A DNA stretch of 64,000 nt, from NCBI RefSeq assembly GCF_004010195.1, contig NC_057718.1:68914918-68978917 (forward strand). The letters run 5' to 3'. The notes beneath the pieces were generated by a model. The model saw only the letters and a list, made by a program, of their open reading frames with translations, did not search any database and was not told the DNA's origin. Of the stretch, positions 1 to 64,000 are shown piece by piece. The position numbers and the translations under genes were made by a program. The stretch is from Chiloscyllium plagiosum (lineage: Eukaryota). Positions within the stretch are counted from its first letter, which is position 1. Every line of letters starts with the position of its first letter.

Positions 1-172
1 CCCCCCTACCTTTTATCTTAGCTTGCTGGACACACTTTCCTCATTCCTGAAGAAGGGCTCATGCCCGAAACGTTGATTCTCCTGCTCCTAGGATGCTGCC
101 TGACCTGCTGCGCTTTTCCAGCAAGACATTTTCAGCTCTGATCTCCAGCATCTGCAGTCTTCACTTTCCCCT
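1..172 (+). mobile_element. 3' pseudo-LTR (pLTR) of Neptune-type Penelope-like element (family A) with hammerhead motif at 43-76
   Basis: CTGAAGA-A-GGGC(tcat)GCCC-GAAA-CGTT; the same sequence adjoins PLE RT at 3136-4035 and 16517-17760. Confidence 0.8.
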
Positions 173-254
173 CCATATAATATTATCTGGGTCTCTGAAT
201 TAACAGCCCACCAGCAATAATACCACTAGGCCATCACCTCTCCCTAATGGAGGG

Positions 255-1200
255 ATTGTTTGATCACCTTCAATGACAAGATCTACAAACAAATCAATGG
301 GACACCTATGGGATCCCAATATCAGAATTTTTAGCAGAAGCAGTTATGCAGAGGTTAGAATGAACAGCCCTTCCCATGATCTAGCCCAACCTTTGAGTCC
401 GTTATGTGGATGACACCTTTGTCATCATGAAATGCATCAAATTAGAAGAAACTCACAAACACATAAACAACATCCTTACTGGTCTAAAGTTCACCAAAGA
501 GGAAGAAAACTCAACTGACTCCCCTTCCTAGATTTCACAGTAGAAAGAAAAGCCAACAGAGAGCTGCAGACCAGCTCTACACACAGCTCTACAGACAGGA
601 AAGCTCTACACACTGAATAGATGCTCAACAATAGAAAGAGTCATCCCAACACCGACAAGAGGAACTGCATCAGAACAATATTTAAATGAGCCACAACACA
701 CTGCAGCACCCAGGAACTACCGAGAAGCTGAAGAAAAGCCCTACACAACGTATTCAGGAACAACAGATACACGATATGCGCTGTCTGCCAATTCCTGCAC
801 AACAGACGTAAACAAGAAGACACAACATGCCCAGAGACTCTAGCCACCCTGCCATACATCAAAGACATCTCGGAGATGACAACCAGACTACTCCAGCCCC
901 TAGGCATCATGGTAGCCCACAAACTTACCACCACACTGAAACCTCTCCTGATGAATTTAAAGGACCCCATACCAACAACCAGCAGAACAAACGTCATGCA
1001 CAAAATATCCTGCAAGGACTGCAACAAACATTATATTGGACAGATGGGCAGGAAACTAGCCACCAGAATACATGAGCACCAACTAGTCAACAAAAGGCAT
1101 GACCAACTATCACTGGTATTCATGCACACAGAAGAAGAGGGACACCAGTTCGACTGGGACAATACATCCATCCTGGACCAGGCTAAACAAAGACATGCAC
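255..1200 (+). mobile_element. Decayed Poseidon-type Penelope-like element (RT + GIY-YIG)
   Basis: YKQINGTPMGS and RYVDDTF RT motifs with stops; NVMHKISCKDCNKHYIGQMGRKLATRIHEH GIY-YIG-like. Confidence 0.85.
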
Positions 1201-1204
1201 GTAT

Positions 1205-1530
1205 CTGACAACATCCTGGAAAATCTCTTCTGAACCCTCTCCAGCTTGATAATATCCTTCATATAACTGGGTGACTAGAACAGGACATGGTATTCCAGAA
1301 GAGGCCTCACCGATCTCCTATACAACCTCAATATGACTTCCCAACTCCTTTACTCAAAGGACTAGCCATTTGGATACAGAATTGGCTCCAAGGTAGAAGA
1401 CAAAGGGTGGTGGAGCAGGGTTGCTTTTCAGACTGGAGGCCTCTGACCAGTGGTGTGCCACAAGGATCAGTGCTGGGTCCACTGCTTTTCGTGATTTATA
1501 TAAATGATTTGGATGTGAACATAGGAGGTA
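1205..1530. mobile_element. Rearranged CR1 LINE fragments
   Basis: [14 protein letters not shown]...[22 protein letters not shown] on +; 3'-part fragment on -. Confidence 0.75.
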
Positions 1531-3101
1531 TCTCTCCCATGTCCTGGGGTTCAACACCAGGACAACCTCCTTGATCTTTAAGGGGCTTTACCCTCTTTCT
1601 AGTTACCCTCTTCCTCTTAGTGTAGTTGTAGAATCAATTTTGATTATCCTTTACCTTATCTGCTAATGCTACCTGTATCCCCTGTTTGCCTTCCTAAGAA
1701 TGCCTCTACACTCGATATTGATTAAGAGATTCAATTGAACCAGTTTGTGTATATCCACCTCCATCCACCATGACTACTTCCATCTAGAAGTAAGAACTCA
1801 GAGCAAGAGTAGACCATCTGGCCCTTCGAACCTGCTTTGCCATTTCAATAAGTTCATGGCTGATCTTTTTGTGTCCTCAGCTTCACCTACCCGCTCTCTC
1901 ACCATAACCCCTAATTCCTTTATTGTTTTAAAAAAGTCTATCTTAGCTTTAAAAACATTCACTAAAGTAGTGTCAACTACACCCCTGGGCAGGGAATTGT
2001 ATCGATTCACAACTCTCTGGGTGAAGATGTTCCTTCTCAACTCAGTCCTAAATCTGCTCCGCCCTCTTGTCCTAGTTTCACCTGCCAGTGGACACATTTT
2101 CTCCACTGCTATCTTATTTATTCCCTTTGTAATTTTATGTATTTTTATAAGATCCTACCTTATTCTTCTAAATTACAATGAATATAATCCTAGACTTTCT
2201 CCTCAGTCTCTCCTCGTAAGCCAACCCCCTCAGCTCCAGAATCAATCTAGTGTACCTCCTCTGGAGACCAAAACTGCACGCACTACTCCAGGTGTGGCCT
2301 TGTCAGCACTCTGCTGCAACACAAGTTCCCTGCTTTTAAATTCAATCCCTTTAGCAATAGGAACAAATTTTATTTGCATTGCTATTTATTCATTGGACCT
2401 GCAGACCAACCTTCTGTGATTCATGCACAAGGACACCCAGGTCCCTCTGCACAGCAGCAGCTGCAGCTTTTTATCATTCAAGTAATAGCCATTTATTACT
2501 GTTACTCCTACCAAAATGAATGACTTCACATTTATTAATATTGTATTCCATCTGCCAGACCTTTGCCCAGATAATTTATCTATGTTCCTCTGCAAAGTTT
2601 CACAGTCCTCTGTACATTTTGCTCTGCTGCTCGTCTTAATGTCATCTGCAAACTTTGACACACTACATGTGGTCCCCAACTCCAAATCATCTATATAAAT
2701 TGTGAATAGCCAACCAGAATAGCACTCATTTATCCGCACTCTCTTTGTTTCCTGTTAGTCAACCAATCCTCTATCCATGCTAATACTTTACCAGTAATGC
2801 TGTGCATCTTTATCTTATGCAGCAGCCTGTTCATAGAATGATATCATAGAATCCCTATAGTGTGGAAACCAGCCCTCTGGCCCAACAAGTCCACACTGAC
2901 CCTGTAGAGAGTATCCCACCCAAACCTATTCCTCTACATTTACCACTGACTAATGCAGAGCTGAAAATGTGTGGCTGGAAAAGCGCAGCAGGTCAGGCAG
3001 CATACAAGGAACAGGAGAATCGACGTTTCGGGCATAAGCCGTTCTTCAGGAATGAGGAAAGAGTGTCCAGCAGGCTAAGATAAAAGGTAGGGAGGAGGGA
3101 C

Positions 3102-3135
3102 NNNNNNNNNNNNNNNNNNNNNNNNNNNNNNNNNN
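3102..3135. other. Assembly gap (N run)
   Basis: N bases. Confidence 1.
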
Positions 3136-3201
3136 ATATCAAAGTTGAAACTTTATTGCTGGAACAGCACAGCAGGTCAGGCAGCATCCAGGGAACAGGA
3201 G

Positions 3202-3237
3202 ATTCGACGTTTCGGGCACAGGCCCTTCTTCAGGAAT
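3202..3237 (-). ncRNA. Minimal type I hammerhead ribozyme motif (family A), intact
   Basis: ATTC-CTGAAGA-A-GGGC(ctgt)GCCC-GAAA-CGTC-GAAT: stem I, core, stem II, GUC site. Confidence 0.8.
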
Positions 3238-5053
3238 GAGCAGAGAGTGTTCAGCAGGAGAAGATAAAAGGTAGGGAGGAGGGACTTGGTGGAGGGGCGT
3301 TGGAAATGTGATAGGTGGAAAGAGGTCAAGGTGAGGGTGATAGGTCGGAGTAGGGTGGAGGCGGAGAGGTCAAGAAGAAGACTGCAGGTCAGGAAGGCGG
3401 TGCCGGGCTGGAGGGATTCGGCTGTGACAAGTTGGGGGGAGGGGGGATGAAGAAACTGGTGAGGTCCAAGTTCATCCCCTGTGGTTGGAGGGTTCCCAGT
3501 CGGAAGATAAGACGCTCCTCCTCCGACCGTCGGGTTGTTGTGGTTAGGTTGGGTCGGTGGGGGGTGTGGATCTGACAAGGGAGTCGCGGAGGGAGTGGTC
3601 TCTACGGAAAGCTGATAGGGGAGGGGAGGGAAATATATCCTTGGTGCTGGGGTCTGTTTGGAGGTGGCGGAAGTGACGGCGGATGATGCGCTGTACATGG
3701 GGATTGGTGGGGTGGTAGGTGGGGACCAGTGGGGTTCTGACCTGGTGGCGGTTGGAGGGGCGGGGCTCAAGGGCGGAGGAGCGGGAAGTGGAGGAGATGC
3801 GGTGGAGGGCATCGTTGACTACATCTGGGGGGAAATTGCGGTCCTTGAAGAAGGAGGCCATCTGGGTTGTACGGTTTTGGAACTGGTCCTCCTGGGAGCA
3901 GATGTGGCGGAAACGAAGGAATAGGGAATATGGGATGGCGTTTTTACAGGGTGCAGGGTGGGAGGAGGTGTAGTCTAGGTAGCTGTGGGAGTCGGTCGGT
4001 TTATAGTAGATGTCCGTGTCGATTTGGTCACCCGAGACTAATGCACCCAATCCACACATCCCTGAACACTATGGGCAATTTAGCATGGCCAATTCACCTA
4101 ACCTGCACATCTTTGGATTGTGGGAGGAAACCTACACAGACACAGGGAGAATATGCAAACTCCACACAGACAGTCACCCGAAGCTGGAGTCAAACCCGTG
4201 TCCCTGAGTCAGCAGTGCTAACCACTGAGCCAGTGTGCCGGTATAGTCCAGCACCTTGTCGAAGACCTTTTGGAAGTCTAGATACAACACATCTAATGGG
4301 TCCCCATTGTCCACTGTGCTCGTACTGTCTTCATAGAATTCCAAAAGATTAGTTAAGCATGACCTGCCTTTCATGAACCCATGCTGCGTCTGCCCAATGG
4401 GACAATTTCTATCTAAATGCCTTGCTATTTCATCCTTGATAACAAACTCCAGCATCTCCCCCACTACACAGGTTAAGCTAACCGGTCTATAATTGCTCAT
4501 CTTTTGTCTACCACCCATTTTAAACAGTGGCATGACATTTGCTGTTTTCCAATCTGCTGGAACTACCCCAGAGTTCAGTGAATTTTGGAAAATGACCACA
4601 AGTGCACTTGCTGTTTCTCCCGCCATATCTAGAAGGATAACGGCAAGAGGAACACAGGAACACCATCTCGCAAGTTCCCCTCCAAGCCAGTCATCATGCT
4701 GATTTGGAAGTATATTGCCTCCTTTCACTGTCACTAGGGGAGCATCCTGGAATTCCCACCTTGTCGGCATTGTGGGTCAACTCACAGGTGGACTTTCAGC
4801 AGTTCAAGAAGGCAATTCACCACCACCTTTTCAAGGGCAACTAGGAATGGAGAATAAGTGCTTGCCGACCAGAAGCATGCACATCCCACGAATGAATAAA
4901 AAAGAATAAAATTACAGGAAGAAAGGTATGAAGAAATGCTGTCAGGGTAGCTTTGACTATCACTGAGTAGTACTCTTGTACTAAACAGTCTCTTTAATTC
5001 CATTCTTCTAAATAACATTTATTGCTGTGGGAACATATATGGACCCTGGATAT

Positions 5054-5381
5054 GCAGCACAGTGGCTCAGTGGTTAGCACTGCTGCCTCACAGCACCAGG
5101 GACCTGGGTTTGATTCCAGTCTTGGACGACTGTCTGTGCAGAGTTTGCACATGCTCTCAGTGTCTGCGTAGGTTTCCTCTGGATGCTCCAGTTTTCTCCT
5201 ACAATCCAAAGATGTGCACGTTAGGTGAATTGGTCATGCTAAATTCCCCATAGTGTTAGGTGCATTTGTCGGGGTAAATATAGGGTAGGGGAATGGGTCT
5301 GTGTGAGTTACTCTTCGGAGCATCGGTATGGACTTGTTGGGCCGAATGGCTTGTTTCCATACTGTAGGGAATCTGATCTAA
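5054..5381 (+). mobile_element. HE1-like tRNA-derived V-SINE
   Basis: A box TGGCTCAGTGGTTAGC, B-box-like GGTTTGATTCC, V-domain, CR1-like tail. Confidence 0.85.
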
Positions 5382-5569
5382 TATGCCTGCCTTTTTGTGG
5401 CAAAGAATTGAACATTCTTTGATTCAGGCTAACCTTATCTATATTTGTAGTGCATGTAGTGCATTGATGGCAATATCAGTGTAATTTTCTGAATTAGTTT
5501 CATTTCTTTTTGTTGCTCTTGACTAGAAAAAAACATCCCCCCTCCCCCCCCCAATTCCATATTCTATCC

Positions 5570-6360
5570 TTCCATTTCTTTCACCTGGTCCACCTCCAAT
5601 GCCACCCTTCCTTTTCTCCAGTTCTGGGTGTAGGCTGTCAGGTGGTATAAGTCCACTGATTCCCACAACTACCCTGACTCTGTATCCTCCTACCCCATTC
5701 CTTTTCTGGACTCCTTTCCAGTCTCCAAGGTTCTTTGTCTCAGTTTGATGATGTCACTTTCTATATTTCTTCTTCCAATCAGTCTTCCTTTTTCCTTGAA
5801 TGCTGCCATCATAGCTGACAAGAGCTTTAACCATATCTGATCCATTTCCAAAGATATTGCTCTTACCCTCTTCTCTCACTCCTAGAACCATAAAAGGTTG
5901 CACTTGTCCTTCTTTTCCAAACCATGTGCCTCCATTTGAACAGATCATCCTCTGCCATTTCTGCCATCTCTAGTGTGATGCCACAGCCAAACACATTTTC
6001 TCTTCCTCATCCAACATTCCAAGGGGACTGTCCTTTTTGAAAAATCTCAATCACCATGAATACCTCCTTGCCTTCCCAAAGAAGCTCAACATCTGGTTTG
6101 TTACTTTCTTGCTTCTCCATATCCAAAACTTAAAACCCTCCTTGTACTTATTTTAAGTAAGCCTATTGTATTTACTGCTGACAATATGGTCTGTAATTTG
6201 TGGAAATTAAACAGATTGGGCAACCACTTTGATGAAAATCTCCATTTAATCTGCAAGGATGATCCTGGGCTTGTAATTGCTTGTTGATTTAATTCTCTAT
6301 CTCAGTCTCACTCCTTAGATCAAGGGCAAAGAAGTCAGTGAAGCTCAAAAGTACCTCATT
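5570..6360 (+). mobile_element. Old degenerate Neptune-type PLE remnant
   Basis: TATAAGTCCACTGATTCCCACAACTAC resembles the YKPTDSHSY-coding segment of the younger copies. Confidence 0.5.
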
Positions 6361-6367
6361 TCAATTA

Positions 6368-6558
6368 TGATTTGGAGATGCCGGTGTTGGACTGGGGTGT
6401 ACAAAGTTAAAAATCACAATGCACCAGGTTATAGTCCAACAGATTTATTTGGAAGCACTAGCTTTCGGAGCGCTGCTCCTTCATCTGGTGGTTGTCCAAA
6501 AGCTTGTGCTTCCAAATAAACCTGTTGGACTATAACCTGGTGTTGTGTGATTTTTTAA
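6368..6558. mobile_element. Fold-back PLE pLTR (family B) with degenerate hammerhead
   Basis: Inverted arms CACCAGGTTATAGTCCAACAG / CTGTTGGACTATAACCTGGTG; minus strand GATGA-AGGAGC..GCTCC-GAAAGCTA. Confidence 0.75.
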
Positions 6559-6626
6559 ATCATTTCAATTATGTGCTTTACAAACTTCTGGGCTCAACCT
6601 TTGAGTTCAGTAGTGTGAGATATTGT

Positions 6627-6749
6627 GTTCGGGAGTGTGGTGCTGGAAAAGCACAGCAGGTCAGGCAGCATCCGAGGAGCAGGAGAATTGACCTTTCGGG
6701 CATAAGCTCTTCATCAGGATTGAGGCATCTGTAGTCATCACTTTCTCCC
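6627..6749. mobile_element. Short inverted PLE pLTR (family A)
   Basis: TSD TGAGATATTGT at 6616-6626 and 6750-6760. Confidence 0.7.
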
Positions 6750-8140
6750 TGAGATATTGTATTACAGATTATTTTTATTAACTCACTCACAAGCTCGCTA
6801 AAGTTACTACATTTTCACACCTTATCAGCCCTTGCTGTGTTTATGTCTGAATAAGTGTGGCATACAAAACAATGCCAGGCCTGTCAAGTCTCCACGCAAC
6901 ATTACAATATTAATCAGCCCTTGCCAACCATCTCCTGGACCTGAATAGATTCCCCAGTTAGTAAGTTCCTGTTAAATACTTCTTAACTCGGCTATTTTCC
7001 CTTTAAGACACTAACTGACAAAACAGTGCTTCCATGAAATTGCATGAATGAATGAAACTCATCCGGCAAATAGTAAATAATCTCACAACCCAGCTGCAGT
7101 AATCAGTTTAATATCCTTTGCTTTTTTATTAAGTACAGGTACAATTTCTAACTTATTTAGAGCATATAGGCCAGGTATTTTTACTAACATTTACTAACTT
7201 AAAAGACAAAGGGACTAACACCCCTTAATTATGCAAGTGGATTGGATAGACACTCTTAATCCCATCAGAAGTAGCAGCCTGCATTTAGCACATTTTAACC
7301 CTTATCCTGTCTGTCAGGACAGAAGTCCTTCAAACCTTTCTGTGCTATAGATAAAACAATGTAATACTATAGTAATGGAATTTTAATATATGTAAGAACT
7401 GTATTTCGGGATTCTATTGCCACGTCGAACTTGTACTGTGATTGCTGAATAAAAGAAGCTATTTTCACCACTCAACGATTTCGGTTGTTATTTGAACACA
7501 GTCCCACAATACTTTCAGATTAGAATTCATGTTCGCAATTTTCTTGGACCACAGCAATTGATGTTGAATGTATCTTCTCCCCCTTTTTATAGAGTCGTAC
7601 AGCATGGAAACAGACTGTTTGGTCAACTTGTCCATGCTGACCAAGTTTCCTAAGCTAAGCTAGTCCTGTTTACATTTCTTCTAAACCCATATTTTGTTTC
7701 CTCCCTTAACATGTTACCAAGCACTACCATCTTGTTAGATATTTCATCATTCCTGCTTTCTACCCTATCACAAACTTACCTTCTTGCTGTTCCACCACCT
7801 CCCCGCGCCCCCCATAAAATTGTCTGCCTCTATACTTAAAACCAGTTACATCTGAACATTTTCCAGTTCTGATGAAAGCTCGTTGATCCACAGATGCTGC
7901 TAGATGTGTTCAGTCTTTCCAGTAGTTTTCTTATTTTCACTGTAATATGTAATGCCTATTCATATTAAGTCTACCTTCTGCATTGTTTTTCATTATTTTT
8001 TAACTAAAAGCTTTTGTTCAAAGCTTCTTCAAAAAATTGCCTTCAAAAAATTCAGAATTAATTTATTTTCCTAATGTGCTACTTCCCATCACTTGTAGTT
8101 GGAAGGGTGAAAATGAAGCAAAAAATGTAAATAGAACTGA

Positions 8141-8463
8141 AGATTCCCTACAGTATGGAAACAGGCCCTTCAGCCCAACAAGTCCACATTGACCCTCTGA
8201 AGAGTAACCCACCCAGACCCATTCCTGTACCCTATATTTATCCCTGACTAATGCACCTAACACTATGGGCAATTTAGCATGGCCAATTCACCTGACCTGT
8301 ACATCTTTGGATTGTGGGAGGAAACCGGAGGACTTGGAGGAAACCAACGCAGCCACTGGGAGAATGTGCAAACTCCACACAGACAGTCATCCGAGGCTGG
8401 AATCGAATCCAGGTCCCTGGTGCTGTGAGACAGCAGTGCTAACCACTGAGCCACCCATGCTGT
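8141..8463 (-). mobile_element. HE1-like V-SINE
   Basis: Reverse complement of the 5054 family. Confidence 0.85.
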
Positions 8464-8524
8464 CCCAAATTTTGTTGGATGGTCACAGTCATGTGAAACT
8501 CCAGATATTATGTCACATTCTAAG

Positions 8525-9300
8525 GATATACATTTAGGATGGAGTTGAGGAGAAATTTCTTCACCTTGAGTGATGAGGCTGTGGAATTCTTTGCCACAGA
8601 AAGTGGTTGAGGCCAAAACATTGAATGTTTTCATGAGAAATTAGATATGGCTCTGAGACTAAAGGGATCAAAAGATATGGGTAGAAAATAAGAACAGGAT
8701 ACTGAGTTGGATGATCAGTCATGATCATAATGAATGGCAAAGCAGGCTCAAAGAACCAAATGACTTACTCATGCTCCAATTTTTCTGTTTCTGTAGGGTG
8801 GGATAAGCCCATGGAGTGATTTGGAAACTAAGATGAAAAATTTTGCAATCAAAGCATTGCATAACCAGGAGCCAATATAGAGCAACAAGCATAGATGTGA
8901 TAGGTGAATGGGAGTTTGCACAATTTAGAAAATGGGCAGCAGAGTCTTGGTGATTTTGACATTGAGGATGAAAAATGGAAGGTTAGCTAGGATTATGTTA
9001 TAGTCACGTTTTTACCACAACTTTTTTTAATAAAAGGAAACTTCAGAACCCTGGTAACAGTTTAGTTTATAATCAATCAGAGGGTGGTTTGCATGTGTGA
9101 TGAACTTCCTGAGGAAGTGATGGATGTGTGTATAATTATGATGTTTAAAAGACATTTGGATAAGTACATGAATAGGAAATGTTTGAAGGGAAATGAGCCA
9201 GGAACAGGCAGGTGGCACTAGTTTAGTTTGGGACTACATTCAGCATGGACTAGTTGGACTGAAGTGTCTGTTTCTGTGCTGTATGATTCTATGACTATAT
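8525..9300 (+). mobile_element. CR1/L2 LINE 3'-end fragments
   Basis: RRNFFT..VMRLWNSLP-type C-terminus and 3' UTRs at 8525-8790 and 9075-9300. Confidence 0.65.
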
Positions 9301-9641
9301 GTAAGTTGAATGGCTATTCTCCTCCTTGGATGCTGCCTGACCTGCTGTGCTTTTCCAGCACCACACACTCAACTCTGATCACCAGCATCTGCTGTCCTCA
9401 CTTTCTCCTAATTCAATAGTGGACAATGCTGAAATTTTAACACTTGACACATCAGAACAATAGACAGCATTTTTGTTCAAAATATGCTCCTGTCACACAG
9501 AATCTGCTGTGGCATGTACAGTTCCATTTATACACATGATATGTGGGTGTCACTGGCTGGCCAGCATTTGCTACCCATTCCTAATTGTTATAAATAACTG
9601 TTCAAAAGGGCAACTGTTTGAGATTCTATCAGGTTATTCCT

Positions 9642-9765
9642 TCACCTGATGAAGGATCAGTGCTTCAAAAGCTGGTGATTTCAAATAAATCGGTTGGACT
9701 ACAACCTGGTGTTGTGTGACTTCTAACTTGGACCACCCCACTCCAACGCTGGCACATCCACATCA
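9642..9765 (+). mobile_element. PLE pLTR (family B) with degenerate hammerhead
   Basis: CACCTGATGAAGGATCAGTGCTTCAAAAGCT... Confidence 0.65.
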
Positions 9766-9935
9766 GGATGAATGTGACTGAGGCTGATGTGCACACTGTG
9801 CTGTTGGTTTCCGGTTTGCCTCACCCTCTTTGTGGGAAATATCCAGACTTCAGTCAGTTCTCCTGAACATCTCATGACTTATAATTAAATGAACATTAAA
9901 GAAGCCATATAATAAGTGTTTTTTATTCTATCTAG

Positions 9936-10108
9936 AAACTGATGTGGGCCTCTGCTTATGCCCCTGACACGCCAATGATACATTTTGACTATCACCATTG
10001 TGTGAAAGGAGGGAAGGCGGAGAAGCTGCACTCATTGCTAAAACCTCAGCTGCAGGAACACTTGGAAAACTTTGGCTTCTTCACCAGTGGTGAGCAGATA
10101 TGTCCCTG
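9936..10108 (+). CDS. SYNJ2: Synaptojanin-2 internal coding exon (Sac1 domain), KLMWASAYAPDTPMIHFDYHH...GEQICP
   Basis: tctAG acceptor, GTGAGT donor; 173 nt, phase 0 to 2; translation resembles recalled SYNJ2 [21 protein letters not shown]. Confidence 0.92.
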
Positions 10109-10244
10109 GTGAGTCTTTAGAAGTTCTTATTCTATTTCCTTTTTCAGTGGTAAAATTATGAAACTGCATCAGTCAAGTAAAATTACAATTTGTTTTCCTT
10201 GCTGAAATTACACTATCTATTTAGTCTGGTTAACTAAAAGACTG

Positions 10245-10454
10245 AAAGAGTGTGGTGCTGGAAAAGCACAGCAGGTCAGGCAGTATTCGAGGAGCAGAAG
10301 AGTTGATGTTTCCGGCATAAGCCCTTCATCAGGAATGGCTTATGCCCGAAATGTTGACACTCCTGTTCCTCGGATGTTGCTTGACCTACTGTGCTTTTCC
10401 AGCACCACACTTCTTAACTCTGATCTCCAGCATCTGCGGTCCTCTCTGTCTCCT
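10245..10454. mobile_element. Fold-back PLE pLTR (family A)
   Basis: Inverted arms; diverged TSD TAACTAAAAGACTG / TGACTAAAAAACTG. Confidence 0.8.
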
Positions 10455-12501
10455 TGACTAAAAAACTGTTTAGGTGGCATGTCCTCAAAACGTATATTAA
10501 TACAATTAAAAGTAATAGAAATTAGTGCTTACAAAATGAGAGATCTATCTAATTTAAATGTTTAAGAATTTAGCTTCTTGTGGATATAACCATTTAATAA
10601 ACTGTTTGATAGATCCTTGTTGTGAGTCCTCCATTAGAGTTTGTGTGAAATAAATTAATGAGATGAGATGTGGGTGATATCTTTATTCTGATAGCTATAA
10701 TTTGCTAAATGTTAGGACTGCAGCAAGATTCATTTCATCTTCTAGTGGACTCCAGGTATAAGATAAATAGTCTTACAATTTGATGTAATTGTGGGAGAGG
10801 ATCCATATGGAAGGCTGTTGTGAGAAATAGTGAATACACACTTAAAATTCTGATCTTCATTCTAAAGCACAATGCCATTGATGTGGATATGTAAATTAGT
10901 AGTAAGTTTAGGTGATTTGGCCCCTTGAGTTTGTTTTGCTATTTGACAAGATCGTGGCTGATCTGACTGCGGTCTTAACTCTAAATTCCCTAGTGACCAT
11001 AATTGATTCCCTTGTTAGCCTAAAACCTATCTAAAAATATTTAATTATCCTACCTCCTTTACCTTTTGGGGATGGGAGGTCCATAGACTCATGACTTTTA
11101 GGAAAAAAAACTCAACTATTATCTCAGATGTCATGCTGGAAAAGAATTTTTTTTCATATTGCAACATGTTTTTGTGGAAAGGAAAAGGGATCTCTAATTC
11201 TGCTTTTCCTGCTTTATCACATTTTTTTAAACTTCCTTGTAATTAAAGTCAGTCTGACATTGGTTGCCTTCCTTTTCCCTCTTTTATTTGAATGTACGTA
11301 AGTTATGTACGTAGTCATCTCCTCTTTAAAGACCTCTTATTGTTTTGTTACATTTCCATTTGCCAGTCTTTGACTCCAATTTATCTGGGCCTTTTCAGTT
11401 TTCTGAAATTTGGTAGCCTCCAGTTTGTATTTTTATTTTAGATTGTGCCTTGTCATACTCCATACATTACCCAACTTAGATCACTACTGGCTAGATTCAC
11501 CATTTGACCCACTCTATTCCTCAGGATTACATCCAGCAATGTCACTTTCCATATTGAACAGTGACATAATAATCAAAAAAAGTTCACCAATATGCATTTC
11601 AAAATTTCTTCCTCGTTTGTCCTCAATCACACACAGTTCCATTTAAGTTCCTATTATCATAGTTCATGCATCCTAGTTTGCCTGAAAATCTGGGTCACTT
11701 TCTCCTCCTCACTATTTGATGGTCTGAGAAATACGCAAGTTTGAAATTGATCCTTGTTTGTTTCTTAACTGTAATCATTAACATCTAAGGGTATTTCCTT
11801 TTTCTAGTGTTGTGACACTTTATTTTAATCAAAATTGTTACTCCTTCCTTTTTTCCTTTCTCTTCATTCCTGATACCTTATACCCAGGAATATTAATAGT
11901 TCTATCCTTTTTTGAGCCAAGTCTCCATTATTGCCACTGCATTATATTTCCATCATTATTAACCTTTATTAACCACTCTTCCTCCATAAATTCACTCCAT
12001 ACCTGACCTTGAACTCTGCATTCTGTGATCTGAGCTATATCAGTAATATCCTGTTAATGTGTCTTTCTCTATGCTGTCTGTAGTTTTAAATTTTTCATTT
12101 TGGTGCCCAGTCTTCTGAATTATTTAATCCCCTTTCTCTCAGAATAAATTCAATAATCCAGCCTCCGCTGCTGCCTTGAGTAGTGAATTCCAAAGGTTAA
12201 TAACTCTTAAAAGAAGAAGTTTATTCTCTTTCCATCTCAAGTGGCAGGACAGTACCAATCTCTACTTCTGAATCTCTAGATGCAGAACCAATATTTTTCA
12301 GATTGCTCAGAAAAGTATAATATTGCTAAAATTTCACTGATATTATAAATTACAATACCACTGATAACCGTTTGTTTTTACATTTAATTTTTAGTCAGGC
12401 TTCCTGGTGTTATACAGTAATTGGAATTTGCAACCTCAAGACTGAATAATGTTCAATCTGTTCTGCAGAAGTAAACCATTAATTGCATCTGTTCTTTTAA
12501 G

Positions 12502-12583
12502 TCTGCAGTCTGGAGTGCTCAGAACAAATTGCCTTGATTGTCTGGATCGGACAAACAGTGTCCAGTCTTATGTGGCATTGGAG
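12502..12583 (+). CDS. SYNJ2: SYNJ2 exon with Sac1 catalytic CX5R(T) motif, [27 protein letters not shown]
   Basis: tttaAG / GTAATA; 82 nt, in frame with neighbouring exons. Confidence 0.95.
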
Positions 12584-12931
12584 GTAATAATTTTAATTTT
12601 TAAAGAAATTGAGACCAATTTTGAAGGAGATATTGTTGGAGAGCGCGTCTTGATAAAATAAAATAAAAATAATAAGAATAGCTTCTGCAACACCTTGAAT
12701 CTGTTCCAGCAACCAGTTGTATCATTGTTGATGTGTATCTGATCTCCATCAACTTGGTTCCATAACCATTAATTCCTCTTCCTTACAAACAACTATCAAT
12801 TCCAGTTGTTGGGCTGTCAATTAAAAATTGGAAGGTTCACTTGCTTTTTTGGGGAGAGAATATAATACAATGGATAAGAGCAGACTACTCGACCCTTCGA
12901 GCCGGCTCTGGCATTCAATAAAATATTGACT

Positions 12932-13275
12932 CATAGAACCTCTACAATATGGAAACAGGCCATTTGACCCAACAAGTCCACATTGACCCTCTAAAGAGTA
13001 ACCCACCCAGACCCATTCCCCTACCCTCTTACTCTACATTTCCCCTAACTAATGCACCTAAATTACACATCCCTGAACACTATGGGCAATTTAGCATGGC
13101 CAATCCACCTAATCTGCACATCTTTGGTCTGTGGGAGAAAACCGGAGCACCCGGAGGAAACCCATGCAAACATGGGGAGAATGTGCAAACTCCACACACA
13201 CAGTTACCTGAGGCTGGAATCGAACTCTGGTCCCTGGCGCTGTGAGGCAGCAGTGCTAACCACTGAGCCAACATG
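12932..13275 (-). mobile_element. HE1-like V-SINE
   Basis: Full head, V-domain and tail on minus strand. Confidence 0.88.
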
Positions 13276-13389
13276 GTATCTGTCCTCTCTTCATTGGGTA
13301 GAAGGTTTCTGACTGGTGAATTGACACAAAGTAAACTACTGTGCACTCAACATAATATATGGTAAGTCATCCTTATTAGGGACAGTCCT

Positions 13390-16270
13390 GTGAAGAGGCA
13401 GTGCTCATTAGAGACAGTCGTCTGCCCCACCATTGACTCCTGTGGAACCGCATTTGACACACCTCTATTTGGGAAAACACCCATCAACCATCACAGTCTG
13501 CTTCCTGCCATTCAACTAATTGTTGATGTAATTGCCTTGGATCCTATGGGTTCTTACTTTTGCTATCAGTCTCCAATGTAGGCCCATATCAAAACCCAGC
13601 TAAAGTAGATTACATCGAAAACATTGCCCTCATCTACACATTGGTTATCTCTTAAAAAAAATGAAATCAATTTGGTCTGACATAACCTCCTTTTAACAAA
13701 CCATGCCACTGTTCTTGATTTGCCCCGGCTTCTTGCAGAATAACTCTGTCCCTCAGAATTATTTCTAGTAGTTTCCCCACCACCAAGGTTAGACTGGCCT
13801 GTAGTTTCCTGGTTTATTTCTCTCTCCCTTCCTGAATAACAATATCACATTGGCGGTTCTCCAGTTCTCTGGCCAGAGAAGAATTGAAAGTTTTTGCAAG
13901 CATTCTTGCAAATTCCTTCCTTGCCTGACTTGCAACCTGGGATACATTTTATCCAGCTCTGGATATTTATCTGCTTTGAAGCCTGCCAGACCGCTCAGAG
14001 TGTCCTCACTATCTATCCAGTTAATTTCTTCAACTGTATCATTAACATAATCTCTATACCCACAATATTCCTCTTGGTAATGGAAACCAACACAAAGTAT
14101 TAGAACCCGACCTATATCCTCTGGGTCCATGCTCAAATTACTGCTGTGGTCCTTAATGGGCCCTACTCTTTTCTTCGTTATCTTTTGACACTTAATGTAT
14201 GAAAAACAGCTTAGGATTTTCCTTTGTTCAGTATTGTCATCAGATCTGGTCACATTATTTAGGGAAGGATGTTAAAGTCTTGGAGAGAGTTCAGAGGAGA
14301 CTTAGTAGAAAGATACCAGGAGTGAAGGATTTTAGATACAAGCAAAGATTAGAGAGATCAGGCTTATTCTCCTTGGATCAGAGAAAATTAAGAGGTGACC
14401 TTATTGAGATGTTCAAATCTGTGAACACTTTTATGGAGTAGAAAAAATATTGTTTCCTGTTGATATGTCAGTAACTAGGGGATCACAATTTCAAGATTGT
14501 CAACAAGAGAGCTAGAAGTGAGATGATGAGAAACTTCTTTACTCTGAGTTGTTAGGATTTGGAATATGCTGTCTTGGAGAGTGATGGAGTTGGGTTCCAT
14601 AGAGAGTTGGATATATATTTAAAAATGATGAAGTTAGAGGGCTATGGAGACAGGGCTGGAAGGTGGGACTAACTGGGTATCTCTTTCAGGAGCCTGTACA
14701 GATATGATGGGTTGAATGGCCTTCTATACTGTAAGATTCTATTTTATTTTACCTGCCAGTATCCTTACGCATCCGGTTAGATCTCCAAATATCCTTTTTA
14801 AATTCCCCTCTTGCATACTCTGTACTTTTCTAGAGCTTCTGTAGTTTGACCCCTCAGTATCTGTCATAAGGTTCCCTTTTTCTCTTAATGCTATGTATCT
14901 CTGGATATCCAGGATTCATAAGATTTGATGGTCTCATCTTTTTTCTTTTTTAAAATATCATGGCCCTCTACTCTCCAAATTCTTGAATGCACCCAATTGC
15001 CGTGAGAGTGATTTTACCTGAAAGTATCTGCTCCCAGTCTACACTGGCCAAATCAAATCTCATCTTATTAAAATTGACCTTGCTTCAGTTGAGAACTCTG
15101 ATTTCAGGCCCATCCTTATCCTTTTCCAGAACAATCTTGAATTGAATGGAGTTATGATCTGCAAAATACCCCCCTACTGAGAGTTCAGCCATTTGCCCAG
15201 CTTTGTTACCTAAAATTAAGTTCAGGATGTTTCACGAATTGCTTAAAAAGCTGGCCTGGCTGCATTTTAAGAATTCTGCTCCATCCAAACCTTTCACACA
15301 ATTACTACTCCAATTAATGTTGGGGAAGTTGAAATCCCTTACTATCACTACCCTATTACTTGTACACATCTCTGAAACTTGCCGACACAGTTGTTCTTTT
15401 TTTTTCCTTGGACTGTTAGTGGCCTTTAGTACACTCCCAGTAATGAGATTGCTCCCTTTTGGTTTTTGCATTCCAACCATTAAATTTAATTTGAAGAGCC
15501 TTCTAAGATGTCTTCTCTACATACTGCTATTATTGATTCCCTGATCAAAATTGTGTCACTGCTTCCTTTTTTACCTCCTCTATTTTGCCTGAAGACCCTG
15601 TATCCTGGAATATTGAGCTGCCAGTCTTTCCCCCCTCTGAACTACATCTCAGTGACAGCAATTACATCATACCCCCATGTTTTAACTTGCACTTTTAGTT
15701 CATCTGCTTTGTTTGTCAGACTCGTTCATCAGACTCCTTGCATTAAAATGAATACCATTCAAATTTGCCAAACCTACTTACGCCTTAACTGGGCTATAAT
15801 GTCTGTTCCATCCTGGCTCACTTGCTGTTAGTTCTAATTTCTATCTTCCCACGCTGAATTTTCTCTCTGGATCCTACACCCCCTGCTAAATTAGTTTAAA
15901 CCCTCTCCAACAGTACCTTCCTTCCGGATGCTGGTCCCATCTTATACAGGTCCCACCGCCTCCAAAAATGGGCGAATAATCCTGAAACCAAAACTCTCCA
16001 TCTCTTAAGGCACGTATTCATCTCAATTAACCTCTTAATTTTGCATACACTCACATGCAGCACTAGAATAATCCAGGGATACTATATTTTGGATCCTGTT
16101 ATTTATTTTACTTCCAAGCTCCCTAAGTTCTGCTTTCAGGACATCCTCCTTTTTCCTACCTATGTTATTGGTATCAATATGCACCACAATCGGTCTGTTT
16201 GCCTTCCCCCTTCAGACTGTCCTGTAGCCATTCAGTGACATCCCTGACTCTGGCAACAGGGAGGCAACAT
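13390..16270 (-). mobile_element. Degraded CR1 LINE (endonuclease + RT) with a + strand CR1 3' fragment at about 14220-14740
   Basis: VVIVRDFNFPNINW, WRTANVILLFRKG..PGNYRPV; nested KDVKVLERVQRR...RGDLIEMFK. Confidence 0.75.
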
Positions 16271-16516
16271 AGCATCCTGGAATCTTTTTTCCTCATTAGG
16301 TAATCCACTCATTCCAGGTAATAGTCTAGTAAACCTTCTCTGAACTGCTTCCAATGCATTAAGATCCTTCCATACGTATGGTGACCAGTACTGTACTCAG
16401 TATTCCAGATGCAATCTCACCAATGCTGCGGATAAGTGAAGCATGACCTCCCTACTCCTGCATTCAAATCTCTATGCAATAGATCATAACACTCTGTTAG
16501 GGCTATAGATCCATAG

Positions 16517-17762
16517 AGGAGAAAGTGAGGTCTGCAGATGCTGGAGATCAGAGCTGAAAATGTGTTGCTGGAAAAGCGCAGCAGGTAAGGCAGCATCCAG
16601 GGAACAGGAGAATCGACGTTTCGGGCAGAAGCCCTTCTTCAGGAATGAGGAAAGTTTGTCCAGCAGGTTAAGATAAAAGGTAGGGAGGAGGGACTTGGGG
16701 GAGGGGCGTCGGAAATGCGATAGGTGGAAAGAGGTCAAGGTGAGGGTGATAGGTCAGACTGGGGGGGGGGCAGAGAGGTCAGGAAGAAGATTGCAGGTTA
16801 GGAAGGCGGTGCTGAGTTCGATGGATTTGACTGAGACAAGGTGAGGNNNNNNNNNNNNNNNNNNNNNNNNNNNNNNNNNNNNNNNNNNNNNNNNNNNNNN
16901 NNNNNNNNNNNNNNNNNNNNNNNNNNNNNNNNNNNNNNNNNNNNNNNNNNNNNNNNNNNNNNNNNNNNNNNNNNNNNNNNNNNNNNNNNNNNNNNNNNNN
17001 NNNNNNNNNNNNNNNNNNNNNNNNNNNNNNNNNNNNNNNNNNNNNNNNNNNNNNNNNNNNNNNNNNNNNNNNNNNNNNNNNNNNNNNNNNNNNNNNNNNN
17101 NNNNNNNNNNNNNNNNNNNNNNNNNNNNNNNNNNNNNNNNNNNNNNNNNNNNNNNNNNNNNNNNNNNNNNNNNNNNNNNNNNNNNNNNNNNNNNNNNNNN
17201 NNNNNNNNNNNNNNNNNNNNNNNNNNNNNNNNNNNNNNNNNNNNNNNNNNNNNNNNNNNNNNNNNNNNNNNNNNNNNNNNNNNNNNNNNNNNNNNNNNNG
17301 GAAGAGATGCGGTGGGGGGCATCGTCGACCACGTCGGGGGGGAAATTGCGGTCCTTGGAGAAGGAGGCCATCTGTGTTGTACGTATTTTGAACTGGTCCT
17401 CCTGGGAGCAGATGCGGCGGAGTCGAAGGAATTGGGAGAATGGGATGGCGTTTTTACAGGGGGCAGGATGGGAGGAGGTGTAGTCCAGGTAGCTGTGGGA
17501 GTCGGTCGGTTTGTAATAGATGTCCGTGTTGATTCGGTCACCTGAGATAGAAATAGAAAGGTCGAGGAAGGGGAGGGAGGAATCTGAGACTGTCCAGGTG
17601 AATTTGAGGTCGGGGTGGAAGGTGTTGGTGAAGTGGATGAACTGTTCAACCTCCTCGTTGCACGAGGAGCACGAGGCGGCGCCGATACAGTCATCGATGT
17701 AGCGGAGGAAAAGGTGGGGGGTGGGGCCAGTGTAGTTGCGGAAGATGGACTGTTCCACATAT
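16517..17762 (-). mobile_element. Neptune-type PLE (young; RT open up to the gap) with pLTR and hammerhead at 16611-16646
   Basis: FLRYIDDCIG...FHPDLKFTW...LPFLDL...YYKPTDSH...SQFLRLRRICS; CTGAAGA-A-GGGC(ttct)GCCC-GAAA-CGTC. Confidence 0.9.
16847..17299. other. Assembly gap (N run)
   Basis: N bases. Confidence 1.
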
Positions 17763-17764
17763 AA

Positions 17765-20420
17765 GATTCATAGAGTCTTACAGCATAGAAACAATCCTTT
17801 TACCGAACCACGTCATTGCTGAATAACAAACACCAAACTATACTTATCCCATTTACCTGCACTTTAGTCCATTGCCTACGAGGCTCTGACATTTTAAGTG
17901 CTCATCTAGATGCTTCATAAATACTGCGTGAGTAAGAGCCTCCACCACCTATCCGGCAGCACCTTCCATATTTCTGCCATACTTCTACAATATTTTTCAC
18001 ACATTTCCTTGAAATGAATTATTCCTCACCTAAGGTTTATGCCCTCTGGTCTTAGATGTATCTGCCATGAGGAAAATATTTTGTCTGGGCCTCTCATAAT
18101 TTTGTATATTTCAATCAGATCACTCCTCTGCTCAAAGGAAAGTAAAGCCAGCCTTTTATCCCAGGCAACATCCTGGTGAATCTCCTCTTCACCCTCTCCA
18201 GTGCAATAGCATCCTTCCAATAGTGTGGTGACCAGGGCTACATGCAGAGTTCCAGCTATGGCCTAACCAATGTTTTATAAAGCATATTGTTCTCATATTC
18301 TGCGTTTAGAGTGTGGTGCTGGAAAAACACAGCAGGTCAGGCAGCATCCAAGGAGCAAGATTCATATGATGAAGGGTTTATGCCTGAAACGTCGATTCTT
18401 CTCCTCCTCCTCAGATGCTGCCTGACCTGCTGTGCTTTTCCAGCACCACACTCTCAATTCTGATCTCCAGCATTTGTAGTCCTCACTTTCTCCTTGTCTT
18501 ATATTCTGCGCCCTGGCTAATTGAAGACTAGCATCAGGTATTTCTTCTTCACCACCCTATCTACTTGTGTGCTGACACCTTCAGTGATCTATGAACTTGT
18601 ATATCAACGTCCCTTTGTTCCTGAGTGGTTCCAAGAGGTCTACCAGTTACTGTGCATATCCCTCTCTTATTAGATCTCCCAAAATACATCACCTCACGCT
18701 TTCCAGGACTAGATACTCTGCCCAATTTAGCTATCAACGCTGCCAATTTTTGTGTCATCTGCAAACATATTAATTGTACCTTCTATATTCAAGTCTAAAT
18801 TGTGAAGATGCATAACAAATAGCAAAGGTCTCAGCATTGATCCCTGTGATACATTGCTGGTCACAGGCTTCCGATCACAAAAATATTTCTTCACCATCAC
18901 CCTGTTTGCAAGCCAATTTTGGATCCAGTTTGACAACCTGCCTTGGATCCCATGGGCTGTTACCTTTTGGACCAGCCTTTCATGTGAGACCATGTCAGGG
19001 GCCTCATTGAAGCACATGTGAACCACATCAATTGTACTAAGCTCATCAATATATTTAGTCATCTTCTCAAAAAACTCAATTAAATTTGTCAGAATCTCCC
19101 TCTAATAAATCTGTGCTGATGATCCCTGATCAATCCCTGCCTTTCTAAGATTAATCCTGTCCCTCAGAATTTTTCCAATAATTTCCCCCCTACTGATTTC
19201 AGACTAATTAGTCTGCAAATACCTGGCCCATCCCTGCTGCCCTTGAACAAAGACACCACATTACCTATCCTCCATTTTTTTGGCACTTCACCTGTGGCCA
19301 GCAAGGTATTAAATATATTCACCAGCACACCAGCAATCTCCTTCATTGCCTCCCATAGCAGCCTGGGACACATCTCATCCGGCCCAGGGGATTTCCTCAC
19401 CTGCATGCCTGCTAAAACACTTAATACTTTGACTTTATTCATCTTAACATATCCTAGAACCTCACAATCCCAACTGAAATCCCTGTTTGCTATGTCATTC
19501 TCCTCTTTGAATGCAGATGAGAAGTATTGATGTAAGACTTCACCTCATGTCCACTGGCTCCACACACAGGCCCTTTTGTTCTTTGATAGATCCTGTTCTT
19601 TCCTGGTAACCCTCTTACTCTTAATATACTTATAAAAAGCCGTGATCCTACTTGCCAGAGATATTTTATGCTCCCTCTTTACCCTCCAAATTTCTATTTT
19701 AAGCAGCCTCCAATTTTGAAGAATCTCCCATATTTTTAATGTGCTGTACCTGATGCATGCTTCCTTCTGTTTCTTTATCAAATACATGATGTCTAGAATT
19801 TTGTGGGCTTGCTGCCTTTTCTCTTCACTCATTGAGGAACACAATGACCCTTGAATTCACTATATTACTTTGAGACTCCCACTTTCCAAATGTAAATTTG
19901 CCACCAAGTAGCTGCTCCCAGTTTATGTTTGCCAGATCTTGTCTCATGATATTGAAATTGACCTTCCCGCAGTTTAATCTTTTAACTCCTGCACTATCCT
20001 TATCCCTTTTCGTAATGAGATTGAAACTTCTAGAGTTATGGTTAATTTCCCAAAAATGCTTGCCCACTGAAACTTCAACCATTTGACTGGCTTCACTCCC
20101 TCGGCTTAGATCTAGCACTGTCCCATTTTTAGTAGGATTATCTGTGTATTGGCACATAAGACTCTCTTGGATACATTTTAAGAATTCCATCCTGTTTAAT
20201 CCTTTCTCACCAAGGCACACCCAGTTAATGTTACAGAGTTGAAATCCCCTACAAATGTAACTCTGTTTCTCTCGTACCTCTCTGTGATTTCCCTACATAC
20301 AGGCTCCTCTATCTCACTTTGATTATTGGCAAGGCTGTTGTATAATCCCGGCCAAGTATTCATGCTTTTTCTTGTTTCTAAGGTCTACCCCGCTGGTCTC
20401 ATTTGAAGACCCTTCTATGA
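17765..20420 (-). mobile_element. Degraded CR1 LINE ORF2
   Basis: KSPGPDEMCPRLL, WIQNWLANR..NVSQGSMLRPLLF..FADDTKIG fragments. Confidence 0.8.
18305..18493. mobile_element. Fold-back PLE pLTR (family A) nested in CR1
   Basis: Inverted arms; TSD about TCTCATATTCTGCG / TCTTATATTCTGCG. Confidence 0.8.
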
Positions 20421-23197
20421 CATCTTGATTATTTGCTTTCCTGATTACTAACATACTGTGATTCATGTACAAGGATACCCAGATCTATCTGCATCTCAGA
20501 GCTTTGCAACCTCTCGCCAGATAGATATTGTTTTTTATCCTTTCTCCCAAAATAGACAATTTCGCACTTCTGCACATTGTTCTCCATTTGTTTGATCTTT
20601 GCCTACTCATATAACCTATCTATATCACCTTGAAGTCTCCTTATGCCCTGTTCACAGCTCGCTTACCTACCTTTCTTTGTGTCACCAGCAAACTTAGCTA
20701 CCATATCTTCAGTCTCAAATCATTTATGTAAGTTGAAACCTCAGCACCAACCCAGGTGGCACACTACTTATCCTGCCAACTTGAAAAAGACATTTATTCC
20801 TAATCTCTGTTTCTGCTTAACTGCAAATCTGTCCAAGCTAATACATTACTCCCTTCACCATGTGCTTTTAATTTCTGCATTAACTTTTGATATGGCACCT
20901 TAACAAATGCCTTCTAGAAATCTAAGTATAATGCATCCACTGGTTTCCCCCTACAGCACAAGTTATTTCTTCCAATTATTCCAGATGGTGCTTCACTGGC
21001 TGATATCACCCCTTAGTGATTCTAGCTCTAGTTTTCAGGTTACAAACTCCCTCACTAGAGGAAATAGTTTCTCCCTATCTTTCTTTAATCACCTTAAACA
21101 TGCTTTCATTGCATCCAGCAGTGCTGTCAGTTGCTCATCTGATTGGCCAGCAGATCTTAGACTGGATGTTCACCTTGCAGGGCCCTTAAATGCTTTTGTC
21201 AGGCAGCGGAAGGTTAGACGGCTATTTGATCTTTTCAGAACCGTTTAAAATTGCCACAGCTAGTTGACACTGGCATTCCAGCCAAATGACTTTGCAATTA
21301 AATTCAGCCTACTGAATCTATCTGGCAACAGCCATCTACTTTCACTCAATACTAATTAGTTTTCCCTATAAGGAGGAAATGTCTGGTGGTCTTGAAGGTT
21401 TATTTAATTTCATTGATGATTTCATGGCTGTCAGGCACCAGTGAATACACTCAGAGTGTGGAGCTATTGAAGTAGATAATGTATTATCCTGTGTGAGGAA
21501 AACAGCTTGTTCATCCATTGAAAACATTTAAAGTTTTAGGGATTAACATCTCAGCAGTTCAATAGAATAGAGTCCTGCAATGCAATAATGTCCCACTGAT
21601 TTTAACAGTGGCACCCAGAATTAAGCCAGAATTTCAGACAGTGTTCTGTGCTGCGTTTGAAGTTGTTCTGTTTGTCACAAGAAGCTCCATCAAGGCGGAT
21701 TCCTCAGCTAATGCAGCAAATCATTTTTTCCACATGTGAAAGGATGGGCTCCAAGTTCTGCCGCGTGGTCTGTAGCAGGTTGTTGGTGGTGGTCATGTTC
21801 GATGACTTTGTACTAAAAGCTGTCCACAGGTTTCTTGGTTTAATGCCCATTTGCCTGTAAGTTCCACCTAGTATTTTTGGCTGGTGATGGCACACCTTTG
21901 TTATCACTATCACCATCATCCAACATATTGAGGGATTTGCACACCCTGCTAAAGTGAACTCAAAACATGATGAGGATTATGTTGCAGTGTGGGAGAGCGC
22001 AGAAAAAGTATAATATGACACACCATCTGCTGATTGTCAACCAGAATGTGTAGGCCAAGGAAGAAGAGAGGAGGATGATTAGATATGAAGAACTGGTGAC
22101 TACAGCATCACTGTCTCCTCAGCAAATATGTTGGTCTTTCACTCGTGGCAGTTTCTCATCTTGCTGTTGTATTGCAATTCTTCCGACAAAAAATAAAGGA
22201 ATATGGTCATGCGAATATTGAGAGATGTTTGAATAGTTGTTATGGGGCATGAGTTGTGGGAAGTTTGTTTACCAAGTTTATAAAAGTGAAGTTAAGGAAC
22301 TCTATATTTTGATTGTCACAGATTTCAGTTAGTGGAGAATGGGAGTGATGTGAATTCAGCATTTAGTAGGGTTCTGAATGGTGCAGCTGTTAAGAGAAGC
22401 TATTTGACCATTTTAAGTCTGTCAGATCAACGATGTTTTAACCTGCTCTGCAGCAATATCCAAAGAGCCATTATACCTGCTCTCATCTCATTGGTAAACT
22501 GTTGCTCTACATCATTGTACCTAAAAGGTTCTGAACCGCTTAGGGGTTTTGGTGGAGCTTCCTTGTCATCTACCTCCAGTGCAATAGCAGTGACCATTGG
22601 TGCATGCTGTCTATCAATTCCTGACAAGTAATCCTGCATACGATGTCCATTCAGTTTGCAGCTACAGTGCACAATTTGTGATCACATGGTGCACATGCGC
22701 ATACCTAATATAGGCCGCCTTGAACAGTAAGGTCATGCTAATTAATGGATTGACCACATTAATTTTGCACAGATTTTACATGCTATCCTCATTGCAATTA
22801 ATGCACAAAGATTAACAACACACCCTCTTTCCTGTGCCCTTTCTCCTCTGGGAATCAATTTCTCTGAAAATGTCAAGCTTGAGAAATTTGTGTAATAGTA
22901 TTCAATTTAGAAACTTTGCAAGATATTGTTAAATCTGTTTTACATGTAGCGTTGCTTCAACATGCTACAGAACAGTAAACCATAGCTTAGTGCACTCATG
23001 ATCATACAATTCATTATCTGTTGCATCACACCAAACAGCAATAAGGACTCTTGTGGCTCGTTGAAAACAGTTTGCCTGCTTTGGTGATGAAAAAAAATCA
23101 AAAGATGATGGCTATAAAAATAATTTTAACTAACATTTCTTGTCTACATGAAAATGATGCCATTTCATTGTTTTGGAATCATGTTTTTTGCCCTTAG

Positions 23198-23350
23198 GTT
23201 TTGTACAGCCAGCTGGGGAGCTTGGGAATGGCTGTTAAGAAGACAGTAGTGGAGCGTTTTGTGGAATTTTACAAGACAATGTGGTCATTAAATGGACATA
23301 ATTTAAGCAAGATCTTCACAGGAAGTCGTGCAAAAGAAGGAAAAACGAAG
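23198..23350 (+). CDS. SYNJ2: SYNJ2 exon, [10 protein letters not shown]...[24 protein letters not shown]
   Basis: ccttAG / GTAAAA; 153 nt, phase 0-0; MWSLNGH..SK.FTGSRA is SYNJ2-type rather than SYNJ1-type. Confidence 0.93.
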
Positions 23351-23863
23351 GTAAAAGAAATAGCATGCACTTATAGTATTTGCAAAACCCTATTTGAAAA
23401 TATCCAACTGGATGGTGATGCCATGGGATCTTGCTTCACCCAGCTCTTTTCAATGACATCTTTGAGTTCGATGAAAAATGGGTCTTCAATGGAATGACAA
23501 CTAGCTTCCTATTCCTTGCATATTTCCAATGTGTTGATATATTTTCTGTATTTGAATCTGTAGTTGCATATATGAGTTTGTTTACAAGTCTTAAATGGGA
23601 TCATACAGGTTTATCCTGTGCTCAGATTCACGTTTGAAGTTAAATATGGTTTTGTAAATGTTCAATTACACTATAATACTGAGTGCACAAAGAATTATTT
23701 TGTCAGCAAATTCAAGACTGTCAGTCTGGCTGTACAGACTGAGCTTGGGAAGAATTAATGTGTGTACAGTTTTTTTCATTACAGTACAAGAAAAAAGAGC
23801 CAGAAATCCTACTTCTGCTCAATGTCCAGTGAACCTTAATGCAAAATTTTCATATTTATCGAA

Positions 23864-25126
23864 GGTCAGAACCCACATGACACCAGGCTAGAGTCCAACA
23901 GGTTTATTTGAAATCACAAGCTTTCGGAGCACTGCTCCTATGTCAGGTGTAGCAAAAATAAGCACACAGGCACAGAATTTATAGGCAGAGAGATCAAAAG
24001 ATCATGCAAATGGTGTGAGTGGCGAAATAGTAAGTCCCTGCAGGTGATCAAGAGTGTTCTACAGCGTGAGTAAAGTGTCAACAGCTGAATAGCAAGTGAA
24101 GGGATGATCTATGATCTGATTAATTGAAGCAGAGAGATAATTACAAAAATTAAAAATTAGATGATGTAGGAGACAAACCAAATAGCTGGGATAACATGAT
24201 AGGTATAACAGTCATATACCAAGGGTTTAACTAAAGTAACATGTAATCCAAAATTGTATAAACTAATTAAGGTAGAGAGATCATAACAAGTTATCAAGGT
24301 GATGGTGTCAAAACAGGACAGTAAGGAACCTTTTACAGATACAGAACAGTATGGTGGGGTTACCTGTAGTATGACGTGAACCCAAGATCACAGTTGAGGC
24401 CATCTTCATGGGTACGGAGCTTGGCTCAGTGATTCTGCATTATTGTGTATCTTTAAGGCTGCCTTAGAAGAGGCTTACCCAAAGATCAGAGGCTGAATGT
24501 CCTTGATTGCTAAAGAGTTCCCTGACTGGAAGGCAACATTCCTGTCTGGCGATTGTTGCACAGTGTCCATTCATCTGTTGTTGTAGCATTTGCTTGGCCG
24601 TGCCAAGATAACATGTCTCGGAGCATCCTTGCCTGCAGCATATGAGATAGACAACATTGGCCAAGTCACATGAGAATCTGCTGTGTATGTGGTGTGTGGG
24701 GTGGTGTTCCCACATGTGATGGTAGTATGCATGTTGATGATCTGGTATGTCCTGCAGAGGTTGCCATGGCAGGGTTGTGTGGTGTTGTTGTTAATATTGC
24801 CCTGTGATTATCTCTCTGCCTCAGTTAGTCAGATCATAGGTTATCCCTTCACTTGCTATTCAGCTGTTTAGACCTTACTCTCACCGTCTGGCACTTTTGA
24901 ATCACCTTCAGAGACTTGGTATTTAGCCTGTCGACACTCACGCACACCATTTGCATGATCTTTTGATCTCTCTGCCTATAAGTTTTGTGCCTGTGTGCTT
25001 CTTATCAGTTCACTTGATGAAGGAGCAGTGCACTGAAAGCTTGTGATTTCAAATAAATCTGTTGGACTATAACCTCGTGCTATGTGACTTCTGATGTTGT
25101 ACACCCCAGTGGTGGCACCTCCACAC
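23864..25126 (-). mobile_element. Family B Neptune-type PLE: GIY-YIG remnant between inverted pLTRs
   Basis: RFSCDLANVVYLICCRQGCSETCYLG (24464-24715, -); arms 23864-24145 vs 24805-25095 are reverse complements. Confidence 0.8.
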
Positions 25127-25414
25127 ATTTATGTGGCCAGCAAAATAGAATGAAACTGCCCTAAAATGTAAAGTCTCTGTAGTCTTATTAGCATGTTGTG
25201 CTGCTCCCTCATTAGAGATTAATGTCTGGTGATATTTTAACCTGAGGTTCACCACACATCAAGCAAGGAGAGAAGTGTAGATATAACCTCAACTGATGTG
25301 AGAATTGAACCCATGCTGTTACGACTCTGCATTGCAACCCAGTCATCCAGTTAACTGACCCATTTCCTCATATCTGAGTAACCAACTTACATTTGTTATT
25401 CTACACTTACATGA

Positions 25415-26580
25415 AGAAATTAGAAGGGGATGGTAACGTCATTGGGGATGTACTATAAGCCCCCAATAAGTCAACGGGAAATAGAGGAACAAATATGCCG
25501 GGAGACTGGGGAGACTTGCAGCAGCAATAGGGTTATCATAGTAAAGGGTTTTAATTTTCCTAACATAGACTGGGACTGCCAAAGAGGCTTAGATGGGGTG
25601 GAATTTGTTAAGTGTGTTCAGGAAAGTTTCCTAAATCCATATATAGAGGGCCCTACTTGGGAAGGGCAAAACTTAACCTACTCTTGGGGAATAGGCCAGA
25701 ACATGTGACAGTGGGGGAGCACCTTGGGACCAGTGACCATAGTTCTGTTAATTTTAAAGTAGTTATGGAGAGGGATAAAACTGGTCCGCAAGTTCAAGTT
25801 CTAAATTGAGGCAAGGTGAATTTTGATTGATTTAGACAGGAGCTTGCAAGGGTTGATTGAAGTAGTTTGTTTGCATGTGGGAGCCATTTAAAATGAGATA
25901 GCTAGAGTTCAAGGTCTATATATTCATGTGAGGGAGAAAGACAAGGTTGATAGGAATAGGGAACCCTGGATGATGAGAGATGTTGAGGCTTTGACCAGAA
26001 AAAAGAAGAAAGCATGTCTTAGGTACAGGCAGCTGGGTCTTCATCAGCTGGGGAAGTGGGCCAAGAAATGGCAAATGGAGTTTAATATTGATAAGTGTGA
26101 GGCCTTGCATTTTGGAAAGTTAAATAAAGGTAGGAGTTTCATGGAAAATGGTAGGGCCTTAAGGAGTGTAGTGGAAATGAGGGACCTTGGAGTTGAGGTG
26201 CATGGTTCTCTGAAAGTGGAGACACAAGTCGACAGGGCATTGAAGAAGTCTTTTGGCACACTGGCTTTCATTAGTCAAGACACTGAGTATAGAATTTGGG
26301 AAGTTATGTTGCAGTTGCATTGAACATTGGTGAGGCCGCACTTGGACTATTGTGTTCAGTTTGGTCATCTTGCTCTTGGAAGGATGACATTAAACTGGAA
26401 AGAGTATAGAAGAAATTTAGAAGGATGTTGCGAGGACTCTGAGTTATAAGGAGATGTTGGACAAGTTAGGAATTTTTCTTTTAGAACGTAGGAGACTGAG
26501 GGGGGAATCTCCTGGGAGTGTATAAGATCATGAGAGGCATGAATGCACTCAGTCCTCTTCCCGTGCTCTGGGACTCTATG
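25415..26580 (+). mobile_element. CR1 LINE ORF2 fragments with internal deletion
   Basis: YYKPP, FNFPNIDW, SDHSSV, WAKKWQMEFNIDKCEALHFG. Confidence 0.8.
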
Positions 26581-27984
26581 ACATGAAGAATTCCACTCCA
26601 GTGATTTCAGGAGTACAACCAGCACCCATTAAATCACGCCTGAGAAAATTCACTTCTTCAGAGGAATTGGAGAAGTTATTGAAGGAATTCATCAGGCCAG
26701 TTGTGGAACTCAGCATTCATGTACAAACATCACTGATTGTCTTGCTTCGCTGCCCCTGCTCTGCCATGCTGCAGCTTAATTCAGAAGTGAATAAAAAGCA
26801 ACCTCCTTTGGAAAAAAAGGGAAAAACATTGGAATCTTGAAATTTCAAGCCACAGATGGTGATCATTTGGCCTATTATTGTCAGTGGCAACTCCTTGAGT
26901 AAATTGTCCAAGCAGATCTAATTCTCCCAGTTCCCATAGCCTTCCAAACTTTTCCTTTGTAGTCACCTATATTTAACTTATTTTCATTTTGAAAGTTTAT
27001 ATTAAATGTGCATTCAACAGACATTCAAATCTAGATCACAATATGCCTTTGGAATGAACAATCTAACCACCACGCCACCTCCTCTCCCTGGCCACCCTCC
27101 ATTCTTTTGTCAGATGGTATTGACATCATCTGTTTACTACAAGAATTCTTCTAGATTAAAAGCTGGAGAAATTGGAATTGGACTAAGGAACAGAAAATTC
27201 AATTAAAATTTCAACAGATAAATAATTTCAGCTGATAAAAGAATGTTTTGATTAGAAAAATATAAAGAACTGCAGATGCTGGAGGTCTGAAACAAAAACA
27301 GAAATTTCTAGTGAATTTCAGGATCTCTGGCAGTATCTGTCAGATTTGAAATATTATCTCTACTTGCTTCTCAAGATATATTTTGAATTTCTATTAAGTT
27401 AGTTGTTACTCGAACAACAGCCTCTGCCAAAAATTATGTAATCGCTATCGGGTGGTCTTATTGACTGCTTTGATTTGAACACCTTTATATTCATTTTTAT
27501 TTCATATAATGTTTCCTATGTCCAGAATCACTTTGAGAATAGAAAGAATTTCAGACTTACTGATGTTCTCCAGTACATTTTTTGTTTCAGATCTCCAGCA
27601 ACTGCAGTTCATTGTTTTATTTAATGAAAGCTTATAGCATTATAGAATATATAATAAAATTGGTTCTGATGAGTTATGAGGGGCTAGGTAAGAATGTGAA
27701 TTGAATCCGATTGACTGGACAAAAATGAAGGTATAGCGCATGGGCATGTATAATCTTAGTGACCTTTCCTGACCTGGTCAAATCGTAGAACTGCTTGCAG
27801 CACTGAATCCATCTCTTCAGGATCACACTCCTGATTTTGACCTTCTCTGGAATCTCCAGACCACCTTATTAATGGTTGCACCAGACTTCATTTTGCCACT
27901 GTTAGGGCAACACTGCCCTCCTGCGCTTTATTGCTCCTTTAAGTCCCCCGTTAAATAGAACCAGTCTGACTCAAGATTGGGATG

Positions 27985-28315
27985 CACTCAGACTCTAACC
28001 TCAAACTTTTAATGCATTGTTTGAGCTGAGATGTCACCTTTTTTTATAAACCCTTAAGTTATCTCGAGAATGTGATTTGAAAGAAGTTCTGGGATTTACA
28101 TATTAATAAACCAAAAGATGAAAGACTTAACAGCAGTCTAGGTTTGTTCAATAAAGCGTATCTGTTGCATGCATGACACTGTGGTTTTTTGCTATAAATT
28201 CTATGTCTTATGATCCTGCACCACAGTACTTGATGAAGGAGCAGCGCTCTGAAAGCTAGTACTTCCAAATAAACCTGTTGGACTATAACCTGGTGTTGTA
28301 TGATTTTTAACTTTA
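27985..28315 (+). mobile_element. PLE pLTR (family B) with near-intact hammerhead at about 28227-28262
   Basis: TAC-TTGATGA-A-GGAGC(agc)GCTCT-GAAA-GCTA-GTA. Confidence 0.7.
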
Positions 28316-28638
28316 TTGCTCCTAGCAGTGTGTGCAGAGACACATTAGATAATCTGAGAGGAAATTCACATGCTGGAGAGGGGGAAACCCCTACTCCAAT
28401 ATTGCATAGATTTTTCTGCATGAACTTGAGCAGACAGGCACAATGCTTTTCTCAATCAAAAGATGATGCCTCCAATCGTACAACAAATATTTGTGATAAG
28501 ATCCTATGAGTTTTGGATTGAGCTAAGGAACTACCACTTAAGTCAAGCTGCCACCTTAATAGTTGAGCAGTGTGAAACTTGAATTAAAATGGAACTGTTG
28601 CTATGAACTCCATTAATTAAGTGCTTGTTTTTGTTCAG

Positions 28639-28792
28639 GTAAAAGATGGAGCACGTTCTGTATCCCGAACAATCCAGGCCAATTTCTTTGGAGCTAAACA
28701 AGAAGCTATTGATTTGCTCCTCGTGGGGGATTTTTATAGTGAGGATTATGCAGATAAGGCAAGGGTGTTGATGGACAGCAGTGCACTTTTCA
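28639..28792 (+). CDS. SYNJ2: SYNJ2 exon, [31 protein letters not shown]...SSALF
   Basis: ttcAG / GTAAGT; 154 nt, phase 0 to 1. Confidence 0.93.
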
Positions 28793-29000
28793 GTAAGTAG
28801 ACGTGTTCATGACACATTCGTCACAATGTTTCCTACAATAACCTTTCTGTACCAGGAATTTAAGGTTGTTAAATTTAAGGTTGTTATATTTATAAGGCTT
28901 ATCTTCTCTTCTGGTTTCTTCAGTCATGATGGTGTACTGTGGTTTAAAGAGCAATGTATAATACAAAATGACAAATTCTAGTTGTTCTGTTGTCCAACAG

Positions 29001-29192
29001 CACCTCCTGGGATTTTGGAAGCTATGTGTGAGCGACAGATAGAGTACACTAATGTCAAGAGCACTCGCGTCAGCATTGGCACATGGAACGTAAATGGTGG
29101 TAAACAGTTCAGAAGCAACATGCTGAGTACTGCTGAACTTAGTAGTTGGTTACTTGATGCTTTCAAACAGAACAAAACATCCAAATTCCAGG
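29001..29192 (+). CDS. SYNJ2: SYNJ2 exon, start of 5-phosphatase domain ([15 protein letters not shown])
   Basis: caacAG / GTAAGC; 192 nt, phase 1-1; preceded by a short 208-bp intron. Confidence 0.95.
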
Positions 29193-29947
29193 GTAAGCTG
29201 AGGAACATGATTTTTAATGCTTCGCTGAATACATTGTTATTCTGAACTCTTCGTCCACAGAGTGAATGATGCATTTCATTTAAGTTGCCAGTTGTAAATA
29301 CTCTGCTAACTACTTAATATACTGGAATAATGGTTATGCTATCAGAAATTTCAGTGACTGCATTGAGATGGAGAAAAGCCCCATAACGCAGGATTTGCTG
29401 GCACAGAATCATATGCTGAAATACCACAAAGACCTGAACAACAAATCAGAATAACTTTATCTCTACAACATTAACGAGAACGAAAAACGATTTAAGACAC
29501 AGATGATGTTATTTTCTGAGTAGTCGTAAATCTCTGGATCTCTCATCCCCAGAAGGCAGTGGTGGCGGGATCATTGAATATTTTTAATGTAGAAGTAGAT
29601 TTTTGACTAACAAATGAGCCAGTGGTTATGGTTGGGGGCTCCACAATCAGATCAGCCGTGATTTTATTGAATGTTCGAACAGGCTGCAGAGGTGAAATGA
29701 TTGTTCTTGCTGCTAAATGTTAGATTATTACCATGCTACAACATATTGAGCTCCAATGCATTTTTAAATGAAGCAATAAGATTTCAACAGCAAATCTCCA
29801 TTGGTGATTTCCTAATTTATATCATTTTAGGGAGGTAAGGGCTACTTTGGATAAAAGCAAATTACTGTGGATGTTGGAATCTGAAACCAAAAGAGAAAAT
29901 GCTGGAAAATCTCAGCAGGTCTGGCAGCATCTGTAAGGAGAGAAAAG

Positions 29948-29986
29948 AGCTGACGTTTCGAGTCTAACTGACCCTTTATCAAAGCT
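29948..29986 (-). ncRNA. Hammerhead motif, U3:A8 variant
   Basis: AGCT-TTGATAA-A-GGGTC(agtta)GACTC-GAAA-CGTC-AGCT. Confidence 0.7.
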
Positions 29987-30157
29987 AAAAAATGGGAGAA
30001 ATAAGGAGGTATTTATACTAGACTGAAAGAGGGTGAGTCATGGCTCCAGAAGCAAAGGTAATAATAAAGAGGTGATAGTGACAGTGCATAGAGAGATTAA
30101 AAGAGAAAATGCTGGAAAATATCAGCAGGTCTGGCAGCATCTGTAAGGAGAGAAAAG

Positions 30158-30196
30158 AGCTGACGTTTCGAGTCTAACTGACCCTTTGTCAAAGCT
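30158..30196 (-). ncRNA. Hammerhead motif, U3:A8 variant
   Basis: AGCT-TTGACAA-A-GGGTC(agtta)GACTC-GAAA-CGTC-AGCT. Confidence 0.7.
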
Positions 30197-30466
30197 AAAA
30201 AATGGGAGAAATAAGGAGGTATTTATACTAGGCTGAAAGAGGGTGAGTCATGGCTCCAGAAGCAAAGGTAACAATAAAGAGGTGATAGTGACAGTGCATA
30301 GAGAGATTATAGGGAGGTTAGGAGCTGTGAATGACCAAGGCTGAAGCCGGTGCTGTGTGAAAAAATATGTGGGGTTTGGGGGAATGGGTGAAGCAGAGGC
30401 AAAATGGAAAACAGGGGAGAAGGGGAGCAAAGGGTAGCAAATACCTCCCTATTTCTCCCTTTTTTT

Positions 30467-30505
30467 AGCTTTGACAAAGGGTCAGTTTGACTCGAAACGT
30501 CAGTC
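30467..30505 (+). ncRNA. Hammerhead motif, U3:A8 variant (stem I 3' arm altered)
   Basis: AGCT-TTGACAA-A-GGGTC(agttt)GACTC-GAAA-CGTC-AGTC. Confidence 0.6.
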
Positions 30506-30759
30506 TTTTCTCTCCTTACAGATGCTGCCAGACCTGCTGATATTTTCCAGCATTTTCTCTTTTGGTTAAGGGCTACTTTGAATATCGCCATAATAATTGG
30601 AGGGAAAAAGTGAAGTTGCCCATTACTGCACTTTATTTTAGGAATGTTCCATCACCAGGTTGAAAAGAAATCACATGTCGGAAATATGAATTCAAAGATT
30701 AAGAGCAGAAGTAGCCCATTCATCCCTCTACAAACCAATAAGGTTATGGGTAAGATCAA

Positions 30760-30925
30760 ATGACTGCAGATGCTGAAATTTGAACTGAAAACAAAATGCT
30801 GGAGATCACAGAAGGACAGACAGCATCCATGGAGAGAAAGCAAGCTAATGTTTCGAGCCTAAATGACGACTTCAGAGCTTGCTTTCTCTCCATGGATGCT
30901 GTCTGTCCTTCTGTGATCCCCAGCA
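30760..30925. mobile_element. Fold-back PLE pLTR with decayed hammerhead
   Basis: GACAGACAGCATCCATGGAGAGAAAGCAAGCT / AGCTTGCTTTCTCTCCATGGATGCTGTCTGTC inverted arms. Confidence 0.7.
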
Positions 30926-31451
30926 AGTTTGAATTTTAAGGTCATATCCTGTTTGTACTCCCAATTCCATCTACTGCTGATAACTTTTGATTCCCCGACC
31001 TAACAAGAATCTATTCACGTCCATCTTAAAATATTCAGTGACCCTATCTCTACTACTTTGAGGCAGACAGTCTTAAAGTTGCACAAACCTCCAAAAATAA
31101 AATTCCTCATTTCTGATCCTAAGATGACACTTAATTTTAAGATTGCCCCTAATTCTGAACTGACCCACAATGGTAGAAATCCTTTCAACATTCACCTTGT
31201 CAAGATCATTGAAGACCTTATAAAATTCAAATTACCCTCTCTCTTTTAAATTCTGGTGAATGGAACTCCAGCCTATTCAATCTTTCATCAAAAGAATACC
31301 TGTTCAGTCTCGATATCAATCCAGTAAACCTCTTGTGGATTGCCTTCTTTAAACAAAGAGACCAAAATTGTGCAGACTCATCATGCAGAGGGTGGTACTT
31401 ATACAGAACAAGTTGCCACAGGAGGTGATGGAGGTGAGTAGAATGTAACAT

Positions 31452-32082
31452 CAGAAATGACAGCCAGACTACTGAGACCCCTCGGAATCCTAGTAGCACA
31501 CAAACCCACCAACACTCTCAAACAAAAACTAACAAACTTAAAAGACCCAGTACAACCCAGGGACAAAACCAATGTAATCTATAAAATTCCATGCAAGGAC
31601 TGCCACAAACACTACGTAGGACAAACAGGAAGAAAGTTAGCCACCAGGATAAATGAACACCAGCTAGCCACAAAAAGACATGACCCCCTCTCCCTCATAG
31701 CCCTACACACGGATGAAAAAAAACACCATTTCGACTGGGACAACACATCTATCCTGGGACAGGCTAAGTAAAGACATGCCAGAGAATTCCTAGAGGCCTG
31801 GCACTCCAACCACAACACCATAAGCAAGCACATAGATCTAGATATCATCTATCAACCCCTCAGAAAACGAACAGGAAATGACATCACCACAAACCCCAGG
31901 AACCCCATCCAGGAGAAAGATATAAATAGAAAGCAGGAGACAACAGCTTCGCTTCACTTGGAGGTCGCCACTGATGATGTTACCTAGCCAGGTAATGAAA
32001 CGTCTGGATATCAAACCTATAGCTCAGTGAGGAAACCTACACCCTAAACCTCAACCTGAGCTATAAACCTTCACAAACCTTG
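31452..32082 (+). mobile_element. Poseidon-type PLE 3' part (GIY-YIG + pLTR) inserted in a CR1 remnant
   Basis: NVIYKIPCKDCHKHYVGQTGRKLATRINEH; TSD AGAATGTAACAT at 31440-31451 and 32083-32094. Confidence 0.9.
31968..32007 (+). ncRNA. Minimal hammerhead ribozyme motif (family D), intact
   Basis: CCA-CTGATGA-T-GTTACC(tagcca)GGTAAT-GAAA-CGTC-TGG. Confidence 0.8.
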
Positions 32083-32257
32083 AGAATGTAACATTTAAAA
32101 GGCATCTGGATGGGTAGATGAATAGGAATGATTCAGAGGGATATGGGGCAAATTGGACTGGATCAGTTTAGGAGATCTGGTCGACATGAGTTGGACCAAA
32201 GGGTCTGTTTCTGTGCTGTAAAACTCTCTATGTGATATCTCCAATACACTGTATCCA

Positions 32258-32594
32258 GGGGCGGCACGGTGACACAGTGGTTAGCACAGCTGCCTCACAG
32301 CGCCAGAGATCTGGGTTCAATTCCCGCCTCAGGCGATTGTCTGTGTGGAGTTTGCACGTTCTCCCTGTGTCTGCGTGGGTTTCCTCCGGGTGCTCCGGTT
32401 TCCTCCCACAGTCCAAAAACGTGCAGGTCAGGTGAATTGGCTATGGTAAATTGCCCGTAGAGTTAGGTGCAGGGGTAAATGTAGGGGAATGGGTCTGAGT
32501 GGGCGCGCTTCGGTGGGTCGGTGTGGACTTGTTGGGCCAAAGGGCCTGTTTCCACACTGTAAGTAATCTAATCTAATCTAATCTAATCTAATCT
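32258..32594 (+). mobile_element. Young HE1-like V-SINE with (CTAAT)n tail
   Basis: CpG-retaining head, GGTTCAATTCC B box, tandem tail. Confidence 0.9.
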
Positions 32595-33288
32595 GACGCA
32601 TTAACATTCTTGATTTTATATTCAAATTCTTTTCTATTAAAGGACAGTATTCCATCAGCCACCTTAATCAACCATGCCCTGGAAACCTAAGTACCTCTGC
32701 TCCTTGGAACTTGGCAGTCGTTCATATTTCAGATAATGATCTGCTTTTTTACTCTTCCTGCTGAAGTGAACAACTTCTCATTTTCTCACATCATGCTCCA
32801 TTTGCCAGATTTTTGCTCACTCACTCAACCTGTCATGTCATGACATACTTTCCTACCTATCATTGCACCGCCTGCAAATTTAGCCACTTTCTCTTCAATT
32901 CCCTTATCAAATTCACTGATATGTATTGTAAAAGGTTGAGAGGCAAGTGCAGACCCTGCCAATCTGAAAAAGGTTTATAATCATTCTGTGTTGATTTTCC
33001 CTCTATTCTAGTATATTTCTCCTAATACTTTGTACAATCTTGTCAAAAGACTTATGTAATTCCAAGTTACAGTAGATCAATGGGATCCCCTTTTACTGCA
33101 GCACGTCACTCTTTCGAAGAATTCCAGTTTCCCTTTCATAAAGCTATGCTGATTCTTTCAAATTATCTTGAGGTTTTCCAAGTGCCCAATTATAACTTTC
33201 TCCTTAATGATTGGTTTCAATACTTACCATGTGACAGACATGAAGTTAATTGACTTACGGTTCCTGTTTTTGACCTTCCTTCCTTGAA

Positions 33289-33611
33289 GATTAGATTAGA
33301 TTAGATTCCCTACTGTGTGGAAACAGGCCCTTCGGCACAACAAGTCCACATCGACCCTCCAAAGAGTAACCCACCCAGACCCTTTTCCCTACATTTACTC
33401 CTGACTAATGCACCTAACACTATGGACAATTTAGCATGGTCAATTCACCTAACCTGCACACCTTTTGGAATGTGGGAGGAAACTGGAGCACCCGGAGGAA
33501 ACCCATGCAGACACAGAGAATGTGCAGACTCCACACATACAGTCCCCTGAGGCTGGAATTGAATCTGGGTCTCTGGCACTGTGAGGCAGCAGTGCTAACC
33601 ACTGAGCCACT
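33289..33611 (-). mobile_element. HE1-like V-SINE
   Basis: (GATTA)n tail and head on minus strand. Confidence 0.88.
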
Positions 33612-33775
33612 ATGAGGGATTGTATTTGTTACTTAACGGGTTCCAAGACATTTTAGAAAACTAACAGCAGCACACCTATTACCTGTTACTAGCAACCTCT
33701 TTTAAGACCCTAAGCTAAGGATCTGGAGACTTACCAACCTGCACTCCATCAATTTACTGTACCAAAGCCATAGTA

Positions 33776-34601
33776 TCGTATATACTTGAGTAACAGTCGA
33801 TTTTATGTAAAAGTCGATCCCCTATATTTGGCCAAATAACCTGAGATTTTTCATATGTCTCATCTAAAGGTCAACCCTAGTTCTTCACAGATAACAGATT
33901 TACGAGTCAGTAAGCTGGCCATCACGTCCTGCTCCAGCCTTCCAGTCTACTGGTTGTTCTGCCCCGCACCCAGTCTTCCAGTCTGCTGGCTGTTGAGTTC
34001 CGCTCAGAGTTTTCAGAATTACCATAATCCGTTTTTTTTTTCTTTATTTGTTTAGAGATCAATTGGGCTTCTGCTAATGATACGGTATGAATTTTGATGG
34101 TCACAGTACAGGCCCTTTGGCCCTCAATGTTGTGCCAATCTGTGGAACCAATCTGAAGCCTGTCTATCCTACAGTATTCCATTTTCGTCCATATGTTTAT
34201 CCAATGACCATTTAAATGCTCTTAAAGTTTGTGAGTCTACCACTGTTGCAGGCAGTGCATTCCACACCCCTGCTACTGTCTGAGTAAAGAAACTACCTCT
34301 GACATCTGTCCTATATTTATCACCCCTCAATTTAAAGCTATGTCCCTCATGCTAGCCATCACCATCTGAGGAAAAGGACTGTCACTGTGCACCCTATCTA
34401 ACCTTCTGATTATCTTATATGTCTGAACTAAGTAACCTCTCAACCTTCTTCTCTCTATTGAAAACAGCTGCAAGTCCCTACTGTGCTGTAATGTTCTATG
34501 AAAATCAGTCCATCCAAAATAGTATTCATGTTACAGTCGACCCCATAAATTTAACCTTAAAAAGTTGTCAAAAAATTAGACTATTATTCGAGTATATACG
34601 G
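33776..34601. mobile_element. Non-autonomous Tc1/mariner-superfamily element (MITE-like) with nested CR1 3' fragment
   Basis: TIRs TA|TCGTATATACTTGAGTAACAGTCGATTT ... AAATTAGACTATTATTCGAGTATATACGG|TA. Confidence 0.7.
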
Positions 34602-35104
34602 TAATTACAATATTACCAAGTTCCTCTCTTCCTTCAGCCTCCTGATTTACAAGTATTACTGGAATATTTTTGCAATTAAACATTACTAAAAGGGAGTAGA
34701 AATTGAAGCTTTTTGTCTTGTACTTGAACAAGAATGCACGAAACTAATTTGGAGTTTGCATACAATGAGAGAGGATGCTGATTGGTTGGGTCAGTAATTG
34801 GCATGGCAATCCAGCAAGACACTTAACAGTCAATCTTAATTCTCAGACCAGGCAAGTTGATATTGATTGCTTGGAAAAATGCCATGGCAATGCAGCAGAG
34901 TCAAGCTGTCACCATGACCTTCCTTTTGCCTACATCAAACAGTCCTGAGTATTGATGCATGTAGCTTTACACTACGAGCCTATTTGATGATCTTAATTTT
35001 GTTTTGACTGTAATCCTTAGCACAGTGCAGATCATTTAATTATGGTTTCTAATAGTAGAATTTAATAATGCATATATATTTGAGGGTTGTAAACATGGGC
35101 TGGT

Positions 35105-38100
35105 TAGAACAAAGAACAGTACAGCGCAGGAATAGGCCCTTTGACCTTCCAAGCTTGTGCCGACACATTTTGCCCTTCCATACTAAAACTATCTTCACAT
35201 ACAGGATTCATATCTTTTCATATTTGTCCAGGCGCTTCTTGAATGTTGCTATAGTATTTGCTTCCACCACCACCTCTGGCAGCGTGTTCCAGGCACTCCC
35301 CATCCTTTGACTGAAATACTTGCTTCTCACATCTCTTTTAAACTTCTCCCTCTGCACTTCTGTCCCCTAGTAATTGACCCCTCCAGCTGGGGGGAAAAAA
35401 AAGCTCATATTTTCCACCTTATCCATGCCATTCACAATCTTATAAATTTCTATTAGGTCACCCCTTAACCTCCTCCAAGACAAACCTAATCTATCCAATC
35501 TATCTTCATAGCTAAAATCCCCCATACCAAGCAACAACCTTGCACCCTCTCCAAAGCATCCTTCTGGTAGTGTAGTGACCAGAACTGAACTCAATATTCC
35601 AAGTGTGGCCTAACTAAAGTTTGATAAAACTTCAACATGACTTCTCTGTCCTCATACTCAAAGTCTTTTCCATGCCATAGGCCATTTTTATTACCTTATC
35701 CACCTGTGCTTCAGTGCTCTGTGGACCTGCACACCCATATCCCTCTGCATATCAATACTCATAAAGATCCTGCCATTCACTGTATAATTTCCACGTATAA
35801 AGTCATAGAGTCATAAAGATGTACAGCACAGAGACAGACCCTTCAGTCCAACTTGTCCATGCCAACCTAATCTAGTTCCACCTGCCAGCACCTGACCCAT
35901 AACCCTCCAAACTCTTCCAATTCATATGCCCATCCAAATGCCTTTTAAATGTTGCAGTTGTACTAGCCTCCATCACTTCCTCTGGCAGCTCATTCCATAC
36001 ATGTACCACCCTCTGCATGAAAAGGTTGCCCCTTAGGTCTCTTTTATATCTTTCCCCTCTCACCCTAAATCTATGCCCTCTAGCTCTGGACTCCGCCACC
36101 CCAGGGAAGAGACTTTTGTCTATTTATCCTATCCATGTCCCTCTATAAGGTCACCCCTCAGCCTCCAATGCTGCAGGGAAAACAGCCCTAGCCTATTCAA
36201 CCTCTCCCTATAGCTGAAATCCTCCAACCCTGGTATCATCCATGTAAATCTTTTATGAACATTTTCAAGTTTCACAACATCTTTCTGATAGGAAGGAGAC
36301 CAGAATTGCACGCAATATTCCAACAGTGGTCTAACCAATGTCCAGTACAGCCACAACATGACCTCCCAACTCCTGTACTCAATACTCTGACCAATAAAAG
36401 AAAGCATACCAAAACCTTCTTCACTATCCTATCTACCTGCGACTCTACTTTCAAGGAACTATGAACCTGCACTCCAAGGTCTCTTTGTTCAGCAACACTG
36501 CCTAGGACCTTACCATTAAGTGTATAGGTCCTGCTAAGATTTGCTTTCTCAAAATGCAACACCTCACATTTATCTAAATTAAACTCCATCTGCCACTTCT
36601 CAGCCCATTGGCCCATCTGATCAAGATCCTGTTTTAATCTGAGATACTTGACCTTCCAAAAAGCATCACCTCACATTTGTCCAGATTAAGCTCCATCTGC
36701 TATTTCTGTGCCCATGCCTCCAACTATATCCTCTAACAATCCTCCTCACTATCTGCCTCTCCATCAATCTTTGTAATATCTGCATTAGACCAGCCATATT
36801 TTCTTCCAAATCATTTATGGAGACCACGAACAGCAGAGTTCCCAGCACTGATCCCTGTGGAACAGCACTAGTCACAGTCTTCCATTCCGAAAAGCATCCT
36901 TCCACCCCAAATCTGTCTCCTATGACTAAGCCAGTTCTGTATCCATCTTGGCAGCTCACTCCTGAAACCATGTGACTTCACCTTTTGTACCAGTCTGCCA
37001 CGTGCGGCCTTGTCAAAGGCTTTACTGAAGTCCATGTAGATAATATCAATCACTTTTCCCTCATTAATCTTCTTCATCACCTTCTCAAAAAACTCGATCA
37101 AGTTCGTGAGGCGCAACCTCCCCGACACAAAATCATGCTGTCTATCGGTAATAAGTCAACTTATTTCTAAATTCTTATAGATCTTGTCCCTGAGAATTTT
37201 TCCAATAATTTCCCCACCACTGAAGTGAGGCTCGCAGGCCTGTAACTTCCTGCATTATCCCTGCAACTTCATGCATTATCCCTGCTACCTTTCTTAAGTC
37301 ATGGGACAACATTGGATATTCTCCAGTCCTCTGGCACCTCACATGTGGCCAAAGAGGATACAAAGATGTCTGTCAATGATCTAGCAATTTGTTCCCTATC
37401 TACCTCAATATTCTGGGATAGGTCCTATCAGGACCCAGGGATATATCTACCTTAATAGTTTTTAAGATGTACAACACGTCTTCCTTTTTAATAGCAACTT
37501 GACTCAGAAATTTGTCACTCCCTTCCCTGAGATCATCCTTCACCAATTTCTTTTCTTTGGTGAATGCCAATACAAAGTATTTATTTTGGTCCTTCCCTAC
37601 CTCTTCTGGCTCTACACACATATTCCCTCCGTTGTCCTTGAGTGGGCCAACCCTTTATCTAGGTACCCTCTTGCTTTTTTTATATATGTAGAAGGAGTCA
37701 TGGGATTCTTCTTGATTTTGTTTCCTAATGACTTATCACCCTTTGAATTCTTTGTTTAATTTCTTTTTTTACATTCCTTCAATAATTCAAAGGCTTCGTC
37801 AGTGCCCATTCTCCTCGACCTTATGTATGCTTCCTTTTTCTTTTTAACCAAGGTCATACATCTGTAGTCATCCAAGGTTCACATAACTTGTCATATACCT
37901 AACTTTCATTCTCGCAGGAATATGCTGCACCTGAACTCTTAACTGCCTTTTGAAATACTCCCATATGTCCGATGTTTACCCTCAACAGCCACCTCCAGTC
38001 AACATTCTCCAGATCCTGCCTAATATTGTTGTAGTTTGCCTTCCCCTAACTTAACACCTTCATCTGAGGACTGCTGTAATCCCTATCCACAAGTATCTTA

Positions 38101-38632
38101 AAACTCACAGTATTATGGTCATTATCCTGAAATGCTCCCCCACTGAAACTTCACTCACCTGGCTGGGCTCTTTTCCCAAAACCAGGTGCAGTATAACCCC
38201 TTCCCTGGTGGACTGTTTACATATTGTTTAAAGAATCCCTCCTGAATGGTCCTTACAAATTCTGCCCCAACCAGGTCCCTCACACGAAGTGAGTCCAGTC
38301 AATATAGGAGAAGTTAAAATCACCCAGCACAACAACAATGCTGTTTGTACACTTTATGAGCATCTGTCTATATATTCTCCCCTCTATCTCCCACTGGCTG
38401 TTGGGATGCCTGTAGTGTACCACTAGCATTGTGATTTCACCTTTCCTATTCCTGAGTCCTACCTAGATTGCTTCACTGCACGAGTTATCTGATGTATCCT
38501 CCCTCAGTACAGCTGTGAGATACTCCTTTACTGGTAATGCAACTCCCCCACCCCTTTTACATCACCTTCCATCACACCAGAAACATTTAAATCCTGGGAC
38601 ATTCAGCTGCCAGTCTTGTCTCTCTTTCAGCC
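35105..38632 (-). mobile_element. Long CR1 LINE with a younger CR1 (HER1-like) 3' segment nested at about 35800-36645
   Basis: [53 protein letters not shown] present twice. Confidence 0.85.
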
Positions 38633-39069
38633 AATTCATGATCATGGTTGATCATAAATGTCATGCTAATAGGTGTGTGTGATAATCAGAACATAATGTT
38701 TGATATGGTTCACCAGTCATTGGCTGCATCATTGAATTTTTCAAGCTTGGGTTAGAAAGAGTTTTAGCAGAAAAAGGAGTCTGGAAGTATGCAGGGCAAA
38801 TAGGAAAGTGGAACTGAAACCACAACCAGAGCAGACTGATCTGAGTGAATTGTGGAGCAGGCTTGAAGGGCTGAATGGCCTACTCTTGCTCCAAAGTCCT
38901 ATGTTCCTTTGTAATCAAGTCAAAGCAGGAAAGTTTCTCACCCATCTCCTGCCTGATTTAAATGTTCTCCTGCCATCAATTCTGGGTGAGGGAATTAAAT
39001 TCCTTCCAACGTGTGATTGTATTTCTACATCATCTGTTAAACTTTGTTCATTTTTTTCTCTTTGCATAG

Positions 39070-39154
39070 ATAATGAGAGCTGCCCACCAGATATCTTTGC
39101 TATTGGCTTTCAGGAAATGGTGGAACTTAATGCAGGGAACATTGTTAATGCTAG
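39070..39154 (+). CDS. SYNJ2: SYNJ2 exon, DIFAIGFQEMVELNAGNIVNA
   Basis: catAG / GTGAGC; 85 nt, phase 1 to 2. Confidence 0.95.
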
Positions 39155-39626
39155 GTGAGCAAGTGTACCCTCTTATTTTGGTTTCAGTTGACCATATTTC
39201 AAAGGTTTGTTTGAGGTTATGTGGTTTTATTTGAATGTTGTATTGCTTCTAAGTAGGTGATTAATGTTTTCTTTGTTGTCTTCTTGGTAACATATTTGAT
39301 ATAAATCATAATTGTTTTGAATTGGAACTAATTAATAGGTACAGCATTGCTTCATTGCAATTGTAATACAAGATTTATGAATGTATTCAGTATGCTAATG
39401 GTGCCATTATTATTGGTGGTGATTTATCTCAATTTACTGTTGGAAATTTAACAGAAGTCCCCATGCTGGAAATCTAAAATTAAAAATCTATAATGAATAT
39501 TTTATGTCAAATTAGATTTTCACACAATAGAGTTTTCTATTTATCTTAATACCTTAGATATTATTGGCTGATCTAGAAAGTTTATTAATATATTTATAAA
39601 TCATTGAAAACTTTTTTCCATTTCAG

Positions 39627-39767
39627 CACAACTAACAAGAAAATGTGGGCAGAACAGCTTCAAAAAGCAACATCTAGAACACATAAATACATCCTGCTGT
39701 CATCAGGCCAACTTGTTGGTGTCTGTCTGTATATCTTTGTCCGACTCCATCACGTACCCTACATTCG
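39627..39767 (+). CDS. SYNJ2: SYNJ2 exon, [14 protein letters not shown]...[19 protein letters not shown]
   Basis: tttcAG / GTTAGT; 141 nt, phase 2-2. Confidence 0.95.
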
Positions 39768-41099
39768 GTTAGTAACTGGTACTTACAACTAAATTTGAAC
39801 TTGTTAAATTGTATTTAGATTTCATAAAGTAAAACATCACTATTTTACATTTTTTAAATGATTTCAATCACTTTCTACGCCTTCATGCTTTGCTGACATT
39901 CCTAAACCTTTCCTTCTCTTTAAACTAACATTCATTTCTAAAACTACCTCTTCATTTTACTATCGTTCATGGCCATTCTGCTTCTACCCTTCCAAATTTT
40001 AGATTAAGACATTTATGCATGTATCTGTATATCACTCTGTTTCACTTTTGAGCCATTTCATTTTGCATTTGTTCCTAGGAAAAACGATTTTCCCTGAGTC
40101 ATTTACAGGCCTCTTCAAACTCCTACATATGAGCCTATGACGTTTTATTCAGTGCAATACATCAGCTGTCAATTTACTGAACTAGTTGCCCGTCTCCATA
40201 TTCACACTTGTTTCTCGCAAAATCTTAATTTGCAGTTGTCCCGGTTGTTTTCTCCTGATGTTCACTTTTCAAATCTAAGGCATGAAAATTTGAACATATT
40301 TGCCGGACAAATAATTTAGCAATCTGTCACTTGATCTCAATGGATTCTGGCAGAAACCTCTGCTGGTGGTGTTGAGCTTGAAGGTGGGGGAGGGAACTTA
40401 ATTAGGTGAGATGGTGGTATACTGAACCCTGCCACCTTCACCAGAAATAAATTCTGGGCATTAAAGTGCCTGAGGACCAATTGGATTTCATATGTGGTCA
40501 GGGTGTCACTATGGAATATGCAGCAGGGATTGACTGCATAATTTAATCAACATAAATGTAAATGTGGATTTATTTACATTTTAGAAGTGCTATTTTATGA
40601 TTGGGGTCTCAACTGGCTGTTATAAGGGGAGACATTTGAATGTTTAAAGGTTGCATATAGTATTTTATTCTAATTTGAATCATTCCTGTTCTACAAAGAC
40701 CCCAATCTGGTGAATTCTGAACTCACATTCATTTCTGAGGTAGTTTAACATTCAGTACACAAAAGGACATCCCTCTTGCTTGGTCATCCAGACCTGGATC
40801 TTGAGATTGAATTAGGGCAGTAAATGTTGAAAATGTATTTAACAGCTTATACGGACAGTTGCCTAATGTGGCAAGCTAAGTTTTCAGTTGCCAGTAGAGA
40901 TGGGCAGTTGCAGATCATATTCCTGAAAGATATTGATGTCCTTATCATTGTGGACCCAGTATCTTTGGAAAATGATGCAGTTTTCAAAAGGAGGGCAAAG
41001 AGTTAATAGAATCCCTACAAAGGGGAAGCAGACCGTTTGGCCCATCAAGTCCGCACTGACCCTCCGAACAGCATCCCACTATTGATAGACTTCCTTAAG

Positions 41100-41510
41100 T
41101 CCAAGGACCATCACTTAGACAGTCTTGATCATTAAGGTGCCTTCAGACCAGCCAGCCAGATTCATGAAGGCAATCACTTGTTGCATATCCATCTGCTCTG
41201 TGGGTCATAGGAAGCACATCTTCCACTTGGTTTTCCGGGCAACTGTCATGATTCCAAAACACTGTAAGATTCCAAGATGCCTGGCCTCTTCAGACCAATG
41301 TCCAGACTCCATGGGTAGTTGATGGGATTTGAGGGCGATCCCCTTAGGTGCCAGCTGACCCTGGTATGGTACCCTGGAATGGATGCAGACACACTGTAAT
41401 CAAACATCTCTACTAATACATACCTATATTGAACAAACCATTGGTACCTTGATGACCACCATTTTGGTCAAGTGGTGCTCTCCAGTAAAGTCAGCCAAGG
41501 TATTGGCCAA
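41100..41510 (+). mobile_element. Possible PIF/Harbinger transposase remnant
   Basis: CNQTSLLIHTYIEQTIGTL resembles the YN..H...R..IEQT.G.LK segment of DDE_Tnp_4. Confidence 0.4.
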
Positions 41511-41513
41511 GGT

Positions 41514-41859
41514 GGGGCAGCACAGTGACTCAGTGGTTAGCACTGCTGCCTCACAGCGCCATGACCTGGGTTCGATTCTGGCCTTGGGTGACTGTGTGGA
41601 GTTTGCACATTCTCCCCGTATCTGCATGGGTTTCCTCCGGGTGCTCCGGTTTCCTTCCACAACATAAAGATGTGCAGGTTAGGTGAATTGGCCAGGCTAA
41701 ATTGCCCATAGCGTTCAGGGATGTCTAGGCTAGTTGCATTAGTCATGGGTAAATGTCAAGTAATAGGCTAGGGGAATGAATCTGGATGGGTTACACTTCG
41801 GAGGGTTGGTGTGGACTTGTTGGGCCAAATGGCCTGTTTCCACATTATAAGGATTCTAT
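41514..41859 (+). mobile_element. HE1-like V-SINE
   Basis: Head, V-domain, tail. Confidence 0.85.
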
Positions 41860-42269
41860 GGTATCTCATGTTGAGGTTAGTTGCTCTGTGTTGTACAAAA
41901 CTGTAGAAAGGATACTGAAGCAGGTTGAAAAGAATGACCCGGAATGGCACCCTCCCTCGAAGGACGGAAGGAAAACAGAAGAGTGGGATAAAGGTGGATC
42001 TGTTGAGGAGTCTGGTGCCCAGTCATGAGGGAGAGAGACCACTGACATCATCTCAGGCCTCAGATATTGGTAGGCTGGTGTAGCCACAAAAGCCACACTA
42101 TTCAATAAATCCTTACTTGAACAGCATTCAGCCCTATTACAGGAGACTGTGTAACATGCTTTCCATCAGACAAAGAAATTATCCAGTAAGTGCAATCATC
42201 TAGATAATCTCAATGACACCCAAATACATTGATAATGGGGTGTCTAACACCATCAATTGTCCCATATCA

Positions 42270-42715
42270 TAAGGCATTTGGTGTGCTTTCTTTTATTGGT
42301 CAGAGTATTGAGTACAGGAGTTGGGAGGTCATGTTGTGGCTGTACAGAACATTGGTTAGGCCATTGTTGGAATATTGCGTGCAATTCTGGTCTCCTTACT
42401 TTCAGAAAGATGTTGTGAAACTTGAAAGAGTTCAGAAACGATTTACAAGGATGTTGCCAGGGTTGGAGGATTTGAGTTATAGGGAGAGGCTGAATAGGGG
42501 TGGTACGTGTATGGAATGAGCTGCCAGAGGAAGTGGTGGAGGCTGGTACAATTGCAACATTTAAGAGGCATTTGGATGGGTGTATGAATAGGAAGGGTTT
42601 GGAGGGATATGGGCCGGGTGCTGGCAGGTGGTCTAGATTGTGTTGGGATATCTGGTCAGCATGGACAGGTTGGACCGAAGGGTCTGTTTCCATGCTGTAC
42701 ATCTCTATGACTCTA
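42270..42715 (+). mobile_element. CR1 (HER1-like) 3' fragment
   Basis: LYRTLVRPLLEYCVQFWSP..LERVQKRFTRMLPG; VRVWNELP. Confidence 0.88.
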
Positions 42716-43214
42716 AACCAAGCACTGATTCCAACATCCAAGCCATCACCATTTCAACTTTGATTTGAGATTTATTAACACAGATATTCAGTCATAATCA
42801 TCAGCTATTATTATTTCAAAAGAAATGAATGATGAAATAAACACACAACTTCATTCTGTGTATCTAACTATGTGATCCTGTACATTCACTCCCACTTCTA
42901 CAGGGTGTTCACTTGTTATGTGGTACTTACCTGTAACGCCTTATTCTAAAGCTGAAGGGTGGTAGATGTGTATGTTAATTGATGGAATGCAGCTATAGTA
43001 TGATGTTGCAGGCTCTGTGGAGTCTCCTCCAGTCAGGAAGGTTTCATTCACTCTGCAGGGACACTCTGCTCCCCTTCCGCTGCAGGTCGTATGTCACTCA
43101 TGATATTTTTTTCTGCATGCTGAGGAGAGAGGACAGAATACTCTGACCTTCCTGACCTGTTCCAACATGACCTTGATATGAACTGTTGAATTCTTCAGTG
43201 GCATCCAATTCTCA

Positions 43215-43490
43215 TGGCACGGCATTCTAACCAGAACTCTTATCAACAAACGCATTGGACCCCATCTACCACCCCCTGAGAAAAAGAACAGGAAGTGACA
43301 TCACCACAGGAAATGACATCGCCAACCCAGACATATAAATAGAAAGCAGGAAACATCAGCAGTGCTTTGTCTGGAGGCTCACTGATGTTACCTATAATGA
43401 TGACGTAACGTCTGAAAATGAACCTTCAGCTCAGTGAGCAAACCTACGTCCAGAACCGCAACCTGAGTGACAAAATTTCTCAAAACCTTA
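43215..43490 (+). mobile_element. Poseidon-type PLE pLTR (decayed hammerhead)
   Basis: Homologous to 31800-32080 and 45820-46086. Confidence 0.75.
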
Positions 43491-43751
43491 TCCAATTCTC
43501 AGTTGCTTTGTGGCTAATCACTCATTAATTCTACTCATCACTTGCTCTGACAGTGTGGAGAAATATGGGTACTCGGACTCTGAGCACATGTGCAGCCTGT
43601 CTATTAGAGATCAGTTGTCTGGGTATCACTTGCTCATCCTTTTTCCAGATGTAATGGGTTATTTAATCTTTTATGACATGACTGATACCATCCTTTTCAC
43701 TCGCCTACTGGTGACCTCTCTACTTGCCTCCATTCAGACCGTTTCAATGGC

Positions 43752-44043
43752 TCTGAACTGATTTCTTCTGCAGATACCAGGATCTCTCTCTCTCTCACCT
43801 CTCTGCAGCGCCTCAACTAACACCTCAAGAGGAACTTTGGAGAACTTTGCAGCTGTCCATTGATGCCTTCTCATTCCAAAGTTACCCTTCTGCAAACTCT
43901 TTTGCACCCAGATGTGGAGATCAGAGATGGAAATGTGTTGCTGGAAAAGCGCAGCAGGTCAGGCAGCATCTAGGGAACAGGAGAATCGACGTTTCGGGCA
44001 TTAGCCCTGAAGATTTCTGAACTGATTTCTTCTGCAGATACCA

Positions 44044-44083
<40 letters not shown>

Positions 44084-44192
44084 TCTCTGCAGCGCCTCAA
44101 ATAACACCTCAAGAGGAACTTTGGAGAACTTTGCAGCTGTCCATTGATGCCTTCTCATACCAAAGTTATCCTTCTGCAAACTCTTTTGCACC
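43752..44192. repeat. Direct duplication (43752-43908 and 44016-44192) with (CT)n, separated by a family A pLTR fragment
   Basis: Near-identical copies differing mainly by 20 bp of CT repeat. Confidence 0.9.
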
Positions 44193-44367
44193 ACCTCCTC
44201 TGTCACAGGCAAGCCCAGCCTAGGCTGCTCAAAGAGTTTCTAGAATCTGCTCCCACATACTCCTGGCACCACTAAAATTGGATCCCCCAGGCCAATTTAA
44301 AATTGTTTTGAGTCACTGAGTGATACAGCACAGAATCGCGACACAGGAATATTCTAGTCATCGGGAT

Positions 44368-44788
44368 CCTAAACCTCACCTCACCTCCCTCCAAGGCCCC
44401 AATGGATCCTTCCATATCCGTCTCAAATTCACCTGCACCTCCACATACATCATTTACTGTATCCGCTGCACCCCATGTGGTCTCCTCTACATTGGGGAGA
44501 CAGGCCGCCTACTTGCGGAACGTTTCAGGGAACACCTCTGGGACACCCGCACCAGCCAACCCAACCGCCCCATGGCTGAACACTTTAACTCCCCCTCCCA
44601 CTCCACCAAGGACATGCAGGTCCTTGGCTGCCTCCATCGCCAGACCCTGGCCAAATGACGCCTGGAGGAAGGGCGCCTCATCTTCCGCCTCGGCTCATTC
44701 CTGAAGAAGGGCTTATGCCCGAAACGTCGATTCTCCTGCTCCTCGGATGCTGCCTGGCCTGCTGTGTTTTTCCAGCACCACACTTTTC
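44368..44788 (+). mobile_element. Neptune-type PLE GIY-YIG + pLTR with intact hammerhead at 44697-44732
   Basis: FTCTSTYIIYCIRCTPCGLLYIGETGRLLAERFREH; CTGAAGA-A-GGGC(ttat)GCCC-GAAA-CGTC. Confidence 0.9.
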
Positions 44789-45269
44789 ATCCCCAATTCA
44801 TCAATCGTATTACAGCGAATTTGCATTAACTAAACATTCTAGCAGAATGACCTGTACTTTCCCATTTATTTGCTCCTTATCTGCATGTATATTCATTTCA
44901 GTTAACCTGCTTAGGCATGTTATGACAAATTGACGGGGCAGTTGGAACTTGAATCCTGTCCTGTTGGCCTAGAGGTAGGGATGCAATCACTGCACTACAA
45001 GAACCCCTGTCCATGACTGTGAATTTATTTAGCCTCATTCATTACATGCTGACAATCACTCTTTGCATTTGTCAGCTTTCTTCATTTAAGTTGACATTCA
45101 TGGATATAACTTTCAATCTTTTAATTGTGTGGTTATTTTGTATAATCTGTTGAATTTGAATTTTGTCTACAAATTACTATATTTTGTTCTCCATGCTCTT
45201 AGTGGGATAATTAAAATCATACTTCATTAAATTTTCTAAATGAGCTGTTTTCAAATCTAACCAATAGCT

Positions 45270-46086
45270 GAGTGAGTTTTGAGAAGATTTGTAGCTCAGG
45301 TTGAAGTTCCAGATGTAGGTTTGCTCGCTGAGCTGGAAGGTTCATTTTCAGACGTTTCGTCACCCTACTAGGTGCCATCTTCAGTGGGCCTTCAGCAAAG
45401 CACTGCTGATAATTCCTAGTTTCTATTTATATGTTTGGGTTTTTTTGGGTTGGTGATGTCATTTCTTGTGGTGATGTCATTTCCTGTAGTGAGGTCACTT
45501 CCCGTTCTTTTTCTCAGAGAGTGGTAGATGGGGTCTAACTCGATGTGTTTGTTGATAGAATTCTGGTTGGAGTGCCATGCTTCTAGGAATTCTTGAGCGT
45601 GTCTTTGTTTGGCTTGTCTTAGGATGGATGTGTTGTCCCAGTCGAAATGGTGTTCTTCCTCATCCGTATATAAGGATATTAGTGAGAGAGGGTCATGTCA
45701 TTTTGTGTCTCACTAGTATCCTTACATACGAATGAGGAAGGACACCACTTCGACTGGGACAACAACGCATCCATCCTAGGACAAGCCAAACAAAGACACG
45801 CATCAGAATTCCTAGAAGCATGGCACTCCAACCAGAACTCTATCAACAAACACATCAAGTTATACCCCATCTACCACCCCCTGAGAAAAAGAACAGGAAG
45901 CGAGTTCACTACAGGAAATTACATCACCACAAGAAATAACATCATCAACCCAAAAAAACCCAAACATATAAATAGAAACCAGGAATTATCAGCAGTGCTT
46001 CGCCGGAGGCCCATTGAAGATGTCACCTAGTAGGGTGACGAAATGTCTGGAAATGAACCTTCCAGCTCAGCAAGTAAACCTACATC
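45270..46086. mobile_element. Palindromic Poseidon-type PLE insertion
   Basis: About 380-bp inverted arms; TSD CTAACCAATAGCT at 45257-45269 and 46087-46099; hammerheads at 45348-45387 (-) and 46011-46050 (+, mutated). Confidence 0.9.
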
Positions 46087-46853
46087 CTAACCAATAGCTA
46101 TTGTCTCTTCAGCTATTTTTCACCTACTGACATCCTGGGAGGTATTGGTGGTAGTAACATTCAACTAGTAATCCAGAGGGCTAAGCTAATGCTCCAAGGA
46201 CATCAGTTCAAATCTTGCCATGGCAGTTGATGGAATTTGAATTAAGGAAATAAATATGGAACATAAAACTAGTATCAATAATGGTGGGCATGTCGACTGT
46301 CATCAGTTGTTGTTAAAACAAAAGTCCATTTGGTCCATTAATGCCTTGTGGAAATGAAACTGCCATCATTACCCAGTGTCACCTACATGTAACTCCAGAC
46401 CAAAAGCAATGTGATTGACATTTAACCACCTCTGAAAGATCGAGTAATCCACTTCAAGGGCATTTAGGAATAGGAAACGACTACTGACCTTGCCAATAGT
46501 GCCCATGTTCCATGAAAGAATATTTTAAAACATCTTGCACCCGTGATACTCTCTGACCACCATATCCATTGGTGACATTAGGTAGAGGTCCCACCACTAG
46601 CTTGTGAATATTCTGGCTGAAAGATGAGGGCAGTCAATTCATAAACTCAAGACTAAGATCAATAGATTCCTGTGCATCAGGAGAACTGAGATATGGAGAT
46701 ACTGTCGGAAATGTGAGTTTTTTTTAAAGTTCTGTGATCTTAACAAGTTGCCAGGATTGCTCCAGTTTTTTTTTCTGGTCTTAATAAGTAAAACAAATGA
46801 GGAAATGGGAAATAAAATGTAAATAGAAAATCTGTTTCATTTTTCTTTTGCAG

Positions 46854-47046
46854 AGAGGTTGCCGTGGATAGGGTGAAGACTGGGATGGGTGGAAAGACTG
46901 GGAACAAAGGAGCAGTAGCACTTCGTCTGCAGTTTTACAGCAGCACACTCTGCTTCATCTGTGCCCATCTGACAGCTGGACAGTCACAAGTGAAAGAAAG
47001 AAATGAAGATTATAGAGAAATCATGCAGAAACTCAGCTTCCCAATG
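46854..47046 (+). CDS. SYNJ2: SYNJ2 exon, [15 protein letters not shown]...[18 protein letters not shown]...SFPM
   Basis: ttgcAG / GTATTT; 193 nt, phase 2 to 0. Confidence 0.95.
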
Positions 47047-47061
47047 GTATTTATTCTTTCT

Positions 47062-47295
47062 TGAGTTGAAACTTTATTGCTGGAACAGCACAGCAGGTCA
47101 GGCAGCATCCAGGGAACAGGAGACTCGACGTTTCGGGCACAGGCCCTTCTTCAGGCCCTTCTGCTCATTCCTGAAGAAGGGCCTGTGCCTGAAACGTCGA
47201 GTCTCCTGTTCCCTGGATTTTGCCTGACCTGCTGTGCTGTTCCAGCAATAAAGTTTCAACTTTGATCTCCAGCATCTGCAGACCTCACTTTCTCC
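47062..47295. mobile_element. Young fold-back PLE pLTR (family A) next to a SYNJ2 splice donor, two hammerheads
   Basis: About 92-bp near-perfect arms; TSD TATTTATTCTTTCT at 47048-47061 and 47296-47309. Confidence 0.92.
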
Positions 47296-48972
47296 TATTT
47301 ATTCTTTCTGCACAGTTACGTTTTAGTCAATTAGCATGCTGTTTACCTCTGGAACCAGATTTAAATGTAGCCCAGGAATTAAGATGATGGATTCTCCATT
47401 TTGATTTTGTTTAAATTTTTTCTCTGCTCTTGGTGAGTCATATAAAAATGAGTTTAGTTTGTTCCAGCATGTTCTTATTGTACATGTATATTTTGCACAA
47501 AACTCTGAAAGAGCCGTTCAGTGCCAATTATTGAAATCAGGATTGCTAGTACAGAAATTGATAATGTTCAAAGGATACATCAAAGCAGGGTAAGAAAACA
47601 ACCAGAAGTTAGGAGAAAATTTTAATATCACGACCATAACTTGTTTAATTAAAATTTATTAGATTATAAGGCATGATGAAGAAGTATTGATATGAAAAAT
47701 AAATTGGCAGATCAAGCATTGGAACAGGAATGGAAAAAAGTTAGGGGAGAAAAACGTTATGTTTTTGAAGAGAAATAACAAGTGTATATGCAAAGTTACG
47801 AATTGGAATTGGAAATGAAAATGATACGGGGAAATGATAACCTGTATTAATTTAATAACTATAACCTATAATGTGTCTTCACATTAAGAAGGTGAGAACG
47901 AGAAAGACTGTGGATGGATTTGATGATGCGCTATTTTAGAATGTATTATGGGCATTGTGCAATATCAACATTTATTATCTATTTTTAATTGCTCTTCAGA
48001 AGGTAGTAATGAACCAACTATTTCAAAACACTGTAACCTGTGTAGAAAGATTCCTATACAGTGCTATAAGATAGGGAATTTATATGACTTTGACCCAGCA
48101 ACAGTGAGAGAAAAGTGAGAAATTCCGTTCTGGGGAAAGGAATTTGGGACACGTAAAGAGCCTAGGAGGTGCTGCCCTTCTAAGTGATAGATGCAATCAG
48201 TTGGGAGGTGCTGTTGAAAATGACTGAGTTGCTATAGTGGAATAAAGGAACTGGGGTTTCTTTACAAGATTGGATTACTGAAGCTTGTGCATTCTACATG
48301 GAGCAAGGGAAATTGAGAGGAGATTTGACAGAAATGGGCAAGATTAGACCAAGTTTTTGAAAGGTAGGCACAGAAAGCTATTTATTAGCTAATGAAGAAA
48401 GTATTAGGAGACATAGATTTAGGATTTTAAGTAAAGAGATGTAAACAGAATATGAGGAAGAACTTTATTCAGTGGGTGATAATGAAATCGGACTTATAGT
48501 ATTAACAAAAGCAATGAATAATTTCAAATGAATATTGGGTGGGTACTTGAAAGAAAGAAATTAAATGGCTTTGAGCAGAGAAGTGGACTGACTGGATTGC
48601 TTTGTGGTGAGCCAGCATACACTCAATTGGTTGAAGGCCCGCCTTAGTGCCCTAAGTAATTTGATGACTCTAGGTGCAGTCTTTTTGAGTCTGTTATGCC
48701 ACTTGGTGAGATTTTGGGAGATCTGACCTGACACCACATACTTGCCTGTGTCCCATATCATTTGATATGTTTGACTAATAAAAATCTGTGCTTCTCAGTT
48801 TTAAGAATAATGGTTGATCCAGCAGTAACTGCTGCTTGCAGAAAAATGTTGCAGACGTCTACCACCCTGTAGAGTCATAGAGATGTACATGTTTTGATTT
48901 GCTCTGACTAGAGCTTGTCTGATTGGCCTAAGTGTAGTGTTTTGGATATGACCTTAGCCTTGTCCACACTAA

Positions 48973-49244
48973 GATTAGATTTACAGATTACATTACAGTG
49001 TGGAAACAGGCCCTTCGGCCCAACAAGTCCACACCGACCCGCCGAAGCGCAACCCACCCATACCCCTTACCTAACACGGGCAATTTAGCATGGCCAATTC
49101 ACCTGATCTGCACATCTTTGGACTGTGGGAGGAAACCGGAGCACCCGGAGGACGTGCAAACTCCACACAGTCAGTCGCCTGAGTCGGGAATTGAACCCGG
49201 GTCTCTGGCGCTGTGAGGCAGCAGTGCTAGCCACCGTGCTGCCC
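48973..49244 (-). mobile_element. HE1-like V-SINE (internally deleted)
   Basis: Head and tail on minus strand. Confidence 0.85.
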
Positions 49245-50014
49245 ACTAGTGGAAAGGGGAGAATCTCCTAATTTGTATTATCTATTCCCTTAGTATTTTC
49301 AAAAGTTTGATCAAATCATCTTCTAATCTCCTACATTCCAGGGAACACAAAACTAATTTGTGCAAAACAAAAATCAAATAATTATTATGCTAGAAATCTG
49401 AAGAAAATATTGCTGGAAATAATCATGGATTAGACAGCGTCTGAGCAAAAGAAAGCAGAGTTACCTTGTCATGATTAAGGAATTTTTTTATCTCTTCTTG
49501 TAATTTAACCTTTCAAGTTCAGGTTGCATTCTGGTAAATCTATACTGCATTGTATCCAAGGCTGGTCATATCCTACCAAAGATACGGTGCCTAGAACTTC
49601 TCACACTGTTCCACATGTAATCTGACCAGAGCTTTGCACAGTAAAAGCATGACATCTGTTTGTATTCTAGTCCTCTGCATAAAATGGCCAGAATTCTATT
49701 AGTGCTTTTGATTAATTTCTGTTCTTGTTCATGACATTTTAATGATATATGCATCTGGTAAGTGTAGATACCAGAATGAAATGTGAATGCAGAAGTGTCA
49801 ACCTGCACCACAAGAATGCCTGCAACCATCCGAAAGCATATGCTCACTTTATCAGCTTCAAGTGAAATGCATCAGCTCCTTTGGAATACAAGCTCCAGTG
49901 ACTCCCTCAGGTGACAATAGATGACAGAGTAGGGAATTTTGCAAATATTGCCTGCTCCAGCTTGGAACAAACATAAAATATATCAGTTTATTGCCATGGT
50001 CAGCATCAGAGGCT

Positions 50015-52110
50015 TTATTTTATATTCACTCGTGGGATGTAGGTGTTGCTAGCAAAGTCAGCATTTGTTGCCTATCCCTGATTGCCCTTGAGAAGGTGGT
50101 GGAAAACTGCCTTCATGAACCGCTGTAACCCATGTGCAGTATGTAGCCCCACAATGTTGTTAGAGAATGCCAAGATTTGACACAGAATGATTCAGGATGA
50201 TGAAGGACTTGGAGGGGAGTTTGCAGGTGGTGGTGTTCCCATATATCTGCTGCCCTTGTCATTTTATATGGGAATGGTTATGAATTTGAAAGATGCTATC
50301 ACAGAATCTTTGGTAAATTTCTGCAGAGCATCTTATAGGTAGTACACTTTGCTGTTACTGAACATCATTAGTGAGGGTGTGAATATTTGTAGATGTGGTG
50401 CCAATCAAGTGGACTATTTTATCCTAGCTGAGGTCAAGCTTCCTGAGTGTGTTGGAGCTGTACCCATCCAGGCAAGTGGGGAGTATTCCAGCACACTCCT
50501 GACTTGTGTCTTGTAGATGATAGACAGGCTTTGGGGAGGCAGGAATTGAGTTGTTTGGTGAAGTATTCCTAGCCTCTGGACCTGCTTGTGTAGCCATTGT
50601 TTACATATGGCAAGTCCATTTGAGTTTCTGGTCAGTGGTAACTTATAGGATCTTGATAGTGGGGGATTCAGTGATGGTAATGCCATTGAGTGTTAAGGGA
50701 TGATGGGTGGATTGTGTCTTTTGGAGATTGTCATTGCCTGGCATTTTGTGTGATATAATTACTGCTTGTCAGTATTTTTCAGCCCAAGCCTGGATGTTGT
50801 CCACTTCTTTTTGCATTTGAATAAAGACTTGCTCAGTATCAGAGGGTCATAAATAGTACTGAACGTTGCGCAATAATCAGCAAACATCCCCTACTTCTGA
50901 CCTTGATGGAGGGGAGGCCATTTGTGAAGCACTGGAAAATGATTGGGCATGAGACACTACCCTGAGGAACTCCTGCAAACATTCCTGGAGTTAAGGTGAC
51001 TGACTTCCAATATGATCCTATCAGCAGAAAGCTTTTCCCCTGTTTCCCAGTGATTTGAGTTTTGCTATGATCCTTGATGCTGCGTTCAGTCAAATGAAGC
51101 CTTGATGCCAAGGGCTATCATTTTCACCTCACCTCTAGAATTCAGCTCTTTTGTCTGTGTTTGGACCAAAACCGTAATGAGATCAGAAACTGAATGGCCC
51201 TGGTAGAACCCAGTCTAATCATTTGTGAACCATTGCTGAGCTAATGCTGCTGGATAGCAGTGTTGATGATACCTTTCACCACCATTTGTGGAGTCTCCTC
51301 CTTCAGCAAGTTGTTTAATAGTACACCACAATTCATGACTGGATGTGGCAGGACTGAAGAGCTTAAATCTGACCCGAGGGATTGTTTAGTTCAGTTACTT
51401 TTGCTGTTTGGTATGCAAGTAGTTTTGTAGCTTCACCAGGTTGACATCTTGTTTTTAATGTATGCCTGGTGTTGCTACTGATATGCCCTCCTGCACTCTT
51501 CATTGGACCAGGATTGATTCCCTTGGTTGATGGTGACAGTAATGGTAGAATGGGGGATATGCAGGGTAATGCGATTGTGTTGGACTGTGATTCTGCTACT
51601 GCTGATAACCACAGCACCTCATGGATGCCTAATCTTGATTTGCTAGATCTGTTTAAAGTCTGCCCCATTTAGTATAATAATAATGTCTCACAACATGATA
51701 GAGAGTGTTCTTCATGTGAAGGTGGGTTTTCATCTCCATGAGGAATGCACAGTATCTTACTGATAGATGGACAGATGCATCTCTGACAGATTGGTTAAGA
51801 TGAGGTTAAGTAAGTTTTTTCCCAATGGTTTGTTCCATCACCAGCTGCCCTAGTCCCAGTCTAGCATCTATGTCATTTAGGATCTGCCCTGCTTGATCCA
51901 TATAGTGCTGCTGAGCCGCTGTTGGTGAAGACCATTGAAATCTGCTACCCAGAGTACATTCTGCACCCTTGCCACCCTCAGTGCTTTCTCCAAGTGTTGT
52001 TCAACATGGACGACTTCTGATTCCCCAGTCAAGGGAGGATGGTAGGTAGTAATCAGTGGGAGGTTTCCTTGCCCACATTTGACCTGATACATTGACTCCA
52101 GACTCCATGA
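50015..52110 (-). mobile_element. Degraded CR1/L2-group LINE
   Basis: AGVPQGSVSCPIIF, IYKTQVRSVLEYSPLAW, NVLWVADFN fragments. Confidence 0.7.
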
Positions 52111-52181
52111 CTCAATGTTAGGCTTTGAGGCTTTCAGGACAGAGTCTGCAAATGTTGCTGGTTTGACTGGTCTTGAATCTA

Positions 52182-52336
52182 GGCGAAAGTGGGTACTGCA
52201 GACGCTGGAGATTAGAGTCAAGATTAGCGTGGTGCTGGAGAAGCACAGCAGGTCAGGCAGCATCCGAGGAGCAGGAAATGTCGATTTTTCTGCTCCTTGG
52301 ATACTGCCTGACCTGCTGTGCTTTTCCAGCACTACT
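52182..52336. mobile_element. Fold-back PLE pLTR (family A)
   Basis: Perfect 15-bp TSD CTGGTCTTGAATCTA at 52167-52181 and 52337-52351. Confidence 0.85.
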
Positions 52337-52504
52337 CTGGTCTTGAATCTATCGTTTCACTGAAGACATGAAAAGGTATGTTACTTCTTTAACATTCCAT
52401 TCCCTTCACCTGAGTGACATCCTATTAGACTAGTAATTGCTTAGAAAATTTCTATCCTATTTCAATTTGATTACATAATATTTGCTGTTCATTTATTGTG
52501 ACAG

Positions 52505-52663
52505 GGAAGAAATGTTTTCTCCCATGACTATGTATTCTGGTGTGGAGATTCAAACTTCCGCCTTGATCTTCCACATGAAGAAGTCCTTCACCACATTAAA
52601 GGACAGGACTGGAAAACTCTTCAGGCCTATGACCAATTGCAACATCAGAAGACTGAGAATAAA
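52505..52663 (+). CDS. SYNJ2: SYNJ2 exon with 5-phosphatase motif 1, [21 protein letters not shown]...YDQLQHQK
   Basis: gacAG / GTGAGT; 159 nt, phase 0-0. Confidence 0.95.
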
Positions 52664-52854
52664 GTGAGTTAAAAAAAAACAAAGAGAAGTAAGAAAAAGT
52701 AATTTATTTTCCCAGGGCAGTATTTTTATCCTTTGTAACAGTCATTGCTCATAGATAAAAACTGAAATTGCTGAAAAAGCTCAGCAAGTCTGGTAGCTTT
52801 TGTGGAAAGAAATCAGAGTTAACATTTTGAGTTGAGTGACCCTTTCTCAGCAAC

Positions 52855-52929
52855 TTCTCGATGGCATAGTGGTTAGTATCCCCCCCCTCCGTCACATGGG
52901 AGACCAGGGTTTAGTTCTCTGACAAGGAG
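52855..52929 (+). pseudogene. tRNA-Asp(GTC)-derived pseudogene
   Basis: TTCTCGATGGCATAGTGGTTAGTATCCCC..GTCACATGGGAGACCAGGGTTTAGTTCTCTGACAAGGAG is colinear with vertebrate tRNA-Asp TCCTCGTTAGTATAGTGGTGAGTATCCCC..GTCACGCGGGAGACCGGGGTTCGATTCCCCGACGGGGAG; T-loop mutated. Confidence 0.75.
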
Positions 52930-52980
52930 TGCGTGCTATATCTGAGCTTGGCTATGTGTCTGTAAGGTCACGTTCATTTG

Positions 52981-53650
52981 TGGCACAATAGCTCAGTGGT
53001 TAGCACTGCTGCTTCACAGTGCCAAGGACCCTGGTTCGATTTCAGCCTTGTGTGATTGTCTGTCAGGGAGTTTGCACATTCTCCTTGTGTCTGTGTGTGA
53101 GTTTCCTCCAGCTGCTCCATAGTCCAAAGATATGCATGTTAGGTGGATTGGCCATGCTAACTGCCCAGTAAAATCCAGGGATGAGCAGCTTAAGTGGGTT
53201 GGCCTTGTTAAATGCAAGGTTACAGGAATGGGTTGGGGACGTGGGTCTGGGTGGGATCGTCTTTGGAGGATCGGTGCAGACCCGATGGACCGAACTTCCT
53301 CTTTCCACACTGTAGGGATTCTGTGATTTTGGGGGCAGCCTGGTAGCTCGGTGGTTAGCACTGCTGCCTCACAGTGCCAAAGACCTGGGTTCAATTCTAG
53401 CCTCAGCAACTGTCTCTGTGGAGTTTGCACGTTCTCCCCGTGTCTGTGTGGGTTTCCTCCTGGTGCTCTGGTTTCCTCCCACAGTGCAAAGATGTGCAAG
53501 TTAGGTGGGTTGGCCGAGCTAAGTTACCCATAGTGTCCAGGGATGTGCAGGCTTGGTGGATTAGTCATGATAAATAAGGGGTTAGGGGATAGGATGCTCT
53601 TCGATTGGCTGAACGACCTCTAAATGCATTGCAGGGATTCTATGATTCTA
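52981..53650 (+). mobile_element. Two tandem HE1-like V-SINEs (52981-53327 and 53332-53650)
   Basis: Two tRNA-like heads each followed by V-domain and tail. Confidence 0.85.
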
Positions 53651-54268
53651 GGAAACAGCAGGATGCGTGATTCCTCCTTGATTTATAATGATAACCTAGT
53701 AAAATGTATTTGTAACTTAATACAAAAACGTATGTGCCCCAATGTCTGATTTTATGTTATGAGGAGGAGTACATTATCAAGGGTTATTTGCAATGTATCT
53801 GTGCTCTTGGTTTTAGCGAGTGAATTCAAGTCTAATATTTCTACAAGTATGTATTTGTTGCTTACTGCCACTGTTATGAACAATTTTTGCACATTAATGC
53901 AAAAACCAGTTTCAGAAGGGGAAGTAGACGGGAGAATGTTCAAGGCCCATACATTAACTTGAGGATAGGTTCACGAACTTTATTTTGAATGATTGGAGGA
54001 TTTTTTTTCTGGATTTTGCATTTCCAAGCTTTTCAGTGATGCACATGATGTGATGTCAAATTGATAATTTATGGGTGTAATACAAAAATGAAATATGGGG
54101 ATTCCAGGAGATATTAACATGAACTCACATAAGGCAAGGCCATCGTACAGATTCGAGCTCCCTGTATTTGTGGCTTGGTGCAGTCAGGAGTGTTGGAGGA
54201 AGGAAGCTGCTAAAGTCAAGTGATACAAAGGTGTCTGAAAGAATGAGGAGCAAGAACGTTATACCCAA

Positions 54269-54480
54269 CAAAAGCAGAAGTTGCTGGAAAAGCTCAGCAG
54301 GTCTGGCAGCATTTGTAAGGAGAAATCAGAGTTAACGTTTCAGGTCCAGGGACCCCTTTCTTAGGTCACCGGATCTGAAACATTAACTCTGGTTTCTCTT
54401 CACAGATGCTGCCAGACCTGCTAAGCTTTTCCAGCAACTTCTGTTTTTGTTTCTGATTTACAGCATCTGCAGTTCTTTCG
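54269..54480. mobile_element. Fold-back PLE pLTR (family E)
   Basis: Inverted arms; TSD GAACGTTATACCCAA / GAAGATTATACCCAA. Confidence 0.8.
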
Positions 54481-54918
54481 GAAGATTATACCCAAGTTTG
54501 GGTTCAACACAGAAGCAGCTTGATGATGTAACCAGCTTCTATGTTCTGTCCACTATTTATCCCGTGTCAGCATGCTCTTTTACTTGCTTCATTATGAGAC
54601 CCATAAAGCAAGTGTGCAATGGGTGTAGACATGGCCATAGGATTGGTTTGTTCAATGCTTTGGGGAAGTGCTAGTGATATGGAAGCTAACTAAAGAATTC
54701 ATTACATATGAACAAGGAACAAGAGTTGGCCGTTCAAGACTGCTCTGCCATTCAATAAGATCATAACTGATTTGATTTTAACCTCAATTCTATATTCCTG
54801 CACATTCCTGAAAATTTTTTATTCCTTTCGTGATCATGAATCTATCTATCTCAGTCTGAAAAGTACTGTATTTAAAAATTCTGCATCCACTTCCTTTTGA
54901 GGAAGGGAGTTCCAAATA

Positions 54919-55601
54919 CAAAGTAACCTTGATTATCCGAATGAGATGGGTGGGTGCTATTTTGTTCGGATAATTGATTATTCGGTTAATCGATTCAATG
55001 CATTTCCTCTGGGGCTCTGAGTTTCCTGTGAAGTCTGCTTTCTGTTCAGGAGATAAGGTAGCATCACAGCGCATGCAAGACTGTCCAACACCGCTCCCCC
55101 TGCCCCCTAAACACCCCGTCCAACACCGCCCACTGCCTGCCCCTAACACCCCTCCGCCCAGTCCCGCCCACTCTCCAGGGCAGCTGGACTGGACACCAAG
55201 ACTGCTGCTGCTGCTGCCTTTTGTGGGGTGGTCTCCAAATAGCGCGCGCGCATGCACATAACCTTTTACTGCAGCACTTTGACCGATTCCACCTTTGCCC
55301 TGTACAGGGCAATGTTAGAGAGATTATCTGGGGAAGGGGAGTTTAGGGTACACCCCTGTGTAGAATTCCAGGGAAAATGTAGGGAGAGAGAGGGGGGCGG
55401 GAGGTCAGTCATTTAGAGATGGTGCCTGCGCTCCCATCAGTCCAGGACTGTTCTTGGCAGGACTTTTAATCACTGTAAACAAAAGACGCGACCTGTGTTG
55501 GACACATGTCTTTGATGTAATGTTTCTGTCGGAACCTCGAGATATCCTTCTGATAATCCGATTTTTGGATAATTGGTATTTGGATAATTGAGGTTCCTTT
55601 G
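54919..55601. mobile_element. Tigger/pogo-like MITE inserted at TA in a LINE 3' remnant
   Basis: TA|CAAAGTAACCTTGATTATCCGAA ... TTGGATAATTGAGGTTCCTTTG|TA. Confidence 0.75.
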
Positions 55602-56684
55602 TACACTCATCTCTGAGAAAAAGAATGTTCCCTCATCTGTCTTAAATGGACGACCACCAGTTCAAGATTCTCCCACAGGCGTAAATATCTTTTTGACTTC
55701 CACCTGGTAGAGTCCCCTCTGTTTATATGTTTCAATTAAGTCACTTCTGACTCTTCTAAACTCCAGAGGAAAAAACCTTGTTCTGTCTAGTCTTGTCTCA
55801 AAAGACAATCTACTTAGTCCAGTTATTAGTCTAATAAACCTTCTATGAACTGCTTCAAATGTATTAACATTTTTCTGTAAATAGGGTGAAATCAGTATTG
55901 TACTGGTACTCCAAATACAATCTCACCAATGTCTCATACAACTGAAGCATAATTTCCTTACTCTTGCATTCAATTCTCCCATAATAAAACATAATATTCT
56001 ATTAGCTCTTCTGATTACTATCTGTATCTACATGCTATCCTTCTACAATTCTCATACTAGGACACCCAGTTCTCTCTGCATCTTAGAGCTCTGCAGCTTT
56101 TTAATCACTTGGATGATATGTTTCATTTTTTTCTTACTGCCAAAATGGATTTTATACTCCATTTACCAGATCTTACCCACTTAAGGAGATTATCAAAAGA
56201 TATAAATAAGTTATGTTCTCTTTACACCTCACTTTCCTGCCAAATTTCATGTCATCAGCAAATTTACTGCCATACCCTATCTTACCATTGCTCTATAGTT
56301 CTGTTTCATGCCCCCAGGACCCATAACACTGGAGTGGAAGAAAGTCAATCTTAATCCCAAGTGATTGCCTACTAAGAAGATTGCTCAGTGTCAATCTCCT
56401 TCTCCACTTTAATGTTCTCACTGTCAGAAGATATCTGATGAACATCTTTGTAAATGTGTGCAGCTCCAATCATTTTGGCTGTGCAGTACCATGCAGGAGC
56501 TGCTAAGATTCTTTAGGAGCTTGCTGATGAGTATGGAAAAACCCTAGAGACCTCACTGGGAATCTGAAGTGCAGTCCTGATACATGAATTTGCTCAGTTA
56601 ACCCACCTGGATGGTCCTATGGCTTTCATCAGAATGTTTATGCAATTCACTTGTGTGTCTTCTTGTCTGGTTCAATCCATGTGT

Positions 56685-58840
56685 TTCCCAACCGGAAACC
56701 TTGGGTGAACCATGGGGAAGTCCACTGCTTACTGAAGACCAGGCATGTAGCATTCAAGTCAGATAACCCAGACCTATACATGAAATCCAGGTATGACCCT
56801 CCAGGCCATTAGAAATGTCATGAGGAATACCCGACCAAGCTAGAGGCCCAAACTAACCATACGGACACCGTATGGCAAGGCCTACACAGCATAACGGGAT
56901 ACAAAATGAAGCAGAACAAAATAGCAGACAAAACTACATCCCCTCCCTGATGCACTCAATGCTTTCTCTGCTCGGTTTGAGCAGATTGCCAGTGGCACGG
57001 TGTCACCTGTCCCGACAGGCCAGGACACACTTGTTCCCCCATCACCGCTGCAGAGGTCAGATCAGTCTTCCTTGACAGTAAACCCAAGGAAAGCGACTGG
57101 CCCAGACAGAGTCCCCGGCTATATATTTATCTCCTGTGTGGACCAGCAGGTGGAGGTATTTGCTGACATTTTCACCCTCTCCTTGCTGCAATGTGTAGTC
57201 CCCATCTGCTTCAAGAACACAGCTACCATTCCAGTATAAAGAAAACACATGCAACATGCTTCAACAACTACTGCCCAGTGGCTCTGACATCCATAATCAT
57301 GAAGTGCTTCGAGAGGCTGGTCATAGCCCTCACCAACTCTATTCTCCCAACCTGCCTCGATCCCCTGCAATTTCCTAGTGGCAAACAGGACATAATTTCT
57401 TCAGCCCTACACTCATCACTGGAACATCTGGATAGCAAGGACACCGTGTGGCTCGTACTGATCGACTACAGCTCCACCTTCAACATCATAATCCCTACCA
57501 GACTAATCTCAAAACTCCAAGACCTAGGTCTCAGCTCCGCTGTCATCAACTGGATCCTCAGCTTCCTGACTGCAGACTGCAATCAGCGAAGATAGACAAC
57601 AGCACTTCCTCCATGATAATCCTCAACACTGGCACTGGCAAGAATGTTTTCTCAGCCCCCGACTGTACTCGCTGTACACCCATGACTGTGTAGAATAATT
57701 CCACATGAACACCATCTGCAGATTTGCTGATGACACCACCTTGGTGGCTGGATATCAAACAACAATGAGTCAGAATTCAGGAAGATGTAGAGGTCTTGGT
57801 GCAATGACAACAATCTCTGTCAATGTTGGCAAAACAAAATAACTGATCATTGACTTCGGGAAAGAAGAAGAGGACAAGCACCTATCAATGTCAACAGAGC
57901 TGAGGTGGAGAGGGTTGACAGTGTAAAGTTCCTGGGAGTGACAATAACCAATAATCTGTCCTAGTCCTCCCAACATTTGCAAATGCACCATAGAAAGCAT
58001 ACTACTCGCATGCATAACAGCCTGGTACAGAAACTGCTGTGCCCAGAACCGTAAGAAACTGCAGAAAATTGTGTGCACAGCCCAGACCATCACAGAAGCC
58101 AACCTTCCATCATGGATTCCATTTACTCTTATTGCTGCAAAAAGGTTGCCAACATCAAAGACCCCTCCCACCCCCCCGTAAAGCTCTCATACAACCTCTT
58201 CTCTTGGGCAGAAGATACTGAAGCTTGAATACAGAAGAACCTTGATTATCAAAAGGACACAGGCGGAGAGTATTTCATTTGTTTAGTCGAATTCCGGATA
58301 ATCGAATGCCGAATATCGGTTTATCTGGCAAGATCGCAAGGTCCCGATGCTCAGCCAAACTATGTTATCCGGCATTCGATTATCCAAACCGTAAAGCTCT
58401 CGTACAACCTCTTCTCTTGGGCAGAAGATACTGAAGCTTGAATATAGAAGAACCTTGATTATCCAAAGGACACAGGCGGAGAGTATTTCGTTTGTTTAGT
58501 CGAATTCCGGATAATCGAATGCCGAATATCGGTTTATCTGGCAAGATCACAAGGTCCCGATGCTCAGCCAAACTATGTTATCCGGCATTCGATTATCCAA
58601 ATAATCAAGGTTCCTCTGTACATACAGTAATTGCTGTTATTAGACTGCTGAATGGACCTCTCAACTTTGAATAACATTGATCTTGCTTTGTGCACCTCCA
58701 GTGCAGCTGGAACCTTGTATACCTCGCTCTGTCTAAGCACCCTGTGATCTGTATGTCCTTGTTTGCTATGATCTGCCTGCACAGCTTGCAAAATAAAACT
58801 TTGCACTGTACGTAGGTAAGTGTGACTACAATACATCAAA
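56685..58840 (+). mobile_element. Rex1/Babar-like LINE (decayed RT to 3' end)
   Basis: KATGPDRVPG..DQ..VFADIFTLSL; NNYCPVALTSIIMKCFERLV; IDYSSTFNII; FADDTT; AATAAA-containing 3' end. Confidence 0.75.
58231..58618. mobile_element. Tigger-like MITE overlapped by a 213-bp tandem duplication (58176-58388 and 58389-58601)
   Basis: TA|CAGAAGAACCTTGATTATC ... ATAATCAAGGTTCCTCTG|TA. Confidence 0.8.
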
Positions 58841-58929
58841 TTTAAGTTGTTTATAAGTCAATGACCAACTCCTTATTTCTGCCACCTGATCCAAATTGCT
58901 TTGTAATGCTGGAGTGCTGGATTGTTTTT

Positions 58930-59570
58930 TAATTTACTCGTGAGACATGGGTGTAGCTGGCTGGACCAGCATTTATTGTCCATCCATATTTATATAGTGG
59001 TGGTGAACTGCTGCTTTGAACTGCTGAAGTCCATGCGTTGCAGGTACACCCACAATGCCAGGATTTTGACCCAGGGACACTGAGGGAACAGCGGTATATT
59101 TCTAAGTGAGGATGGTGAATAGATTGGAGGGGAACTTGCAAATATATATTCCCACATATCTGCTGTTCTTGTCCTTCTAGATGGGAGTGGTCATGAGTTC
59201 TGAATATACTGTCTCAGGATTTTTGGCAAATTTCTACAGTGTATCTTGTAGATATTACACATTGCTGCTACAGAGTGTTGGTGGTGAAGGGAGTGCAAGT
59301 TTGTGGTTATGGTGCCAATCAAGCAGACTGTTTTGTCCTGTTTGCTATCAAGCTTCTTGAGTGCTGTTGGATCTGCAAGTAGAGAGTATTCCTGCACACT
59401 CCTGATTTGCAGATGGTGGACAGGCTTTGGGAAGTCAGGATATGAGTTACTTGATGCTGCATTCCTAACCTTCCTGGCAAATTAATTTGAGTTTCCGATT
59501 AATGGTAATCTGAGAATGTTGATAGCGGGAATGTCAAGGGGCAGTGGCTATCTTGTCTCTTATTGGAGAC
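58930..59570 (-). mobile_element. CR1/L2-group LINE 3' fragment (same family as 50015-52110)
   Basis: LKKLDSKQDKTVCLIG..LHSLHHQHSVAAMCNIYK. Confidence 0.7.
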
Positions 59571-61412
59571 ATTAAACATGATGAAGACATCGGAACTGCT
59601 CCCAGGGAGTATACTGCGATTTTGCATGAATTATCACAACTGTAATGGGAGGAATATGCTGATAATTAAGTCCCAATAAAGTACTCTTTAAAGAGAGTAC
59701 TGCTGTCATTAGTGCTACTATCAAGTATAAAAGGAATGTCACTAGGCTTCTTTAATTAACTTAAGACATATTTATTAGTAACAAAACCTATTCTCACTAA
59801 ATTGGAGATAACTACTCATTAACATCTAAGGTATGATCCTCAGTTAAAACTGTAATGTCCTTCATCCCACAGACATGCACTTTCTCACATGAAAATGATA
59901 TGTCTTTACAAAGATAGTATTAAAAAGGCAAAAGAGTTAAAAAAAATCCTATGGTCCAAAGTCTAGAAATAAACAATAAAATGTGATAACTCCTCAAGTC
60001 TGCTGAAATTTTCTGTTGACAAAGCTGAATCACTGACAGTTGTACCTTGATGATAACTATTCAGTCTGAGTCCAAGCAACTTGGGTTTGAGTTGTTGCAA
60101 ATGATCAGCTCGTAGTACTTAAAAAATATTAGCTTTTGAAAACTCTATTAGGTTCCCAGTAGTGATTTCCGAGGAACCAGACTTTAGGAGAGAGGTTGTG
60201 ATTTCAGGGGTGCCTTCTCGACTTACTGATTCTGGGTTTGAAAAACAGAATTCTAAAACCAGAGAAAGTTGATAGGCCACATTTAGCATAGACCCTAACC
60301 CCCTCAAAACACCTCTCAAAACCAGTTTTCTTGTACTCCAGTAGCTATATAATAAACCTAACTTGTTATTTCCTTGCTTTGCTCAGCTACTTCTGCGAAA
60401 TCATTTGTTTCCAGAAAATTCCAGGTGCCTTACAATATATAATAAACGTTTGACATTAGAAATGGGAGGTGGGTGCCCACCCATGAACTGTTGAACCCAT
60501 TTCCAAGAAATCACATGCTCAATGTTCAGTTCAGAAATTGTCCAAGTAATTCACGCTTACTTTGATGTTGTCCTTAAATTATATTCCCAATACAAACTCC
60601 TCTTGTCGTTGCATACCAGCTGTGCATTGTTAGAATGTTAATGAGACCCCCATTAATTTGGTAGTCGTTGGATTGTCGCAAGCATGCAATTGATAATGCC
60701 CTGTACTTGTGGGAAGCCAGTCAGGATGTAATATGACTACCAATCCATTCTTGCTATTGTAGAGGGAGTTAGTAAAGACTCACTTCCTGCCAAGCAACCC
60801 ACCTGTAACACGCCTCCTATGTCTACACGCAACAACTTCGAGACCCTTGAAATAGCAACTTAGGTGAAGATTTTACTGGGTTCTGTGCTTTGGCTGATAG
60901 CCAGGAGAGTGTCAGGGCATGGATGGATAACAACAAGTGGGGAGTTGGCAAATCCAACACTTTGCCACCCCTATTGCATTTTAACAGCGTTGGGAAAGTT
61001 GGCACTTCTGCCCATTAGCCAATTGAAAGCCTTAAATTGCTAATCTAGTGTCATTTAAGAATCTTCCAGTGCTGCTGGTTGGCATTTTGTGATATGGTGA
61101 GACAGCCTGGTAAATTACTAGTTTAAGAGATGAGTTACCCTGTGATGTGAACTCTATCCACCTGCCTTGGACACTAATCTTTTTATACCTCAGGCTAATA
61201 AAAGTCTAACGGTCTTAAATTTAACATTATTAATTCTGCTTACATCTACTGTCTTTTGTGGGAGAACATTCCACACCTCCAGTACTCTGTGCTTGGGCTT
61301 GATCTGAGGTTATGTCACCTTGTCCTGTCTCTCCATCAGAAAAGGTTTCTAATAACCTTTCAAAATCCTAAAAATGTCAACCAAGTCATCCTCTGGACTG
61401 TTGCAAATATAA

Positions 61413-61561
61413 ACTGAAAATGTGTTGCTGGAAAAGCGCAGCAGGTCAGGCAGCATCCAAGGAACAGGAGAATCGACGTTTCGGACATAAGCCCGTCTTC
61501 AGCCCTTTCCAGCAACACATTTTCAGCTCTGATCTCCAGCATCTGCAGCCCTCACTTTCTC
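61413..61561. mobile_element. Fold-back PLE pLTR (family A)
   Basis: TSD CTGTTGCAAATATAA / CTGTTACAAATATAA. Confidence 0.85.
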
Positions 61562-62135
61562 CTGTTACAAATATAAGCCTGAGTTATGAAATCTCTCCTC
61601 ATATTCTAATCTTTGAACCCTGATGTTACCTTAGCGAATTTATGCTGCTCTCCTACAGAGTCAATGTATACTTTCTAAGGTGCTGTGCTCAGATTCATAG
61701 CCAGTTCTCTGAAAGTGGTTTATCTAGGGCTTTGTTTAATTAAGATAAGTCTTTTGCCTTTGGTAATCCAACCCTTTTATTATAAAGGCTAAAGTTCAAT
61801 TAGCTTTTTTGATTATTTGTTCTTCCACTGTTTTTAGCTTCTTAGCATTTCAAAGTTATTTAATATCCACTGTTTTTGCTGCAACATCTGTCTTGAAATG
61901 TATCAGTGGCTTCCAGATTATTTCTTCATTCCAAAGATGTTTAAGTATGAATGAACTTTACATTCTGTGGGGAAAGTGTGCAATGCAATGAAACAGCTGA
62001 ACAGTTATCAGCTTTTCTAATAAAATCCATTAGTTATGCTGAGAGAACTTCCTTGAATCATTCAAGAAGAATTATTTTTGAAAACTTTATTGTTTACAAT
62101 GTTAATGTTTTTATTAATTTGCATTTTTAATTTAG

Positions 62136-62292
62136 ATTTTCAAAGATTTCTTTGAAGGTACCATCAATTTTGCTCCAACATACAAATATGATGTGGGCAC
62201 AGATGTTTATGACACCAGTGACAAATGCAGAACTCCTGCTTGGACAGATCGAGTGCTGTTGTGGAGAAAAAATTGGTCCTGTGATACATTTG
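62136..62292 (+). CDS. SYNJ2: SYNJ2 exon with 5-phosphatase motif 2, [19 protein letters not shown]...[13 protein letters not shown]
   Basis: tttAG / GTATGA; 157 nt, phase 0 to 1. Confidence 0.95.
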
Positions 62293-62478
62293 GTATGATA
62301 AAATTGAAATATTAATCTAATATTTAAATAGATTAAATATTATCTAAATATTAATATTAAACTAAAATTGTTTAATATCTAAAGAAGTAACTGTTGTAAT
62401 AGTCATATCTTTTAATGTTGTCATGATTTTTAAGCGACAAGGTAGTTGCCTTCAGAAGATAGAGCCAATTTACCTATG

Positions 62479-63950
62479 CAGGGAATCCTCACTGTTCATA
62501 GGAGGTACATTTCGGAAAATCTGATGAATAGTCAGATTTAGACACCAGATGAATAATGTAATTAAGGGGGTGGGCTATGTCAGGGCGAATTCTTTAAGTT
62601 GCCTTTGTTTGGATAATCAAGGACTTTTATTCTGTTAATTATTCATCTTCATGTACTGTACACAAAACATACAGGCTTTTAAACAGTTTTAAACATGTTT
62701 ACTTTAATTCTTACCTTGGAAAAGTGACTGTTTGGCTTGCTGGGAGCAAGTGTTATTTCTGCATTTATGTCTTTTTACCTGTCATCTTCATTTAGAGGCC
62801 TGACAGTCCTGGTTTTTCCCAAGACTGGTTTGACTTGAGAAGGTTTAAGAGTTGTTACTCTTTTAAAGAAAATGTCTAGAATTGACTGTTTTGCTTCACA
62901 CAACTTGGCATCGTAAATCTATTGATAACATGACAAGCTGTCATTAACAAACCGTGGTACTTTGGCTGATTGATCTGCCAGATGATCATGACATCCAAGA
63001 ATATTCAGGGCCTCATCATTGTGCCTGAAAGCATCTTACAGACCCTTTGTGATCAGGTCTTTTTCATGTTCTAGTGGTCCATTATCACCTGCATCATCTT
63101 AAGTCTCTTCACACAATGCTTGTGAATCCATCTCTACCAGGTCCGCATTACTGAGTGGCTTGGAATGGGACTTGAGTAAGTGTGCAACATCATTCTTTCC
63201 TCCCTCAAGGCCCACCTAATGTCCCAGATTTACTAACTCACTATGAATGGTGGTCAGTTCGTTGCCAACCTAGTAGTTCACTGCCGCTGGGAATGACTTC
63301 TTCCATTCACTGTTCATGTGATGAAGCAGAACTTTGTCCTATACAGTACCAGTGACGTTCACAGCATCCATGATGTTAAATTGCTTCCGGATGGCTTGGA
63401 CAGATGGCATCCCTTCATCAGTTTTATTGTTGTGAGTCCAGAAAGTCTTACAGAGATGGTAGACTTTAAATCTCACTCTGATTCTCTCGTCCATTGGCTG
63501 TATGATGGATGCGATTTACAAAGGTAGGAACATGATTTGGGCATTTGGACAAAGGATCTCATAGTCCAAATTGTGAGCAATGGCATTGTCCAAAATGAGA
63601 AGAATCTTAAATGTCAAAATTTCCTTGGCAAAATAGTACTTCATCTTAGTACAAAGTAGTCCATGGACCCAGTCATGTAATAGCTGCCTTATTATCCATG
63701 CCCTATGGTGCAATTTGCAGGTGATGGGCAGACATGATTTTTTTAATTGTACGTGGGTTTTCACCATGACAAGTGATCATAGGTTTCAGCTTCTTGTCAC
63801 CTTTTGCAATGCTGCCTGGCAACAGAGTGAGACGTCTGTTCAGAGCCTTAAAACTAGAAGCACTTTTCTCATTAATAGCACTATAGGTCCTTGATAGCAT
63901 TCATATCAGTATAGACTCATCTCATCTGCATGGGAAATTTGACGAGCATC
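62479..63950 (-). mobile_element. Decayed Tigger/pogo (TIGD1-like) DNA transposon
   Basis: SRTY..NEKSASSFKA..RLTLL..AKGDKKLKP..HGENPR and KILLILDNAIAH..FLP (DDE_1-like), frameshifted. Confidence 0.8.
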
Positions 63951-63952
63951 CT

Positions 63953-64000
63953 AGGATGGCATGGTGGCTCAGTGGTTAGCACTGCTGCCTCACAACACCA
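63953..64000 (+). mobile_element. V-SINE 5' head, cut by the window end
   Basis: GGCATGGTGGCTCAGTGGTTAGCACTGCTGCCTCAC. Confidence 0.8.

Follow-up and report, generated by a model that had tools for sequence, protein, structure and literature searches.

What are the hammerhead ribozyme motifs found in the introns of a shark synaptojanin gene, and do they act on the RNA of their host? The stretch analyzed here (the window: 64,000 nt of Chiloscyllium plagiosum DNA, NC_057718.1, positions 68,914,918-68,978,917) is intragenic throughout, because the synaptojanin-2-like gene (SYNJ2, + strand) covers 68.80-69.03 Mb. Ten of its exons fall in the window (Table 1), and as a set they are closer to a shark synaptojanin-2-like protein (P0001) than to a synaptojanin-1. 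A preliminary description had reported about 20 hammerhead motifs from several families of Penelope-like elements (PLEs) in these introns and had proposed that intact sense-strand copies might pair into dimeric ribozymes within the SYNJ2 pre-mRNA. Our reading, to which we give a probability of roughly 0.88, is that the motifs are minimal type I hammerheads in the 3' ends, or pseudo-LTRs (pLTRs), of about four PLE families and that those in the introns of SYNJ2 are probably inert, neutrally decaying insertion debris.

Table 1. SYNJ2 exons and PLE-derived features along the window (window coordinates)
Feature	Position	Strand	Remarks
Family A pLTR end	41..174	+	descriptor-passing min-HHR, C3 47; U17; 2-bp helix I plus mismatch
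Neptune-like PLE, 5'-truncated	2939..4050	-	87% to family A ORF; two tandem pLTR ends
Hammerheads of the 2939..4050 PLE	C3 3233 and 3049	-	3233 intact with helix I of 4 bp; 3049 with broken closing pair in helix II
Family B inverted pair	6349..6555	.	core mutated (U4A) or truncated
Family A end	6634..6724	-	hammerhead at 6717 decayed
Family B end	9641..9770	+	G12A
SYNJ2 exon	9936..10108	+	aa 317-373 of P0001
Family A inverted pair	10230..10463	.	decayed
SYNJ2 exon	12503..12589	+	tblastn bounds
Family A PLE, 5'-truncated, with N gap	16513..17809	-	hammerhead C3 at 16642 passes descriptor
Family A inverted pair	18282..18500	.	decayed
SYNJ2 exon	23209..23350	+	protein match to P0001
Family B inverted pair (23946-, 25014+)	23862..25123	.	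flanks GIY-YIG-like fragment 24467-24790(-); both cores mutated
Family B end	28189..28324	+	C3U
SYNJ2 exon	28636..28794	+	tblastn bounds
SYNJ2 exon	29003..29192	+	shark synaptojanin-2-like 97%, synaptojanin-1 50%
Family C (U3:A8) cluster	29842..30569	.	antisense tandem 29982/30192 (210 nt apart) + inverted sense 30471; all pass descriptor
E-like fold-back, decayed	30731..30930	.	flank C-related
Poseidon-like PLE, 5'-truncated, GIY-YIG fragment	31451..32087	+	family D hammerhead, C3 31971, G10.1-U11.1 closing pair
SYNJ2 exon	39070..39154	+	protein match
SYNJ2 exon	39625..39774	+	tblastn bounds
Family D end	43335..43489	+	core deleted
Family A inverted insertion	43890..44796	.	antisense end 43890-44008, GIY-YIG fragment 44374-44715(+), sense hammerhead C3 44701
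Family D inverted insertion	45255..46100	.	325-nt arms, one-sided tail, flanking direct repeat AACCAATAGCT
Hammerheads of the 45255..46100 insertion	45384-, 46014+		45384 helix II mismatch; 46014 C3U
SYNJ2 exon	46852..47046	+	tblastn bounds; between hammerhead copies 44701 and 47171
Family A fold-back	47053..47301	.	92-nt arms, 14-nt loop; sense hammerhead C3 47171, G-U closing pair, predicted buried
Family A fold-back	52178..52338	.	without hammerhead core
SYNJ2 exon	52505..52660	+	tblastn bounds
E-like end, decayed	52755..52849	-	decayed copy
E-like inverted pair	54254..54474	.	decayed
Family A end	61401..61568	.	C3 61502(-); 5' strand of helix I missing; a short piece of tail is inverted
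SYNJ2 exon	62136..62297	+	tblastn bounds

How many of the motifs are genuine, and how many are intact? All 19 positions given in the preliminary description hold the motif or its reverse complement: eight on the + strand (47, 9643, 25014, 28227, 31968, 44697, 46011, and 47167) and 11 on the - strand, opposite to the gene (3020, 3202, 6455, 16611, 23915, 30845, 45348, 47123, 52820, 54330, and 61470). The strand of most had been left unstated. A minimal hammerhead (min-HHR) descriptor—core CUGANGA...GAAA..UH or its U3:A8 variant, helix II, and a short helix I—is passed by only six of the 19 (C3 at 47+, 3233-, 16642-, 31971+, 44701+, and 47171+), with none of the five listed family B copies among them, and also by the three U3:A8 copies of family C (29982-, 30192-, and 30471+), whose coordinates had not been given. 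The window thus holds nine passing copies, five of them sense, versus none in 200 dinucleotide shuffles; of the four matches to a looser descriptor, now superseded, one had a helix III that was spurious. Other copies newly located include 6717-, 10332-, 18367+, and 44008- (family A) and 43384+ (family D). BLAST with four family references recovered 36 PLE pLTR ends in the window, and the 27 with a still recognizable motif entered the alignment. Rfam returned zero matches in the window at gathering score and 13 at E<=5, none of them to a hammerhead family. Across the genome, exact motif patterns occur 69,420 times (A 48,357, B 17,812, D 2,014, and C 1,237) and the reversed-pattern controls 0 times; shuffles and reversed patterns together rule out a chance origin. 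By extrapolation there are ~175,000 intact copies, a density of roughly one per 20 kb.

The motifs are the min-HHR described for metazoan PLEs by Cervera and De la Pena 2014 (PMC4209133), here extended to sharks. They share with it, as far as its structural account goes, the core boxes, the extra nucleotide between 9 and 10.1 (present in all families), the G10.1-C11.1 pair (G-C in 102/140 A, 39/61 B, and 13/22 D copies, the remainder mostly G-T), and a palindromic 15.2-16.2 helix III with no loop 3 (15.1-16.1 as scored here). That helix persists as ACGT in A, C, and D and as AGCT in B, as had been claimed. Several families per genome, a preponderance of solo copies, and opposite-strand pairs 100-700 bp apart are further points of agreement. 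The U3:A8 variant, known from Schistosoma, recurs in family C, whose flank is common to family A, and family A itself (4-bp helix II, mostly 2-bp helix I plus mismatch) is shorter than the Schistosoma form. Supplement file 2 of that study does not name the shark, and our literature search did not find a report of such motifs in sharks. The new element of the finding may be its scale: the same study gives ~4,000 copies for coelacanth and ~9,000 for Xenopus, counted with another descriptor. Four families and an estimated ~175,000 intact copies make up a very large set of natural variants of the minimal hammerhead, including the exchange to U3:A8 in the core that distinguishes family C from the related family A.

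Is the fold under selection? Because MAFFT failed to align the families by structure, pair counts were scripted per family. The stem covariation noted earlier holds between families; within them it is limited to pair 3 of helix I in family B (CG 45, TA 7, TG 4; n=61) and pair 3 of helix II in family D (CG 9, TG 9, TA 3; n=22), and the remaining change is mostly CpG decay. Covariation between families, together with the replacement of C3:G8 by U3:A8, suggests that selection on the ribozyme fold probably operates in active source elements where, from the literature, the motif would act as a dimer or with the element's own protein.

Two other hammerhead systems invite comparison. The intronic hammerheads of amniotes (RECK, DTNB, and others; PMC6155905) are likewise type I, lie within introns, and resemble retroelement hammerheads, but in that account they are few and highly conserved, whereas the shark copies are minimal, decaying, and present in tens of thousands on both strands; low copy number and sense-only placement do not apply, which speaks against a domesticated RECK-type origin. 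Non-LTR retrozymes (PMC7229834; bioRxiv 10.64898/2026.07.22.740005) carry PLE-related type I hammerheads and are likewise high-copy (as many as 120,000 in axolotl, with one chondrichthyan sampled in the preprint), but as described there they form head-to-tail arrays of short units. In the shark, copies are dispersed or lie inverted, and the only tandems in the window are two of two copies each (184 and 210 nt), an arrangement that does not fit retrozymes.

How firmly are the motifs tied to PLEs? Families A, B, and D occur 3' of PLE protein fragments, and the family A motif lies ~160-180 nt 3' of RT and GIY-YIG frames at two loci (L053 and L058). Among copies whose ends reach the 5' side of the motif, a PLE protein match lies <=900 nt upstream in 25/148 (A), 10/25 (D), 2/66 (B), and 1/10 (C), so that pLTR placement is weaker for B and C; one of the two family B matches is the query's own locus. 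As described for EN+ PLEs of the Neptune and Penelope/Poseidon clades (PMC8557442, PMC11167929), RT is followed by a C-terminal GIY-YIG domain and copies show 5' truncation, partial tandems, an inverted truncated copy, and a one-sided 30-40 bp tail (seen in the 45255-46100 insertion). The 3' ends are bimodal (A at +80-95 and +124-126; B at +84-91 and +119-124), matching the two initiation sites and tail of PMC11167929. In the Anolis Poseidon element of that study the ORF starts within stem II, whereas the shark family A motif is in the 3' UTR. A C-x4-C-x2-C linker in L053 and L058 fits the CX2-5CxxC motif between RT and EN that PMC8557442 gives for Neptune, and also for Nematis; the motif is absent from family D fragments. 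The clade names Neptune and Poseidon are provisional assignments from this linker motif. The copy ends suggest that reverse transcription of element RNA likely starts on the 3' side of the cleavage site, ~55-100 nt away. Such a start would leave the motif in almost all insertions, even short ones, and often in two inverted copies. The 5'-end pile-up at the cleavage site that cutting in vivo would produce is weak, with 11/156 family A copies starting at +28 to +33 vs. 76/156 at -8 to -1.

Do the insertions leave a mark on the sense strand of their hosts? Across 1.77 Mb from five genes, 431 kb of it a fresh replicate, sense-strand copies show no depletion; the four genes besides SYNJ2 are CUB-domain genes whose strand was assigned from domain hits only. 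All pLTR ends divide 201:207 (sense:antisense) in the first sample and 70:67 in the replicate. Intact motifs divide 51:36 overall (P = 0.13); a slight sense excess in the first sample (42:26, P = 0.068, or 0.033 when compared with the rest by Fisher's test) was not repeated in the fresh sequence (9:10). A LINE used for orientation control shows no antisense bias either (38:25; 5:7), and the strand test therefore lacks a positive control. After insertion, CpGs and core bases are lost equally on both strands (core mutations in sense copies, 41/734 for A, 20/341 for B, and 2/77 for D; in antisense copies, 39/797, 24/327, and 4/165, respectively; P > 0.5 in each family). Counting somewhat against neutral decay, non-CpG positions are slightly less mutated in core than in flank, at 4.0% against 6.1% in family A (P = 0.003) and 4.1% against 6.8% in family B (P = 0.014), a difference that subfamily variation and ascertainment could explain. 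Because the copies are equally common on either strand of the other genes tested, they are probably inactive remnants and not a switch that cuts host RNA. That introns bear this hammerhead load on the sense strand without visible cost is consistent with ribozymes that depend on a partner or on the protein of the element.

Their importance would be much greater if the copies cut host RNA. The three sense copies singled out in the preliminary description (31968, 44697, and 47167) are indeed intact, at the C3 positions above, but their proposed pairing into dimers that cut the SYNJ2 pre-mRNA and alter its splicing or output finds no support, and we consider it extremely improbable. Of the five intact sense copies, 44701 (5' strand) and 47171 (3' strand) lie 2.47 kb apart and could form four pairs in helix I and a helix III of 4 bp (ACGU); only three intact same-strand, same-family pairs <=5 kb apart, this one included, occur in 1.34 Mb. 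Yet their one-site dimer, at -13.4 kcal/mol, gains nothing over the free monomers (-8.2 plus -5.2), and both partners are predicted to be masked by inverted copies: 47171 within a 92-bp hairpin (-190.9 kcal/mol, z -24; 0.92 paired outside the motif) and 44701 against an antisense copy ~690 nt upstream (0.78). The third copy, 31971, is predicted to be free but has 0 contiguous helix I pairs with any other intact sense copy. Sense copies are, by these predictions, mostly masked (4/6 folded in context were 0.78-0.97 paired outside the motif) or without a compatible neighbor. Dimers across families were rejected, with a helix I of just 0-1 bp, and the window's two other close same-strand pairs (3049/3233 and 29982/30192) both lie on the strand opposite to SYNJ2. 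The strand signature expected of cutting is absent, and PMC4209133 reports, in the assays it describes, an inactive min-HHR monomer and dimers that are weak even at high Mg2+.

Could the copies instead be silent alone and switched on in trans by PLE protein, for example in the germ line, so that numerous host pre-mRNAs are occasionally cut as a side effect? In Anolis, cleavage by the PLE hammerhead requires the PLE protein (PMC11167929), the intronic copies retain the 3' flank where reverse transcription appears to start, and family A possesses both long RT-EN frames that stay open for 749-893 aa and very many close copies. We nonetheless regard this as very unlikely, since no strand bias reveals a cost and the Anolis RNA-seq presented in the same report has zero reads ending at the cleavage site. 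Similarly low odds attach to the bolder proposal that this is among the densest vertebrate ribozyme loads known (~1 intact per 20 kb, about half of the intronic copies sense) and that Penelope protein arms such stubs in trans, so that element bursts cut host pre-mRNAs such as SYNJ2 genome-wide.

A host effect of another kind, through long double-stranded RNA hairpins of inverted pairs rather than catalysis, is unlikely but less so than cutting. It would act on editing, or on splicing near exon 46852-47046, past whose 3' end the 92-bp hairpin starts by ~17 nt; 201/408 ends have an opposite-strand partner <=300 nt away. Such an effect is compatible with inert insertion debris and secondary to that reading. 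Running counter to an ordinary reading, PLE ends are about twice as dense in the window as expected from the other four genes (36 vs. 18; Poisson P = 1e-4) and enriched in SYNJ2 (89 vs. 63; P = 0.001), values inflated by clustered insertions and by the choice of window. Matches to Rfam miRNA families, under the gathering score, sit on the PLE fold-backs.

Do the window's hammerhead motifs exceed chance? All 19 motifs listed in the preliminary description were found at their sites (8 on the + strand, 11 on the −). We used a minimal hammerhead descriptor modelled on PMC4209133: CUGANGA or UUGANAA followed by a single additional base, a helix II no shorter than 4 bp, GAAA, a palindromic 15.1-16.1, H17, and a helix I with 2 bp or more. 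Nine copies passed (C3 position and strand: 47+, 3233-, 16642-, 29982-, 30192-, 30471+, 31971+, 44701+, and 47171+), against none in 200 dinucleotide shuffles of the window. An Rfam search of the window detected no hammerheads. BLAST with four family references located 36 3' pseudo-LTR (pLTR) ends of Penelope-like retrotransposons (PLEs), so the earlier figure of about 20 motifs undercounts ends and overcounts intact motifs. The motifs are real, beyond chance, and an additional set of already described PLE hammerheads: the motif itself, solo and opposite-strand copies, and the U3:A8 variant all appear in PMC4209133, where the monomer is inactive and dimers are weak. Its supplement file 2 makes no mention of shark, Callorhinchus, Squalus, or Leucoraja. 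None of the papers found in a literature search, whose coverage of repeat databases and subscription journals was thin, dealt with shark PLE hammerheads. Retrozymes in one chondrichthyan are described in a 2026 preprint, whose supplementary data may bear on the novelty of the shark motifs.

Where do the motifs come from? The PLE source proposed earlier is well supported. A genome search with one minus-strand window fragment (3547-4068) gave 82,940 first-look candidates; the 150 that were scored comprised its own locus and others at 86-92% identity. Among seven long-frame copies fetched, L053 and L058 have frames of 893 and 749 aa, with RVT_1 above cut-off, GIY-YIG just below it, and, in the same orientation as the frame, a family A motif ~160-180 nt beyond its 3' side. 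Another two (L054 and L055) are mostly N, without an intact motif. PLE protein matches lie at most 900 nt upstream of ends in 25/148 A, 10/25 D, 2/66 B, and 1/10 C copies. A C-x4-C-x2-C linker is present in family A and absent from D fragments; by PMC8557442, this points to a Neptune-like A and a Penelope/Poseidon-like D, as assigned by linker motif. Family C differs from A in U3:A8, helix I (AGCT/AGCT), and helix II, and its downstream flank matches that of A at ~77%. Copies have bimodal 3' ends (peaks ~35-40 nt apart), as expected from the two initiation sites that underlie the PLE tail (PMC11167929); that paper also shows protein-assisted cleavage that is dispensable for insertion in vitro. 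One insertion has arms in inverted orientation and a tail on one side only, and is flanked by a direct repeat (see table).

Several structural details accompany these elements. In a 1.34-Mb sample, 5' ends of A copies cluster at -8 to -1 of C3 (76/156, peak -4), where helix I begins on its 5' side, rather than at the cleavage site; family B has a weaker pile-up. A 487-N gap makes the middle of one window A copy unreadable. The 5' part of the 893-aa frame (L053:5499-6016) is a 120-nt tandem repeat of ~4 copies, and at another locus, L001 (G000:C1:39818-42850), a family A stub adjoins frames resembling, by eye, retroviral/LTR-element pol.

Stem covariation among genome copies held in part. Between families, helix I and II sequences vary yet stay paired while core and palindrome are kept; within families, compensatory changes occur at the third pair of helix I in B and of helix II in D, and none were found in A helix II. 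Pair 3 of A helix I is T-T in 93/140 copies. CpG transitions are the most frequent changes; non-CpG core positions mutate slightly less than the flanking sequence (p=0.003 in A, 0.014 in B, and 0.07 in D), and the core mutation rate is equal for both strands. This pattern fits selection on source elements, with copies decaying neutrally once inserted.

How abundant are the motifs? Exact patterns, with helix I omitted for B and helix II unconstrained for D, matched 69,420 sites genome-wide (A, 48,357; B, 17,812; D, 2,014; C, 1,237); reversed control patterns matched none. SYNJ2 and four CUB-domain genes, the latter oriented by their domain hits (1.342 Mb + 0.431 Mb), contain 87 descriptor-passing motifs and 545 pLTR ends, which corresponds to one motif per 20 kb and an end every 3.3 kb. 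If these five large genes are typical, extrapolation gives ~175,000 intact motifs and ~1.1 million pLTR ends. SYNJ2 (89 ends vs. 63 expected) and the window (36 vs. 18) are denser in ends than the other four genes.

Ten + strand exons matching P0001, a shark synaptojanin-2-like protein, span 9936-62297. Further P0001 exons extend from C9:68,800,436 to 69,032,401, on both sides of the window (G000:C9:68,914,918-68,978,917 of the 3.56-Gb assembly); therefore, the entire window lies within SYNJ2. Exon 29003-29191 is 69-97% identical to shark synaptojanin-2-like proteins (8/26 matches) and only 48-50% to synaptojanin-1-type proteins. Judging from the best matches, the animal is probably a carpet shark. 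Exons for ~aa 998-1135, one of them in two copies, match solely on small unplaced contigs (G000:C146, C85939, and C97125), likely an assembly gap or haplotigs.

Do the motifs burden host RNA? Across these five genes, neither ends nor intact motifs were depleted on the transcribed strand. Sense:antisense counts were 201:207 and 70:67 for ends in the first and second samples. For intact motifs they were 42:26 (p=0.068) in the first sample and 9:10 in the second, a replicate for which the hypothesis had been recorded before counting, giving 51:36 pooled (p=0.13). The LINE orientation control was likewise unbiased, so modest selection could be missed.

Sense copies had been suggested to pair as dimeric hammerheads in SYNJ2 pre-mRNA; folding predictions do not support this. 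In context, much of 47171, 44701, 30471, and 46014 is predicted to pair outside the motif (fractions 0.92, 0.78, 0.96, and 0.97). Motifs 31971 and 47 are predicted largely free (0.01 and 0.24); 31971 has no intact sense partner with compatible helix I, and 47 lies >44 kb from the window's remaining intact sense A copies, with another (L060) ~2 kb upstream of the window. At predicted equilibrium, a 44701+47171 dimer gains nothing over monomers, and the two occupy different introns. The window's best natural dimer candidate is an antisense U3:A8 tandem. A 92-bp fold-back beginning ~17 nt past the 3' end of a SYNJ2 exon may possibly influence editing or splicing.

A different repeat, ~330 nt long and likewise abundant, recurs through the window; its head is tRNA-like, and it is presumably a shark SINE.

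Features of the window, with strand where assigned
Feature	Window position	Strand	Remark
Insertion with inverted arms	45255-46100		
N gap in family A element	~16845-17330		
Pair of intact U3:A8 motifs	29842-30569	antisense	210 nt apart
Fold-back	47046-47265		
tRNA-headed repeat	5050-5374, 8130-8458, 12924-13275, 32257-32569, 33292-33614, 41513-41857, 48975-49246, 52976-53569		
LINE reverse-transcriptase fragment	4177-4776	-	RVT_1 under cut-off
LINE reverse-transcriptase fragment	57167-57592	+	RVT_1 under cut-off
213-nt tandem duplication	58176-58601		copies 98% identical

Follow-up and report, generated by a model that had tools for sequence, protein, structure and literature searches.

The window analysed here is a stretch of 64,000 nucleotides from Chiloscyllium plagiosum (contig NC_057718.1). 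Between the two copies of a target-site duplication (29836-29849 and 30567-30580, 14/14 identical and extending on neither side) lies an insert of 717 bp, which, as the first-pass annotation had stated, is non-coding and contains a 210-bp tandem repeat as well as an inverted partial copy. Directly inside the left duplication copy is a 39-bp tail (29850-29888, minus strand), delimited by the ends of related arms, which is present at this end of the insert only and in full-length copies continues into the start of an open reading frame (ORF). It is followed by two units of 210 bp, here termed B2 (29889-30098) and B1 (30099-30308), both on the minus strand and 98% alike. By sequence comparison, B2 corresponds to the 3' UTR end and pseudo-LTR module of a Penelope-like element (PLE), and the 3' end of B1 coincides with the tail-less 3' end found in other family members. 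The remainder comprises a single-copy piece of PLE 3' UTR (30309-30438, minus strand), 5'-truncated at 30438, and an inverted, tail-less pseudo-LTR arm of 128 bp on the plus strand (30439 to 30566 or 30567). The insert contains no coding sequence because its start falls ~180 nt downstream of the ORF stop in related PLE copies.

B1, B2 and the inverted arm each carry a hammerhead ribozyme core of the form AGCT-TTGA(C/T)AA-A-GGGTC-loop-GACTC-GAAA-CGTC, so that all three cores flagged previously could be located. Two are minimal type I hammerheads on the minus strand: that of B1 (30158-30196, core UUGACAA) has its U3 at 30192 and is predicted to be cut after C17, position 30162, and that of B2 (29948-29986, core UUGAUAA) has its U3 at 29982 and is predicted to be cut after C17, position 29952. 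The third is on the plus strand at 30467-30505 (U3 at 30471, C17 at 30501), and its helix I is weakened by a one-base deletion in the 3' strand. In hammerhead numbering (Figure 1 text of PMC4209133), helix I has 4 bp (AGCU/AGCU) and the core reads U3-U-G-A-N-A8-A9; an extra A leads into helix II, which has 5 bp and is closed by G10.1-C11.1, and GAA and a palindromic ACGU follow, the latter replacing helix III. The 3-8 pair (U3:A8 in all three copies), the extra base after position 9, the G10.1-C11.1 pair and the palindromic positions 15-16 are those of minimal PLE hammerheads, in agreement with the earlier assignment; Cervera & de la Pena 2014 (PMC4209133) report such hammerheads also in the fish PLEs Neptune and Poseidon. 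The motif had been expected to escape searches for CUGANGA, and Rfam indeed lists no hammerhead among 26 matches at E<=10, so that standard searches miss the U3:A8 form. Small PLE hammerhead variants reportedly cleave as dimers (said to be RNA Biol work of 2017), and the tolerance of the hammerhead 3-8 pair is said to have been treated in RNA in 2007.

Sequence comparison shows that the insert does not stand apart as a non-coding element of its own but represents the 3' UTR and pseudo-LTR of an autonomous PLE. A query made of the unit plus the tail gave 2,619 candidates in the genome, of which 40 were scored, the best others being 93-95% identical. Related copies (L034, L036 and others) extend upstream into a frame with reverse transcriptase (RT) motifs, a C-x4-C-x2-C linker and a GIY-YIG end, and the idea of a stand-alone non-autonomous element was rejected on this ground. 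The 497-residue open stretch of copy L034 has an Atlas best match of 0.95, to a cluster with HTH_animal in 91%, RVT_1 in 76% and GIY-YIG in 11%; Pfam support for the ORF is below the cut-off (RVT_1, E 0.0013 in L036; GIY-YIG, E 0.17 in L034), with no Pfam match for the family ORF at 0.001 and no matching sequence in a PDB search. When 20 loci were picked with the 5' part of the ORF, 17 had the tail or the entire hammerhead module immediately before the ORF, which starts some 35 nt after the tail. According to Craig et al. 2021 (PMC8557442), PLE insertions show 5' truncation, a partial tandem forming the pseudo-LTR, an adjacent inverted copy and a 30-40-bp tail on one end, and a CX2-5CxxC linker before GIY-YIG marks Neptune and Nematis PLEs. 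As in the endonuclease-positive PLEs, we find here a 5'-truncated partial tandem, an adjoining inverted copy, a tail at one end, and a hammerhead in a pseudo-LTR whose module is repeated ahead of the ORF, and RT followed by GIY-YIG in one ORF is found in other copies, not at this locus. Truncation, tandem, inverted copy, tail and, for the family, the linker between RT and endonuclease are thus common to this insert and the Neptune/Nematis insertion units of that paper, from which the window copy differs in keeping no ORF. Judged by the linker motif, which Neptune shares with Nematis, the parent is likely of the Neptune type, and the earlier proposal that a PLE RT mobilizes the element is likely correct.

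In the 3.56-Gb assembly searched, one stem II pattern yields 1,323 exact U3:A8 cores, which are not due to chance because the backward control pattern gives none. The same pattern yields 626 C3:G8, 40 U3:G8 and 123 C3:A8 cores (backward controls 0), all of these counts being family sizes and not events, and hence not usable as a covariation statistic. When C or T was permitted at position 3 and G or A at position 8, 291 cores were found in family context, and 100 of the 100 listed read U3:A8, so that the swap, with the 3-8 pair kept, is a family trait as had been supposed and not a private mutation. The C3:G8 matches represent sister families with different loops and flanks, relative to which the core differs only at positions 3 and 8 and at the free position 7. 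The C3:A8 loci were considered as an evolutionary intermediate subfamily and this was discarded for most of them: 16 of the 123 were fetched and 13 of these look like truncation or inversion junctions in which the intact helix I strand is absent. Contigs from three organism labels show no difference at position 3 or 8 (40 of 44 rows shown). The U3:A8 family is young and homogeneous, with ~2.5% divergence from the column majority among the best 29 copies. Because U3:A8 is fixed in the family, the swap is a single founder change, not three or a thousand events; the three copies of the window, which all come from one insertion of one family, give no independent evidence of the selection first suggested.

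The ends of family copies bear on which RNA is copied. An anchor lying downstream of the cut has 2,626 exact matches, and the 5' ends of the first 75 (68 loci, one contig) were mapped, counting the A of AGCT as +1, which corresponds to 29986 (minus strand) in B2; a cut product would start at +36. Exactly at +1 begin 22 of the 75, and 44 fall within -2 to +4, including 8 at +3; the remainder are at +6 to +11 (9), +16 to +29 (8), +39/+40 (3) or further upstream than -16 (11), and none (0/75) is at +34 to +38, that is, at the cut site. Upstream of 29989, summed contig depth drops ~ninefold in X1 and X2 and still further in X10. Among the ORF-bearing loci, 5 of 20 begin at +1 or +2, and in 9 of 20 a second module, running from +1 to the no-tail end, is placed behind an ORF fragment. 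In several copies (L210, L214, L216, L218, L220-L224), these modules follow ORF fragments cut at varied points and resemble strong-stop cDNA that jumped elsewhere on the template. A TATA-like word is present at -31/-32 in 34 of the 45 U3:A8 arms having one (110 scanned) and at -29 to -31 in all 6 of the C3:G8 arms having one (34 scanned). In the window, the corresponding boxes, putatively promoters, are at 30010-30017 in B2 (first T 31 nt upstream of +1) and at 30220-30227 in B1 (31 nt upstream of 30196), both on the minus strand. The C3:G8 sister families have the same TATA spacing and an initiator-like TCAGTT or TCAGCT at +1, and for 23 of 30 C3:G8 loci the upstream sequence has no match at any other of them. 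Copy ends and box spacing together suggest that transcription likely starts at the first base of the ribozyme, against which the one RNA run examined shows no pile-up of starts. No paper on a TATA box or transcription start at such hammerheads was found, most subscription papers lying outside the searched set.

Pyrimidine runs ending in AG flank the ribozyme (29933-29942 and 29984-29995, minus strand, and the B1 equivalents) and resemble 3' splice sites; one has its AG at +1/+2, the other precedes a short ATG frame, and no spliced junction is seen among the copies. A 3' splice site as the cause of the pile-up of 5' ends is disfavoured, as the mode lies at the A of the AG (22 arms at +1 and 8 at +3) and the copies are not joined to any constant exon upstream. 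The lack of copies starting at the cut site indicates that the copied RNA is likely uncut, which speaks against the cut or circular RNA that had been proposed as the mobilized form. For a Poseidon PLE of the green anole, Frangieh et al. 2024 (PMC11167929) showed that the tail is delimited by two internal RT start sites, that uncut RNA serves as the main substrate and that mutating the ribozyme leaves insertion in vitro unaffected.

These observations also bear on whether the ribozyme still matters to the family. It could be a dead relic, U3 and A8 being neutral hitch-hikers on a successful master element and their pairing a coincidence, with A8 arising by CpG decay at C7-G8. In keeping with this are the single founder event, the anole mutants, the absence of copies beginning at the cut site and the existence of the CpG route (C7-G8 occurs in 3 of 100 listed C3:G8 sister cores). 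We nevertheless regard it as unlikely, given that the core changes are limited to positions 3, 8 and the free position 7, that those at 3 and 8 restore a Watson-Crick pair, that the mixed U3:G8 and C3:A8 cores are rare (40 and 123, most of the latter examined without an intact helix I strand), and that Schistosoma PLEs and further natural hammerheads have the same swap, for which in vitro activity is stated (PMC4209133, PMC3088659). Restoration of the pair and recurrence in distant elements favour selection on the core in the active lineage; U3:A8 is thus best seen as a compensated change, probably retained since the core must still work in that lineage. Contrary to what the first-pass annotation had implied, the variant is not novel: PMC4209133 reports U3-A8 in the hammerheads of Cercyon PLEs of Schistosoma mansoni (~1,300 hits), and Perreault et al. 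(PMC3088659) report natural U3-A8 covariation in hammerheads, citing earlier in vitro activity. In a literature set outside which most subscription papers fall, a search on hammerhead and U3-A8 retrieved PMC4209133 alone, one on U3A8 or C3U/G8A together with Penelope found none, and no relevant report of a cartilaginous-fish case was found.

The 210-bp tandem itself is exceptional. Its B1|B2 junction occurs once in the 3.56 Gb with up to 2 mismatches allowed, the tandem is present in 0 of 30 loci taken from the 291-core search, and the ten same-strand core spacings in the examined loci are 50, 121, 210 (this locus), 528 and six at 1,241-2,256. The 3' ends of the family are bimodal, 42 of 75 at unit positions 209-223 (no tail) and 28 of 75 at 247-249 (end of the tail), and the junction lies at unit position 210, that is, at the preferred no-tail end. 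The two end classes match the two RT start sites of the anole PLE (PMC11167929), which suggests RT re-priming. On the other hand, B1 and B2 have 6 substitutions in common that are seldom or never present in 29 other copies, and at the two of these sites that lie within the inverted arm, this arm has the family letter, so that a post-insertion duplication or a second template would fit better than one template; at unit position 188, by contrast, B1 agrees with the inverted arm. The second unit thus appears to have arisen once, either because RT primed anew at the no-tail site or through a local duplication afterwards. That the tandem is an artefact of assembly is hardly credible: no listed contig bridged the junction (the compared stretch, 29550-30130, included only 32 nt of the second unit) and assembly gaps occur near some family copies, but the 4 differences between the 210-bp units argue against an exact assembly duplication, the locus contains no N and the junction falls where family copies preferentially end. 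In contigs of three organism labels, the match extends from the left flank into the insert by 27, 28 and 18 nt, short of the 31-letter rule, so that sharing of the insertion is no more than suggested.

The locus had been described as a stand-alone retrozyme. It does hold two consecutive units (B1 and B2), each with a complete hammerhead, which corresponds to the working definition of an active non-LTR retrozyme in Li, Clavereau & Pollet 2026 (bioRxiv 10.64898/2026.07.22.740005). The single occurrence of the junction in the genome means that no retrozyme monomer has been amplified, and with no second 210 spacing in the examined loci a 210-nt monomer family was rejected. The hammerheads, with a 4-bp helix I and no loop 3, are of the minimal PLE type and lack the 6-bp helix I and loop 1-loop 2 contact of the canonical type I. 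The insert is the truncated end of an autonomous PLE and not a retrozyme in its own right. A newborn retrozyme may still be envisaged, in which a transcript from the TATA box of B1 would fold as a dimer, be cut at 30162 and 29952 and release a 210-nt circle that the PLE RT could copy. Two complete cores in tandem, each with an intact TATA-like box upstream, would suit it, as would a nested double-hammerhead fold that can be written on the natural sequence (on paper a 30161-29952 monomer is possible) and the model of retrozyme birth from PLE ends in the same preprint. Several points nevertheless make it highly improbable. The junction is unique; the modelled dimer fold lies 12.4 kcal/mol above the minimum-energy fold; predicted monomer folds pair the core with the GUC triplet and do not improve on shuffled sequences (z -0.02 to -0.78); and in the predicted fold of a whole-insert transcript the inverted arm masks the B1 core. 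Among 202 RNA reads placed on the stretch, only 1 has at least 99% identity, and 12 RNA reads with loose ends at 30099 continue into ordinary 3' UTR, not into the tandem. These reads are from one poly(A) single-cell run, of which ~2% was read and whose library is unsuited to circles; it gave no junction reads and no listed pile-up of starts or ends, and a search of sequencing runs listed no RNA data set containing the sequence. In published work, 1 of 9 Xenopus tandem dimers was cut in vitro (bioRxiv 10.64898/2026.07.22.740005), minimal PLE hammerheads cut poorly in vitro, and the anole PLE hammerhead cuts only with protein (PMC11167929). A 210-nt circle from this locus, though conceivable, finds no support. 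Comparably doubtful, in our view a long shot, is a cap-proximal ribozyme switch, on messengers beginning with the hammerhead, that would fire only near a second copy; the chance tandem of this locus would then provide such a partner together with an intact promoter and be a retrozyme at birth that releases a 210-nt U3:A8 circle.

We therefore favour, with a probability of roughly 0.88, the reading that the insert is the 5'-truncated, partly tandem and partly inverted non-coding end of an autonomous PLE, likely Neptune, and was likely copied from uncut RNA. In the proposed model, RNA polymerase II would begin family transcripts with the first hammerhead base. The copy in the window belongs to a minority of family arms that run past +1, and because both of its arms do so, its template would have been a read-through RNA. 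The element's own endonuclease would make staggered nicks 14 nt apart, and RT would prime one arm at the tail site and the inverted arm at the no-tail site, the second 210-bp unit being added once by either of the two routes described above. The ribozyme of the family, probably weak, would need a partner copy or protein and be dispensable for insertions, and this copy is likely now inert. The locus is, in sum, a standard PLE insertion with a published core variant and involves no new mechanism.

Besides the Neptune/Nematis insertion units, three known systems are closest. Like the family described here, the Cercyon PLEs of S. mansoni (PMC4209133) carry the U3-A8 swap in a pseudo-LTR, in ~1,300 copies with mostly single motifs, and share the extra base between 9 and 10.1, the G10.1-C11.1 pair and the palindromic 15-16, but they have a helix II of 7-8 bp instead of 5 bp and belong to another host and PLE family; U3:A8 here is presumably independent in origin. 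The anole Poseidon PLE (PMC11167929) resembles the present family in its two RT start sites bounding the tail, a tail continuous with the 5' region of the ORF, an uncut template and the absence of RNA ends at the cut, and differs in its canonical C3:G8 core and in an ORF that starts inside the ribozyme and not ~35 nt after the tail. Metazoan non-LTR retrozymes (PMC7229834; bioRxiv 10.64898/2026.07.22.740005), as here, consist of 150-450-bp tandem units each with a type I hammerhead, have low GC and long target-site duplications and derive from PLE ends. In contrast, those of 2020 (Cervera & de la Pena, PMC7229834) have canonical type I motifs, are amplified as dimers to multimers and give abundant circles, whereas the motif here is minimal and the unit exists once.

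Other PLE-like sequences are found nearby. A palindrome with 50-bp arms (98%) at 30797-30925 adjoins the insert; it is a head-to-head stub of a sister PLE with a decayed hammerhead at its centre and accounts for miRNA-like Rfam matches. A further PLE-like family (CTGAAGA-AGGGC stem) is represented in the window by seven minimal hammerheads with the canonical C3:G8 pair, at 47, 44701 and 47171 (plus strand) and at 3233, 16642, 47154 and 61502 (minus strand), of which 47154 and 47171 form a head-to-head pair and several have TCATTC at +1 and no clear TATA box. Hammerhead-like motifs of other families lie at 31971, 46014 and 28230 (plus strand), two of them reading U3 with G8, and GIY-YIG-like frames at 31442-31771 (plus strand) and 24464-24790 (minus strand). 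Elsewhere, family copy L035 holds a perfect 82-bp tandem array inside its ORF (5345-5799, oriented).

For work on these elements, retrozyme and ribozyme censuses should permit the U3:A8 swap, because more than 1,300 such hammerheads are missed by CUGANGA descriptors and Rfam. Should the tandem described here give rise to a circle, the proposed origin of retrozymes from PLE ends would be directly exemplified. Copies start sharply where the ribozyme begins, at TATA distance from a conserved box, which provides a testable map of the PLE transcript, and the C3:G8 and U3:A8 sister families form a natural pair for testing the role of the ribozyme in PLEs.
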